A stretch of 64,000 bases of DNA from Ranitomeya imitator (Eukaryota). The notes under the pieces were generated by a model. The model was given only the letters and a program-made list of their open reading frames with translations. It was not told the DNA's origin and did not search any database. The translations under genes and the position numbers were made by a program. Where the stretch lies: contig NC_091288.1 of NCBI RefSeq assembly GCF_032444005.1, forward strand, positions 221,278,001-221,342,000, written 5' to 3'. Of the stretch, positions 1 through 64,000 are shown piece by piece. Every line of letters starts with the position of its first letter. Positions within the stretch are counted from its first letter, which is position 1.

Positions 1-2058
1 CGCACCACCTCCTCCACCGCTGCACACCCCACTGCCCCGCACCACCTCCTCCACCGCTGCACACCCCACTGCCCCGCACCACCTCCTCCACCGCACCACC
101 GCTGTACATCCCACTGCCCAGCACCACCTCCTCCACCGCACCCCACTGCCCCGCACCACCTCCTCCACCGCACCACCGCTGTACATCCCACTGCCCAGCA
201 CCACCTCCTCCACCGCTGTCCACCCCACTGCCCCGCACCACCTCCTCCACCGCTGTCCACCCCACTGCCCCGCACCACCTCCTCCACCCCACTGCCCCGC
301 ACCACCTCCTCCACCCCACTGCCCCGCACCACCTCCTCCACCCCACTGCCCCGCACCACCTCCTCCACCCCACTGCCCCGCACCACCTCCTCCACCCCAC
401 TGCCCCGCACCACCTCCTCCACCCCACTGCCCCGCACCACCTCCTCCACCCCACTGCCCCGCACCACCTCCTCCACCCCACTGCCCCGCACCACCTCCTC
501 CACCCCACTGCCCCGCACCACCTCCTCCACCCCACTGCCCCGCACCACCTCCTCCACCCCACTGCCCCGCACCACCTCCTCCACCCCACTGCCCCGCACC
601 ACCTCCTCCACCCCACTGCCCCGCACCACCTCCTCCACCCCACTGCCCCGCACCACCTCCTCCACCCCACTGCCCCGCACCACCTCCTCCACCCCACTGC
701 CCCGCACCACCTCCTCCACCCCACTGCCCCGCACCACCTCCTCCACCCCACTGCCCCGCACCACCTCCTCCACCCCACTGCCCCGCACCACCTCCTCCAC
801 CCCACTGCCCCGCACCACCTCCTCCACCCCACTGCCCCGCACCACCTCCTCCACCCCACTGCCCCGCACCACCTCCTCCACCCCACTGCCCCGCACCACC
901 TCCTCCACCCCACTGCCCCGCACCACCTCCTCCACCCCACTGCCCCGCACCACCTCCTCCACCCCACTGCCCCGCACCACCTCCTCCACCCCACTGCCCC
1001 GCACCACCTCCTCCACCCCACTGCCCCGCACCACCTCCTCCACCCCACTGCCCCGCACCACCTCCTCCACCCCACTGCCCCGCACCACCTCCTCCACCCC
1101 ACTGCCCCGCACCACCTCCTCCACCCCACTGCCCCGCACCACCTCCTCCACCCCACTGCCCCGCACCACCTCCTCCACCCCACTGCCCCGCACCACCTCC
1201 TCCACCCCACTGCCCCGCACCACCTCCTCCACCCCACTGCCCCGCACCACCTCCTCCACCCCACTGCCCCGCACCACCTCCTCCACCCCACTGCCCCGCA
1301 CCACCTCCTCCACCCCACTGCCCCGCACCACCTCCTCCACCCCACTGCCCCGCACCACCTCCTCCACCCCACTGCCCCGCACCACCTCCTCCACCCCACT
1401 GCCCCGCACCACCTCCTCCACCCCACTGCCCCGCACCACCTCCTCCACCCCACTGCCCCGCACCACCTCCTCCACCCCACTGCCCCGCACCACCTCCTCC
1501 ACCGCTGTCCACCCCACTGCCCCGCACCACCTCCTCCACCGCTGTCCACCCCACTGCCCCGCACCACCTCCTCCACCGCTGTCCACCCCACTGCCCCGCA
1601 CCACCTCCTCCACCGCTGTCCACCCCACTGCCCCGCACCACCTCCTCCACCGCTGTCCACCCCACTGCCCCGCACCACCTCCTCCACCGCTGTCCACCCC
1701 ACTGCCCCGCACCACCTCCTCCACCGCTGTCCACCCCACTGCCCCGCACCACCTCCTCCACCGCTGTCCACCCCACTGCCCCGCACCACCTCCTCCACCG
1801 CTGTCCACCCCACTGCCCCGCACCACCTCCTCCACCGCTGTCCACCCCACTGCCCCGCACCACCTCCTCCACCCCACTGCCCCGCACCACCTCCTCCACC
1901 GCTGCACACCCCACTGCCCCGCACCACCTCCTCCACCCCACTGCCCCGCACCACCTCCTCCACCGCTGTCCACCCCACTGCCCCGCACCACCTCCTCCAC
2001 CGCTGTCCACCCCACTGCCCCGCACCACCTCCTCCACCGCTGCATATCCCACTGCCCA
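1..2058. repeat. 27-bp C-rich minisatellite (CCCCACTGCCCCGCACCACCTCCTCCA)n with 37-bp variants at both ends
   Basis: Unit read directly; near-perfect copies 270-1500; variants carry an inserted CCGCTGTCCA. Confidence 0.97.
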
Positions 2059-2070
2059 GACCCCTCTGTA

Positions 2071-2272
2071 TACTCACAGTCTCCTTTGTGCTGTATACTC
2101 CCTACCCCTCTGGAGATGAACACTTGCTGCCCGTACTCACAGGAAGTTTAGACTGTACTGGCGGTCGGCCATATTGCTACACCCATGAGGCGAGAGAAGG
2201 CGGGGGCGGCCATGCTGGTACACCCGGGAGCGCGGGCGCAATTCTGGCTCTGATTTTCCCGCGGACACGATG
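2071..2272. promoter_or_regulatory. Probable bidirectional promoter / PPIL3 5' region
   Basis: CpG-rich unique island between two satellites; ETS-like CAGGAAGT 2140-2147; GC box GGGGGCGG 2202-2209; plus-strand ATG|GTGAGT at 2270; minus-strand donors GTGAGTA at 2140-2134 and 2077-2071. Confidence 0.55.
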
Positions 2273-5200
2273 GTGAGTTGTCTCCAGCATCATAAGCTGT
2301 CATGGCTGCTCAGTAATTCTGTAAGTAAGTGAACTCCTCCACGATGGGATGTGAAGAAAGAAGGAGCCATGGCCGGCCCGTGTCTCCCCGGCTCCCGTAA
2401 TCTCACCCCCACCCCCACCCCCACCCCCACCCCCGTGATTCTCCTCACACCGGCTCCCCTCCTGCTCCCCGGCTCCCCTCACACCACCCCCAAGTCTCCC
2501 CGCTGCCCCCCGTGTCTCCCCTCACGCTCCCCTCCCGCTGCCCCCGTGGCTCCCCTCACGCTCCCCTCCCGCTGCCCCCGTGGCTCCCCTCACGCTCCCC
2601 TCCCGCTGCCCCCGTGGCTCCCCTCACGCTCCCCTCCCGCTGCCCCCGTGGCTCCCCTCACGCTCCCCTCCCGCTGCCCCCGTGGCTCCCCTCACGCTCC
2701 CCTCCCGCTGCCCCCGTGGCTCCCCTCACGCTCCCCTCCCGCTGCCCCCGTGGCTCCCCTCACGCTCCCCTCCCGCTGCCCCCGTGGCTCCCCTCACGCT
2801 CCCCTCCCGCTGCCCCCGTGGCTCCCCTCACGCTCCCCTCCCGCTGCCCCCGTGGCTCCCCTCACGCTCCCCTCCCGCTGCCCCCGTGGCTCCCCTCACG
2901 CTCCCCTCCCGCTGCCCCCGTGGCTCCCCTCACGCTCCCCTCCCGCTGCCCCCGTGGCTCCCCTCACGCTCCCCTCCCGCTGCCCCCGTGGCTCCCCTCA
3001 CGCTGCCCCCGTGGCTCCCCTCACGCTCCCCTCCCGCTGCCCGCGTGGCTCCCCTCACGCTCCCCTCCCGCTGCCCCCGTGGCTCCCCTCACGCTCCCCT
3101 CCCGCTGCCCCCGTGGCTCCCCTCACGCTCCCCCCGTGTCTCCCTGATTCCTCTTCTCCGTTCTCTCTCAGGCGGTGACGCTGCACACAGATTTGGGCGA
3201 TATCAAAATTGAGGTTTTCTGTGAGCGAGCGCCGAAGGCGAGCGAGGTGAGTGAACCTGACGCCCGTGTCGCCGCTGCCATGCTGACTGTTTCCACTGCT
3301 GACTCTGTCTCCTCCTGCAGAACTTCATGGCTCTATGTGCCGGGAACTACTACACCGGCTGCATATTCCACCGCAACATCAAGGGCTTCATGGTGCAGAC
3401 GGGAGACCCCACAGGTGAGGGGAGCATGCTGATCCAGGGGGTGTATATCGACCTCGCTGTCTCTCTGTTCGCCCCCTCTTTTTTCTGTGTCTCTTCCTCT
3501 GTTGGTGCCCTCCTTAGTGTCGCTTGCTCTGTTGGTGCCCTCCTTAGTGTCGCTTGCTCTGTTGGTGCCCTCCTTAGTGTCGCTTGCTCTGTTGGTGCCC
3601 TCCTTAGTGTCGCTTGCTCTGTTGGCGCCCTCCTTAGTGTCGCTTGCTCTGTTGGTGCCCTCCTTAGTGTCGCTTGCTCTGTTGGCGCCCTCCTTAGTGT
3701 CGCTTGCTCTGTTGGCGCCCTCCTTTCTCTGTGTCTCTGTTGGCACCCTCCTTTCTCAGTGTCTCTTGCTCTGTTGGCGCCCTCCTTTCTCAGTGTCTCT
3801 TGCTCTGTTGGCGCCCTCCTTTCTCGGTGTCGCTTGCTCTGTTGGCGCCCTCCTTTCTCAGTGTCTCTTGCTCTGTTGGCGCCCTCCTTTCTCGGTGTCG
3901 CTTGCTCCGTTGGCGCCCTCCTTTCTCAGTGTCTCTTGCTCTGTTGCCACCCTCCTTTCTCGGTGTCGCTTGCTCCGTTGGCGCCCTTCTTTCTCGGTGT
4001 CGCTTGCTTTGTTGGTGCCCTCCTTTCTCTGTGTCTCTTGCTCCGTTGGTGCCCTCCTTTCTCGGTGTCGCTTGCTCCGTTGGTGCCCTCCTTTCTCGGT
4101 GTCTCTTGCTCCGTTGGCGCCCTCCTTTCTCGGTGTCGCTTGCTCCGTTGGCGCCCTCCTTTCTCGGTGTCTCTTGCTACGTTGGTGCCCTCCTTTCTTG
4201 GTGTCTCTTGCTACGTTGGTGCTCTCCTTTGTCGGTGTCTCTTGCTCCGTTGGCGCCCTCCTTTCTCGGTGTCGCTTGCTTCGTTGGCGCCCTCCTTTCT
4301 CGGTGTCGCTTGCTTCGTTGGCGCCCTCCTTTCTCGGTGTCGCTTGCTCTGTTGGCGCCCTCCTTTCTCGGTGTCTCTGTTGGCCCCCTCCTTTCTCAGT
4401 GTCGCCCTCCTTTCTTGGTGTCTCTTGCTCTGTTGGCGCCCTCCTTTCTCGGTGTCGCTTGCTCTGTTGGCGCCCTCCTTTCTCAGTGTCTCTGTTGGTG
4501 CCCTCCTTTCTCGGTGTCTCTTGCTCTGTTGGCGGCCTCCTTTCTCGGTGTCTCTTGCTCTGTTGGCGGCCTCCTTTCTCGGTGTCTCTGTTGTCCCCCT
4601 CCTTTCTCGGTGTCGCTTGCTCCATTGGCGCCCTCCTTTCTCGGTGTCGCTTGCTTTGTTGGTGCCCTCCTTTCTCGGTGTCTCTTGCTCCGTTGGTGCC
4701 CTCCTTTGTCGGTGTCGCTTGCTCTGTTGGCGCCCTCCTTTGTCGGTGTCGCTTGCTCCGTTGGTGCCCTCCTTTCTCGGTGTCGCTTGCTCCGTTGGTG
4801 CCCTCCTTTCTCTGTGTCGCTTGCTCCGTTGGTGCCCTCCTTTCTCTGTGTCGCTCGCTCTGTTGGCGCCCTCCTTTCTCGGTGTCGCTCGCTCTGTTGG
4901 CGCCCTCCTTTCTCGGTGTCGCTTGCTCCGTTGGCGCCCTCCTTTCTCGGTGTCTCTTGCTACGTTGGTGCCCTCCTTTCTCGGTGTCGCTTGCTCTGTT
5001 GGCGGCCTCTTTTCTCGGTGTCTCTTGCTCTGTTGGCGCCCTCCTTTCTCGGTGTCGCTTGCTCTGTTGGCGGCCTCTTTTCTCGGTGTCTCTGTTGGCC
5101 CCCTCCTTTCTCAGTGTCGCCCTCCTTTCTTGGTGTCTCTTGCTCTGTTGGTACCCTCCTTTCTCGGTGTCGCTTGCTCTGTTGGCGCCCTCCTTTCTCG

Positions 5201-8200
5201 GTGTCGCTTGCTCCGTTGAGTCCCTCCTTTCTCTGTGTCGCTTGCTCCGTTGGTGCCCTCCTTTCTCTGTGTCGCTTGCTCCGTTGGTGCCCTCCTTTCT
5301 CAGTGTCGTTCGCTCTGTTGGTGCCCTCCTTTCTCGGTGTCTCATGCTCTGTTGGCGCCTTCCTTTCTCTGTGTCTCATGCTCTGTTGGCGCCCTCCTTT
5401 CTCAGTGTCGCTGTCTCTGTTGGCGCCCTCCATTCTCGGTGTTGCAGTCTCTGTTGGCGCCCTCCTTTCTCGGTGTCTCATGCTCTGTTGGCGCCCTCCT
5501 TTCTCGGTGTCGCTCGCTCTGTTGGTGCCCTCCTTTCTCGGTGTCGCTCGCTCTGTTGGCGCCCTCCTTTCTCGGTGTCTCATGCTCTGTTGGCGCCTTC
5601 CTTTCTCGGTGTCGCTCGCTCTGTTGGCGCCCTCCTTTCTCGGTGTCGCTCGCTCTGTTGGCGCCCTCCTTTCTCAGTGTCGCTGTCTCTGTTGGCGCCC
5701 TCCATTCTCGGTGTTGCAGTCTCTGTTGGCGCCCTCCTTTCTCGGTGTCTCATGCTCTGTTGGCGCCCTCCTTTCTCAGTGTCCCTATCTCTGTTGGTGC
5801 CCTCCTTTCTCGGTGTCGCTCGCTCTGTTGGCGCCCTCCTTTCTCGGTGTTGCTCGCTCTGTTGGCGCCTTCCTTTCTCGGTGTCGCTCGCTCTGTTGGC
5901 GCCCTCCTTTCTCGGTGTCGCTCGCTCTGTTGGCGCCCTCCTTTCTCGGTGTCGCTCGCTCTGTTGGCGCCCTCCTTTCTCGGTGTCGCTCGCTCTGTTG
6001 GCGCCCTCCTTTCTCGGTGTCGCTGTCTCTGTTGGCGCCCTCCATTCTCGGTGTTGCAGTCTCTGTTGGCGCCCTCCTTTCTCGGTGTCTCATGCTCTGT
6101 TGGCGCCCTCCTTTCTCGGTGTCTCTTGCTCTGTTGGTGCCCTCCTTTCTCGGTGTCTCTTGCTCTGTTGGCACCCTCCTTTCTCGGTGTCTCATGCTCT
6201 GTTGGCGCCCTCCTTTCTCGGTGTCGCTCGCTCTGTTGGTGCCCTCCTTTCTCGGTGTCGCTCGCTCTGTTGGCGCCCTCCTTTCTCGGTGTCTCATGCT
6301 CTGTTGGCGCCTTCCTTTCTCGGTGTCGCTCGCTCTGTTGGCGCCCTCCTTTCTCGGTGTCGCTCGCTCTGTTGGCGCCCTCCTTTCTCAGTGTCGCTGT
6401 CTCTGTTGGCGCCCTCCATTCTCGGTGTTGCAGTCTCTGTTGGTGCCCTCCTTTCTCGGTGTCTCATGCTCTGTTGGCGCCCTCCTTTCTCAGTGTCCCT
6501 ATCTCTGTTGGTGCCCTCCTTTCTCGGTGTCGCTCGCTCTGTTGGCGCCCTCCTTTCTCGGTGTTGCTCGCTCTGTTGGCGCCTTCCTTTCTCGGTGTCG
6601 CTCGCTCTGTTGGCGCCCTCCTTTCTCGGTGTCGCTCGCTCTGTTGGCGCCCTCCTTTCTCGGTGTCGCTCGCTCTGTTGGCGCCCTCCTTTCTCGGTGT
6701 CGCTCGCTCTGTTGGCGCCCTCCTTTCTCGGTGTCGCTCGCTCTGTTGGCGCCCTCCTTTCTCGGTGTTGCTTGCTCTGTTGGCGCCCTACTTTCTCGGT
6801 GTCGCTCGCTCTGTTGGCGCCCTCCTTTCTCGGTGTCGTTCGCTCTGTTCTGTTGCCGCTGATCTTTGCTTTCTTTTTCAGGGACAGGGAAGGGCGGCCA
6901 AAGCATCTGGGGTCGTAAATTTGAGGATGAATTCAGCGAATTCGTAAAGGTGAGTTACATTTTGTCCTCCATCCATCAGTCAGGGCCAGTGTACTGAATG
7001 TCTGTTAGTCCGGCATCTGATATTCCGGAACATCCTGAAAGTGGCGACTTATCCCGGGCTCGGCTCCCTCTGCTGAGGCCGCTGTGCAGAGACGTACAGT
7101 ATGTGTGTATTATCACATAGCAGGTCTGATGATCCAGAATCAGCGCCAGAGTATCAGACTGCGGGATGAGATTATTACCAGCCACGCAGGATGATTCCAG
7201 TCCTCCATCATGTCTCCCGCAGCACAGCGTCCGCGGCGTCGTCTCCATGGCAAACAGCGGCCCCAATACCAACGCCTCGCAGTTCTTCATCACGTACGGC
7301 AAACAGCCGCATCTGGACATGAAGTACACCATACTGGGGAAGTAAGTGACCGGGCCCTGCAGCACAGAGGATGTCAGGAGAGGGGGCCCTGCAGCACAGA
7401 GGATGTCAGGAGAGGGGGCCCTGCAGCACAGAGGATGTCAGGAGAGGAGGAGGCCCTGCAGCACAGAGGATGTCAGGAGAGGAGGAGGCCCTGCAGCACA
7501 GAGGATGTCAGGAGAGGAGGGGGCCCTGCAGCACAGAGGATGTCAGGAGAGGAGGGGGCCCTGCAGCACAGAGGATGTCAGGAGAGGAGGAGGCCCTGCA
7601 GCACAGAGGATGTCAGGAGAGGGGGCCCTGCAGCACAGAGGATGTCAGGAGAGGGGGCCCTGCAGCACAGAGGATGTCAGGAGAGGAGGCCCTGCAGCAC
7701 AGAGGATGTCAGGAGAGGGGGCCCTGCAGCACAGAGGATGTCAGGAGAGGGGGCCCTGCAGCACAGAGGATGTCAGGAGAGTAGGGGGCCCTGCAGCACA
7801 GAGGATGTCAGGAGAGGAGGCCCTGCAGCACAGAGGATGTCAGGAGAGGAGGGGGCCCTGCAGCACAGAGGATGTCAGGAGAGGAGGAGGCCCTGCAGCA
7901 CAGAGGATGTCGGGGGAGGGGGCCCTGCAGCACAGAGGATGTCAGGAGAGGAGGCCCTGCAGCACAGAGGATGTCAGGAGAGGGGGCCCTGCAGCACAGA
8001 GGATGTCAGGAGAGGAGGGGGCCCTGCAGCACAGAGGATGTCAGGAGAGGGGGCCCTGCGGCACAGAGGATGTCAGGAGAGGAGGCCCTGCAGCACAGAG
8101 GATGTCAGGAGAGGAGGAGGCCCTGCAGCACAGAGGATGTCAGGAGAGGGGGCCCTGCAGCACAGAGGATGTCAGGAGAGGAGGGGGCCCTGCAGCACAG

Positions 8201-11200
8201 AGGATGTCAGGAGAGGAGGAGGCCCTGCAGCACAGAGGATGTCAGGAGAGGGGGCCCTGCGGCACAGAGGATGTCAGGAGAGGAGGCCCTGCAGCACAGA
8301 GGATGTCAGGAGAGGAGGAGGCCCTGCAGCACAGAGGATGTCAGGAGAGGGGGCCCTGCAGCACAGAGGATGTCAGGAGAGGAGGGGGCCCTGCAGCACA
8401 GAGGATGTCAGGAGAGGGGGCCCTGCAGCACAGAGGATGTCAGGAGAGGGGGCCCTGCAGCACAGAGGATGTCAGGAGAGGGGGCCCTGCAGCACAGAGG
8501 ATGTCAGGAGAGGAGGCCCTGCAGCACAGAGGATGTCAGGAGAGGAGGAGGCCCTGCGGCACAGAGGATGTCAGGAGAGGAGGCCCTGCAGCACAGAGGA
8601 TGTCAGGAGAGGAGGAGGCCCTGCAGCACAGAGGATGTCGGGGGAGGGGGCCCTGCAGCACAGAGGATGTCAGGAGAGGGGGCCCTGCAGCACAGAGGAT
8701 GTCAGGAGAGGGGGCCCTGCAGCACAGAGGATGTCAGGAGAGGGGGCCCTGCAGCACAGAGGATGTCAGGAGAGGGGGCCCTGCAGCACAGAGGATGTCA
8801 GGAGAGGGGGCCCTGCAGCACAGAGGATGTCAGGAGAGGAGGAGGCCCTGCAGCACAGAGGATGTCAGGAGAGGAGGAGGCCCTGCGGCACAGAGGATGT
8901 CAGGAGAGGGGGCCCTGCAGCACAGAGGATGTCAGGAGAGGGGGCCCTGCAGCACAGAGGATGTCAGGAGAGGAGGAGGCCCTGCAGCACAGAGGATGTC
9001 AGGAGAGGAGGAGGCCCTGCAGCACAGAGGATGTCAGGAGAGGAGGAGGCCCTGCAGCACAGAGGATGTCGGGGGAGGGGACTCTGCAGCACAGAGGATG
9101 TCGGGGGAGGGGGCCCTGCAGCACAGAGGATGTCGGGAGAGGGGGCCCTGCAGCACAGAGGATGTCGGGAGAGGGGGCCCTGCAGCACAGAGGATGTCAG
9201 GAGAGGAGGAGGCCCTGCAGCACAGAGGATGTCAGGAGAGGAGGAGGCCCTGCAGCACAGAGGATGTAAGCGGAGGGGGCCCTGCAGCACAGAGGATGTA
9301 AGCGGAGGGGGCCCTGCAGCACAGAGGATGTAAGCGGAGGGGGCCCTGCAGCACAGAGGATGTCAGGAGAGGGGGCCCTGCAGCACAGAGGATGTCAGGA
9401 GAGGAGGGGGCCCTGCAGCACAGAGGATGTCAGGAGAGGAGGGGGCCCTGCAGCACAGAGGATGTAAGCGGAGGGGGCCCTGCAGCACAGAGGATGTAAG
9501 CGGAGGGGGCCCTGCAGCACAGAGGATGTCAGGAGAGGAGGGGGCCCTGCAGCACAGAGGATGTCAGGAGAGGAGGGGGCCCTGCAGCACAGAGGATGTC
9601 AGGAGAGGAGGAGGCCCTGCAGCACAGAGGATGTCAGGAGAGGGGGCCCTGCAGCACAGAGGATGTCAGGAGAGGAGGGGACTCTGCAGCACAGAGGATG
9701 TCAGGAGAGGAGGAGGCCCTGCAGCACAGAGGATGTCAGGAGAGGGGGCCCTGCAGCACAGAGGATGTCAGGAGAGGAGGGGGCCCTGCAGCACAGAGGA
9801 TGTCAGGAGAGGAGGAGGCCCTGCAGCACAGAGGATGTCAGGAGAGGGGGCCCTGCAGCACAGAGGATGTCAGGAGAGGAGGAGGCCCTGCAGCACAGAG
9901 GATGTCAGGAGAGGGGACTCTGCAGCACAGAGGATGTCAGGAGAGGAGGGGGCCCTGCAGCACAGAGGATGTCAGGAGAGGAGGAGGCCCTGCAGCACAG
10001 AGGATGTCAGGAGAGGAGGAGGCCCTGCAGCACAGAGGATGTCAGGAGAGGAGGAGGCCCTGCAGCACAGAGGATGTCAGGAGAGGAGGAGGCCCTGCAG
10101 CACAGAGGATGTCAGGAGAGGAGGGGGCCCTGCAGCACAGAGGATGTCAGGAGAGGAGGAGGCCCTGCAGCACAGAGGATGTCAGGAAAGGAGGGGGCCC
10201 TGCAGCACAGAGGATGTCAGGAGAGGAGGAGGCCCTGCAGCACAGAGGATGTCAGGAGAGGAGGAGGCCCTGCAGCACAGAGGATGTCAGGAGAGGAGGA
10301 GGCCCTGCAGCACAGAGGATGTCAGGAGAGGAGGGGGCCCTGCAGCACAGAGGATGTCAGGAGAGGAGGAGGCCCTGCAGCACAGAGGATGTCAGGAGAG
10401 GAGGAGGCCCTGCAGCACAGAGGATGTCAGGAGAGGAGGAGGCCCTGCAGCACAGAGGATGTCAGGAGAGGAGGGGGCCCTGCAGCACAGAGGATGTCAG
10501 GAGAGGGGGCCCTGCAGCACAGAGGATGTCAGGAGAGGAGGAGGCCCTGCAGCACAGAGGATGTCAGGAGAGGAGGAGGCCCTGCAGCACAGAGGATGTC
10601 AGGAGAGGAGGGGGCCCTGCAGCATAGAGGATGTCAGGAGAGGAGGAGGCCCTGCAGCACAGAGGATGTCAGGAGAGGAGGAGGCCCTGCAGCACAGAGG
10701 ATGTCAGGAGAGGAGGGGGCCATGCAGCACAGAGGATGTCAGGAGAGGAGGGGGCCCTGCAGCACAGAGGATGTCAGGAGAGGAGGAGGCCCTGCAGCAC
10801 AGAGGATGTCAGGAGAGGAGGAGGCCCTGCAGCACAGAGGATGTCAGGAGAGGAGGGGACTCTGCAGCACAGAGGATGTCAGGAGAGGAGGAGGCCCTGC
10901 AGCACAGAGGATGTCAGGAGAGGAGGGGGCCCTGCAGCACAGAGGATGTCAGGAGAGGAGGAGGCCCTGCAGCACAGAGGATGTCAGGAGAGGAGGGGGC
11001 CCTGCAGCATAGAGGATGTCAGGAGAGGAGGAGGCCCTGCAGCACAGAGGATGTCAGGAGAGGAGGGGGCCCTGCAGCACAGAGGATGTCAGGAGAGGAG
11101 GAGGCCCTGCAGCACAGAGGATGTCAGGAGAGGAGGGGGCCCTGCAGCACAGAGGATGTCAGGAGAGGAGGGGGCCCTGCAGCACAGAGGATGTAAGCGG

Positions 11201-14200
11201 AGGGGGCCCTGCAGCACAGAGGATGTCAGGAGAGGGGGCCCTGCAGCACAGAGGATGTCGGGAGAGGGGGCCCTGCAGCACAGAGGATGTCAGGAGAGGA
11301 GGAGGCCCTGCAGCACAGAGGATGTCAGGAGAGGAGGAGGCCCTGCAGCACAGAGGATGTAAGCGGAGGGGGCCCTGCAGCACAGAGGATGTAAGCGGAG
11401 GGGGCCCTGCAGCACAGAGGATGTAAGCGGAGGGGGCCCTGCAGCACAGAGGATGTCAGGAGAGGGGGCCCTGCAGCACAGAGGATGTAAGCGGAGGGGG
11501 CCCTGCAGCACAGAGGATGTCAGGAGAGGAGGGGGCCCTGCAGCACAGAGGATGTCAGGAGAGGAGGGGGCCCTGCAGCACAGAGGATGTCAGGAGAGGG
11601 GGCCCTGCAGCACAGAGGATGTCAGGAGAGGAGGAGGCCCTGCAGCACAGAGGATGTCAGGAGAGGGGGCCCTGCAGCACAGAGGATGTCAGGAGAGGAG
11701 GGGACTCTGCAGCACAGAGGATGTCAGGAGAGGGGGCCCTGCAGCACAGAGGATGTCAGGAGAGGGGGCCCTGCAGCACAGAGGATGTCAGGAGAGGGGG
11801 CCCTGCAGCACAGAGGATGTCAGGAGAGGAGGGGACTCTGCAGCACAGAGGATGTCAGGAGAGGAGGGGGCCCTGCAGCACAGAGGATGTCAGGAGAGGA
11901 GGAGGCCCTGCAGCACAGAGGATGTCAGGAGAGGAGGAGGCCCTGCAGCACAGAGGATGTCAGGAGAGGAGGGGGCCCTGCAGCACAGAGGATGTCAGGA
12001 GAGGAGGAGGCCCTGCAGCACAGAGGATGTCAGGAGAGGAGGGGGCCCTGCAGCACAGAGGATGTCAGGAGAGGGGGCCCTGCAGCACAGAGGATGTCAG
12101 GAGAGGAGGGGGCCCTGCAGCACAGAGGATGTCAGGAGAGGAGGAGGCCCTGCAGCACAGAGGATGTCAGGAGAGGAGGGGGCCCTGCAGCACAGAGGAT
12201 GTCAGGAGAGGAGGAGGCCCTGCAGCACAGAGGATGTCAGGAGAGGAGGGGGCCCTGCAGCACAGAGGATGTCAGGAGAGGAGGGGACTCTGCAGCACAG
12301 AGGATGTCAGGAGAGGAGGAGGCCCTGCAGCACAGAGGATGTCAGGAGAGGAGGGGGCCCTGCAGCACAGAGGATGTCAGGAGAGGAGGAGGCCCTGCAG
12401 CACAGAGGATGTCAGGAGAGGAGGGGGCCCTGCAGCATAGAGGATGTCAGGAGAGGAGGAGGCCCTGCAGCACAGAGGATGTCAGGAGAGGAGGAGGCCC
12501 TGCAGCACAGAGGATGTCAGGAGAGGAGGGGGCCCTGCAGCATAGAGGATGTCAGGAGAGGAGGAGGCCCTGCAGCACAGAGGATGTCAGGAGAGGAGGG
12601 GGCCCTGCAGCACAGAGGATGTCAGGAGAGGAGGAGGCCCTGCAGCACAGAGGATGTCAGGAGAGGAGGGGGCCCTGCAGCACAGAGGATGTCAGGAGAG
12701 GAGGGGGCCCTGCAGCACAGAGGATGTCAGGAGAGGAGGGGGCCCTGCAGCACAGAGGATGTAAGCGGAGGGGGCCCTGCAGCACAGAGGATGTCAGGAG
12801 AGGGGGCCCTGCAGCACAGAGGATGTCGGGAGAGGGGGCCCTGCAGCACAGAGGATGTCAGGAGAGGAGGAGGCCCTGCAGCACAGAGGATGTCAGGAGA
12901 GGAGGAGGCCCTGCAGCACAGAGGATGTAAGCGGAGGGGGCCCTGCAGCACAGAGGATGTAAGCGGAGGGGGCCCTGCAGCACAGAGGATGTAAGCGGAG
13001 GGGGCCCTGCAGCACAGAGGATGTCAGGAGAGGGGGCCCTGCAGCACAGAGGATGTAAGCGGAGGGGGCCCTGCAGCACAGAGGATGTCAGGAGAGGAGG
13101 GGGCCCTGCAGCACAGAGGATGTCAGGAGAGGAGGGGGCCCTGCAGCACAGAGGATGTCAGGAGAGGGGGCCCTGCAGCACAGAGGATGTCAGGAGAGGA
13201 GGAGGCCCTGCAGCACAGAGGATGTCAGGAGAGGGGGCCCTGCAGCACAGAGGATGTCAGGAGAGGAGGGGACTCTGCAGCACAGAGGATGTCAGGAGAG
13301 GGGGCCCTGCAGCACAGAGGATGTCAGGAGAGGGGGCCCTGCAGCACAGAGGATGTCAGGAGAGGGGGCCCTGCAGCACAGAGGATGTCAGGAGAGGAGG
13401 GGACTCTGCAGCACAGAGGATGTCAGGAGAGGAGGGGGCCCTGCAGCACAGAGGATGTCAGGAGAGGAGGGGGCCCTGCAGCACAGAGGATGTCAGGAGA
13501 GGAGGGGGCCCTGCAGCACAGAGGATGTCAGGAGAGGAGGAGGCCCTGCAGCACAGAGGATGTCAGGAGAGGAGGAGGCCCTGCAGCACAGAGGATGTCA
13601 GGAGAGGAGGGGGCCCTGCAGCACAGAGGATGTCAGGAGAGGAGGAGGCCCTGCAGCACAGAGGATGTCAGGAGAGGAGGGGGCCCTGCAGCACAGAGGA
13701 TGTCAGGAGAGGAGGAGGCCCTGCAGCACAGAGTATGTCAGGAGAGGAGGAGGCCCTGCAGCACAGAGGATGTCAGGAGAGGAGGAGGCCCTGCAGCACA
13801 GAGGATGTCAGGAGAGGAGGGGGCCCTGCAGCACAGAGGATGTCAGGAGAGGAGGGGGCCCTGCAGCACAGAGGATGTCAGGAGAGGAGGGGACTCTGCA
13901 GCACAGAGGATGTCAGGAGAGGAGGAGGCCCTGCAGCACAGAGGATGTCAGGAGAGGAGGGGGCCCTGCAGCACAGAGGATGTCAGGAGAGGAGGAGGCC
14001 CTGCAGCACAGAGGATGTCAGGAGAGGAGGGGGCCCTGCAGCACAGAGGATGTCAGGAGAGGAGGGGACTCTGCAGCACAGAGGATGTCAGGAGAGGAGG
14101 AGGCCCTGCAGCACAGAGGATGTCAGGAGAGGAGGGGGCCCTGCAGCACAGAGGATGTCAGGAGAGGGGGCCCTGCAGCACAGAGGATGTCAGGAGAGGA

Positions 14201-16190
14201 GGGGGCCCTGCAGCACAGAGGATGTCAGGAGAGGAGGAGGCCCTGCAGCATAGAGGATGTCAGGAGAGGAGGGGGCCCTGCAGCACAGAGGATGTCAGGA
14301 GAGGAGGAGGCCCTGCAGCATAGAGGATGTCAGGAGAGGAGGAGGCCCTGCAGCATAGAGGATGTCAGGAGAGGAGGAGGCCCTGCAGCACAGAGGATGT
14401 CAGGAGAGGAGGAGGCCCTGCAGCACAGAGGATGTCAGGAGAGGAGGGGGCCCTGCAGCATAGAGGATGTCAGGAGAGGAGGAGGCCCTGCAGCACAGAG
14501 GATGTCAGGAGAGGAGGGGGCCATGCAGCACAGAGGATGTCAGGAGAGGAGGGGGCCCTGCAGCACAGAGGATGTCAGGAGAGGAGGGGGCCATGCAGCA
14601 CAGAGGATGTCAGGAGAGGAGGGGGCCCTGCAGCACAGAGGATGTCAGGAGAGGGGGCCCTGCAGCACAGAGGATGTCAGGAGAGGAGGGGGCCCTGCAG
14701 CACAGAGGATGTCAGGAGAGGAGGGGGCCATGCAGCACAGAGGATGTCAGGAGAGGAGGGGGCCCTGCAGCACAGAGGATGTCAGGAGAGGAGGAGGCCC
14801 TGCAGCACAGAGGATGTCAGGAGAGGAGGGGACTCTGCAGCACAGAGGATGTCAGGAGAGGAGGAGGCCCTGCAGCACAGAGGATGTCAGGAGAGGAGGG
14901 GGCCCTGCAGCACAGAGGATGTCAGGAGAGGAGGAGGCCCTGCAGCACAGAGGATGTCAGGAGAGGAGGGGGCCCTGCAGCACAGAGGATGTCGGGGGAG
15001 GAGGCCCTGCAGCACAGAGGATGTCAGGAGAGGAGGGGGCCCTGCAGCACAGAGGATGTCAGGAGAGGAGGAGGCCCTGCAGCACAGAGGATGTCAGGAG
15101 AGGAGGGGGCCCTGCAGCACAGAGGATGTCAGGAGAGGAGGAGGCCCTGCAGCACAGAGGATGTCAGGAGAGGAGGCCCTGCAGCACAGAGGATGTCAGG
15201 AGAGGAGGGGGCCATGCAGCACAGAGGATGTCAGGAGAGGAGGGGGCCCTGCAGCACAGAGGATGTCAGGAGAGGAGGGGGCCCTGCAGCACAGAGGATG
15301 TCAGGAGAGGAGGGGGCCCTGCAGCACAGAGGATGTCAGGAGAGGAGGGGGCCATGCAGCACAGAGGATGTCAGGAGAGGAGGGGGCCCTGCAGCACAGA
15401 GGATGTCAGGAGAGGAGGAGGCCATGCAGCACAGAGGATGTCAGGAGAGGAGGGGGCCCTGCAGCACAGAGGATGTCAGGAGAGGAGGAGGCCCTGCAGC
15501 ACAGAGGATGTCAGGAGAGGAGGGGGCCATGCAGCACAGAGGATGTCAGGAGAGGAGGGGGCCCTGCAGCACAGAGGATGTCAGGAGAGGAGGAGGCCCT
15601 GCAGCACAGAGGATGTCGGGGGAGGGGGCCCTGCAGCACAGAGGATGTTGGGGGAGGGGGCCCTGCAGCACAGAGGATGTCAGGAGAGGAGGGGGCCCTG
15701 CAGCACAGAGGATGTCAGGAGAGGAGGGGGCCCTGCAGCACAGAGGATGTTGGGGGAGGGGGCCCTGCAGCACAGAGGATGTCAGCTCTGATCTTATAGG
15801 GAGGTCTTGTACTGAGAGATACCTAGTGGAAGAAGCAAACCGTAAAAGCAGCACAGAGTGTTTGAGGCCAGTTGAGTGGTTCTGTTGGCACAATCGGCAG
15901 TTCTGTTCTCCGTGGCTCTCGCTTCTCTCATTGTCCCCATTCCCCTTTTCACATCCGGGTGAATGGGAGGACAGAGGCGAAATGTTTCATAGCAGAAGGA
16001 GCCGGGTCCCCAGCAGCACAGAGTATTTCAGGAGCTGCTTGTTGTTCCCTCTACGCTCTGCAGAGTCATCGATGGACTGGACACGTTGGATGAACTGGAG
16101 AAACTTCCGGTACATGAGAAATCCTTCCGGCCCCTGGAAGAAGTGCGAATCAAAGATGTCACCATCCACGCCAACCCGTTCGCCCTGTGA
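2270..16190 (+). CDS. PPIL3: Peptidyl-prolyl cis-trans isomerase-like 3, 161 aa; join(2270-2272,3172-3246,3321-3414,6882-6949,7223-7341,16064-16190)
   Basis: All introns GT-AG and phase-compatible; 486 nt total. Translation [161 protein letters not shown] is recognisably PPIL3 along its whole length. Confidence 0.98.
2400..3140. repeat. 34-bp C-rich minisatellite (CCCCTCACGCTCCCCTCCCGCTGCCCCCGTGGCT)n in PPIL3 intron 1
   Basis: Unit read directly; explains the three Pro-rich pseudo-ORFs. Confidence 0.95.
3172..3246 (+). CDS. PPIL3: PPIL3 coding exon 2 ([25 protein letters not shown])
   Basis: ttctctctcag| acceptor; |gtgagt donor; 75 nt. Confidence 0.97.
3321..3414 (+). CDS. PPIL3: PPIL3 coding exon 3 ([31 protein letters not shown])
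   Basis: cctcctgcag| acceptor; |gtgagg donor; 94 nt; contains catalytic HRxxxxFMxQ. Confidence 0.97.
3490..6845. repeat. ~34-bp pyrimidine-rich minisatellite (CTGTTGGCGCCCTCCTTTCTCGGTGTCGCTTGCT)n filling PPIL3 intron 3
   Basis: 31-bp founder-like units at 3490-3710, then 34-bp diverged units; the variant GTCCCTATCT recurs at a 714-bp offset (5781, 6495). Confidence 0.95.
6882..6949 (+). CDS. PPIL3: PPIL3 coding exon 4 ([23 protein letters not shown])
   Basis: ttctttttcag| acceptor; |gtgagt donor; 68 nt. Confidence 0.97.
7223..7341 (+). CDS. PPIL3: PPIL3 coding exon 5 ([39 protein letters not shown])
   Basis: tctcccgcag| acceptor; |gtaagt donor; 119 nt. Confidence 0.97.
7355..15786. repeat. 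32/35-bp purine-rich minisatellite (GCCCTGCAGCACAGAGGATGTCAGGAGAG[GAG]GRG)n filling PPIL3 intron 5
   Basis: Roughly 245 copies; 1568-bp higher-order duplication visible as identical ORFs offset by 1568. Confidence 0.97.
16064..16190 (+). CDS. PPIL3: PPIL3 terminal coding exon ([15 protein letters not shown]...HANPFAL*)
   Basis: ctctgcag| acceptor; TGA at 16188-16190; candidate ATTAAA poly(A) signal 16353-16358. Confidence 0.97.
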
Positions 16191-16443
16191 CCCGCACCAG
16201 TGACCTATCATCTGTATCAGATGCTGCATGGTGCACAACAGCGGTGCAGAGTGTTTAAGGTGCTTGGACTGTTGCACATGCTTAGTACAGACATCAGGTG
16301 CCGTTGTTCGTGTGTGTATATATATATATATATTTTTTTTTTTTTCTGAAAAATTAAAACGAATTTTCTTGTATAAAATCTCTCACGTTCTGGATCTGAG
16401 TCTTAAACTCCATCAGAGCCCTAACTCTGGAATTGGAGACCCT

Positions 16444-17340
16444 CTGTAAAGTCTCATACTTCAAGATAAATTCGCAAAAGTCCAAAGTACTAACGTTTAT
16501 GATAAATGAGGCCGAGATTGGTGATTTGATGGAGCAAACGGATTTTGCGCTGGAAGGGAAAGAAATAGTCTATCTGGGCATCACTTTTATCTACTATCGA
16601 TGCCAATCTGGACATTACAAAAATGATCTGTCGACTTTTCTAATCTTGGGCGCTCAGATCTCTCCTTATTAGGCAAAATACCGGCAGTAAAATCCTTTAT
16701 CCTACCTAAAATCCTTCACATATTTAGGACCCTCCTAATAGTTTTTCCTTCTCGGTTTATCTCTAAAATTCGAGGCATGATCAACTCGTTTGTTTGGAGT
16801 GGAGAAAGGGCTCGAGTGGCGGTCGACCTTTTGTACAAACGTAAATGTAACGGAGGTTTTGGTTTACCAACTATATATGCTTATTACCTGGCATCCCTGG
16901 TTAAACAAAGTTGGCGTTGGTTCCACGAGCGCTCGCACCCTGCGTGGTTTATCCTAGAATCTATGCGAGAAACGTTCTTCAATTTCTTAATCTAAACAGC
17001 TAATTTTTCAAGCTCTAATTTCTGCCTGGAACATACTCATTAAACCTACTAAAAACTCCGTTAGAGTTGAACAAATTCACAAACTTCCTCTACCTTTGCT
17101 CGCTTCTATGTATCATTTTTCATTACCCGATATTTGGATCAAGTCAAGGATCAAAAAAATCCCTCCCTCCGAGTTGGTGTTAATAATCGTAAAATAATGA
17201 ATGTTGAAATCCCTTTCTTTGCTTTTGTGTAACACAAATAACAAATATTTGGAGTCTAAAAAAATCTCTATAACTATGTCAGCAAAGATGTCACCAGTCT
17301 TAGGAATATATACATGAAAGGTGGGAGGCTGCCCTCAATA
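16444..17340 (+). mobile_element. Degenerate L1-clade LINE ORF2 fragment (RT C-terminal region), possibly extending to a tail near 18028
   Basis: Frameshifted peptides KVSYFKINSQKSK, IVYLGITF, LPKILHIFRTL, INSFVWSGERARVAVDLLYKRKCNGGFGLPTIYAYYLA match the typical L1 post-RT motifs (KINxxKS, YLGI, FIWxGK...GGLGLP..YYxA). Confidence 0.8.
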
Positions 17341-18028
17341 TCACCCGTCAGACTGATCAGTGCCACCTGTGCCTCTAATGCCGCAGTCACGGTGGTGCTA
17401 TACCCCTATTAGACGGGCACATAGAAGTCTCGATCAGTCACCATTATGTCGGAGGGACGGCAGGGCGACCGTTGCCACATATGTTGAGGGTGCTGTAAAG
17501 TGAACTCACCGTGGACGCACGTTTCACAACATATAATCTCTTTTTCCAATAATAGCCTTTTTGATAACCCCTCTCTGTTGACATGGAGCACGTGGATTCT
17601 TCCATCAAATATATCCTCATCCACATTTTTTTAGTAGTATAGAATACCCTAGGTTATTGGTGGAAAAAACCTGAACTTACAGATATATTAGGTAAACTTT
17701 ATCTACACGGCTCCTTAGTGGAGCTTTGCTGTTGGTATAAATCTAATAGGGAATGTGAGCTATAGAATGTAACATTTCACAGTTCTTGAGTCATCTGTAA
17801 GACGTGTGGATGAACTCACCAGTAAATGTTCTAATGTTTTCTCTTTTGTTTCCGTCTTCTGTTAACCACAGTTAAGTAATGTATCTGATCAGAGATACAG
17901 TGTCATGTTCTAACTTTGCTACTCTGACAATCTGAGATATTCTGTCCGAGTTCTCTAAATTTATTGACTCCCTCCCCTTCCCTACCCGATTGATAAAATT
18001 AAAAGATTCACTAAAAATCATTTCAAAA

Positions 18029-21000
18029 GGACTGTGCTATATATGGGGCAGCACGGGGGCTCAGGACTGTACTATATACGGGGCAGCACGGGGGCTCAGG
18101 ACTGTACTATATATGGGGCAGCACGGGGGCTCAGGACTGTACTATATACGGGGCAGCACGGGGGCTCAGGACTGTACTATATACGGGGCAGCACGGGGGC
18201 TCAGGACTGTACTATATACGGGGCAGCACGGGGGCTCAGGACTGTACTATATATGGGGCAGCACGGGGGCTCAGGACTGTACTATATACGGGGCAGCACG
18301 GGGGCTCAGGACTGTACTATATACGGGGCAGCACGGGGGCTCAGGACTGTACTATATATGGGGCAGCACGGGGGCTCAGGACTGTACTATATACGGGGCA
18401 GCACGGGGGCTCAGGACTGTACTATATACGGGGCAGCACGGAGGGCTCAGGACTGTACTATATATGGGGCAGCACGGGGGCTCAGGACTGTACTATATAT
18501 GGGGCAGCACGGGGGCTCAGGACTGTACTATATACGGGGCAGCACGGAGGGCTCAGGACTGTACTATATATGGGGCAGCACGGGGGCTCAGGACTGTACT
18601 ATATACGGGGCAGCACGGGGGCTCAGGACTGTACTATATATGGGGCAGCACGGGGGCTCAGGACTGTACTATATACGGGGCAGCACGGGGGCTCAGGACT
18701 GTACTATATACGGGGCAGCACGGGGGCTCAGGACTGTACTATATACGGGGCAGCACGGGGGCTCAGGACTGTACTACATACGGGGCAGCACGGGGGCTCA
18801 GGACTGTACTATATACGGGGCAGCACGGGGGCTCAGGACTGTACTATATATGGGGCAGCACGGGGGCTCAGGACTGTACTATATACGGGGCAGCACGGGG
18901 GCTCAGGACTGTACTATATACGGGGCAGCACGGGGGCTCAGGACTGTACTATATACGGGGCAGCACGGGGGCTCAGGACTGTACTACATACGGGGCAGCA
19001 CGGGGGCTCAGGACTGTACTATATACGGGGCAGCACGGGGGCTCAGGACTGTACTATATACGGGGCAGCACGGGGGCTCAGGACTGTACTATATACGGGG
19101 CAGCACGGGGGCTCAGGACTGTACTATATATGGGGCAGCACGGGGGCTCAGGACTGTACTATATACGGGGCAGCACGGGGGCTCAGGACTGTACTATATA
19201 CGGGGCAGCACGGGGGCTCAGGACTGTACTATATACGGGGCAGCACGGGGGCTCAGGACTGTACTATATACGGGGCAGCACGGGGGCTCAGGACTGTACT
19301 ATATATGGGGCAGCACGGGGGCTCAGGACTGTACTATATATGGGGCAGCACGGGGGCTCAGGACTACTATATATGGGGCAGCACGGGGGCTCAGGACTGT
19401 ACTATATACGGGGCAGCACGGGGGCTCAGGACTGTACTATATATGGGGCAGCACGGGGGCTCAGGACTGTACTATATATGGGGCAGCACGGGGGCTCAGG
19501 ACTGTACTATATACGGGGCAGCACGGGGGCTCAGGACTGTACTATATACGGGGCAGCACGGGGGCTCAGGACTGTACTATATACGGGGCAGCACGGGGGC
19601 TCAGGACTGTACTATATATGGGGCAGCACGGGGGCTCAGGACTGTACTATATATGGGGCAGCACGGGGGCTCAGGACTACTATATACGGGGCAGCACGGG
19701 GGCTCAGGACTGTACTATATACGGGGCAGCACGGGGGCTCAGGACTGTACTATATATGGGGCAGCACGGGGGCTCAGGACTGTACTATATATGGGGCAGC
19801 ACGGGGGGCTCAGGACTGTACTATATACGGGGCAGCACGGGGGCTCAGGACTGTACTATATACGGGGCAGCACGGGGGCTCAGGACTGTACTACATACGG
19901 GGCAGCACGGGGGCTCAGGACTGTACTATATACGGGGCAGCACGGGGGCTCAGGACTGTACTATATATGGGGCAGCACGGGGGCTCAGGACTGTACTATA
20001 TACGGGGCAGCACGGGGGCTCAGGACTGTACTATATACGGGGCAGCACGGGGGCTCAGGACTGTACTATATACGGGGCAGCACGGGGGCTCAGGACTGTA
20101 CTACATACGGGGCAGCACGGGGGCTCAGGACTGTACTATATACGGGGCAGCACGGGGGCTCAGGACTGTACTATATACGGGGCAGCACGGGGGCTCAGGA
20201 CTGTACTATATACGGGGCAGCACGGGGGCTCAGGACTGTACTATATATGGGGCAGCACGGGGGCTCAGGACTGTACTATATACGGGGCAGCACGGGGGCT
20301 CAGGACTGTACTATATACGGGGCAGCACGGGGGCTCAGGACTGTACTATATACGGGGCAGCACGGGGGCTCAGGACTGTACTATATACGGGGCAGCACGG
20401 GGGCTCAGGACTGTACTATATATGGGGCAGCACGGGGGCTCAGGACTGTACTATATATGGGGCAGCACGGGGGCTCAGGACTACTATATATGGGGCAGCA
20501 CGGGGGCTCAGGACTGTACTATATACGGGGCAGCACGGGGGCTCAGGACTGTACTATATATGGGGCAGCACGGGGGCTCAGGACTGTACTATATATGGGG
20601 CAGCACGGGGGCTCAGGACTGTACTATATACGGGGCAGCACGGGGGCTCAGGACTGTACTATATACGGGGCAGCACGGGGGCTCAGGACTGTACTATATA
20701 CGGGGCAGCACGGGGGCTCAGGACTGTACTATATATGGGGCAGCACGGGGGCTCAGGACTGTACTATATATGGGGCAGCACGGGGGCTCAGGACTACTAT
20801 ATACGGGGCAGCACGGGGGCTCAGGACTGTACTATATACGGGGCAGCACGGGGGCTCAGGACTGTACTATATACGGGGCAGCACGGGGGCTCAGGACTGT
20901 ACTATATACGGGGCAGCACGGGGGCTCAGGACTGTACTATATACGGGGCAGCACGGGGGCTCAGGACTGTACTATATACGGGGCAGCACGGGGGCTCAGG

Positions 21001-23030
21001 ACTGTACTATATACGGGGCAGCACGGGGGCTCAGGACTGTACTATATATGGGGCAGCACGGGGGCTCAGGACTGTACTATATACGGGGCAGCACGGGGGC
21101 TCAGGACTGTACTATATACGGGGCAGCACGGGGGCTCAGGACTGTACTATATATGGGGCAGCACGGGGGCTCAGGACTGTACTATATATGGGGCAGCACG
21201 GGGGCTCAGGACTGTACTATATACGGGGCAGCACGGGGGCTCAGGACTGTACTATATATGGGGCAGCACGGGGGCTCAGGACTGTACTATATACGGGGCA
21301 GCACGGGGGCTCAGGACTGTACTATATACGGGGCAGCACGGGGGCTCAGGACTGTACTACATACGGGGCAGCACGGGGGCTCAGGACTGTACTATATACG
21401 GGGCAGCACGGGGGCTCAGGACTGTACTATATACGGGGCAGCACGGGGGCTCAGGACTGTACTATATACGGGGCAGCACGGGGGCTCAGGACTGTACTAT
21501 ATACGGGGCAGCACGGGGGCTCAGGACTGTACTATATACGGGGCAGCACGGGGGCTCAGGACTGTACTATATACGGGGCAGCACGGGGGCTCAGGACTGT
21601 ACTATATACGGGGCAGCACGGGGGCTCAGGACTGTACTATATATGGGGCAGCACGGGGGCTCAGGACTGTACTATATATGGGGCAGCACGGGGGCTCAGG
21701 ACTACTATATATGGGGCAGCACGGGGGCTCAGGACTGTACTATATACGGGGCAGCACGGGGGCTCAGGACTGTACTATATATGGGGCAGCACGGGGGCTC
21801 AGGACTGTACTATATATGGGGCAGCACGGGGGCTCAGGACTGTACTATATACGGGGCAGCACGGGGGCTCAGGACTGTACTATATACGGGGCAGCACGGG
21901 GGCTCAGGACTGTACTATATACGGGGCAGCACGGGGGCTCAGGACTGTACTATATATGGGGCAGCACGGGGGCTCAGGACTGTACTATATACGGGGCAGC
22001 ACGGGGGCTCAGGACTGTACTATATACGGGGCAGCACGGGGGCTCAGGACTGTACTATATACGGGGCAGCACGGGGGCTCAGGACTGTACTATATACGGG
22101 GCAGCACGGGGGCTCAGGACTGTACTATATACGGGGCAGCACGGGGGCTCAGGACTGTACTATATACGGGGCAGCACGGGGGCTCAGGACTGTACTATAT
22201 ACGGGGCAGCACGGGGGCTCAGGACTGTACTATATACGGGGCAGCACGAGGGCTCAGGACTGTACTATATACGGGGCAGCACGGGGGCTCAGGACTGTAC
22301 TATATACGGGGCAGCACGGGGGCTCAGGACTGTACTATATACGGGGCAGCACGGGGGCTCAGGACTGTACTATATATGGGGCAGCACGGGGGCTCAGGAC
22401 TGTACTATATATGGGGCAGCACGGGGGCTCAGGACTACTATATACGGGGCAGCACGGGGGCTCAGGACTGTACTATATACGGGGCAGCACGGGGGCTCAG
22501 GACTGTACTATATACGGGGCAGCACGGGGGCTCAGGACTGTACTATATACGGGGCAGCACGGGGGCTCAGGACTGTACTATATACGGGGCAGCACGGGGG
22601 CTCAGGACTGTACTATATACGGGGCAGCACGGGGATCAGTGGTTAGCACTGTACTATATATAGGGCAGCACGGTGTCTCAGTGGTTAGCACTGTACTATA
22701 TACGGGGCAGCACGGTGTCTCAGTGGTTAGCACTGTACTATATATAGGGCAGCACGGGGCTCAGTGGTTAGCACTGTACCATATACAGGGCAGCACGGGG
22801 CTCAGTGGTTAGCACTGTACTATATATAGGGCAGCACGGGGATCAGTGGTTAGCACTGTACTATATACAGGGCAGCACGGGGCTCAGTGGTTAGCACTGT
22901 ACTATATACAGGGCAGCACGGGGCTCAGTGGTTAGCACTGTACTATATATGGGGCAGCACGGGGCTCAGTGGTTAGCACTGTACTATATGTATAGGGCAG
23001 CACGGGGGCTCAGTGGTTAGCACTGTACAA
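18029..23030. repeat. 35-bp satellite (GGACTGTACTATATACGGGGCAGCACGGGGGCTCA)n grading into 41-43-bp units containing CAGTGGTTAGCACTG
   Basis: Unit read directly; transition to the longer unit at ~22630; 1117-bp higher-order period. Confidence 0.97.
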
Positions 23031-23033
23031 TAT

Positions 23034-23163
23034 AGCATCCTGGTGGCTCAGTGGATAGCGCAGTTGCTTTTCAGCCTGGAGTCCTGGGTTCAAATCCCAC
23101 CAAGGAAACATCTGCAAGTTTGTATGTTCTCCCCATGTTTGCGTGGGTTTCCTCCGGGTTCTC
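23034..23163 (+). mobile_element. 3'-truncated tRNA-derived V-SINE
   Basis: A-box TGGCTCAGTGG, B-box GGTTCAAATCC and the start of the V domain GGGTTTCCTCCGGGTTCTC; homologous to the longer copy at 60251. Confidence 0.85.
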
Positions 23164-24690
23164 AGCCACACAGATAATACCGCCATACACTGCAAACATG
23201 GGTAATACAGCCACACAGATAATACCGCCCTACACTGCAAACATAGGTAATACAGCCACACAGATAATACCGCCATACACTGCAAACATAGGTAATACAG
23301 CCACACAGATAATACCGCCGTACACTGCAAACATAGGTAATACAGCCACACAGATAATACCGCCGTACACTGCAAACATAGGTAATACAGCCACACAGAT
23401 AATACCGCCCTACACTGCAAACATAGGTAATACAGCCACACAGATAACTCCGCCCTACACTGCAAACATAGGTAATACAGCCACACAGATAATACCGCCA
23501 TACACTGCAAACATAGGTAATACAGCCACACAGATAATACCGCCCTACACTGCAAACATAGGTAATACTGCCACACAGATAATACCGCCATACACTGCAA
23601 ACATAGGTAATACTGCCACACAGATAATACCGCCATACACTGCATACAGGTAATACAGCCACACAGATAATACCGCCCTACACTGCAAACATAGGTAATA
23701 CTGCCACACAGATAATACCGCCATACACTGCATACAGGTAATACAGCCACACAGATAATACCGCCATGTACTGCAAACATAGGTAATACTGCCACACAGA
23801 TAATACCGCCATACACTGCAAACATAGGTAATACAGCCACACAGATAATACCGCCCTACACTGCAAACATAGGTAATACTGCCACACAGATAATACCGCC
23901 CTACACTGCAAACATAGGTAATACAGCCACACAGATAATACCGCCATACACTGCAAACATAGGTAATACAACCACACAGATAATACCGCCCTACACTGCA
24001 AACATAGGTAATACAACCAGACAGATAATACCGCCCTACACTGCAAACATAGGTAATACTGCCACACAGATAACTCCGCCCTACACTGCAAACATAGGTA
24101 ATACAGATAATACCGCCATACACTGCAAACATAGGTAATACAGCCACACAGATAATACCGCCCTACACTGCAAACATAGGTAATACAGCCACACAGATAA
24201 TACCGCCCTACACTGCAAACATAGGTAATACTGCCACACAGATAATACCGCCATACACTGCAAACATAGGTAATTCAGCCACACAGATAATACCGCCCTA
24301 CACTGCAAATATAGGTAATACTGCCACACAGATAATACCGCCCTACACTGCAAACATAGGTAATACAGCCACACAGATAATACCGCCATACACTGCAAAC
24401 ATAGGTAATACAACCACACAGATAATACCGCCCTACACTGCAAACATAGGTAATACAACCAGACAGATAATACCGCCCTACACTGCAAACATAGGTAATA
24501 CTGCCACACAGATAACTCCGCCCTACACTGCAAACATAGGTAATACAGATAATACCGCCCTACACTGCAAACATAGGTAATACAGCCACACAGATAATAC
24601 CGCCCTACACTGCAAACATAGGTAGTACAGCCACACAGATAATACCGCCCTACACTGCAAACATAGGTAATACAGCCACACAGACAATAC
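23164..24690. repeat. 45-bp satellite (AGCCACACAGATAATACCGCCMTACACTGCAAACATAGGTAATAC)n
   Basis: Period 45 (23164, 23209, ...). Confidence 0.95.
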
Positions 24691-25179
24691 CGCCATAGAG
24701 AGCTGAAAACACCGTCGTTCACCATGATGGAAAAAGGCAACAGATTGTACCGAAATAATCAGCCCTTACATAGCGTGCTGTGGATCCAGTGCTCCAGTTA
24801 GAGGGATTGCTCATCTTCCATCTCCTCCTCGGCTCCCTGCTGCCATTGTGATTGACCGTTCACCCCAGCAGCATGGTTGGTCTCACTGCTGACCCGACCT
24901 CCGCAGCTTTGCCTCTGCTATACCGGAGGAGCACAGGAGATCTGACGAAAGCGTCAGAGTAGCGCTTACAAGCTCAAAAGAAAAGGCCTGTAAGCCACGC
25001 ACTTATTGCCTGGGAGACCGGCCTCCGCTGATAAGACGGCAGTGGTGGTCGGTAACTTAGGCAATGAGCAGTAAACGGTAACAATTAACATGACTTTCAT
25101 TCTTCAGAACCTTTTAATGATTCTTATTTTTACAAGCTCTTCACTGTTTTATTCATTGTAAGAAGGGGAGACGATCCCT

Positions 25180-25541
25180 CTACGATTTGTAATGGCGGAC
25201 GTGGCGCTGATTGCCGTTATCGGCTAGTCCTGTTTGTCGCCTCAGTTCCTCGATCTCCCTGTCCAGCACCATGTGGTGCATGTACTTGATCAGGAACTTT
25301 TTGCGCTCGGCTCTTTCTCTTACAACGTGGTGCCGCTCTGACATCCGGAAGGTGACGTCCTGCAGAGCATGGTATAGGAACGTCAGGATAGCGGAGTCCT
25401 TGCCGAGGGTCCGCAGGTGGTCTTTCTTGGTGTAGTTTTCTACCAGCACTACCTGCTCCGCACCTGCCAGTCGGAATCGTCTTTCTATCTCCTCTGCACA
25501 CGGATTGTTCTTGTGAGTAATGATAATTATGGGGGAGATAC
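25180..25541 (-). CDS. P-loop gene terminal exon (ISPIIIITHKNNP...VENYTKKDH...ERAERKKFLIKYMHH...HYKS*)
   Basis: cttcttgtcttctcgcag| acceptor; 362 nt; TAG at 25182-25180. Confidence 0.88.
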
Positions 25542-28500
25542 CTGCGAGAAGACAAGAAGTGACCCGGTATATGTCAGGAATCCCACCGCGCAGCCACCAA
25601 TATGTCATGGTTAATGGGGAAGATATCTTTATCATCACCACTCACACCAAGTGTGTTGGGGGCAGAGCAAAGTACTGCAGTGCACAGGTGCCGGGCCTCT
25701 CTGACCTTTACAGGCGCCTGCGCACTGCAGTACTTTGCTCTGCCCTCAACAGGGTAGACAAAGTGCGCCGACGCCGCAACGTGAATGCAAGAAGAGGACG
25801 TCTTCGTAAGAAGATGGGAGGCCCCGGACCGCGACGCCCATTGGACCTGGACCACAGCAGGACCGCCCCTGGGTGAGTATAATCTAACCTCTTTTTCTCA
25901 CCTATCGGGATACATCGGGGCTTATCTACAGCATTACAGAATGCTGTAGATAAGCCCCTGATGCTGGTGGGCTTAGCTCATCTTCGATTTTGGGGGTGAC
26001 AGGTGTTATGTGTGCTAATGAAAGGTGTTATGAAGGCAATCCAGAGACACAGTGTGCCTAGCGATCAGAGCGCACACAGTGATCTGACAAATACCCAAAA
26101 ACAAAAGAACGAGCTCTGAGACGTGGAAACTCTGTAGACTGCACACCTGATCCTATCCTAAACACAACTAAAAGCGGCTGTGGATTGCGCCTAGCAACTA
26201 CCTATGCAACTCGGCACAGCCTAAGAAACTAGCTAGCCTGAAGATAGAAAAATAGGCCTGACTTGCCCCAGAGAAATACCCCAAAGGAAAAGGCAGCGCC
26301 CCACATATAATGACTGTGAGTAAGATGAAAAGACAAAACGTAGGGATGAAATAGATTCAGCAAAGTGGGGCCCGATATTCTTAGACAGAGTGAGGACAGT
26401 AAAGCGAACTTTGCAGTCTACAAAAAACCCTAAAGCAAAAACCACGCAAAGGGGGCAAAAAAGACCCACCGTGCCGAACTAACGGCACGGCGGTACACCC
26501 TTTGCGTCTCAGAGCTTCCAGCGAAACAAAAGACAAGCTGGACAGAAAAAAAGCAACAAAATAGCAAAAAAGCACTTAGCTATACAGAGCAGCAGGTCAC
26601 AGGAACAATCAGGAGAAGCTCAGATCCAACACTGGAACATTGACAAGGAGCAAGGATAGCAGCATCAGGTGGAGTTAAGTAACGAAGCAGCTAACGAGCT
26701 CACCAGAACACCTGAGGGAGGAAGCTCAGAAGCTGCAGTACCACTTGTGACCACAGGAGTGAATTCAGCCACAGAATTCACAACAGTACCCCCCCCTTGA
26801 GGAGGGGTCACCGAACCCTCACCAGAGCCCCCAGGCCGACCAGGATGAGCCGCATGAAAGGCACGAACAAGATCGGGAGCATGAACATCAGAGGCAAAAA
26901 CCCAGGAATTATCTTCCTGAGCATAACCCTTCCATTTAACCAGATACTGGAGTTTCCGTCTAGAAACACGAGAATCCAAAATCTTCTCCACAATATACTC
27001 CAATTCCCCCTCCACCAAAACCGGGGCAGGAGGCTCAACAGAAGGAACCATAGGTGCCACGTATCTCCGCAACAACGACCTATGGAATACATTATGTATG
27101 GAAAAGGAGTCTGGGAGGGTCAGACGAAAAGACACAGGATTGAGAACCTCAGAAATCCTATACGGACCAATAAAACGAGGTTTAAATTTAGGAGAGGAAA
27201 CCTTCATAGGAATATGACGAGAAGATAACCAAACCAGATCCCCAACACGAAGTCGGGGACCCACACGGCGTCTGCGATTAGCGAAAAGTTGAGCCTTCTC
27301 CTGGGACAAGGTCAAATTGTCTACTACCTGAGTCCAGATCTGCTGCAACCTGTCCACCACAGAATCCACACCAGGACAGTCCGAAGACTCAACCTGTCCT
27401 GAAGAGAAACGAGGATGGAACCCAGAATTGCAAAAAAATGGAGAAACCAAGGTAGCCGAGCTGGCCCGATTATTAAGGGCGAACTCAGCCAACGGCAAAA
27501 AGGACACCCAATCATCCTGGTCTGCAGAAACAAAACATCTCAGATATGTTTCCAAGGTCTGATTGGTTCGTTCGGTCTGGCCATTAGTCTGAGGATGGAA
27601 AGCCGAGGAAAAGGATAGGTCAATGCCCATCCTACCACAAAAGGCTCGCCAAAACCTTGAAACAAACTGGGAACCTCTGTCAGAAACAATATTCTCAGGA
27701 ATGCCATGCAACCGAACCACATGCTGAAAGAACAAAGGTACCAAATCAGAGGAGGAAGGCAATTTAGCCAAGGGCACCAGATGGACCATTTTAGAAAAGC
27801 GATCACAGACCACCCAAATGACTGACATCTTTTGAGAAACGGGAAGGTCAGAAATGAAATCCATCGAAATATGTGTCCAAGGCCTCTTTGGGACCGGCAA
27901 GGGCAAAAGCAACCCACTGGCACGAGAACAGCAGGGCTTAGCCCTAGCACAAATCCCACAGGACTGCACAAAAGTACGTACATCCCGTGACAGAGATGGC
28001 CACCAGAAGGATCTAGCCACTAACTCTCTGGTACCAAAGATTCCAGGATGACCAGCCAACACCGAACAATGAAGTTCAGAGATAAGTTTATTAGTCCACC
28101 TATCGGGGACGAACAGTTTCTCCGCTGGACAACGATCAGGTTTATTCGCCTGAAATTTTTGCAGCACCCGCCGCAAATCAGGGGAGATGGCAGACACAAT
28201 GACTCCTTCCTTGAGGATACCCGCTGGCTCAGATAAACCCGGAGAGTCGGGCACAAAACTCCTAGACAGAGCATCCGCCTTCACATTTTTAGAACCCGGA
28301 AGGTACGAAATCACAAAGTCGAAGCGGGCAAAAAATAACGACCAACGGGCCTGTCTAGGATTCAAGCGCTTGGCAGACTCGAGATAAGTCAAGTTCTTAT
28401 GATCAGTCAATACCACCACGCGATGCTTAGCTCCTTCAAGCCAATGACGCCACTCCTCGAATGCCCACTTCATGGCCAGCAACTCTCGGTTGCCCACATC

Positions 28501-31500
28501 ATAATTACGCTCAGCGGGCGAAAACTTCCTGGAAAAGAAAGCACATGGTTTCATCACTGAGCAATCAGAACCTCTCTGTGACAAAACCGCCCCTGCTCCA
28601 ATCTCAGAAGCATCCACCTCGACCTGGAACGGAAGAGAAACATCTGGCTGACACAACACAGGGGCAGAACAAAAACAACGCTTCAACTCCTGAAAAGCTT
28701 CCACAGCAGCAGAAGACCAATTAACCAAATCAGCACCCTTCTTGGTCAAATCGGTCAATGGTTTGGCAATGCTAGAAAAATTACAGATGAAGCGACGATA
28801 AAAATTAGCAAAGCCCAGGAACTTTTGCAGACTTTTCAGAGATGTCGGCTGAATCCAATCCTGGATGGCTTGGACCTTAACTGGATCCATCTCGATAGTA
28901 GAAGGGGAAAAGATGAACCCCAAAAATGAAACTTTCTGCACACCGAAGAGACACTTTGATCCCTTCACAAACAAAGAATTAGCACGCAGGACCTGAAAAA
29001 CCATTCTGACCTGCTTCACATGAGACTCCCAATCATCTGAGAAGATCAAAATGTCATCCAAGTAAACAATCAGGAATTTATCCAGATACTCACGGAAGAT
29101 GTCATGCATAAAAGACTGAAACACAGATGGAGCATTGGCAAGTCCGAACGGCATCACTAGATACTCAAAATGACCCTCGGGCGTATTGAATGCAGTTTTC
29201 CATTCATCTCCTTGCCTGATTCTCACCAGATTATACGCACCACGAAGATCTATCTTAGTGAACCAACTAGCCCCCTTAATCCGAGCAAACAAGTCAGATA
29301 ACAATGGCAAGGGATACTGAAATTTAACAGTGATCTTATTAAGAAGGCGGTAATCAATACACGGTCTCAGCGAACCATCCTTCTTGGCTACAAAGAAGAA
29401 CCCTGCTCCCAGTGGTGATGACGATGGGCGAATATGTCCCTTCTCCAGGGATTCCTTCACATAACTGCGCATAGCGGCGTGTTCGGGCACGGATAAATTA
29501 AATAATCGACCTTTAGGGAATTTACTACCAGGAATCAAATTGATAGCACAATCACAATTCCTATGCGGAGGTAGGGCATCGGACTTGGGCTCTTCAAATA
29601 CATCCTGATAATCAGACAAGAACTCTGGGACCTCAGAAGGGGTGGATGACGAAATCGACAAAAATGGAACATCACCATGTACTCCCTGACAACCCCAGCT
29701 GGATACCGACATGGAATTCCAATCCAATACTGGATTATGGGTTTGTAGCCATGGCAACCCCAACACGACCACATCATGCAGATTATGTAGCACCAGAAAG
29801 CGAATAACTTCCTGATGTGCAGGAGCCATGCACATGGTCAGCTGGGCCCAGTATTGAGGTTTATTCTTGGCCAAAGGTGTAGCATCAATTCCTCTCAATG
29901 GAATAGGACACCGCAAAGGCTCCAAGAAAAACCCACAACGTTTAGCATAATCCAAATCCATCAGATTCAGGGCAGCGCCTGAATCCACAAACGCCATGAC
30001 AGAAAACGACGACAAAGAGCATATCAAGGTAATGGACAGAAGGAATTTGGACTGTACAGTACCAATGACGGCAGACCTAGCGGACCGCTTAGTGCGCTTA
30101 GGACAATCAGAAATAGCATGAGTGGAATCACCACAGTAGAAACACAGCCCATTCAGACGTCTGTATTCCTGCCGTTCAACTCTGGTCATAGTCCTATCGC
30201 ACTGCATAGGCTCAGGTTTAACCTCAGGCAATACCGCCAAATGGTGCACAGATTTACGCTCGCGCAAGCGTCGACCGATCTGAATGGCCAAAGACAAAGA
30301 CTCATTCAAACCAGCAGGCATAGGAAATCCCACCATGACATCCTTAAGAGCCTCAGAGAGACCCTTTCTGAACAAAGCTGCCAGCGCAGATTCATTCCAC
30401 TGAGTGAGTACTGACCATTTCCTAAATTTCTGACAATATACTTCTATATCATCCTGACCCTGGCACAAAGCCAGCAAATTTTTCTCAGCCTGATCCACTG
30501 AATTAGGCTCATCGTACAGTAATCCGAGCGCCAGGAAAAACGCATCGACACTACTCAATGCAGGGTCTCCTGGCGCAAGAGAAAACGCCCAGTCCTGTGG
30601 GTCGCCGCGCAAAAAAGAAATAATAATCAAAACCTGTTGAATAGGATTACCAGAAGAATGAGGTTTCAAGGCCAGAAATAGCTTACAATTATTTTTGAAA
30701 CTTAGAAACTTAGTTCTATCTCCAAAAAACAAATCAGGAATAGGAATTCTTGGTTCTAACATAGATTTCTGATCAATAGTATCTTGAATCTTTTGTACAT
30801 TTATAACGAGATTATCCATTGAAGAGCACAGACCCTGAATATCCATGTCCACACCTGTGTCCAGAATCACCCAAATGTCTAGGGGAAAAAAAAAAAGTGA
30901 ACACAGAGCAGAAAAAAAAAAGATGATGTCAGAACTTTTTCTTTCCCTCTATTGAGAATCATTAGTTTGGCTCCTTGTACTGTTATGTTTGCTAATGAAA
31001 GGTGTTATGAAGGCAATCCAGAGACACAGTGTGCCTAGCGATCAGAGCGCACACAGTGATCTGACAAATACCCAAAAACAAAAGAACGAGCTCTGAGACG
31101 TGGAAACTCTGTAGACTGCACACCTGATCCTATCCTAAACACAACTAAAAGCGGCTGTGGATTGCGCCTAACAACTACCTATGCAACTCGGCACAGCCTA
31201 AGAAACTAGCTAGCCTGAAGATAGAAAAATAGGCCTGACTTGCCCCAGAGAAATACCCCAAAGGAAAAGGCAGCCCCCCACATATAATGACTGTGAGTAA
31301 GATGAAAAGACAAAACGTAGGGATGAAATAGATTCAGCAAAGTGGGGCCCGATATTCTTAGACAGTGAGGACAGTAAAGCGAACTTTGCAGTCTACAAAA
31401 AACCCTAAAGCAAAAACCACGCAAAGGGGGCAAAAAAGACCCACCGTGCCGAACTAACGGCACGGCGGTACACCCTTTGCGTCTCAGAGCTTCCAGCGAA

Positions 31501-34500
31501 ACAAAAGACAAGCTGGACAGAAAAAAAGCAACAAAATAGCAAAAAAGCACTTAGCTATACAGAGCAGCAGGTCACAGGAACAATCAGGAGAAGCTCAGAT
31601 CCAACACTGGAACATTGACAAGGAGCAAGGATAGCAGCATCAGGTGGAGTTAAGTAACGAAGCAGCTAACGAGCTCACCAGAACACCTGAGGGAGGAAGC
31701 TCAGAAGCTGCAGTACCACTTGTGACCACAGGAGTGAATTCAGCCACAGAATTCACAACAGACAGGTTCCCTTTCACGGGTCCGGAGCCAACCCAAATCA
31801 GCGTAATTCACTTCAGAGGACGCGACAGTTCATTTATAGAGCAGGGAGAGACAAGCTGGTAAATTATATATTTTACTTAAAAAAAAGGTAGGTAGTATTA
31901 ACAAAGTATAAAAAGATATATAGGAGACAAAATCGTGTGTACATTACAATTACAAATAGAAGGATTACAATTGATTAGGTACTGCACCTAGGGTAATTAG
32001 TCGCCAGAAAGGCTGCCTTATTTTGTACTAGCTTAATGGGAACGCTGCAGCGAGGGCGATATAGCTACTCCCACTCAGGCGCGGAACAATAATTATCAAC
32101 TCCGCTGTCGCTACAAAGCCTACCAACGCACAGGACAAATTTGCTGCCACCAGCTCCGATTTCTTAATTATTAACGGGTCTGGAGCCAACCCAGATCAGT
32201 AGCGTAATTCACTTCAGAGGATGTGACTACGTTGTAGAGCATGAAGAGACAAAGCTAGTAATTTTATATATTTTACTCCAAAAAGGTAGGCAGTGTTTAC
32301 AAAGTATAAAAAGATATTATAAAGAAGACAAATATCATATGTACTGAACAATTATAAATAAAATGGGATTAAAGTTGAAAAGAACACTTACATTTCATTA
32401 TGTCATCTTATCTTATGGCCGACCGTGTGCTGTGGGGGAAGGACGAGCATATATCCAGATGCATCACCCCTTTATAGCAGCTAGGCCCCGGACAAAAGAC
32501 ATGTGAAGACTGATGTACCAATCAGTTATTTCCCAGCCCAAAACAAAGGCACACCCCCTGTGGTGACCTTACTCAGAGGCTGGATTCTCCCCTTTCTTAG
32601 CATTCTGAAAAACCATCATCCCACATCTGGCGTAGGAACCTCATAGAAAGATGACACCTGTGTCGTTATGCTCAGCATGCCATAGGGATTTGTTTAAGTA
32701 TAGACATGGGGAAGCTGGGTGAACCAGTTCCAAAGTGATCCGTTTCTCAATTGTGCTGGTTCTGGAACCGAGAAAACTCACTGGCTGATAGTTCTACTGA
32801 AGCCCATGTCAGAAATGTATTTGTTCCACTTCTATCATTAATCGCTGCTATGATGTTTACATTTGCAAGGACAAAGAAACCTGGGTTTTCTCCATGTGCT
32901 TCTACTTGTACTTTCACTTTGAAGCCATAAAAATTCCTCAGTGGAGTTGGCAGCTGGTCTCACATTACCACCATATAGCGGGGAGGGAGAGTGGCTTAGA
33001 ATTCCAGCCTTGTGTGGCAGGCAGACGAAACTGCAGCTGAGAGCTCTGTATGTGTAATGGAAGTAATAAGGACTCCTTCCTATTTCCTGACAATCGCCCA
33101 CTGACGTCATCAGTACCCAGCTGTCAGATACTGAGCTCGATACAGAGCGGTGGATGCGGGAGACATTGGCTGATTTCTCAGGACTGTGCTCATCTTCACA
33201 GGTAAGGTTTCTTTTAAAATCACCTGTTTACCAGATTATCCTTAAGAAGAATATGATAAAATGACCTCATGTGAGAGCAGGTGAGCTGTGACATCACCTA
33301 TTGTGAATGGTGGATCCTGTGTTATCTACTGTATATAGAGGTGTTATCAGTCATTGTACAGGAGGAGGTGAGCTGTGACATCACCTATTGTAAATGGTGG
33401 ATCCTGTGTTATCAGCTGTATATAGAGGTGTTATCAGTCATTGTACAGGAGGAGGAGGTGAGCTGTGACATCCCCTATTGTGAATGATGGATCCTGTGTT
33501 ATCTACTGTATATAGAGGTGTTATCAGTCATTGTACAGGAGGAGGAGGTGAGCTGTGACATCCCCTATTGTGAATGGTGGATCCTGTGTTATCTACTGTA
33601 TTTAGAGGTGTTATCAGTCATTGTACAGGAGGAGGAGGTGAGCTGTGACATCACCTATTGTGAATGATGGATCCTGTGTTATCTACTGTATATAGAGGTG
33701 TTATCAGTCATTGTACAGGAGGAGGTGAGCTGTGACATCACCTATTGTAAATGGTGGATCCTGTGTTATCAGCTGTATATAGAGGTGTTATCAGTCATTG
33801 TACAGGAGGAGGAGGTGAGCTGTGACATCACCTATTGTGAATGGTGGATCCTGTGTTATCTACTGTATATAGTGGTGTTATCAGTCATTGTACAGGAGGA
33901 GGTGAGCTGTGACATCACCTATTGTGAATGGAGGATCCTGTGTTAGCTACTGTATTTAGAGGTGTTATCAGTCATTGTACAGGAGGAGGAGGTGAGCTGT
34001 GACATCACCTATTGTGAATGATGGATCCTGTGTTATCTACTGTATATAGAGGTGTTATCAGTCATTGTACAGGAGGAGGAGGTGAGCTTTGACATCACCT
34101 ATTGTAAATGGTGGATCCTGTGTTATCTACTGTATATAGAGGTGTTATCAGTCATTGTACAGGAGGAGGGGGTGAGCTGTGACATCGCCTATTGTGAATG
34201 GTGGATCCTGTGTTATCAGCTGTATATAGAGGTGTTATCAGTCATTGTACAGGAGGAGGAGGTGAGCTGTGACATCCCCTATTGTGAATGGTGGATCCTG
34301 TGTTATCTACTGTATATAGTGGTGTTATCAGTCATTGTACAGGAGGAGGTGAGCTGTGACATCACCTATTGTGAATGGAGGATCCTGTGTTAGCTACTGT
34401 ATTTAGAGGTGTTATCAGTCATTGTACAGGAGGAGGAGGTGAGCTGTGACATCACCTATTGTGAATGATGGATCCTGTGTTATCTACTGTATATAGAGGT

Positions 34501-37500
34501 GTTATCAGTCATTGTACAGGAGGAGGAGGTGAGCTTTGACATCACCTATTGTAAATGGTGGATCCTGTGTTATCTACTGTATATAGAGGTGTTATCAGTC
34601 ATTGTACAGGAGGATGGGGTGAGCTGTGACATCGCCTATTGTGAATGGTGGATCCTGTGTTATCAGCTGTATATAGAGGTGTTATCAGTCATTGTACAGG
34701 AGGAGGTGAGCTGTGACATCACCTATTGTGAATGGTGGATCCTGTGTTATCTACTGTATTTAGAGATGATATTAGTCATTGTACAGGAGGAGGAGGTGAG
34801 CTGTGACATCACCTATTGTGAATGGTGGATCCTGTGTTATCTACTGTATATAGAGGTGTTATCAGTCATTGTACAGGAGGAGGTGAGCTGTGACATCATC
34901 TATTGTGAATGGTGGATCCTGTGTTATCTACTGTATATAGAGGTATTATCAGTCATTGTACAGGAGGAGGAGGTGAGCTGTGATATCACCTATTGTAAAT
35001 GGTGGATCCTGTGTTATCTACTGTATATAGAGGTGTTATCAGTCATTGTACAGGAGGAGCAGGTGAGCTGAGACATCACCTATTGTGAATGGTGGATCCT
35101 GTGTTATCTACTGTATATAGAGGTGTTATCAGTCATTGTACAGGAGGAGGAGGTGAGCTGTGACATCATCTATTGTGAATGGTGGATCCTGTGTTATCTA
35201 CTGTATATAGAGGTGTTATCAGTCATTGTACAGGAGGAGGAGGTGAGCTGTGACATCATCTATTGTGAATGGTGGATCCTGTGTTATCTACTGTATATAG
35301 AGGTGTTATCAGTCATTGTACAGGAGGAGGTGAGTTGTGATATCACCTATTGTAAATGGTGGATCCTGTGTTATCTACTGTATATAGAGGTGTTATCAGT
35401 CATTGTACAGGAGGAGCAGGTGAGCTGAGACATCACCTATTGTGAATGGTGGATCCTGTGTTATCTACTGTATATAGAGGTGTTATCAGTCATTGTACAG
35501 GAGGAGGAGGTGAGCTGTGACATCATCTATTGTGAATGGTGGATCCTGTGTTATCTACTGTATATAGAGGTGTTATCAGTCATTGTACAGGAGGAGGTGA
35601 GTTGTGACATCACCTATTGTAAATGGTGGATCCTGTGTTACCTACTGTATATAGAGGTGTTATCAGTCATTGTACAGAAGGAGGTGAGCTGTGACACCAC
35701 CTATTGTGAATGGTGGATCCTGTGTTATCTACTGTATATAGAGGTGTTATCAGTCATTGTACAGGAGGAGGAGGTGAGCTGTGACCAACTATTGTGAATG
35801 GTGGATCCTCTGTTATCTACTGTATATAGAGGTGTTATCAGTCATTGTACAGGAGGAGGAGGTGAGCTGTGACATCACCTATTGTGTATGGTGGATCCTG
35901 TGTTACCTACTGTATATAGAGGTGTTATCAGTCATTGTACAGGAGGAGGTGAGCTGTGACATCACCTATTGTGAATGGTGGATCCTGTGTTATCTGCTGT
36001 ATATAGAGGTGTTATCAGTCATTGTACAGGAGGAGGAGGTGAGCTTTGATATCACCTATTGTGAATGGTGGATCCTGTGTTATCTACTGTATATAGAGGT
36101 GTATCAGTCATTGTACAGGAGGAGGAGGTGAGCTGTGACATCACCTATTGTGAATGGTGGATCCTGTGTTATCTACTGTATATAGAGGTGTTCTCAGTCA
36201 TTGTACAGGAGGAGGAGGTGAGCTGTGACCAACTATTGTGAATGGTGGATCCTCTGTTATCTATTGTATATAGGTGTTAGTCATTGTACAGGAGGAGGAG
36301 GTGAGCCGTGACATCACCTATTGTGAATGGTGGATCCTGTGTTATCTACTGTATATAGAGGTGTTATCAGTCATTGTACAGGAGGAGGAGGTGAGCTGTG
36401 ACATCACCTATTGTGAATGGTGGATCCTGTGTTATCTGCTGTATATAGAGGTGTTATCAGTCATTGTACAGGAGGAGGAGGTGAGCTGTGACATCACCTA
36501 TTGTGTATGGTGGATCCTGTGTTATCTACTGTATATAGAGGTGTTATCAGTCATTGTACAGGAGGAGGAGGTGAGCTGTGACATCACCTATAGTGAATGG
36601 TGGATCCTGTGTTATCTACTGTATATAGAGGTGTTATCAGTCATTGTACAGGAGGAGGAGGTGAGCTGCGACATCACCTATTGTGAATGGTGGATCCTGT
36701 GTTATCTGCTGTATATAGATATGTTATCAGTCATTGTACAGGAGGAGGAGGTGAGCTGTGACATCACCTATTGTGAATGGTGGATCCTGTGTTATCTACT
36801 GTATATAGAGGTGTTATCAGTCATTGTACAGGAGGAGGAGGTGAGCTGTGACATCACCTATTGTGAATGGTGGATTCTTTGTTATCTGCTGTATATAGAG
36901 GTGTTATCAGTCATTGTACAGGAGGAGGAGGTGACCTGTGACATCACCTATTGTGAATGGTGGATCCTGTGTTATCTACTGTATATAGAGGTGTTATCAG
37001 TCATTATACAGGAGGAGGTGAGCTGTGACATCACCTATTGTGAATGGTGGATCCTGTGTTATCTACTGTATATAGAGGTGTATCAGTCATTGTACAGGAG
37101 GAGGAGGTGAGCTTTGATATCACCTATTGTGAATGGTGGATCCTGTGTTATCTACTGTATATCGAGGTGTATCAGTCATTGTACAGGAGGAGGAGGTGAG
37201 CTGTGACATCACCTATTGTGAATGGAGGATCCTGTGTTATCAGCTGTATATAGAGGTGTTATCAGTCATTGTACAGGAGGAGGAGGTGAGCTGTGACATC
37301 ACCTATTGTGAATGGTGGATCCTCTGTTATCTACTGTATATAGAGGTGTTATCAGTCATTGTACAGGAGGAGGAGGTGAGCTGTGACATCACCTATTGTG
37401 AATGGTGGATCCTGTGTTATCTACTGTATATAGAGGTGTTATCAGTCATTGTACAGGAGGAGGAGGTGAGCCGTGACATCACCTATTGTGAATGGTGGAT

Positions 37501-40500
37501 CCTGTGTTATCTGCTGTATATAGAGGTGTTATCAGTCATTGTACAGGAGGAGGAGGTGAGCTGTGACATCACCTATAGTGAATGGTGGATCCTGTGTTAT
37601 CTACTGTATATAGAGTTGTATCAGTCATTGTACAGGAGGAGGAGGTGAGCTGTGACATCACCTATTGTGAATGGTGGATCCTGTGTTATCTACTGTATAT
37701 AGAGTTGTATCAGTCATTGTACAGGAGGAGGAGGTGAGCTGTGACATCACCTATTGTGAATGGTGAATCCTGTGTTATCTGCTGTATATAGAGGTGTTAT
37801 CAGTCATTGTACAGGAGGAGGTGAGCTGTGACATCACCTATTGTGAATGGTGGATCCTGTGTTATCTGCTGTATATAGAGGTGTTATCAGTCATTGTACA
37901 GGAGGAGGTGAGCTGTGACATCACCTATTGTGAATGGTGGATCCTGTGTTATCTGCTGTATATAGTGGTGTTATCAGTCATTGTACAGGAGGAGGTGAGC
38001 TGTGACCAACTATTGTGAATGGTGGATCCTGTGTTATCTACTGTATATAGAGGTGTTATCAGTCATTGTACAGGAGGAGAAGGTGAGCTGTGACATCACC
38101 TATTGTGAATGGTGGATCCTGTGTTATCTACTGTATATAGAGATGTTATCAGTCATTGTACAGGAGGAGGAGGTGAGCTGTGACATCACCTATTGTGAAT
38201 GGTGGATCCTGTGTTATCTACTGTATATAGAGGTGTTATCAGTCATTGTACAGGAGGAGGAGGTGAGCTGTGACATCACCTATTGTGAATGGTGGATCCT
38301 GTGTTATCTACTGTATATAGAGGTGCTATCATTCATTGTACAGGAGGAGGAGGTGAGCTGTGACATCACCTATTGTGAATGGTGGATCCTGTGTTATCTG
38401 CTGTATATAGAGGTGCTATCAGTCATTGTACAGGAGGAGGAGGTGAGCTGTGATATCACCTATTGTGAATGGTGAATCCTGTGTTATCTGCTGTATATAG
38501 AGGTGTTATCAGTCATTGTACAGGAGGAGGTGAGCTGTGACATCACCTATTGTGAATGGTGGATCCTGTGTTATCTGCTGTATATGGAGGTGTTATCAGT
38601 CATTGTACAGGAGGAGGAGGTGAGCTGTGACATCACCTGTTGTGAATGGTGGATCCTGTGTTATCTGCTGTATATAGAGGTGTTATCAGTCATTGTACAG
38701 GAGGAGGAGGTGAGCTGCGACATCACCTATTGTGAATGGTGGATCCTGTGTTATCTGCTGTATATAGATATGTTATCAGTCATTGTACAGGAGGAGGAGG
38801 TGAGCTGTGACATCACCTATTGTGAATGGTGGATCCTGTGTTATCTACTGTATATAGAGGTGTTATCAGTCATTGTACAGGAGGAGGAGGTGAGCTGTGA
38901 CATCACCTATTGTGAATGGTGGATCCTGTGTTATCTGCTGTATATAGAGGTGTTATCAGTCATTGTACAGGAGGAGGAGGTGAGCTGTGACATCACCTAT
39001 TGTGTATGGTGGATCCTGTGTTATCTACTGTATATAGAGGTGTATCAGTCATTGTACAGGAGGAGGAGGTGAGCTGTGATATCACCTATTGTGAATGGTG
39101 AATCCTGTGTTATCTGCTGTATATAGAGGTGTTATCAGTCATTGTACAGGAGGAGGAGGTGAGCTGTGACATCACCTATTGTGTATGGTGGATCCTGTGT
39201 TATCTACTGTATATAGAGGTGTTATCAGTCATTGTACAGGAGGAGGAGGTGAGCTGTGATATCACCTATTGTGAATGGTGGATCCTGTGTAATCTGCTGT
39301 ATATAGAGGTGTTATCAGTCATTGTACAGGAGGAGGAGGTGAGCTGTGACATCACCTATTGTGAATGGTGCATCCTGTGTTATGAGCTGTATATAGAGGT
39401 GTTATCAGTCATTGTACAGGAGGAGGAGGAGAGCTGTGACATCACCTATTGTGAATGGTGGATCCTGTGTTATCTACTGTATATAGAGGTGTTATCAGTC
39501 ATTGTACAGGAGGAGGAGGTGAGCTGTGATATCACCTATTGTGAATGGTGGATCCTGTGTTATCTACTGTATATAGAGGTGTTATCAGTCATTGTACAGG
39601 AGGAGGTGAGCTGTGACATCACCTATTGTGAATGGTGGATCCTGTGGTAAAATTGACTGTTGTGATGGGGCTCCATGAATTCTATGTTCACAACTTGTAC
39701 AAGGGAGTGCCGGAGTGGGGAGATGAGCACAGACGGTTCTCCGTGGTCGTACCCCAGCAGGAGTAGCTGTTATTGTATCATTACCTCTTGCCTGTCACCT
39801 GATTGTATGATCCTACGTGTTGTAATCAATCCTTTTATTGCTTTTTCTGCTTTTGTGTTCTGCGGTAACTCACCGGTCATTGTTCTACAGCCTCGCAGGA
39901 AGGAACGTATCTCGGTGGCATCCTCCTCGATCTGTAATCCTCCACTGTAAATAACAATATAAAATTAACTAATAAATCTTACTGTGGGAAATTGGGTCTT
40001 GTCCCCAATAACTTGCTTTGCTGTCTACATTTGGATCTGTCAATGCAGCGTTAAGGTCATACAGAACTTGTGTGGAACGTGCGGCGTTTCTATGATGAGT
40101 TTTCATCCAGGAAAATTTTCAGTAAATTTTTCTATACAAACCTATGTGAGTTACTGGAGAAGTACTAAACAGAATGCAAGAACAACAGTAAAGACTGACA
40201 CGTGGGCATCCAAAACAGAGACCATTACGAGAGCCCCTCTAGCAGCGTGATGGTGCCCACCCTTCCCCAGGAGCGGAGATTTCCAGTGTAATGTCACAGG
40301 ATTTACCAGTGAACCATCACAGGAACGATGAGGTCTGTGGAATTAGGAGCCAAATCCGTCTCCTCCACTTTCTCTACCAGGTCTTCATATTCCCTGAGTT
40401 TTTCCACCATTTCATCCAGGGGGAGGAAGGATCCTGAGAAGGAAAGAATAAAAGACTGAGTCCACAGATCTCACAGTACCACCGTTGTAGTATCGATAGA

Positions 40501-42954
40501 AGAACTACAGGACATGTGCGGCTATGTGCCCACCATCTGGAATAGTAGTGCTTTGGACGCAGCATATTTTCACCATGTCCAAACCCCGTTGAATCACACA
40601 GATAAATCCGCATGTGTTTATTGAACAATGCGGATTTACCACATCCAATACATTCTCGTGTCTCAGCTGCAGATTATGGACATGTTGTGGGGCTCATAAT
40701 CCCGCACCGCAATTCTGTTTACTCAGCGTCAAAAATAAGCACAGTGGGCATGGGATCTCTATAAATCCATCCACTGTTCTTTTATCATAGAACACAGCAG
40801 TTTGGATGCTTCATCCAAAAGGCTGATATTCCAAATCGTGGGCACATACCCCAAGACTGGGAATGTCACCCATGTATGACTTGGTGGAGGGGCAGGTGCT
40901 GCAGAGAGCAGGAGTCTGGGACAGGACATTCTCACCCATCTATGACTTGGTGGAGGGACAGGGAGCAGGAGTCTGGGATGGGACGTTCTCACCCTTATGA
41001 CTTGGTAGAGGGCAGGAATCTGGGACAGGATGTTCTCACCCATCTATGACTTGGTAGTCGGGCAGGAGTCTGGAATGGGATGCTCTCACCGATCTAAGAC
41101 TTTGTAGAGAGCAGGAGTCTGGGACAGGACATTCTCACCCATCTATGACTTGATAGAGGGGCAGGAGTCTGGGACAGGATGTTCTCACCCATCTGTGACT
41201 TGGTAGAGGGGCAGGAGTCTGGGACAGGATGTTCTCACCCATCTGTGACTTGGTGGAAGGGCAGGAGTCTGGGACAGGACGTTCTCACCCATCTATGACT
41301 TGGTAAAGAGCAGGAGTCTGGGACAGGACGTTCTCACCCATCTATGACTTGGTAGAGAGCGGGAGTCTGGGACAGGACTTTCTCACCCATCTATGACTTG
41401 GTAGAGAGCGGGTTTCTGGGACAGGACGTTCTCACCCATCTATGACTTGGTAGAGAGCGGGAGTCTGGGACAGGACGTTCTCACCCATCTATGACTTGGT
41501 AGAGAGCGGGAGTCTGGGACAGGACGAAATCACCCATCTATGACTTGGTGGAAGGGCAGGAGTCTGGGACAGGACGATATCACCCATCTATGACTTGGTA
41601 GAGAGCGGGAGTCTGGGACAGGACGTTCTCACCCATCTATGACTTGGTAGAGAGCGGGAGTCTGGGACAGGACGTTCTCACCCATCTATGACTTGGTAGA
41701 GAGCGGGAGTCTGGGACAGGACGTTCTCACCCATCTATGACTTGGTAGAGAGCGGGAGTCTGGGACAGGACGAAATCACCCATCTATGACTTGGTGGAAG
41801 GGCAGGAGTCTGGGACAGGACGATATCACCCATCTATGACTTGGTAGAGAGCGGGAGTCTGGGACAGGACGTTCTCACCCATCTATGACTTGGTAGAGAG
41901 CGGGAGTCTGGGACAGGACGTTGTCACCCATCTATGACTTGGTAGAGAGCGGGAGTCTGGGACAGGACGTTCTCACCCATCTATGACTTGGTAGAGAGCG
42001 GGAGTCTGGGACAGGACGAAATCACCCATCTATGACTTGGTGGAAGGGCAGGAGTCTGGGACAGGACGATATCACCCATCTATGACTTGGTAGAGAGCGG
42101 GAGTCTGGGACAGGACATTCTCACCCATCTATGACTTGGTGGAAGGGCAGGAGTCTGGGACAGGACGAAATCACCCATCTATGACTTGGTGGAGGGGCAG
42201 GAGTCTGGGACAGGACGTTCTCACCCATCTATGACTTGGTGGAAGGGCAGGAGTCTCGGACAGGACAAAATCACCCATCTATGACTTGGTGGAGGGGCAG
42301 GAGTCTCGGACAGGACGAAATCACCCATCTATGACTTGGTGGAGGGGCAGGAGTCTGGGACAGGACGTTCTCACCCATCTATGACTTGGTGGAAGGGCAG
42401 GAGTCTGGGACAGGACGTTCTCACCCATCTATGACTTGGTGGAGGGGCAGGAGTCTGGGACAGGACATTCTCACCCATCTATGACTTGGTGGAGGGGCAG
42501 GAGTCTGGGACAGGACATTCTCACCCATCTATGACTTGGTGGAGGGGCAGGAGTCTGGGACAGGACGTTCTCACCCATCTATGACTTGGTGGAGGGGCAG
42601 TTTCTGCAGAGCAGGAGCTTGGAATAGGACATTCTCACCGAGCTGAGCGTAGACTGTGGGTAATTCCTTGGGGAAAATGTCTCTCATGGGTCTGTTGTCC
42701 GCTATGGTGATGTTGGGGGTGAGCTGGTACGTCTTCCTGCCTCCAGTGGGCTCATTGCTGGCGTGCATGACGTATTCTCCTCCCTCCAGGACGTACTTAC
42801 AGGAGTTGATCAGCAAGGACTTCCCAGATCCTATCAGGCCGAACAGCTGAAGAAGCACCCGCTGGTACCCCTGATTACCGTGCACGCCGCCGTCCAGGCT
42901 GAAGTCATGGATATACTTTAACATTTCGTCCACGGACATCTGCGGATTTTCCAT
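25180..42954 (-). CDS. Uncharacterised P-loop NTPase/GTPase-like protein, IFI44/IFI44L-like, 291 aa; complement(join(25180-25541,39874-39944,40307-40433,42639-42954))
   Basis: Four GT-AG exons (316+127+71+362=876 nt) with phases 1,2,1 all compatible. Walker A GLIGSGKS, DNRP at the G3 position, hydrophobic strand + THK at G4, VENYT; AATAAA 27 nt after the TAG (plus-strand TTTATT 25148-25153). Family assignment is from motif memory, not a search. Confidence 0.85.
25650..26003. mobile_element. T2/Kolobok-type MITE with internal hairpins, interrupted by the LTR element (remainder at 31761-31775)
   Basis: Palindrome GGGCAGAGCAAAGTACTGCAGTGC...GCACTGCAGTACTTTGCTCTGCCC 25659-25745; rejoined end GGGGTGACAGGTTCCCTTT is a typical terminus of these frog MITEs. 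Confidence 0.65.
26004..31760 (-). mobile_element. Full-length Ty3/Gypsy chromovirus (Tf1/sushi-like) LTR retrotransposon
   Basis: LTRs 26004-26785 and 30981-31760 (TG...CA), differing by 3 substitutions and one 2-bp indel by eye; [16 protein letters not shown] next to the 3' LTR; GACAGG duplicated at 25998-26003 and 31761-31766; single gag-pol ORF. Confidence 0.97.
26665..30846 (-). CDS. Gag-Pol polyprotein (Gag, CCHC knuckle, protease, RT, RNase H, integrase, chromodomain)
   Basis: Uninterrupted ~1390-aa ORF: CFYCGDSTHAISDC, FVDSGA, YLDDILIFS, VEVDASEIGAGAVL, H..GHPG...CGIC, HISMDFI, EYIVEKILDSR...YLVKWKGY...SW; first ATG at 30846. Confidence 0.97.
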   Translation of the reverse strand: MDIQGLCSSMDNLVINVQKIQDTIDQKSMLEPRIPIPDLFFGDRTKFLSFKNNCKLFLALKPHSSGNPIQQVLIIISFLRGDPQDWAFSLAPGDPALSSVDAFFLALGLLYDEPNSVDQAEKNLLALCQGQDDIEVYCQKFRKWSVLTQWNESALAALFRKGLSEALKDVMVGFPMPAGLNESLSLAIQIGRRLRERKSVHHLAVLPEVKPEPMQCDRTMTRVERQEYRRLNGLCFYCGDSTHAISDCPKRTKRSARSAVIGTVQSKFLLSITLICSLSSFSVMAFVDSGAALNLMDLDYAKRCGFFLEPLRCPIPLRGIDATPLAKNKPQYWAQLTMCMAPAHQEVIRFLVLHNLHDVVVLGLPWLQTHNPVLDWNSMSVSSWGCQGVHGDVPFLSISSSTPSEVPEFLSDYQDVFEEPKSDALPPHRNCDCAINLIPGSKFPKGRLFNLSVPEHAAMRSYVKESLEKGHIRPSSSPLGAGFFFVAKKDGSLRPCIDYRLLNKITVKFQYPLPLLSDLFARIKGASWFTKIDLRGAYNLVRIRQGDEWKTAFNTPEGHFEYLVMPFGLANAPSVFQSFMHDIFREYLDKFLIVYLDDILIFSDDWESHVKQVRMVFQVLRANSLFVKGSKCLFGVQKVSFLGFIFSPSTIEMDPVKVQAIQDWIQPTSLKSLQKFLGFANFYRRFICNFSSIAKPLTDLTKKGADLVNWSSAAVEAFQELKRCFCSAPVLCQPDVSLPFQVEVDASEIGAGAVLSQRGSDCSVMKPCAFFSRKFSPAERNYDVGNRELLAMKWAFEEWRHWLEGAKHRVVVLTDHKNLTYLESAKRLNPRQARWSLFFARFDFVISYLPGSKNVKADALSRSFVPDSPGLSEPAGILKEGVIVSAISPDLRRVLQKFQANKPDRCPAEKLFVPDRWTNKLISELHCSVLAGHPGIFGTRELVARSFWWPSLSRDVRTFVQSCGICARAKPCCSRASGLLLPLPVPKRPWTHISMDFISDLPVSQKMSVIWVVCDRFSKMVHLVPLAKLPSSSDLVPLFFQHVVRLHGIPENIVSDRGSQFVSRFWRAFCGRMGIDLSFSSAFHPQTNGQTERTNQTLETYLRCFVSADQDDWVSFLPLAEFALNNRASSATLVSPFFCNSGFHPRFSSGQVESSDCPGVDSVVDRLQQIWTQVVDNLTLSQEKAQLFANRRRRVGPRLRVGDLVWLSSRHIPMKVSSPKFKPRFIGPYRISEVLNPVSFRLTLPDSFSIHNVFHRSLLRRYVAPMVPSVEPPAPVLVEGELEYIVEKILDSRVSRRKLQYLVKWKGYAQEDNSWVFASDVHAPDLVRAFHAAHPGRPGGSGEGSVTPPQGGGTVVNSVAEFTPVVTSGTAASELPPSGVLVSSLAASLLNST
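31776..32360. repeat. Diverged direct repeat (~180 bp at 31776 and 32174), probably part of an older LTR-like element
   Basis: ACGGGTCYGGAGCCAACCCARATCAG...GCGTAATTCACTTCAGAGGA...TTATATATTTTACT...ACAAAGTATAAAAAGATAT occurs twice. Confidence 0.6.
33280..39645. repeat. 87/90-bp satellite (GTGAGCTGTGACATCACCTATTGTGAATGG...CAGTCATTGTACAGGAGGAG[GAG])n in P-loop gene intron 3
   Basis: About 70 copies; the 29/30-aa periodic pseudo-ORFs give the period. Confidence 0.97.
39874..39944 (-). CDS. P-loop gene coding exon 3 (GGLQIEEDATEIRSFLRGCRTMT)
   Basis: ttgttatttacag| acceptor; |gtgagt donor; 71 nt, phase 2 to 1. Confidence 0.85.
40307..40433 (-). CDS. P-loop gene coding exon 2 (SFLPLDEMVEKLREYEDLVEKVEETDLAPNSTDLIVPVMVH)
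   Basis: ttctttccttctcag| acceptor; |gtaaat donor; 127 nt, phase 1 to 2. Confidence 0.85.
40860..42640. repeat. 49/50-bp satellite in P-loop gene intron 1 whose unit contains the splice-donor sequence
   Basis: Unit GGACGTTCTCACCCATCTATGACTTGGTAGAGAGCGGGAGTCTGGGACA; the last partial unit overlaps the true donor at 42633-42638. Confidence 0.95.
42639..42954 (-). CDS. P-loop gene coding exon 1 (MENPQMSVDEMLKYIHDF...RVLLQLFGLIGSGKSLLINSCKYV...DNRP...YAQL)
   Basis: ATG at 42954; donor G|gtgaga at 42638; upstream acceptor tttatgtttgcag| at 43013. Confidence 0.88.
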
Positions 42955-42979
42955 TTTCTCAGACACTTTAATGAACAAG

Positions 42980-42991
42980 GAAAGTGAAAGT
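42980..42991. promoter_or_regulatory. IRF-element / ISRE-like motif GAAAGTGAAAGT
   Basis: Exact IRF1/2-type consensus 26 nt upstream of the P-loop gene ATG. Confidence 0.5.
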
Positions 42992-44509
42992 GTTCAGACT
43001 TCAGGGTGCGGCCTGCAAACATAAAGCGTGACGAATAATGAAGGACGCACCCTCTGCCTGCTGAACGGAAGACACCAGCTCGTCATCTGCTGACAACCAG
43101 CCTGTATACATGAGAGGTTGTCAAATGCCACCCGGTGATGACATCACTGATATAATTACATTGTGATATAAATAATGGGAGAAAACTACAAATCAGGAAA
43201 CTTTATTTTAATTTATGTATTTTTTATTTCCATTGTTCACAGACAAACTAGATCTAGCGATAGTGTAATAAACCAAAACCTCTAATAATGTATTCAACTT
43301 ATTACTGCTTCTTTCATGGATTTCGTGAAGCTCGCGATGACTTCGCCACGGGATTAAGTGAAGACGGCGGTTATAGATTCTAATTTATTTTTCTTTTTGT
43401 ACCCAACACCGATCCCTGCTGTATAATAGAATAGCCTCGTCACCTACAGAAGGATCCTTCCATGTGGCGGATTGACTGTTACATCACTGACTGCAGCACC
43501 TGTGTGCTCTGGGTTTTCATATGTGACGGGTCGTGGCGGTTTCCTAAGGTCATATTGGGCGGTGGTTAGAGATGAGCAAATCTGTACGATGTGAGTCACA
43601 ATTGCGTTTAATTTGGATTATCATAGCCTGTATAAAAGCAGAGGCAAGGAATGCAGCGGCAGTTTTGTGCCGAGTCGTGATCGCGAGAAGACATCAGTCA
43701 GAAGAAACAGATTGTGTGTGAGACCACAGTAGTGAAGATTAGTGTGTCAGGAAAGATAAGGAGAGCGCGGACAGCGGTGATTGTAGTGCACTTGCTACTT
43801 GTCAGTTACATTTTTTGATGGTTTATGCAGAAGTAATCCAGCAATATTGCTGAAGTAAAAAAAATCTATTAATGTAATTTAGAAACTGCTGAACAAAGTG
43901 TGCGCGTCACAAATGTCTGAAGCGTGCGCGTCACCTGCTCATATATTAGTCTATTTTGACGTACGTACGTGCCACACCAATACTGGTCATAAAGGAATTG
44001 CTTATTACCGCTTACCTAAAAAACAGCTTTTTACATTAACACCCCCTGTGTAACACTGGCACCGCACCTTCCTGGATCATTTTTACATTTTTATAAAGTT
44101 TCTAAACCCCTCTCGGGGCAGAGTTATTGTTGGTACGGGGTGCCGTCCATTTACCCAGAGTCACATATGTGGAGGTCACTTAGACGTGAAAGTGGTCAGA
44201 TGGGGGCGACGCACGTCTTTCCCGGGCACATGGAGGCCTTGCAGAATTTCACATTCCCGTTAAATCATTTTTTTTTTTTTGAAAAATGTGGCAAAGCCGG
44301 AGAATTCCGAAATCACAAGAGCCACTCGTCTAAATCGGAGATAGTGGACCATCGTTATAGATCGGTTTTATACAATGGCCGATATATGATATTTTAAAAT
44401 ATTTCCAATAAAAGATATATTCCAATTAGTGTTATTCAACCTCCTAGGCTTCGGTTTTGGGTACAGAGCCATCGTTTATCACTGGGTCCTTCCTTCGTAG
44501 ATATTTTCT

Positions 44510-44664
44510 TTATTTCTCCTCCGTTACTTTTTTTTCATATCCGGAGAACAGGAACACGTCGGTGGCCAGTGTCCCGAGCTTGGGCTGATTCTTCAGGATC
44601 TCCTTTTTCCGCTCCTCACTGCTGTCCGTCAGGTCATCGATCACCACAATCACGTTCTTCTTTT
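44510..44664 (-). CDS. TIR-like gene last exon (KKNVIVVIDDLTDSSEERKKEILKNQPKLGTLATDVFLFSGYEKKVTEEK*)
   Basis: atacag| acceptor in phase 1 continues the domain; TAA at 44512-44510. Confidence 0.82.
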
Positions 44665-47600
44665 CTGTATTTCGGGAACATAAGATTCTCTCGTTAGAAC
44701 AAAATTAATTATTATAAAAATGGTAAAAAAAAATATGAGAAATAGAATCAGGAAGGATTAGAGATCGGCGTGAAAAATACTCAGAGAAGAACGAGGCGAC
44801 ACCAGGATCCGGACTCGGGTCTCCATCAATATGCTCATGTATTACAGTAATAGACCAATCAGCAGGGGCCGAATCATTGACCAAAGTAATTAATAGTATA
44901 AGGCCAGTCTCACACGTCCAGATAATTCCGGTACCAGAATTATCCGTGTCCGTGTGCTCACGTGGCACATCAGTGTGCCGCCCGTGTGCCGACTAGGTAC
45001 CACACGCACCGTGCAGGAGACCGTGCTACAGTAAGCGTAAGATATGAAAAATCTTTTTTTTTTTTGGTGTTTAAAAAAAGATCCCTGTCCCCAACCCCCT
45101 CCCACCCCCTGTCCCCCCCCCCCCCCTGCTGTTAATAAAATACTTACCCGGCTCCCTCGCTCCTTCTTCTCGCCGCAGCTTCTCCTGTATGAGCGGTCAC
45201 GTGGTGCCGCCCATTACAGTGATGAATGTGCGGCTCCACCCCTATGGGATGGCGCCAGACAATAACCAAATATTACCATTATATACCATATAGTGATGAT
45301 ACTGATGACTGATCACAACCACTGTAGTGGGGCTGATATCTCCGCCATTCAGTGACCATATCATGGTAATAGTTCACATCAGTGCTCGGCTCATATACAT
45401 CCAGTGGTGCGCATTGATCCTAGTTAATCACTTTCCCTTTTCTTCTCCGTTCGGCCCAGACCGCCATGACCACTTCTCCCATCCATAACTCGGCCCTGCA
45501 AAATGTACCTCGGTTCCTGCTTTTCCCTGATACTGCCACCTGGGCCCTAGACAGTAATATTGCCCCTCGGTGACCTGCACAGTAATTGTACCCTCCTTTT
45601 GTGTCCCACACAATCATTATGTGATTAATTTGGGGACTGATTTATTTTGCCTCATTTAGAAGAACAAAAAGAAGTGAGAGGTCCGACTTACTCAGGGCCG
45701 GCTCCAGGATTACTCAGGCCCACAGCCCGTCTTTCTTTTTGATTTTTCCTCCTCACTGCAGTCATTGTATCAGAGATTTGTTTTTTTTTTGTGATACAAA
45801 TGTTTTCATCATCACCATTTTGATATCTTTATGATCTTTTTTTTACTCAATTTATTAGGAGGCAAAGTGTCCACAAAACGATTCATTTTGGCGTCCACTG
45901 TATGGGGTGGATATTATGATATTTTATTAGTTTGACCACTTACGGACTATAACAAATAAATGATATTGGTCCCCCTTGGGATTGTAATATTGCAGTGTAA
46001 TATAAAACTACCATCCTTCTGTGGCTCGGAGTCATAGGTGTACAAATATGGATGACAGTAGCCTTCACTAGACCCCTTTCCAGTGCCCGATACCTCAGAA
46101 TCGTCAGTCAGTCCGTCCTCTCCCACGGTCCCATCACTATCTCTTACCAAGCCTTGAGGACAGATATTGTAGCTCCTCGTCATACAGAGAGTCTGTGACA
46201 TCCGTGAGATTGACTCGTCCTCTGTTCTGGGTATGATACAGGATCCCAAAGTCACACCTCGACACGCTACTCGAGAACTCGGAGGACCCGTTGTTGGTGA
46301 TACAACAAGGCCGGACGCTCTTTACAAAGGACTCTGATGTCAGTCTTGTCTTCAACCATTCATATTCACTCTCTGCTGACCTCGAAAATATCCCCACTTT
46401 TACCTTGTGAAAATAAGAATATAAAAGCCATTGTAACTATAGAAAGTTAATCACTGCATAGAAAGTCAGTCACTGACTGCTTCTTATTGTCTTGACGTCT
46501 CTGAGTCTCTTTCTTAAAAATGTTAAAAATGTCATGGCACATTTTTTAACTGGTGTAAAGTGGACACTACAAGGATCTGTACTGGGAGCAGTGAAAACCA
46601 CCAGGATCTATACTGGGAACAGAGGAGACCACATTGATCTGTACTGAGAACAGAGGAGACCACATTGATCTGTACTGGCAGCAGAGGAGACCACATTGAT
46701 CTGTACTGGGAACTGAGGAGACCACATTGATCTGTACTGGGAACAGAGGAGACCACATTGATCTGTACTGGGAACAGAGGAGACCACATTGATCTGTACT
46801 GGGAACAGAGGAGACCACATTGATCTGTACTGGGAACAGAGGAGACCACATTGATCTGTACTGGGAACAGAGGAGACCACATTGATCTGTACTGGGAACA
46901 GAGGAGACCACATTGATCTGTACTGGGAACAGAGGAGACCACATTGATCTGTACTGGGAACAGAGGAGACCACATTGATCTGTACTGAGAACAGAGGAGA
47001 CCACATTGATCTGTACTGGGAGCAGAGGAGACCACATTGATCTGTACTGGGAACAGAGGAGACCACATTGATCTGTACTGGGAACAGAGGAGACCACATT
47101 GATCTGTACTGGGAGCAGAGGAAACCACATTGATCTGTACTGAGAGCAGAGGACACCACAAGAATCCTGACTGGGAACAGTGAGATCCACAATGATCTAT
47201 ACTGTGAGCAAATGGAACCACAAGGATCTCTATGGGATTTAGTTCTGAGCTCCACATTCTAAAACTTATATAGAATAGCTGGAGAAGGTTCAGGATTGGG
47301 CAACTAAGCCCCATGTACCAATGGGATGTGAGGTATCTCCTATAATGAACAGATTCTAACAAACTAAATTTGTCAAATTAAAAAAAATCAGCTCCTTCTC
47401 TCCCGTCTCCTCGCACCTGTCCATGCCGGTTCCTCCACCACCCGGTCTTCCTAAGTGCTCCCTTTGACCTTCTTTGATTACAAATACTTTCAGGTCTTCT
47501 GTCCTCTCAGACAGCCACCAGGCCTCATGGAGTTACATAGGGCGTAACTCGTCTGACATTAAGGACCTGCGTCATGTCTCACACAGTTGACTGCTTGGGA

Positions 47601-50600
47601 TTCCACTACTGCCATAAGAGAAAATGGGAAGGCCAAGGCGAGGAGGACCAGATGGGTGGGTCGGGTATCGGGAGGACCTATGTGAGCTCAGTACAAGGGT
47701 TTATTGTTCTCTAACCCTCATCTCCATCCTGTATCAAAGTTAAAAACCCCAAAGTTCCCATTTGAAAATAATGAACTTCTCCACTTACCTTATTGGGAGA
47801 TTTCCCTAAAAAATAGAACAAAAGAAGATTTTAATAAGTTTAATATTGAGCTGGAGGCAAAGTAAGAAAAGACAATTACTTTTCATCGTTTTTCGCATCT
47901 GACGCACTTTTTCTTCAAATGAAGAAGTTTTTCCGTAGCTAAATTCACCTACAAGAAATAGAAACAAAAAGATAAAGACGAAAGTGAGGACTATCGTGTA
48001 GAATGGAGGTGGATCAGTCTGGTACTGGGGGAGAATGCGGACAAGACACCGACAAGACATGAGACAATATACAGAGAAGACGAGGAGAAAACACGGACAG
48101 GACATGGACAAGATGCGGACAAGACACGGACAGAACATGGACAAGACACAGACAAGACACGGACTGGACACCGACAAGACATGAGACAATATACAGAGAA
48201 GACGAGGATAAAACACGGACAGGACATGGACAAGACACGGACAGGACATGGACAAGACACACAAGACACGGACTGGACACAGACAAGACATGAGAATATA
48301 CAGAGAAGACGAGGATAAAACAGACAGGACACGGACAAGACACGGATAAGACAAGGACAAGACACAGACAAGATGCGGACAAGATGCGGACAAGACACAG
48401 ATAAGACAAGGACAAGACACAGACAAGATGTGGACAAGATGCGGACAAGACACAGACAAGATGCAGACAAGACACGGACAGGACATGGACAAGACACGAA
48501 CAAGACAAGGACAAGACACAGACAGGACACAGACAAGATGCGGACAAGGCATGAGACATAACACTGACAACATACAAGTCGTCTCCTGTGGTCAGCAATG
48601 TAAGCAGCAATCAGTCCTGCTGTACAGGAGCTGGGGTGTGTGTAATTGTGTCTGTAGGATGATTTTCAGGTGCGTCTTTGGAATTGTGTATGAATGTGAT
48701 ATAATTGTGCATGTGTTCGTGTATCCAGATATTTTTGGCTACATACAGAACCAGTCAAAAGTCCTGACACCCCGGCTGCTGTAGTGGTTTTCCTTGCTCT
48801 TATTGGAATGTGCACACTGTAGATTCAGACTGAAGCAGCAAAACTAAGAAGGAAGCAAGAAGTAAGGAAACATATGGGGCACAAATAGAGTATGTGTTTA
48901 CATTCACTTGGAATAAATCACCAGAACTGGCACCATGAATGCACCCACCACACCATTACACCTCCCCTCCATTCTCCACGCACACATCCATCTCACCATC
49001 AATGCACCCTTCCATCTCATCATCAACATACCTGTCACATCATTACACCTCCCCTCCATGCTCCACATACCATTCCATCTCACCATCAACACACCTGACA
49101 CACCATTACACCTCCCCTCCATGCTCCACGCACCCCACCATCTCACCACCAACATACCCATCACACCATTACACCTCCCCTCCATGCTCCACGCACCCCA
49201 CCATCTCACCACCAACATACCCATCACACCATTACACCTCCCCTCCATGCTCCACGCACCCCACCATCTCACCACCAACATACCCATCACACCATTACAC
49301 CTCCCCTCCATGCTCCACGCACCCCACCATCTCACCACCAACATACCCATCACACCATTACACCTCCCCTCCATGCTCCACGCACCCCACCATCTCACCA
49401 CCAACATACCCATCACACCATTACACCTCCCCTCCATGCTCCACACACCCCTCCATCTTACCATCAACATACCCATCACACCATTACACCTCCCCTCCAT
49501 GCTCCACGCACCCCACCATCTCACCACCAACATACCCATCACACCATTACACCTCCCCTCCATGCTCCACACACCCCTCCATCTTACCATCAACATACCC
49601 ATTACACCTCCCCTCCATGCTCCACGCACCCCACCATCTCACCACCAACATACCCATCACACCATTACACCTCCCCTCCATGCTCCACGCACCCCACCAT
49701 CTCACCATCAACACACCCGCCACACCATTACACCTCCTCCATGCTCACACCCCTCCATCTTAACATCAACACACCCGCCACACCATTACACCTCCTCCAT
49801 GCTCACACCCCTCCATCTTAACATCAACACACCCGCCACACCATTACACCTCCTCCATGCTCACACCCCTCCATCTTAACATCAACACACCCGCCACACC
49901 ATTACACCTCCTCCATGCTCCACATACCACTCCATCTTAACATCAACACACCCGCCACACCATTACACCTCCCCTCCATGCTCCACACACCCCTCCATCT
50001 TACCATCAACCTACCCATCACACCATTACACCTCCCCTCCATGCTCCACACACCCCACCATTTCACCATCAACCTACCCATCACATCATTACACCTCCCC
50101 TCCATGCTCCACACACCCCACCATCTCACCATCAACCTACCCATCACACCATTACACCTCCACTCCATGCTCCACACACCCCTCCATCTTACCATCAACG
50201 CACCCGCCACACCATTACACCTCCCCTCCATGCTCCACACACCCCTCCATCTTACCATCAACGCACCCGCCACACCATTACACCTCCTCCATGCTCCACA
50301 TACCACTCCATCTTACCATCAACACACCCGTCACACCATTACACCTCCCCTCCATGCTCCATGCACCCTATCATCTCACCATCAATAAATCCGTTACATT
50401 ATTATTTATTTATATAGCACCATTGATTCCATGGTGCTGTACATGAGAAGGGGTTACATCAAAATACAGATATCACTTACAGTAAACTAACAATGACGGA
50501 CTGATACAGAGGGGCGAGGACCCTGCCCTTGTGGGCTTACATTCTACAGGATTATGGTGAAGGAGACAATAGGTTGAGGGTTGCAGGAGCACCGGTGTAG

Positions 50601-53103
50601 AGGTGGACGTGTGGTCATTGCAGGTTGTCAGTTTATTTGAAGAGGTGGGATTCAGGTACCATCTGAAGGATCCAAATGTGGATAATCGGATGTGTTGGGT
50701 CCACACCAGTACACCTCCCGTCCATGCTCCACATACCCCTCCATCAAGACACCTGTCACATCATTACACCTCCCCTCTATGCTTCACGCACCCTTCCATC
50801 TCACCACCAAAGCACCCGCAACCCCATTACACCTCTCCATAAACACACCCATCACACCTCCCCTCCATGCTTCATGCACCCCTCCATCTTACCATCAACG
50901 CACCCGCCACACCATTTCTGCATTGTACAAAGACATGGTGGTGGCTCCTCAGAGCACAGAACAGATTTCCACTGATCCAATGTTCATTTCTTGTGTTGCT
51001 CTGTCCATTCACATCTCTTCTTGTTTGCAGTCCATAGCAGTAACTTCTTTCCAGCAGTTTGATCATAAAGTCTTTCTCACAGTCTCCTCTGTACGGTAGA
51101 TGTTGTTACTTGATGTCTGCACATCATTTCTGAGGGCTGTTATCTTAGGTGAATGTCAATTTGTGCTTTTCTTTAGGCTGATAACTTTGATGAACTTATC
51201 CTCTGCAGCAGAGGTCATTCTTGTCCTTCCTTTCCTTGAGTTGTCCCCAAGAGAGTTTGTTTAATCATAGCGATTAATGGTTTTCATAACTGCACTTGCG
51301 GATACCTTCACGATTCTTGTAACTTTCCCAGATTGACTGACCTTCATGTCTTACAGTGATGACGGACAGTGGTTTCTCTTAGTCTGGTGTTTCTTGTCAT
51401 GTTCCGGCTTAGCACAGTTGTGGAATAGTCTCAGCACTGTATGGAGCTGTGCACCGACACCGCCTCTGCAAAACATCCCTTATGGTCACAAACTGATCAT
51501 TGGATGCCATTCCAGGTGCCACCTGATGAAGCTGCTGGAGATAATGTCCAGGGGGTGTAACGTTATCATCAGGAGGACAATCGGGAGGAACCTGAGGTGT
51601 AACGTACTCTGTTTCTTCAGTGTGTCTCCTTGTTTCCATGTTTCTTCCTTCCCAGTTTTGCTTCCTTTAGTCTGAATCTACAATGTGCACATACTGTACG
51701 TGAACGTCGCCTTTCCTCCTATAATTATGTATCCGCGTATTTATGTCCCAACCTCTGTGGCGTTACAGACAGATCAGCTGTTATTAACCCTTAGTTTTCT
51801 TTGTACGTTTTGATCAGATGTTCTTTTTCTCACCTTCCCTCCATTATCACTTACTTTGTGCTGACTGCGGTGGCTCCGGGGACTCGGACCTCCTTTGTGG
51901 AGTCTTCTCCGAAGGTGCAACTTGGTTTTCTGTGATGGACAGAAGTGTGAGTAGTGCAGGTTCATAGATGCCTCCCCCCAAATTCTGACTATGACCCAAG
52001 TTATAACTTGTCAGAGAAGTATGCCCCCCATATACAGTGCCAGACTCCCTCATAATAGTGCTCTGTATTAATATCACAGATCTTCCTCAATAAACAATGT
52101 CAGCTTGTAGAGAACCTGTCCACCCTACCGATGTGTAAACCCTTGTATCCCTCATAATGTCACAATTCCAGGCGTCTGGAGCGGACAGATCCTCCTCCAT
52201 CATTGTACCCATGACATATTCATCTACATTGTAATGATCACAGTTTGCTATCGGGTAGGAAGGGATTTTACCATCAGTTCACCAAGTCCTGCTCATACAG
52301 CTGAGGTCTTGTCACAGTGTATCAGTGAAGCAATGCGTCTCTTCTGTGTGGACTTTGGTCCAATCTCTCTTACCCGATACACTGTGACGCCCATCAGCTG
52401 TGTGAACAGGAACTGCCCCACTCATGGACGAAAAGCAGAGATCCTGAAAATGCTGAGAAACTTGAGATAAAAAGTCCCTTATAAAGCTGCAGGACTGTCC
52501 ACGGTAGATGACGGCGGCGGGTTCTCGGCTGAGGTCAGTGGACCGGTGTAGGGGGATTTATCTCCACCATTTGCGCATTTTTCCTGGGATGTGCAGACAT
52601 TTCTCCCGGGCGCCGTTCAGTCTTACGTTACATTGTCGCGGTGATTTTGGCTTCTTACCTGGCAGCGGCCGATGCTTCCTGCAATAAAAGACAAGTAGAT
52701 AAAAGCCGGGCCCTTTATGTCTGACGTGTGGCCCCAGCGGAGGAGATCTATCATCAGTGTCACAGATGGAGCAATTAACGGGAGGATGAAGATAGCGGGA
52801 ATTGATGATACTCGCCCTTGGTAAGTTCTAAGGTTATGGTGGAGGCGGTGCGACCCCAGAGCAGCACCCGGTGCGGCACACGGCCACGTCTACAGTGAGC
52901 CACGGAACAGAGACTCGGCCTCCCCGGATCCCGGAGGGAACGTCCACATTGTTACACCAGGTCATGGGTCACATTATGGAGGACTGGATACTGTTCAGGG
53001 GGAGGAGAGGTTTCCCTACCAGATGACCATTTACCCATCATCGCCACGGGAATCTACTTACTGGTTTCTTTGGAAATTAAACCAGCTGATTGACTTCTTC
53101 TTT
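44510..53103 (-). CDS. Uncharacterised protein with C-terminal TIR-like (Rossmann-like beta/alpha) domain, 5'-partial, at least 210 aa; complement(join(44510-44664,46148-46403,47789-47805,47880-47948,51855-51929,52659-52678,53062-53103))
   Basis: Seven exons (42,20,75,69,17,256,155 nt), each flanked by a polypyrimidine-AG acceptor and (except the last) a GTAA donor, with phases 2,1,1,1,0,1 all compatible and no internal stop; AATAAA overlaps the TAA. Start codon not located. Confidence 0.78.
44901..45250. mobile_element. T2/Kolobok-type MITE fragment
   Basis: Begins AGGCCAGTCTCACACGTC; shares GAGCGGTCACGTGG...GCGGCTCCACCCCTATG with the element at 55690-56300. Confidence 0.6.
46148..46403 (-). 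CDS. TIR-like gene main domain exon (VKVGIFSRSAESEYEWLKTRL...[36 protein letters not shown])
   Basis: ttcttattttcacaag| acceptor; G|gtaaga donor; 256 nt open. Confidence 0.85.
46600..47150. repeat. 31-bp minisatellite (CTGTACTGGGAACAGAGGAGACCACATTGAT)n
   Basis: Unit read directly; intronic in the TIR-like gene. Confidence 0.93.
48040..48560. repeat. Degenerate 11-mer-based repeat (ACAAGACACGG/ACAGGACATGG)
   Basis: Low-complexity A/C/G array. Confidence 0.85.
48930..50910. repeat. 63-bp C-rich satellite, interrupted at ~50386-50700
   Basis: 21-aa periodic pseudo-ORF HHYTSPPCSTHPTISPPTYPS; the array resumes after the insert. Confidence 0.92.
50386..50700 (-). mobile_element. L2-type LINE 3' end inserted in the 63-bp satellite
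   Basis: TTATTTATTTATATAGCACC...TGGTGCTGTAC tail hairpin and GCCCTTGTGGGCTTACATTCTACA resemble the L2 tail at 53216. Confidence 0.65.
51020..51400 (-). mobile_element. Degenerate Tc1 transposase N-terminal fragment
   Basis: Minus strand reads MKVSQSGK...SAVMKTINRYD...KGRTRMTSAAEDKFIKVISL, the paired-like HTH region of vertebrate Tc1 elements. Confidence 0.75.
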
Positions 53104-53215
53104 CTGCCAAAAACACCAAAATAAATAACCATGACTATCACCCCTATTATCTGATCGCTCCTCATCAGAACCATCATCATCCTCGCCATCACTTTCATAT
53201 CACCATCGTTCTGAT

Positions 53216-54160
53216 AATAATAATCTCTATATAGCGCCAACATATTCCACAGCGCTTTACAGTTTAACAGTTTCAAACACAAAAGTCATAAGTAACAACG
53301 TTAACAATAGAATAATTGAAGCACAATAAGCCGCCCCTGCTCGTGAGAGCTTACAATCTACAATGAGGTGGGGGAGATACAAAGTACAGGTGTGTATTTA
53401 CAATGATGTATTTACAATGAGGGTCCGGCCATCTTCAGGGGTTGGGGAAAAGATGGAGATAGTGAATGGGCTACACACAAACATAACATAACTTTGATTA
53501 GTGAACGTGATAGGCCGCTCTGAACAAATGTGTTTTGAGCGAGCGCCTAAAACTATGCAAGTTGTGGATGGTCCTAATATCTTGGGGTAGAGCATTCCAG
53601 AGGATTGACGCAGCACGGGAGAAGTCTTGGAGTCGGGAGTGGGAGGTACGGATTAGTGCAGAGGTTAGTCGGAAGTCATCTGCAGATCGCAGCGGTCGGT
53701 TAGGCCGATAGACAGAAATGAGGGAGGAGATGTAAGGGGGCCGCACTGTGGAGAGCTTTGTGGGGGAGAACAAGTACTTTGAATTGTATCCTGTAATGAA
53801 TGGGCAGCCAGTGTAACGACTGGTGAAGAGCGGACGCGTCCAAGTAACAATTAGCCAGATGGACGACCCTGGCTGCTGCATTAAGGATGGACTGGAGAGG
53901 GGAAAGTCGCGTGAGGGGGAGGCCAATTAATAGAGCATTGCAGTAGTCCAGGCGGGAGTGGATCAGGGCGACAGTGAGGGGTTTTTGTTATCTCCATGCT
54001 GAGAAAAGGACGGATTCTAGAGATGTTCTTTAGGTGTAAGCGGCACGAGCGGGTAAGAGATTGTATAGCGCGCCTGCTGCCGGGGTGTTATTATGGTGCC
54101 ACCCACGGAGAGGGAAATGTCAGATTTAGGGAGGTTAGTAGATGGAGGGAGGTTAGTAGA
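53216..54160 (-). mobile_element. 5'-truncated L2-clade LINE with 7-bp target-site duplication TTCTGAT
   Basis: C-terminal peptide PYISSLISVYRPNRPLRSADD...LQDFSRAASILWNALPQDIR...FRRSLKTHLFRAAY; (ATT)n tail; TTCTGAT at 53209-53215 and 54161-54167. Confidence 0.9.
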
Positions 54161-54669
54161 TTCTGATCTCCACTCTCATTGTCGTCCTCCTCATTATTAG
54201 CCGCACGCGGATTCTTATACTCTTCATATATTTCTCAGAACAGAAGGTTCCACAAGAAAAAAGCTGAAGCAGAGCAACATTGATTCCACTCTTCCATTGT
54301 TTAATGCCACTCTCCCATTATTTTCTACCTCTCCTCATTGTTTTATCACCTTCCTACATTGTTTAATGTCCATCCCTCATTGTTTCCTGCCCTCACCCAG
54401 TATTTCATGACCTTCCTCTATACTGTCATGCCCCTCGCCCAATGTTTCATGGCCCTCCTTTAGTTTCATGCCTCTAGTCCATTCTTTAATGCTGTTACAC
54501 TGTGTTACCAAGGTTTTGTCCCTCGGTCCTCGGACAATTGTGAGTGTTCCTGATAGATTTTTTCATGCTGATTTCAGAAATGACTTCAGATTTTTCCTAT
54601 CACGTAAGGTTTCTGAGAAATGATACCAAACATTATAATATTCTGTTATAAATCTAAAAACTCATATAT

Positions 54670-55269
54670 AAACTTTTTCGGATACCGATACCCGATACCA
54701 ATGCAAGTCAATGGGACACAAATATCGGAATGTATCCTGGATGGTTCCCAGGGTCTGAAGGAGAGGAAACTCTCCTTCAGGCCCTGGGATCCATATTTAT
54801 GTAAAAAATAAAGAATAAAAACAAAAATATGGCTATACTCACCCCTCCGAAGGACCCTGGCTGTCACCGCTGCAAGCGTCTCCCTCCGTTCCTAAGAATG
54901 CAGAGAGTGAAGGACCTTCGATGACGTCGCGATCAGGTGATCACTCACGTGACCGTAACGTCATCGAAGGTCCTTCACTCTCTGCATTCTTAGGATCGGA
55001 GGCAGACGCTCGCAGCGGTGACAGCCAGGGTCCTTCGGAGCCGTGAGTATATCCATACTTTTTATTTTTATTCTTTATTTTTTACATGAATATGGATCCC
55101 AGGGCCTGAAGGAGAGTTTCCTCCCCTTCAGACCCTTGGAACCATCCGTACTGCACACGCCAATTCCGATTTCCGATATCGCAAAAATATCGGAACTCGG
55201 TATCGGAATTCCGATACAGCAAATATCGGCCAATACCCGATACTGGCAGTATCGGAATGCTCAACACTA
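54670..55269. mobile_element. Foldback MITE with long internal inverted repeat
   Basis: Arms ~54740-54930 and ~54960-55146 are reverse complements (e.g. GAATGCAGAGAGTGAAGGACCTTCGATGACG / CGTCATCGAAGGTCCTTCACTCTCTGCATTC); ends GCTCAACACTA. Confidence 0.8.
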
Positions 55270-55483
55270 ATCCTCTGTGATCCCCTGCTGTAATGTCAGT
55301 ATTGTCTTTTGCTTCCTCCCCTGTCCAGGAGCTGTGAGCACACGGGGGAGAGATTCTCAACACTGCAAAATCTGCCCCATCGCGACATTACCGCTATAGG
55401 GCCTCCATCTAGTTACTATCATATGTGATTCGCCTGAATACTTTTCATACTTTTCATTGTAAAAACTGAAGATTTATTTCGAA

Positions 55484-55640
55484 ATGTCGCATCGGTGTCT
55501 TAACAGCAGTGATAATTTCTGCTACACAGGCGGAGAATATACAATGAAAGCACAAAAGAAGGACATGACTCCACTTGTTAAGAAAGCTTATGAACTATAC
55601 TTTGTTCAACTGGAGATCAGGACAAACAGTGGGCACAATA
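55484..55640 (+). mobile_element. Chapaev3-like (CMC) DNA transposase N-terminal relic
   Basis: MSHRCLNSSDNFCYTGGEYT...MTPLVKKAYELYF then frameshifted GDQDKQWA, matching the remembered motif C.N..D.FCY.CGE...VKKAY.LYFG...GDQDK.WAPH. Confidence 0.6.
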
Positions 55641-55689
55641 ATCCTTTTTTTTGTTTGTTTCTCGTGTTTAACATAAAGATCCATGTCCC

Positions 55690-56303
55690 CACCCCCCTCC
55701 CACCTTCTACTGTATGAGCGGTCACGTGGGGCCGCTCATTTACAGTAATGAAATATGCGGCTCCACCCCTATGACCGCTCATACAGTAGAAGGTGCGGCC
55801 AGGACAGGAAGCAGCACCAGCCAGCGAGGGAGCCGGGTGAGTATTTTAATAACAGCGGGCGGGCGCACAGGGGGTGGGAGGGGGGTGGAGACATGGATCT
55901 TTATGTTAAACACGAGAAACAAAAAAAAAAGGATTATTCATATCTTCTCTGCAGCAAACGCTGCTGCAGAGAAGATATGAATCGCGGCTTCAGCACCATG
56001 TGGGGGGGGACAGCGTTTACTGTAGCGCTGTCTCCAGCACGGCACACGGACTGCACACGGACAATGTCTGTGTGCGGTACGTGTTTTACACGGACCCATT
56101 GACTTTAATGGGTCCATGTAATCCGTGCGCTCCCACGAACACTGACATGTCTCCGTGTTTGGCACACGGAGACACGGTCCGCAAAAAATCAATGACATGC
56201 ACAGATGCATTGATTTGAATGTGTCTACGTGTGTCAGTGGCTCCGGTACGTGAGGAAACTGTCACCTCACATACCGGAGCCACTGACGTGTGAAACCGGC
56301 CTT
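55690..56303. mobile_element. T2/Kolobok-type MITE
   Basis: Internal palindromes (ATTCATATCTTCTCTGCAGC...GCTGCAGAGAAGATATGAAT; ACGGACCCATTGACTTTAATGGGTCC); terminus CACTGACGTGTGAAACCGGCCTTA. Confidence 0.7.
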
Positions 56304-57590
56304 AGGGTTAGGGGTCAGACACTGACATAGGGGTTAGGGGTCAGACACGGACGTAGGGTTTGAGTTAGTGGTAAGACACTGACTTAGGGTTTGGTTAGTG
56401 GTTGGATGCTGACTTAGGGTTTGAGATAGTGGTAAGACACTGACTGAGGGTTTAGGTTAGTGGTCGGACACTGAGTTATGGTTTGGGTTAGTAGACAGAC
56501 ACTGACTTAGGGTTTGAGTTAGTGGACGGACACTGACTTAGGGCTTGATTAGTGTTCAGACACTGACTGAGGGTTTGGGTTAGTGGTCGAATACTGACTT
56601 AGGGTTTGGGTTAGTGGTCGAATGCTGACTTAGGGTTTGGGTTAGTGGTCGAATGCTGACTTAGGGTTTGGGTTAGTGGTTGGATACTAACTTAGAGTTT
56701 GGGTTAGTGGTCGGATACTGACTTAGGATTTGGGTTAGTGGTTGGATGCTGACTGAGGGTTTGTGTTAATGGTCGGACACTGACTTAGGGTTTGGGTTAG
56801 TGGTCGGATACTGACTGAGGGTTTGTGTTAATGGTCGGACACTGAGTTATGGTTTGGGATAGTGGTCGGACACTGACTTAGGGTTTGGGTTAGTGGTCGG
56901 ATACTGACTGAGGGTTTGTGTTAATGGTCGGACACTGAGTTATGGTTTGGGATAGTGGTCGGACACTGACTGAGGGTTTGGGTTAGTGGTCGAATGCTGA
57001 CTTAGGGTTTGGGTGAGTGGTCGGATACTGACTTAGGGTTTGGGTTACTGGTCAGATACTGACTTAGGGTTTGGGTTAGTGGTCGGATACTGACTGAGGG
57101 TTTGTGTTAATGGTCGGACACTGAGTTATGGTTTGGGATAGTGGTCGGACACTGACTGAGGGTTTGGGTTAGTGGTCGAATGCTGACTTAGGGCTTGGGT
57201 TAGTGGTCGGATACGGACTTAGGGTTTGGGTTACTGGTCAGATACTGACTTAGGGTTTGGGTTAGTGGTTGGATGCTGACTTAGGGTTTGGGTTAATGGT
57301 CGGACACTGATGTAGGGTTTGGTTAGTGGTCGGACACTGACTGAGGGTTTGGGTTAGTGGTCCGATACTGACTGAGGGTTTGGGTTAATGGTCGGACACT
57401 GAATTATGGTTTGGGTTAGTGGTCGGACACTGACTTAGGGTTTGGGTTAGTGGCCGGACACTGACGTAGGGCTTGGGTTAGTGGTAGGACACTGAGTTAT
57501 GGTTTGGGTTAGTGGTCAGACACTGACTGAGGGTTTGGGTTAGTCTTTGGACACTGGCATAGGGTTTGGGTTAGTGGTAGGACGCTGATT
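56302..57590. repeat. ~31-bp satellite containing telomere-like hexamers (CTGACTTAGGGTTTGGGTTAGTGGTCGGAYA)n
   Basis: TTAGGG-TTTGGG-TTAGTG in most units; starts with TTAGGGTTAGGG at 56302. Confidence 0.9.
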
Positions 57591-58559
57591 TATGATGCTA
57601 TGGCTCCTGGAAGAAGAGGGAAAATCTACAAAAGGGCAAGAACAAAAAGTGTCATCTGCGAGAAGGGAGAAAGGAAGAGGCTGAACTCGTCAATCACTGT
57701 AGCATCGGGTCTTCCCTGCACTGATCATAGAAGTCACTGTGTAACAATGTATCTGTGTTACTATGTAACAATGTATCTGTGTTACCATGTAACAATGTAT
57801 CTGTGTTACTATGTATCGGGATTAACTCTCTGCCTCCCAGTATTCTTGGAATGATTTTGCTCCCTTTCTATTGAGCTGTGGTGTCTTATAAGTGCCGATA
57901 TCTTTGTACATCAGTGCCCGTCGTCTGTCAGGTCAGCACGGCATCTTAGATGTTGATTGTACCTTTTAAAGGGGTTGTCCAGGATTACAAAGCCATGGTT
58001 AAATAGTTCAAGAAACAGCGCCCCCCTGACTACAGGTTGTGTGCGGTATTACAGCTAAGTGTCATTCATTTTCAGGGCGCTGATAAGAACAGACACCAGG
58101 GGTGTAAATACAATTGGTTCCGGGGTTGTAGTCGTACCCGGGCCCCGGAGACGCAGGGGCCCAATATAAAAAGACAATGCTATTAAGGACTTGCCCCATT
58201 GGGGACCATCAGCTTGAAGTGAGGCTGCTGCCAGACACAACCTGTGGACAAGTGGGGGCGCTGTGTCCGGAAGATACATGTTGTTCTAATACTATTTCCG
58301 CGTGTTTTCTCGTTGTGTCCGTTGTTTCTCCGTATTTGCACGGATGTTCGGCGCGCTCTCGTCGTCCGCTGTCCGCTATTATCACGAACCTGTCCGCTTT
58401 GGATCTCGCAGCGTTTCCTGACATCCTGACGTTTTCCTTCTGTCGTTGTCGCCTCCTGATTCCTGTGACCCCTTTAATTCTTCAGGATGTCGCTCCGTGT
58501 TTCGGGGCGCAGCGACCTCCTCTCCCTCCGATGAGATCAGATTGTGGCAGATTTGTAAT

Positions 58560-58612
58560 TTTTCACCTTTCTGGTTTCATTAGAAGACAAAGTGTCTTTC
58601 ACTTTCATTTCC
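58560..58612. promoter_or_regulatory. Clustered ISRE/IRF-like motifs (minus strand GGAAATGAAAGTGAAAG and GAAACCAGAAAGGTGAAA)
   Basis: Three GAAA repeats at 2-nt spacing, 58596-58612, in unique DNA upstream of the TIR-like gene. Confidence 0.45.
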
Positions 58613-59659
58613 TTGTCTCCCTCCCTAATATTGCAGGCGCAGGGAGGACTCTGCTGCATCGCCTTAAAGGGGAAGGGCTGGAGGAACATGACACAAAACT
58701 GCGCTGACAGGGAAGCCCAGAACAGGGAGGGAACCATAGTGGGCGCAGAGGTTGCATTTGTACCCGGGCCCTGGAGCCCGAGGGGCCCAAATAGTCCTTA
58801 TGGACCATATGAAAAGACTAATAATATTAAAGTCCTGCGATAGTTGGGCCGGGGGCCATGATGGAGATTTCTATTTGGGCCCAGGAGGTTCAGGTTACGT
58901 CACTGTAACGTCCTCGGATTATGGAGGAATCGCCCTCTTGTGTCGTTACACATTCTACCTCGTGTCTGGCTCTGGGAAAGCTGGGTGACCATCACCACTG
59001 GAGATCATCCAGCTTTCCAAGGGGTCTGAATGGTAATAAAATGAAATGAATCCGTCCTCCGGGGTCCGTGTATTCAGCTGATTCATTGGGGTTCAGGAAA
59101 GCTGTGTGACGTGTGTATAGCAGATACAGTGCCATATAGATTAAAACCATCACTGGGGTCCGGACTCCATCTTCTGAGATCATCCAGGACCCCGGAAACA
59201 GAGAAGTAACGTCACTCTCCAGGGCCCCACAGCCCAGACTGTGGACACCAGAGACTTCCCCGTACCTCACAGGCCCAGAATTTGGGGATCTGTCCCTCTG
59301 TCAGAGCAGATATGCTGGAATACAATGGTGGAGCAGGGAGCCGTCTGGTCTCTGCTCCACCATCTGTCTATAGAGAAGATTCCTCCAGAGAGCAGGACAC
59401 ACAGGCAGGGGGATGCGTATGCCAGGCATCAGTCTGTATGTGGGGGCCATGATAAGCATTATACTGTGTGTGGGGGCACATTAGGGCCATGAAATCACTG
59501 CCAGACTGTGGGAACATGTACGGGCTTCACTAGGAGCAATATGTCTGTGTGGGCGCATATCTAGGACAGGGAGAGGTTCAGTAGTGTAGAGTAAAGCAGG
59601 TGTGCGAGGTTTCGAGGTGTGCGAGGTTTCCGTGGGGGGCGCTCGATGCTGGACATGGG

Positions 59660-59880
59660 GGGCAGGTGAGGACAGGGATGAGAAAGTGAATAAATGGTGG
59701 TCAGCTAGAGAGAGAAGTGAGGTTAGATGGGGAGCAGAGGCAGGTGAAGAGGAGGTCTAGGGTACGTCCACCCCGGTGGGTGGCTGCGGAGGACCACAGT
59801 GTAAGACCAAAGGATGAAAGGAGTGACAGGAATTTGGAGGCTGCTGACCAGTGGGAATGGTGATAGGAAGGAGGAATAAT
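59660..59880 (-). mobile_element. L2-clade LINE endonuclease fragment
   Basis: AASKFLSLLSSFGLTLWSSAATHRGGRTLDLLFT...LADH, the APE endonuclease C-terminal motifs (TH..G.TLDL, SDH). Confidence 0.75.
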
Positions 59881-60080
59881 ATCAGAGGAGGGATCCGCAT
59901 CCTCATTCAGCATAAGCCAGCCTTGGAGCGCCCCCTACTGGCCATATCCCTGCACTGGATGCACCCAGACACAGACATGCAAGATCAGAGCTACATTTAC
60001 AAGGCCGACCAGTACAACTGTGCACATGGCCACCTGAGCAGTCATAAGCATTTCATACTTACGTAAATTATATTGTGATT

Positions 60081-60126
60081 CCCCCTTGACAAAGCGAGAT
60101 CTATGTATGCGAAACGTACGTCGGGG
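60081..60126 (+). ncRNA. Minimal type I hammerhead ribozyme of Penelope-like-element type (U3-A8 core variant)
   Basis: CCCCC-TTGACAA-A-GCG..(loop)..TGC-GAAA-CGTACG-TC-GGGG: stem I, core, short stem II, GAAA, palindromic helix III, GUC cleavage triplet. Confidence 0.6.
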
Positions 60127-60250
60127 TAGCGTTTGGTAGCAGCAAGCAGAGCATATTTATGATGAGTAAGAGCATTATTGTCACATACAAATATGAATTT
60201 AGGTATGGGTGCTGATGTATTTGGTGCTATGTTATATTCTGACAATTGTA

Positions 60251-60513
60251 CGGTGGCTCAGTGGTTAGCACAGCAGCGCTGGAGTCCTGGGTTCAAATCC
60301 TGCCAAGGACAACAACTGCAAGGAGTTTGTATGTTCTCTCCATGTTTGCGTGGGTTTCCTCCGGGTTCTCCGGTTTCCTCCCACATTCCAAAGACATACT
60401 GATAGGGAATTTAGATTGTGAGCCCCAACGGGGACAGTGATGATAATGTGTGCAAAACTGTAAAGCGCTGCGGAATATGTTAGCGCTACATAAAAATAAA
60501 GATTATTATTATT
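60251..60513 (+). mobile_element. Near full-length V-SINE with L2-type 3' tail
   Basis: A box, B box GGTTCAAATCC, V domain GGGTTTCCTCCGGGTTCTCCGGTTTCCTCCCAC, tail TGTAAAGCGCTGCGGAATATGTTAGCGCT...(ATT)n. Confidence 0.88.
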
Positions 60514-60759
60514 ATTGTGTCTATTTTATTCTATTTCATCTGTGCATTCATATCTATATACTTATTTTGATGCTAAACATATGTACTGTGCAGTGGCTAA
60601 ACACTTTTGTAGTCGTCCTATGTATATTTAATTATTTTGTTCGTGTAATTTCAATAAAGTATTTATTTTAACTATAAAAAACTCCTTGTTTTCTACTTGG
60701 TTAAAGCTTTGTGGATTTAGCTTTTAATGAAACTTTAAGGTCGCATAATGACTGAAAGG

Positions 60760-63700
60760 TCCATGCATGTGTCTATATGTATGTGCTCCCTCTATGCATG
60801 TGTCTGTATGTATGTGCTCCCTCTATGCATGTGTCTGTATGTATGTGCTCCGTCCATGCATGTGTCTGTATGTATGTGCTCCGTCCATGCATGTGTCTGT
60901 ATGTATGTGCTCCGTCCATGCATGTGTCTGTATGTATGTGCTCCGTCCATGCATGTGTCTGTATGTATGTGCTCCGTCCATGCATGTGTCTATGTATGTG
61001 CTCCGTCCCTCCATGTGTCTGTATGTATGTGCTCCGTCCATGCATGTGTCTGTATGTATGTGCTCCGTCCATGCATGTGTCTGTATGTATGTGCTCCGTC
61101 CATGCATGTGTCTGTATGTATGTGCTCCGTCCATGCATGTGTCTATGTATGTGCTCCGTCCCTCCATGTGTCTGTATGTATATGCTCCGTCCATGTATGT
61201 GTCTATGTATGTGCTCCGTCCCTCCATGTGTCTGTATGTATGTGCTCCGTCCATGCATGTGTCTGTATGTTTGTGCTCCGTCCATGTATGTGTCTATATG
61301 TATGTGCTCCCTCTATGCATGTGTCTATATGTATGTGCTCCGTCCCTCCATGTGTCTATATGTATGTGCTCCCTCTATGCATGTGTCTATATGTATGTGC
61401 TCCGTCCCTCCATGTGTCTATATGTATGTGCTCCCTCTATGCATGTGTCTGTATGTATGTGCTCCGTCCCTCCATGTGTCTGTATGTATGTGCTCCGTCC
61501 ATGCATGTGTCTGTATGTATGTGCTCCGTCCATGCATGTGTCTGTATGTATGTGCTCCGTCCATGCATGTGTCTGTATGTATGTGCTCCCTCTATGCATG
61601 TGTCTGTATGTATGTGCTCCGTCCATGCATGTGTCTGTATGTATGTGCTCCGTCCATGCATGTGTCTGTATGTATGTGCTCCGTCCATGCATGTGTCAGT
61701 ATGTATGTGCTCCGTCCATGCATGTGTCTGTATGTATATGCTCCGTCCATGTATGTGTCTATATGTATGTGCTCCCTCTATGCATGTGTCTGTATGTATG
61801 TGCTCCGTCCATGCATGTGTCTGTATGTATGTGCTCCGTCCATGCATGTGTCTGTATGTATGTGCTCCATCCATGCATGTGTCTGTATGTATGTGCTCCG
61901 TCCATGCATGTGTCAGTATGTATGTGCTCCGTCCATGCATGTGTCTGTATGTATGTGCTCCGTCCCTCCATGTGTCTGTATGTATGTGCTCCGTCCATGC
62001 ATGTGTCAGTATGTATGTGCTCCGTCCATGCATGTGTCTGTATGTATGTGCTCCGTCCATGCATGTGTCTGTATGTATGTGCTCCGTCCCTCCATGTGTC
62101 TGTATGTATGTGCTCCGTCCATGCATGTGTCAGTATGTATGTGCTCCGTCCATGCATGTGTCTGTATGTATGTGCTCCGTCCATGCATGTGTCTGTATGT
62201 ATGTTCTCCATGTATGTGTCTGTATGTATGTGCTCCGTCCATGCATGTGTCTGTATGTATGTGCTCGGTCCATGCATGTGTCTGTATGTATGTGCTCCGT
62301 CCCTCCATGTGTCTGTATGTATATGCTCCGTCCCTCCATGTGTCTGTATGTATATGCTCCGTCCATGCATATGTCTATATGTATGTGCTCCCTCTATGCA
62401 TGTGTCTGTATGTATGTGCTCCGTCCATGCATGTGTCTGTATGTATGTTCTCCATGTATGTGTCTGTATGTATGTGCTCCGTCCATGCATGTGTCTGTAT
62501 GTATGTGCTCGGTCCATGCATGTGTCTGTATGTATGTGCTCCGTCCCTCCATGTGTCTGTATGTATGTGCTCGGTCCATGCATGTGTCTGTATGTATGTG
62601 CTCCATCCATGCATGTGTCTGTATGTATGTGCTCCGTCCATGCATGTGTCTGTATGTATGTGCTCCGTCCATGCATGTGTCTGTATGTATGTGCTCCGTC
62701 CATGCATGTGTCTGTATGTATGTGCTCCGTCCATGCATGTGTCTGTATGTATGTGCTCCGTCCATGCACGTGTCAGTATGTATGTGCTCCGTCCATGCAT
62801 GTGTCAGTATGTATGTGCTCTGTCCATGCATGTGTCTGTATGTATGTGCTCCGTCCATGCATGTGTCTGTATGTATGTGCTCCGTCCCTCCATGTGTCTG
62901 TATGTATGTGCTCCGTCCATGCACGTGTCAGTATGTATGTGCTCCGTCCTTACATGTGTCTGTATGTATGTGCTCCGTCCCTCCATGTGTCTGTATGTAT
63001 GTGCTCCGTCCCTCCATGTGTCTGTATGTATATGCTCCGTCCATGCATATGTCTATATGTATGTGCTCCCTCTATGCATGTGTCTGTATGTATGTGCTCC
63101 GTCCATGCATGTGTCTGTATGTATGTTCTCCATGTATGTGTCTGTATGTATGTGCTCCGTCCATGCATGTGTCTGTATGTATGTGCTCGGTCCATGCATG
63201 TGTCTGTATGTATGTGCTCCGTCCCTCCATGTGTCTGTATGTATGTGCTCGGTCCATGCATGTGTCTGTATGTATGTGCTCCATCCATGCATGTGTCTGT
63301 ATGTATGTGCTCCGTCCATGCATGTGTCTGTATGTATGTGCTCCGTCCATGCATGTGTCTGTATGTATGTGCTCCGTCCATGCATGTGTCTGTATGTATG
63401 TGCTCCGTCCATGCATGTGTCTGTATGTATGTGCTCCGTCCATGCACGTGTCAGTATGTATGTGCTCCGTCCATGCATGTGTCAGTATGTATGTGCTCTG
63501 TCCATGCATGTGTCTGTATGTATGTGCTCCGTCCATGCATGTGTCTGTATGTATGTGCTCCGTCCCTCCATGTGTCTGTATGTATGTGCTCCGTCCATGC
63601 ACGTGTCAGTATGTATGTGCTCCGTCCTTACATGTGTCTGTATGTATGTGCTCCGTCCATGCATGTGTCTGTATGTATGTGCTCTGTCCATGCATGTGTC

Positions 63701-64000
63701 TGTATGTATGTGCTCCGTCCATGCATGTGTCTGTATGTATGTGCTCCGTCCCTCCATGTGTCTGTATGTATGTGCTCCGTCCATGCATGTGTCAGTATGT
63801 ATGTGCTCCGTCCATGCATGTGTCTGTATGTATGTGCTCCGTCCATGCATGTGTCTGTATGTATGTGCTCCGTCCCTCCATGTGTCTGTATGTATGTGCT
63901 CCGTCCATGCATGTGTCAGTATGTATGTGCTCCGTCCATGCATGTGTCTGTATGTATGTGCTCCGTCCATGCATGTGTCTGTATGTATGTTCTCCATGTA
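60760..64000. repeat. 31-bp satellite (GTGCTCCGTCCATGCATGTGTCTGTATGTAT)n, runs off window
   Basis: Unit read directly; 678-bp higher-order duplication (identical ORFs at 62375/63053 and 62394/63072). Confidence 0.97.

Follow-up and report, generated by a model that had tools for sequence, protein, structure and literature searches.

On the minus strand of the Ranitomeya imitator window (the whole 64 kb stretch of DNA analysed here), a gene for a TIR-like domain protein (gene 1) is followed head-to-tail by a gene for a G-domain protein (gene 2). The two genes are adjacent, their arrangement is conserved and the corresponding units are fused in other frogs, so the proteins probably work together. 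We interpret the pair as an anuran two-gene unit that is conserved and of innate-immune type, the products of which most likely form one complex, a reading that we hold with about as much confidence as doubt. Exon-by-exon reconstruction of the two genes (Table 1) gave translations identical to the NCBI proteins. The arrangement described in the first-pass annotation, two minus-strand genes ~1.55 kb apart, agrees with the exact NCBI models and with spliced RNA. The genes are not unannotated; NCBI already lists both under the label "uncharacterized protein".

Table 1. Features of the two-gene locus and of the corresponding loci in related species. Positions refer to the window; for other species, the distance to the G-domain gene is given.
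Feature	Position	Strand	Basis
Gene 1 CDS span, TIR-like domain protein, 222 or 208 aa	58424-44510	-	translation identical to XP_069591209.1 (222 aa)
Gene 1 exons, first three	58424-58390, 53103-53062 (skipped in X2), 52678-52659	-	exact NCBI model
Gene 1 exons, middle three	51929-51855, 47948-47880, 47805-47789 (17-nt micro-exon)	-	exact model; micro-exon in RNA contigs
Gene 1 exons, last two	46403-46148, 44664-44510 (stop included)	-	exact model; RNA joint 44665->46150
TIR-like domain, 141 aa, two exons	46403-46148 + 44664-44513	-	family, model, fold matches
Codon of invariant Glu (Glu163 in 222-aa form, Glu149 in 208-aa form), candidate catalytic residue	46173..46175	-	alignment
Gene 1 3'UTR	43200..44509	-	continuous RNA contigs 44622->43226 and 43202
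IRF-E/ISRE-like cluster, gene 1 proximal promoter	58560..58612	-	gene strand GGAAATGAAAGTGAAAGA ... AATGAAACCAGAAAGGTGAAAAA
Exact IRF-E consensus GAAAGTGAAAGT by gene 2	42980..42991	+	0.01 expected
Gene 2 CDS span, 291-aa stand-alone G domain	42954-25180	-	translation identical to XP_069591208.1
Gene 2 exons	42954-42639, 40433-40307, 39944-39874, 25541-25180	-	exact model; RNA contigs reach the 42638/9 donor and proceed to exon 2
Walker A / G1 motif GLIGSGKS, residues 39-46	42817..42840	-	gene 2 sequence
TIR-like exons directly upstream of G-domain gene, R. variabilis	1.6 kb	same	
TIR-like exons directly upstream of G-domain gene, D. tinctorius	3.7 kb	same	
TIR-like exons directly upstream of G-domain gene, P. 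terribilis	2.2 kb	same	
TIR-like exons directly upstream of G-domain gene, Anomaloglossus	4 kb	same	

RNA contigs from four runs in four studies are spliced at the exon borders of gene 1 and gene 2, and both genes are therefore transcribed. Loose contig ends at 42638 and 46406 run on into the next exons. Each of the four RNA data sets contained both genes; the runs carry no treatment information. Isoform X2 of gene 1 (208 aa) is formed without the second exon. A search with two 30-mers from loose ends gave no match; one of them spans the micro-exon junction of gene 1, and the other differs in 3-4 of 30 bases from exon 2 of gene 2 in the window. The 3'UTR of gene 1 contains AATAAA signals at 43228-43223 and 43207-43202. 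As it reaches ~43202-43226, the true spacer between the transcripts, only ~150-230 bp, is much shorter than the distance from the gene 1 stop (44510) to the gene 2 ATG (42954). Several gene 1 paralogues with the same promoter are arranged in tandem upstream, and PPIL3 lies convergently downstream of gene 2 (window 16190 or lower, plus strand). An open reading frame at 40673-40377 with a G3-like sequence (IYLCDSTGFG) was rejected as a gene 2 exon, being missing from both the RNA contigs and the exact model.

Comparison with other frogs revealed the same head-to-tail order and strand of TIR-like and G-domain genes in five dendrobatoid species, R. imitator and the four others listed in Table 1. 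Within dendrobatoids, this synteny could be simple inheritance. In Pseudophryne (XP_063791201) and Mixophyes (XP_075034878), two Australian myobatrachoid frogs, the TIR-like and G-domain units form one open reading frame in the same order, which argues for a functional partnership of the two units. Alignment of the fusion proteins with the gene 2 profile by hhalign gave probabilities of 97.3% for Pseudophryne and 95.1% and 97.4% for two Mixophyes models (E 2.7e-11 to 3e-8), and a 2+4 exon layout is common to the fusions and the separate gene pair. The linkage was thus found in five dendrobatoids and, in fused form, in two myobatrachoids, but not in Hyla sarda, where the 10 kb around the G-domain homologue contain no TIR-like exon. 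The R. variabilis locus initially taken for the pair locus was rejected; it is the upstream paralogue, which lacks a G-domain exon within 10 kb, and the true neighbour lies at another locus. Pairwise dN/dS values of 0.28-0.49 for both genes demonstrate purifying selection.

The strongest competing explanation is that the genes are neighbours without a functional connection: TIR-like genes clustered in tandem would have come to lie beside a G-domain gene by chance, both maybe interferon-stimulated and without any joint work, with the linkage in poison frogs inherited and the Australian fusion a secondary exon shuffling with a function of its own. The Hyla homologue, with no TIR-like neighbour within 10 kb, and the tandem paralogues with their shared promoter are compatible with this explanation, as is the TIR-like family itself, which is very large and promiscuous; in other gene models its domain is joined to kinesin, P2RX7_C, Ig and GVIN/URGCP domains. 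We regard chance neighbourhood as possible but clearly the less probable reading, since order, strand and exon layout recur from Dendrobatoidea to Myobatrachoidea, the frame is open across the junction in two genera, and the G-domain family of gene 2 is the only recurring partner of its kind within the 250 fetched proteins. The Bombina bombina GVIN1 model carries two copies of the TIR-like domain ahead of a GTPase. In this 'interferon-induced very large GTPase 1' (XP_053550721/2), the domain is likewise joined to a GTPase of an interferon family (URGCP/GVIN); it differs from the frog pair in its GTPase family and is a single predicted gene model.

The short, soluble gene 1 protein has a basic, disordered N-terminal part and, after it, a single TIR-like domain. 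This C-terminal domain is one copy of a frog-wide family with 362 cluster representatives. Its structure model (pLDDT 83.6) displays five beta/alpha units and shares the five-stranded flavodoxin-like alpha/beta fold of TIR domains, both bacterial CAP12/Pycsar-type (PF10137) and plant RPS4 (PDB 4c6t). A helix-C glutamate at the catalytic position is invariant in 40/40 aligned TIR-like domains and, as in TIR domains, opens helix C after an aromatic residue (SLYDEEL compared with S-x-W-C-x-x-E-L). Moreover, some members of the family are annotated as TIR in UniProt. CAP12/Pycsar TIR clusters were the commonest named neighbours of the gene 1 domain in the Atlas fold comparison (TM 0.61-0.65). The wide structural search (VIA) placed the RPS4 TIR on top (Z 9.2, rmsd 3.5, 121 aligned), but G domains, deoxyribosyltransferases and receiver domains tied with it (Z 8-9), and structural scores do not set the gene 1 domain apart from other flavodoxin-like folds.

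At the sequence level, TIR profiles (Pfam TIR, TIR_2 and CAP12-PCTIR_TIR; PADLOC ThsB/Cap12) gave no match at E up to 10 with 40 family members, and the family profile gave no match to solved TIR chains in the PDB. Matches of the domain to DUF659, KAP_NTPase and V-ATPase subunit H (Pfam, PADLOC, PDB) were at chance level only and were discarded. The domain also differs from TIRs in that strand 3 and helix C are connected by a longer loop, which is strongly conserved. A conserved pocket-forming loop has the consensus HTxNRGRxNxTDVTDSLYDEEL. Taken together, the data support the initial description of gene 1 as TIR-like, with an invariant glutamate at the catalytic position and no TIR profile match by sequence.

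A preprint has catalogued the frog-wide domain family as TIR with a glutamate at the active site (10.64898/2026.04.20.719644). The invariant glutamate of gene 1 falls in the same column as Glu83 of A0A803JPW1 from Xenopus tropicalis, which is listed there as the active-site residue (aligned C-alpha distance 2.02; Table S2, 10.64898/2026.04.20.719644). In bacterial lysate assays, A0A803JPW1 produced neither cADPR isomers nor NAD+ depletion, and the 'Active' column for index 27, the X. tropicalis member, is blank in Table S4 (10.64898/2026.04.20.719644). Of the architecture proposed as new for these amphibian families, only the pairing with a G-domain gene is new, as the TIR-like family is already catalogued. 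The literature on IFI44 in Xenopus, frog TIR NADases and Xenopus LOC identifiers yielded nothing on the gene 1/gene 2 pair.

Gene 2 codes for a septin/AIG1/IFI44-class G domain, which starts at about residue 30, and a long C-terminal helix. Its best fold match was a chordate cluster named 'AIG1-type G domain' (TM 0.86); IFI44/IFI44L clusters reached 0.64-0.65 over ~235 residues. Foldseek against the PDB returned IIGP1, GIMAP2, Irgb6/10 and septins with E values of 1e-4 to 1e-3. Chordate G-domain clusters were the language-model neighbours of the full-length protein, and the 'Interferon-induced protein 44' cluster ranked first for exon 1 alone (0.92, 159 shared features). A mixed alignment mis-aligned exon 1 and was left out as query. 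Neither the AIG1 (PF04548) nor the MMR_HSR1 profile reached threshold with gene 2, and the 291-aa protein gave no TLD match. The G domain of IFI44 and IFI44L is likewise of P-loop type and belongs to the same fold class, and these genes have, like gene 2, an interferon-type promoter element, whereas their N-terminal TLDc domain, which precedes the G domain, is absent from the much shorter gene 2 protein. The designation as an IFI44-like P-loop gene therefore applies to the P-loop G domain and its fold. Gene 2 is not a member of the IFI44 family, as it has no TLDc, no sequence-level match and a better fold match elsewhere.

With the GIMAP/AIG1, IRG and septin GTPases, gene 2 shares a TRAFAC-class G domain with C-terminal helices, but TM values to them are only 0.3-0.5. 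The Walker A motif is intact in dendrobatoids. The G3 glycine is replaced by proline in Ranitomeya and Dendrobates, and a G3 DxxG exists only in the Phyllobates, Anomaloglossus and Hyla G-domain homologues. The G4 aspartate is missing from gene 2; its G4 region (THKNN) resembles the T-H-K-x-D of GIMAP type. Fused forms are devoid of the Walker A lysine (GFQKSDGSS, GSTESGRSS).

These features bear on a further alternative, in which the genes encode an interferon-induced enzymatic sensor/effector pair, with an NAD+-cleaving or signal-producing TIR-like enzyme and an active NTPase whose role is to detect infection or carry out the response. The glutamate at the TIR catalytic position, the conserved pocket-forming loop, the intact dendrobatoid Walker A motif and the IRF-E motifs of both genes are what such a pair would be expected to have. 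It is nevertheless unlikely in view of the inactivity of A0A803JPW1, the altered G3 and G4 residues and the loss of the Walker A lysine in the fusions, and nothing marks either protein as a sensor. Assigning sensor and effector roles to the two proteins is purely speculative.

Both genes carry interferon-type motifs at their 5' ends. The ISRE-like cluster previously noticed upstream of gene 1 is real; it is located 136-188 bp before the ATG (58424), and its block is also present upstream of two paralogues. The exact IRF-E motif reported beside the gene 2 ATG was recovered as well, 26-37 nt upstream of the start codon, and reads ACTTTCACTTTC on the gene strand. GAAANNGAAA occurs four times (0.62 expected). 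The 11-mer GAAAGTGAAAG is found twice in 64 kb, once at each gene's 5' end, and in none of 100 shuffles, a frequency above the shuffled background that the first-pass annotation had named as the comparison. The exact 11-mer also lies 7.4 kb upstream of a truncated gene 1 orthologue model in R. variabilis. In R. variabilis, D. tinctorius, Anomaloglossus and, with one change, P. terribilis, the gene 2 motif has been retained at -35 to -40; the Hyla sarda G-domain homologue has it with one mismatch only. Judged by sequence, the putative GAAANNGAAA-type element at both 5' ends is above chance and conserved.

The 200-bp leader of gene 2 is conserved throughout (81% column identity), the motif no more so than its flanks. 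RNA contigs reach 43044 and beyond, which places the gene 2 motif in or just after the 5' leader, and the D. tinctorius gene 2 model begins upstream of the motif and splices it out. The motif is probably downstream of at least one transcription start. At the upstream paralogue locus of R. variabilis, the 11-mer GAAAGTGAAAG also arises by accident from a coding KVKV stretch. That the GAAA motifs are no interferon elements, and both genes constitutive, housekeeping-like frog genes with motifs kept in a constrained leader or promoter serving other factors, would fit their presence in 4/4 RNA data sets, the uniformly conserved block (probably 5'UTR) and the accidental coding copy, but is the least probable alternative given that exact IRF-E matches within the 64 kb are confined to the two 5' ends, and given the immune family context (GVIN1 fusion; IFI44/IRG/GIMAP-like folds).

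In the favoured model of a conserved two-gene unit, gene 1 would provide a single TIR-like domain with its helix-C glutamate, and gene 2, beginning ~200 bp past the gene 1 poly(A) site, would provide the 291-aa G domain. Each 5' end has its own IRF-E/ISRE-type element, so both genes are predicted to be turned on by IRF/ISGF3 factors. The G-domain partner may provide a platform, nucleotide-dependent or merely structural, on which the TIR-like domain assembles, comparable to what the NTPase modules of plant TNLs and bacterial TIR-STAND proteins do for their TIR domains. An extended version, to which we attach little probability, would be an IRF-controlled immune system of vertebrates with a TIR and a GTPase component, in which the small G-domain protein nucleates oligomers of a catalytically competent TIR-like domain, and these deplete NAD+ or generate a nucleotide signal; poison frogs would encode it in two genes and Australian myobatrachoids in a single fused protein, and the lone-domain assay would have been negative for want of the partner.

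Coupling of TIR domains to NTPases is central to plant and bacterial immunity, and among vertebrates, TIRs are familiar chiefly from receptor adaptors and SARM1. Plant TIR-NB-LRR, bacterial TIR-STAND/Avs and Thoeris systems combine a TIR-type domain with a P-loop NTPase by fusion or operon-like adjacency, as does the frog pair. In contrast to these systems, the frog pair has a small TRAFAC G domain instead of a STAND ATPase and no repeat sensor domain, belongs to vertebrates and is predicted to be induced transcriptionally. One branch of a frog-wide TIR-like family, stably paired or fused with an IFI44/AIG1-class G domain and equipped with IRF-type elements, would thus represent a candidate vertebrate TIR-plus-NTPase module. 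The pairing suggests why an isolated member of the TIR-like family was inactive in vitro, and it may be relevant to the defence of amphibians against viruses and fungi, for which few effector genes have been characterised.

The exons of gene 1, which encodes a TIR-like domain, and gene 2, which encodes a G-domain protein, were translated and were identical at every residue to two NCBI Ranitomeya imitator proteins on CM064365.1 (GCA_032444005.1, ~221.29-221.35 Mb), both labelled "uncharacterized protein". The second exon of gene 1 is left out in its 208-aa isoform. Four RNA runs, one from each of four studies, gave contigs that covered exons of both genes and skipped the introns. These contigs contained the gene 1 splice joint 44665->46150, and loose ends led from 46406 into the 17-nt micro-exon of gene 1 and from 42638 into exon 2 of gene 2. 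The gene 1 3'UTR was unbroken to 43202-43226, adjoining two AATAAA signals, and gene 2 contigs extended up to 42974 (adapter sequence at the end) and 43044, so that the gap between the transcription units is ~150-230 bp at most. One contig (run X10, 42638-43478) ran unbroken from the gene 1 3'UTR past the poly(A) signals and on into gene 2 exon 1, and was still spliced onward to exon 2. It may represent read-through transcription or an assembly merge, and some read-through from gene 1 into gene 2 may occur.

Features of the two-gene region, in window positions
Feature	Position	Strand	Remarks
Gene 1 (XP_069591209.1, 222 aa; isoform XP_069591210.1, 208 aa)	58424-58390, 53103-53062, 52678-52659, 51929-51855, 47948-47880, 47805-47789, 46403-46148, 44664-44510	minus	eight exons; exact translation match
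Gene 2 (XP_069591208.1, 291 aa)	42954-42639, 40433-40307, 39944-39874, 25541-25180	minus	four exons; exact translation match
Gene 1 promoter cluster, GGAAATGAAAGTGAAAGA then AATGAAACCAGAAAGGTGAAAAA	58612-58560	gene 1 strand	136-188 bp upstream of ATG
IRF-E consensus match, GAAAGTGAAAGT	42980-42991		beside gene 2 ATG; expected count 0.01
Upstream ORF in gene 2 leader (…MTSWCLPFSRQR…)	42994-43131	minus	
AATAAA signals	43228-43223, 43207-43202		
Codon of Glu163, gene 1 222-aa product	46175-46173		
Gene 2 G3 motif, residues 89-92	42688-42677		
Repeated transcribed element	44861-45259		gene 1 last intron
Ty3/gypsy LTR retrotransposon, full-length	26004-31663	minus (gene strand)	within gene 2 last intron
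Ty3/gypsy ORF	26665-30870	minus	1401 aa
Minisatellite arrays	1-24694, 33275-39646, 40903-42596, 46574-47237, 48038-50385, 56331-57592, 60759-63995		

At the start of gene 2 exon 2 (40433-40404, past the 42638 junction), 4/4 RNA data sets showed 3-4 mismatches to the window in 30 bases (...LDESVE... in transcripts, ...LDEMVE... in the genome), with exon 1 ~99.7% identical; the discrepancy could reflect allelic variation, divergence between populations or a paralogue that has gone unseen. The last intron of gene 1 carries a highly repeated, transcribed interspersed element (summed contig depth 956-5132, many unrelated flanks). Minisatellite arrays with periods of 27-102 bp and lengths up to 8.4 kb crowd roughly half of the window, including most of the gene 2 introns and the PPIL3 side. 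The Ty3/gypsy element contains an uninterrupted gag-protease-RT-RNaseH-integrase-chromodomain frame, and its LTRs are 99-100% identical over the compared 300-nt stretches; the insertion is therefore very recent.

The last two exons of gene 1 encode a 141-aa domain with 362 cluster representatives. Every named family member comes from a frog, and multiple copies occur in many proteins. The AlphaFold model displays five beta/alpha units (pLDDT 83.6), and none of the TIR-family sequence profiles matched the domain. Structural searches placed TIRs among the best matches (RPS4 TIR, Z 9.2; TIR-STING, Z 8.0-8.2; TIRAP, Z 8.0), tied with and not separated from G domains, deoxyribosyltransferases and receiver domains. 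CAP12/Pycsar TIR clusters were the commonest named neighbours in the ESM Atlas (TM 0.61-0.65). The family is already catalogued in the Hurieva et al. bioRxiv preprint, which collected UniProt-annotated TIRs (10.64898/2026.04.20.719644); its Table S2 gives Glu as active-site residue of Xenopus cluster A0A1L8EZ87 (aligned C-alpha distance ~2), and its Table S4 records A0A803JPW1 as expressed, with the 'Active' column blank. Glu83 of this Xenopus tropicalis protein falls in an alignment column invariant in 40/40 sequences, equivalent to Glu163 of gene 1. The modelled domain is thus TIR-like with a Glu at the catalytic position; catalysis is putative, and TIR membership is not demonstrated at the sequence level. 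Two tandem paralogues, P0156 (302 aa, locus L003) and P0152 (315 aa, locus L001), lie ~41 kb or more upstream of gene 1 and have the first exon and motif-bearing promoter in common with it, but contain a cysteine-rich N-terminal insert (CxxCNLDCC repeats) absent from gene 1.

A word-based search recovered only seven close relatives of the gene 2 protein, of which five are from dendrobatoids, one is a Logan transcript and one comes from Hyla sarda; a Pfam search returned no family at threshold. In the model (pLDDT 75.6), the G domain leads into a long helix. The nearest Atlas cluster was 'AIG1-type G domain' (TM 0.86), followed by several IFI44 or IFI44-like clusters (TM 0.64-0.65), some with TLD and MMR_HSR1; PDB neighbours were IIGP1/IRG, GIMAP2 and septins. 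The protein contains a GLIGSGKS motif and lacks a TLDc domain. Its fold is close to that of the IFI44 G domain, which fits the first-pass annotation as an IFI44-like P-loop gene in part, but it falls outside the IFI44 family. The G3 motif reads DNRG in Phyllobates, Anomaloglossus and Hyla, DNRP in both Ranitomeya species and Dendrobates, and DNRC in the Logan transcript; loss of the catalytic-loop glycine took place within Dendrobatidae.

Immediately upstream of the G-domain gene, and on its strand, TIR-like exons are present in R. variabilis (gap of 1.6 kb), P. terribilis (2.2 kb), D. tinctorius (3.7 kb) and Anomaloglossus (4 kb), and PPIL3 is convergent downstream of the G-domain gene in Ranitomeya, Dendrobates and Phyllobates. 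The linkage extends to these four further dendrobatoids; the G-domain homologue of Hyla sarda has no TIR-like exon within 10 kb. A 523-aa single-exon 'gene' called between the D. tinctorius orthologues (locus L009, 6709-8280) consists of a proline-rich tandem repeat in translation, and its annotation is probably artefactual.

When the gene-2 profile was run over 250 fetched proteins, a gene-2-type domain turned up in two members of the TIR-like family, namely Pseudophryne corroboree LOC134945689 (596 aa; hhalign probability 97.3%, E 2.7e-11) and Mixophyes fleayi LOC142097159 (589 and 466 aa; 97.4% and 95.1%). In Pseudophryne, a 15-kb interval separates two TIR-like exons from four downstream exons that mirror the gene 2 layout, and the reading frame is open across the junction. 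A Bombina GVIN1 model places two copies of the gene-1 domain ahead of a URGCP GTPase. The view that gene 1 and gene 2 are independent neighbours is less likely than joint action of their products. The Walker A lysine is missing in both the Pseudophryne and the Mixophyes fusion (GFQKSDGSS and GSTESGRSS). An enzymatic sensor/effector pair, as first proposed, has to be weighed with this loss and the altered G3 motif as well as with the invariant Glu, and is improbable.

The IRF-E consensus is G(A)AAA(G/C)(T/C)GAAA(G/C)(T/C). The motifs reported beside the gene 2 ATG and upstream of gene 1 were both present, at a frequency above that expected by chance: GAAANNGAAA occurred 4 times in the window versus 0.62 expected, and the 11-mer GAAAGTGAAAG twice, only at the 5' ends of gene 1 and gene 2, versus 0 in 100 shuffles. 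The gene 1 cluster is common to P0156 and P0152. The gene 2 orthologues of R. variabilis, D. tinctorius and Anomaloglossus keep the element, and that of Phyllobates has it with one change, at -35 to -40 relative to the ATG; Hyla sarda has just a one-mismatch version at -67. Because the entire 200-bp leader is conserved (81% column identity), the motif is not distinct from its flanks. The D. tinctorius gene 2 model has an upstream start and an 83-nt spliced intron containing the motif, so the element may not precede the start but fall within either the first intron or the 5'UTR. Translation in that annotation begins at the ATG equivalent to that of the leader ORF in the window. That the GAAA motifs are non-interferon elements is likewise improbable.

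Pairwise Nei-Gojobori dN/dS lay between 0.28 and 0.49 (gene 2, 0.28-0.47; gene-1 domain, 0.31-0.49). Both are constrained but evolve fast, as is common for immune genes. Our literature search found no paper on pairing or fusion of the TIR-like family with the gene-2 G-domain family or on shared IRF-type elements. We give an even chance to the interpretation that gene 1 and gene 2 are a conserved pair, probably under IRF control, with products that function jointly; the G domain would serve the TIR-like domain as a partner in assembly or regulation.

What the first reader, a model, noticed from the sequence alone, without database searches (positions are those of the whole stretch)
44510..53103. 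Unannotated-looking multi-exon gene ending in a TIR-like domain with a candidate catalytic Glu
Seen: seven exons, including 17- and 20-nt micro-exons, splice in frame into a basic, Pro/Ser-rich linker followed by a compact ~135-aa domain. The ORF track shows only scraps of it. Inference: the domain alternates five hydrophobic strands with helices (VKVGIFSR / EYEWLKTRL / VRPCCIT / EFSSSVSRC / DFGILYHT / [11 protein letters not shown] / NVIVVIDDL / EERKKEILK / DVFLFS). That is the betaA-E flavodoxin-like order of TIR domains, and SLYDEEL falls where TIR NADases carry SxWCxxEL. Established: TIR domains of SARM1, plant NLRs and bacterial ThsB/CBASS effectors cleave NAD+ using this Glu. I recall this motif set from expanded uncharacterised frog protein families with no known function. 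A nucleoside-deoxyribosyltransferase-like fold is an alternative.
Basis: partly seen in the sequence, partly recalled or inferred. Interest (0 to 1): 0.82.

Follow-up and report, generated by a model that had tools for sequence, protein, structure and literature searches.

The report
Frog interferon-type gene with TIR-like domain
This is a real, expressed and already annotated poison-frog gene whose small C-terminal domain belongs to a frog-expanded, uncharacterised immune-linked family that most resembles bacterial NAD-cleaving TIR domains and keeps their key glutamate, although the kinship is only moderately supported.

Summary
The seven exons, including the 20-nt and 17-nt micro-exons, splice exactly as described.

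- The gene starts 5.3 kb further upstream, at a coding exon at 58424-58390.
- The gene is annotated. The window is Ranitomeya imitator, XP_069591209 (222 aa) and XP_069591210 (208 aa), "uncharacterized protein".

RNA contigs from four runs in three studies carry the E0-E1-E2-E3-E4 joins.

The family has about 360 clusters at 50% identity. All named members are frogs, and no Pfam model exists.

The nearest named structural neighbours are bacterial Cap12/Pycsar TIR domains, but G domains and deoxyribosyltransferases score about as well. Profile-profile alignment to Cap12 TIR is weak (P about 1e-3). That Glu is kept in 149 of 150 single-domain members.

Fusions to CARD, a VLIG GTPase and P2RX7_C, ISRE-like promoter elements and an adjacent IFI44-like gene all point to innate immunity.

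Verdict: a TIR-like reading is plausible, and NADase activity is untested. The scan had already noted this same stretch as a two-gene module (s1-288164).

The parts
58595..58612 (-). ISRE/IRF-type element GGAAATGAAAGTGAAAGA just upstream of the earliest transcript evidence
   Evidence: Sequence read. The pattern GAAANNGAAAS occurs 4 times in the window against 0.28 expected. The same 11-mer sits at the 5' end of the neighbouring IFI44-like gene (42980-42990).
58390..58424 (-). E0: first coding exon (ATG; MSGNAARSKAD + 2 nt). The 5'UTR extends upstream to at least about 58575.
   Evidence: Six-frame search, sequence, exact translation into P0232/P0151. The RNA loose end at 53106 is the reverse complement of this exon.
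53062..53103 (-). E1: 42-nt in-frame cassette exon (KKKSISWFNFQRN). Present in isoform X1, skipped in X2.
   Evidence: RNA contigs in four runs join it to E2 and E3.
52659..52678 (-). E2: 20-nt micro-exon (KHRPLP plus split codons)
   Evidence: It is the only stop-free AG-N20-GT candidate in the intron. It is conserved in Phyllobates P0047 (QKNRALAE). Sixteen of its 20 letters lie between the E3 and E1 pieces of RNA contigs in all four runs.
51855..51929 (-). E3: 75-nt exon (NQVAPSEKTPQRRSESPEPPQSAQ)
   Evidence: tblastn with P0047/P0151. RNA contig pieces lie on 51853-51932.
47880..47948 (-). E4: 69-nt exon (EFSYGKTSSFEEKVRQMRKTMK). It encodes the conserved helix that precedes the domain.
   Evidence: The RNA loose end at 51853 matches its start. 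AlphaFold2 gives a helix at residues 68-80, with pLDDT up to 93.
47789..47805 (-). E5: 17-nt micro-exon (RKSPNK with a split codon)
   Evidence: Sequence with tag|...|gtaagt sites. Needed for the exact translation. Paralogues have RKPPRP or RRLPNQ at this place. RNA contig lengths fit, but the letters were not shown.
46148..46403 (-). E6: first 85 residues of the domain (beta1 to alpha3). The conserved Glu (P0232 E163; E84 in domain numbering) is codon 46175-46173.
44510..44664 (-). E7: last 50 residues of the domain (beta4 to alpha5) and the stop codon (44512-44510)

Best explanation
This is an intact, transcribed gene of Ranitomeya imitator spanning about 14 kb, with eight coding exons.

Shown:
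- The exon chain, its splicing and an alternative cassette exon.
- A 222-aa product made of a disordered basic N-terminus (1-66), a conserved helix (68-80) and a 135-aa five-stranded alpha/beta domain.
- Membership of a very large frog gene family that has no Pfam model.

Inferred:
- The domain is a divergent member of the TIR superfamily, nearest to the bacterial Cap12/Pycsar-effector TIR type.
- Its pocket is formed by residues at the C-terminal ends of the strands: S14/R15, N44, Y63/H64, the G69-R70-x-N72-x-T74-D75 loop, Y81/D82/E84 and D102/D103.
- E84 (E163 of the protein) sits where TIR and deoxyribosyltransferase-type enzymes carry the catalytic Glu.

Most likely mechanism: after interferon-type induction the protein is brought together, either at membranes or through tandem copies or fused CARD/GTPase modules. 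It then binds and probably cleaves NAD+ or a related nucleotide through that Glu, acting as an antiviral effector or signal generator.
For: Gene and splicing.

Fold: AlphaFold2 pLDDT 95.4 with the order b-a-b-a-b-a-b-a-b-a.

TIR neighbours:
- The top Foldseek PDB hit is TIR-STING 9lmq.
- The top two SwissProt-AFDB hits, and rank 6, are Cap12 TIRs, E 1.2e-4 to 1.9e-3, with up to 24% identity.
- The best named ESM Atlas neighbour is a PF10137 cluster, TM 0.65/0.70.
- An independent ESMFold model of a paralogue cluster has three PF10137 rows and no GTPase among its neighbours.

Sequence:
- Three family members hit PF10137 weakly (best E 0.014).
- hhalign against a Pfam-confirmed PF10137 alignment gives P 1.3e-3. 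Against an independently drawn set it gives P 4e-3, in the same register.
- That register is FGILYHT to FAVVLLT, E84 to the invariant Glu of FELGYF, and LGK.NV to LGR.RV.
- Reversed controls score 8-9 against 26.

Catalytic equivalence: ElSTING E86A is catalytically dead (PMC12421889). A Glu between betaC and betaD is the TIR hallmark, and a Ser/Thr ends betaC (PMC7075850). The frog family has S/T65 in 125 of 132 sequences.

Constraint: E84 is kept in 149/150 single-domain proteins but only 148/180 domains of tandem proteins, where whole-motif degenerate copies occur.

Immune context:
- Fusions to CARD, P2RX7_C and URGCP/VLIG GTPase.
- ISRE-like elements at this gene and at the adjacent IFI44-like P-loop gene.
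- Membrane-anchor-like tails or Cys clusters in paralogues.
- UniRef names for P0066 and P0083 read 'TIR domain-containing protein', although neither has a Pfam TIR.
Against: - No curated TIR model is matched above threshold.
- hhalign probability is only 8-18%, and 4 of 150 block-shuffled controls reach the real score.
- Foldseek E-values never fall below 1e-4 outside the family, and TM is about 0.5.
- Language-model features point weakly to CENP-M and AIG1 rather than TIR.
- The beta2-alpha2 (BB) loop has only about 5 residues (I-S-N-x-G) and lacks the aromatic NAD-contacting residues described for ElSTING (W34, F39). The long conserved loop follows strand 3 instead.
- Interferon induction is inferred from motifs and neighbours, not measured.
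- Automatic names within the family disagree: TIR, NB-ARC, Flavodoxin.
Confidence: 0.45

Rival explanations
1. The domain has the same ancestry (TIR-like) but is not an enzyme. It works as a homotypic adaptor or scaffold, as in MyD88 or TLR TIRs. It assembles signalling complexes through tandem copies and fused CARD or GTPase modules, and the conserved Glu and loop serve folding or partner binding.
For: - The TIR survey notes that the conserved Glu is frequent in non-enzymatic TIR groups too and probably has a role beyond catalysis (PMC7075850).
- The BB-loop aromatics of the NADases are absent.
- A CARD fusion in Ascaphus resembles adaptor architectures.
- Up to six tandem copies occur in one protein.
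Against: About fifteen polar residues at the strand ends are more than 85-95% conserved across a fast-expanding family. That is more typical of a ligand or active site than of a variable protein interface. The Glu is nearly invariant in single-domain proteins.
Confidence: 0.22
2. The domain is a degenerate G domain: a pseudo-GTPase in the manner of CENP-M or IRGQ, perhaps derived from AIG1/GIMAP- or IFI44-like neighbours. It has lost the P-loop and the antiparallel strand and acts as a regulatory or dimerisation module of immune GTPases.
For: - ESM feature neighbours are CENP-M (0.58-0.63) and AIG1 clusters.
- The domain is fused to a VLIG GTPase and lies beside an IFI44-like GTPase gene.
- A sea-urchin-type relative is named as an AIG1-domain protein.
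- Weak Pfam hits of the VIVVIDDL.D strand to Walker-B regions of KAP/STAND NTPases.
Against: - The beta1-alpha1 loop has three residues and no GxxxxGK[ST]. There is no antiparallel strand or switch I.
- No G-domain Pfam family is among the recurrent weak hits.
- hhalign against the neighbouring IFI44-like exons finds nothing (P 0.14 and 0.41).
- Neither ESM Atlas structure search lists a GTPase.
- GTPases fall below Cap12 TIRs in Foldseek E-value.
Confidence: 0.18
3. The domain is a nucleoside 2-deoxyribosyltransferase-like or other flavodoxin-like enzyme. It would act on nucleosides or nucleotides other than NAD+ and would have no specific kinship to TIR.
For: - BcmB CMP N-glycosidase appears among the Foldseek hits.
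- Viral NDT and CMP-hydrolase hits.
- DUF4062 neighbours.
- The Glu after strand 3 is shared with this enzyme class (established knowledge).
Against: These hits always rank below Cap12 TIRs in Foldseek and ESM Atlas. No sequence-level signal to these families was seen.
Confidence: 0.1

Closest known systems
CAP12/Pycsar effector TIR domain (Pfam PF10137; e.g. TIR-STING, PDB 9lmq)
   Same: - A compact alpha/beta domain of about 130 aa.
- It is the best named structural neighbour in four searches.
- The local motifs align in register: F-A/G-h-h-h-h-T at strand 3, then E-L-x-Y-x4-L-G-K/R-x2-V from helix 3 into strand 4. The Glu falls on the invariant Glu of that motif, which by numbering I take to be the catalytic one.
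- It is an immune effector that is activated by assembly.
   Different: - No significant sequence match.
- The frog domain has five strands, whereas four are described for ElSTING.
- The BB loop is short and lacks W/F.
- A conserved 16-residue loop follows strand 3.
- The strand-1 motif is GIFSRS rather than VFIVHGHD.
- Strand 4 ends in IDDL rather than E-I-P-S-D.
- It is eukaryotic, multi-exon, and often membrane-anchored or tandemly repeated.
Eukaryotic TIR NADases (SARM1; plant TNL TIRs such as RPS4, PDB 4c6t)
   Same: - The five beta-alpha units.
- An h-F-h-S motif at the end of strand 1.
- A Ser/Thr at the end of strand 3.
- A Glu at the start of helix 3.
   Different: - 9% identity.
- The motif is DSLYDxEL, not SxWCxxEL (aromatic at -3, not -4).
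- No aromatic three residues after strand 3.
- No Pfam TIR or TIR_2 match.
Pseudo-GTPase and small G domains (CENP-M, IRGQ, AIG1/GIMAP)
   Different: No P-loop, no switch regions and no G3/G4/G5 motifs. There is a conserved acidic/polar pocket that pseudo-GTPases do not need.
Nucleoside 2-deoxyribosyltransferase / BcmB-MilB N-glycosidases
   Different: Ranked below TIRs in every Foldseek-type search. No shared sequence motifs were detected.

Membership tests
TIR superfamily (Pfam TIR, TIR_2, CAP12-PCTIR_TIR, ThsB-type) | Three-layer alpha/beta/alpha fold with 4-5 parallel strands alternating with helices | tested here: met
   AlphaFold2 (pLDDT 95.4) gives E8-14, H18-29, E34-41, H47-55, E59-65, H82-92, E97-104, H109-125, E128-133 and H134-142. 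The strand order itself could not be read because no coordinates were available.
TIR superfamily (Pfam TIR, TIR_2, CAP12-PCTIR_TIR, ThsB-type) | Significant match to a curated TIR sequence model | tested here: not met
   No Pfam hit for the window's domain or for full proteins. Only 3 of 132 members touch PF10137, with best E 0.014 against a gathering score of 24.7 bits. Nothing in PADLOC.
TIR superfamily (Pfam TIR, TIR_2, CAP12-PCTIR_TIR, ThsB-type) | Profile-profile or structural similarity that stands clear of other folds | tested here: inconclusive
   - hhalign Prob 18% (P 1.3e-3) and 8.5% (P 4e-3), in the same register. Block-shuffle control: 4/150 reach the score.
- Cap12 TIR tops the Foldseek and ESM Atlas lists, but at E 1e-4 to 1e-3.
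TIR superfamily (Pfam TIR, TIR_2, CAP12-PCTIR_TIR, ThsB-type) | Ser/Thr closing strand C and a conserved Glu between strands C and D (PMC7075850) | tested here: met
   S/T65 in 125/132 and E84 in 116/132 of the diverse set. E84 in 149/150 single-domain proteins. The aromatic three residues after strand C that the survey describes is absent.
TIR NADases (SARM1, plant TNL, Cap12/TIR-STING, ThsB) | Catalytic Glu at the equivalent position | tested here: met
   hhalign aligns E84 with the invariant Glu of FELGYF in PF10137. ElSTING E86 is catalytic. The equivalence of E86 with that motif's Glu is my inference from numbering offsets.
TIR NADases (SARM1, plant TNL, Cap12/TIR-STING, ThsB) | BB loop carrying aromatic NAD-contacting residues and forming the head-to-tail composite site | tested here: not met
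   The loop between strand 2 and helix 2 is about 5 residues (I42-S/T43-N44-x-G46) with no conserved aromatic. ElSTING uses W34 and F39 there.
TIR NADases (SARM1, plant TNL, Cap12/TIR-STING, ThsB) | NAD+ cleavage dependent on the Glu | not testable with these tools
   Needs a biochemical assay.
P-loop GTPases / G domains | Walker A/G1 loop GxxxxGK[ST] after strand 1, plus the G3 and G4 motifs | tested here: not met
   Strand 1 is followed by S-R-S and a three-residue loop. There is no DxxG or NKxD. No G-domain Pfam family appears among the recurrent weak hits.
P-loop GTPases / G domains | Antiparallel strand 2 and switch I between helix 1 and the next parallel strand | tested here: not met
   Helix 1 (18-29) runs directly into strand 2 (34-41).
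Nucleoside 2-deoxyribosyltransferase-like | Match to the family's sequence or structure above other flavodoxin-like folds | tested here: inconclusive

The most novel reading that the evidence does not exclude
Frogs carry a large, so far undescribed family (hundreds of genes across the order) of interferon-linked, often membrane-anchored enzymes. They would descend from the same stock as bacterial Cap12/Pycsar TIR effectors and use the conserved Glu to cleave NAD+ or another nucleotide. That would make them a vertebrate counterpart of bacterial abortive-infection effectors, with relatives in echinoderms and cnidarians, wired to CARD, VLIG-GTPase and P2RX7-ballast modules.
Probability: 0.28. Interest if true: 0.8.

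Novelty: new variant of a known kind. Interest (0 to 1): 0.6.

Why it matters
SARM1 is the only animal TIR that my sources name as having NADase activity. Most vertebrate TIRs are treated as adaptors.

A second vertebrate lineage of TIR-like domains would be a new branch of nucleotide-based antiviral immunity in animals. This one is hugely expanded in frogs, keeps the catalytic Glu, sits next to interferon-type genes and is fused to CARD and immune GTPases. It would also be relevant to amphibian defence against ranaviruses and chytrid fungus.

Even if the domain is not catalytic, the family deserves a domain model of its own. It has about 360 clusters at 50% identity, up to six copies per protein and no Pfam entry. 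Current automatic names for its members (TIR, NB-ARC, flavodoxin, golgin-like, CENP-E-like) contradict one another.

Tried and rejected
- Pfam scans of the exons, of full proteins and of all 132 aligned domains gave no family above threshold. The recurrent weak hits to KAP, STAND and AAA_16 models cover only the VIVVIDDL.D strand. I read them as Walker-B look-alikes.
- PADLOC gave nothing consistent.
- A profile search of PDB sequences gave caspase-3 p12 at E 0.012. I rejected it: the p12 subunit holds only the last two strands of the caspase fold, and no caspase appears in any structure search.
- hhalign against the two large exons of the neighbouring IFI44-like gene gave no similarity.
- The viral structure library held no homologue, and no ranavirus-type copy.
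- A word-based homologue search with the family profile returned frogs only, so non-frog relatives could not be fetched to deepen the profile.
- Three literature searches found no description of this family.
- I could not obtain model coordinates or HH-suite/Pfam databases in the sandbox. Strand order, pocket geometry and a proper HHpred run remain undone.
- No control alignment of G domains was available for a symmetric hhalign test.
Full report
**The observation**

They read VKVGIF...SSRL | EKKNVIVVIDDL...TEEK*.

A phmmer search with the 85-aa exon against 1.84 billion representatives found 360 clusters at E <= 1e-3, of which 337 were at <= 1e-10. There are up to six matched stretches per protein.

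The closest full-length relatives let me place the other exons by tblastn and by eye:
- 51929-51855
- 47948-47880
- the 17-nt exon 47805-47789, flanked tag|GGAAATCTCCCAATAAG|gtaagt and encoding RKSPNK where paralogues have RKPPRP or RRLPNQ

A scan of the next intron for AG-N20-GT windows that stay open in frame gave a single candidate, 52678-52659. It reads QKHRPLPE where Phyllobates has QKNRALAE.

**Identity of the gene**

Protein P0151 (Ranitomeya imitator XP_069591210.1, "uncharacterized protein isoform X2", 208 aa) is identical to the window's exons. Its cluster mate P0232 (XP_069591209.1, isoform X1, 222 aa) adds 14 residues.

Concatenating 58424-58390, 53103-53062, 52678-52659, 51929-51855, 47948-47880, 47805-47789, 46403-46148 and 44664-44510 translates exactly into P0232. 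Leaving out 53103-53062 gives exactly P0151. Every intron is GT-AG.

Its first exon is a 42-nt in-frame cassette, the true first coding exon was missed, and the gene is annotated in RefSeq. An older, frame-shifted R. imitator model (P0157) runs through the 5'UTR and the same exon chain.

**RNA evidence**

RNA runs hold 15-30% of the sampled words of 44480-46420, which is what the exons alone would give.

I laid four runs from three studies on 50400-54200. Each has one contig of about 500-530 nt (depth 21-69) that lies on 51853-51932 and then jumps to 53061. Sixteen letters lie between the two pieces. Their reverse complement, AAGCATCGGCCGCTGC, is the core of the 20-nt micro-exon.

The contigs' loose ends match the start of exon 47948-47880 and the end of exon 58424-58390. 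Their lengths imply that they continue about 315 nt downstream, which equals E4 + E5 + 229 nt of E6.

The 17-nt exon and the E6/E7 junction were not shown letter by letter.

**The protein**

The first 86 residues hold 21 K+R and 21 P+S. AlphaFold2 on the full length leaves residues 1-66 at pLDDT about 50 and predicts a helix at 68-80 (the conserved SSFEEKxxxMR segment of exon E4), followed by the domain.

With a 132-sequence alignment of family domains, all under 62% identical to one another, the domain model reaches pLDDT 95.4 and pTM 0.88.

**What fold family**

No search gives a match that stands alone.

- **Foldseek against the PDB:** nothing below E 1e-3. TIR-STING (9lmq) is first, followed by a mixture of G domains, CheY receivers, flavodoxins, type II dehydroquinases, BcmB, and SIGIRR and SARM1 TIRs.
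- **AlphaFold-SwissProt:** the top two hits and rank 6 are Cap12 TIRs, E 1.2e-4 to 1.9e-3, one with 24% identity.
- **AFDB clusters:** family members come first. Relatives at 17-30% identity and TM 0.74-0.82 follow, and from their accession prefixes I believe they are elephant shark, sea urchin, coral and lancelet proteins (from memory, not checked). Then come DUF4062 and a ThsB TIR-like entry.
- **ESM Atlas with my model:** the best named neighbour is a PF10137 (CAP12/Pycsar TIR) cluster, TM 0.65/0.70, then DUF4062 and receivers.
- **ESM Atlas with an ESMFold model of a paralogue cluster:** three PF10137 rows and no GTPase.
- **Language-model features:** these lean weakly to CENP-M and AIG1.

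Without its antiparallel strand, a G-domain core has the same strand order as a flavodoxin-like fold. Topology alone therefore cannot decide.

**A sequence-level test**

I fetched real PF10137 genes from bacterial genomes by their NVIFELGYF motif. I confirmed three of them with Pfam at E 1e-30 to 1e-40 and aligned 53 domains.

hhalign of the frog profile against this alignment gives probability 18%, P 1.3e-3, over 59 columns. The register is:
- FGILYHT on FAVVLLT (strand 3, ending in the Thr)
- E84 on the invariant Glu of FELGYF
- LGK.NV on LGR.RV, leading into strand 4

Reversed controls score 8-9 against 26. Block-shuffled controls average 19.3 (sd 3.1), and 4 of 150 reach 26. A second PF10137 set, drawn without reference to the motif, gives P 4e-3 in the same register.

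In ElSTING the catalytic residue is E86, and E86A is catalytically dead (PMC12421889). By numbering offsets, this is the Glu of that motif (my inference). The TIR survey describes a Ser/Thr closing strand C and a Glu between strands C and D as the general TIR marks (PMC7075850). The frog family has both.

It lacks the NADase-type BB loop: strand 2 to helix 2 is I-S-N-x-G, with no aromatic residue.

**Conservation**

About fifteen polar residues at the C-terminal ends of the strands are 80-97% conserved: S14, R15, N44, Y63, H64, G69, R70, N72, T74, Y81, D82, E84, D102, D103 and Q119.

E84 is present in 149 of 150 domains from single-domain proteins, but in only 148 of 180 domains from tandem proteins. 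In the tandem proteins some copies have lost the whole loop-and-Glu motif set. This is the pattern expected of a functional site that can be spared in extra copies.

**Context**

All named family members are anurans, from Ascaphus and Bombina to dendrobatids.

Domain fusions include:
- a C-terminal CARD in Ascaphus
- the P2RX7 intracellular domain in Bombina
- the URGCP/VLIG GTPase in Bombina, a protein named "interferon-induced very large GTPase 1"
- kinesin motors in Xenopus and Discoglossus

Many single-domain paralogues end in a hydrophobic tail or begin with Cys clusters.

In the window, the element GGAAATGAAAGTGAAAGA lies just upstream of the 5'UTR. The same 11-mer lies at 42980-42990, directly upstream of a minus-strand IFI44-like gene whose first coding ORF carries GLIGSGKS. 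The degenerate pattern occurs 4 times against 0.28 expected.

**Verdict**

The gene model is confirmed and extended. The TIR-like reading is the best single explanation (about 0.45 including a nucleotide-directed role). Next come a non-catalytic TIR-like adaptor, a degenerate G domain and another flavodoxin-like enzyme. Nothing here shows NADase activity.

The family is undescribed in the literature I could search and has no Pfam model, though a few members already carry automatic "TIR domain-containing" names.

Noticed in passing
window 25180-42990, minus strand: An IFI44-like P-loop gene lies directly downstream in the same orientation. Its first coding ORF is at 42571-42978 (…LFGLIGSGKSLL…) and its last at 25180-25641. 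The ISRE-like 11-mer GAAAGTGAAAG sits at 42980-42990, at its 5' end. This agrees with the earlier notes s1-288397 and s1-288164.
   Followed up: partly
window 26665-30870, minus strand: An uninterrupted 1401-aa ORF has retrotransposon hallmarks by eye: a zinc knuckle, protease, reverse-transcriptase YLDD, integrase and a chromodomain-like end. It lies inside the IFI44-like gene's span. It was not scanned against Pfam.
   Followed up: no
window 46574-47237, 48038-48548, 49005-50385, 56331-57592: The introns of the gene are filled with tandem arrays: 31 nt x 21.5, 11 nt x 47, 63 nt x 22 and 31 nt x 41. They produce the long spurious ORFs seen in the ORF list.
   Followed up: partly
window 33700-39650, plus strand: A long satellite gives repeated ORFs of the form VLSVIVQEEEVSCDITYCEWWILCYLLYIE over about 6 kb.
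   Followed up: no
window 1-16000: A G+C-rich stretch (0.60-0.73) with strong strand skew. Its repetitive reading frames (…[16 protein letters not shown]…) turned up as chance tblastn matches.
   Followed up: no
window 50400-50650 and 53194-54200: RNA contig depth is in the hundreds to tens of thousands, with many short pieces at 95-99% identity. This looks like dispersed repeats transcribed from many loci, not part of this gene.
   Followed up: no
P0046 (Ascaphus truei XP_075441296.1), P0008 (Bombina bombina XP_053550898.1): Family members with three to five copies of the domain, fused to a CARD (E 2.4e-17) or to the P2RX7 intracellular domain (E 2.5e-11).
   Followed up: partly
AFDB cluster entries: Automatic names within one family contradict each other: TIR domain-containing, NB-ARC domain-containing, Flavodoxin domain-containing and AIG1-type G domain-containing. 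NCBI names include golgin-like, CENP-E-like, eIF3A-like and ice nucleation protein-like.
   Followed up: no
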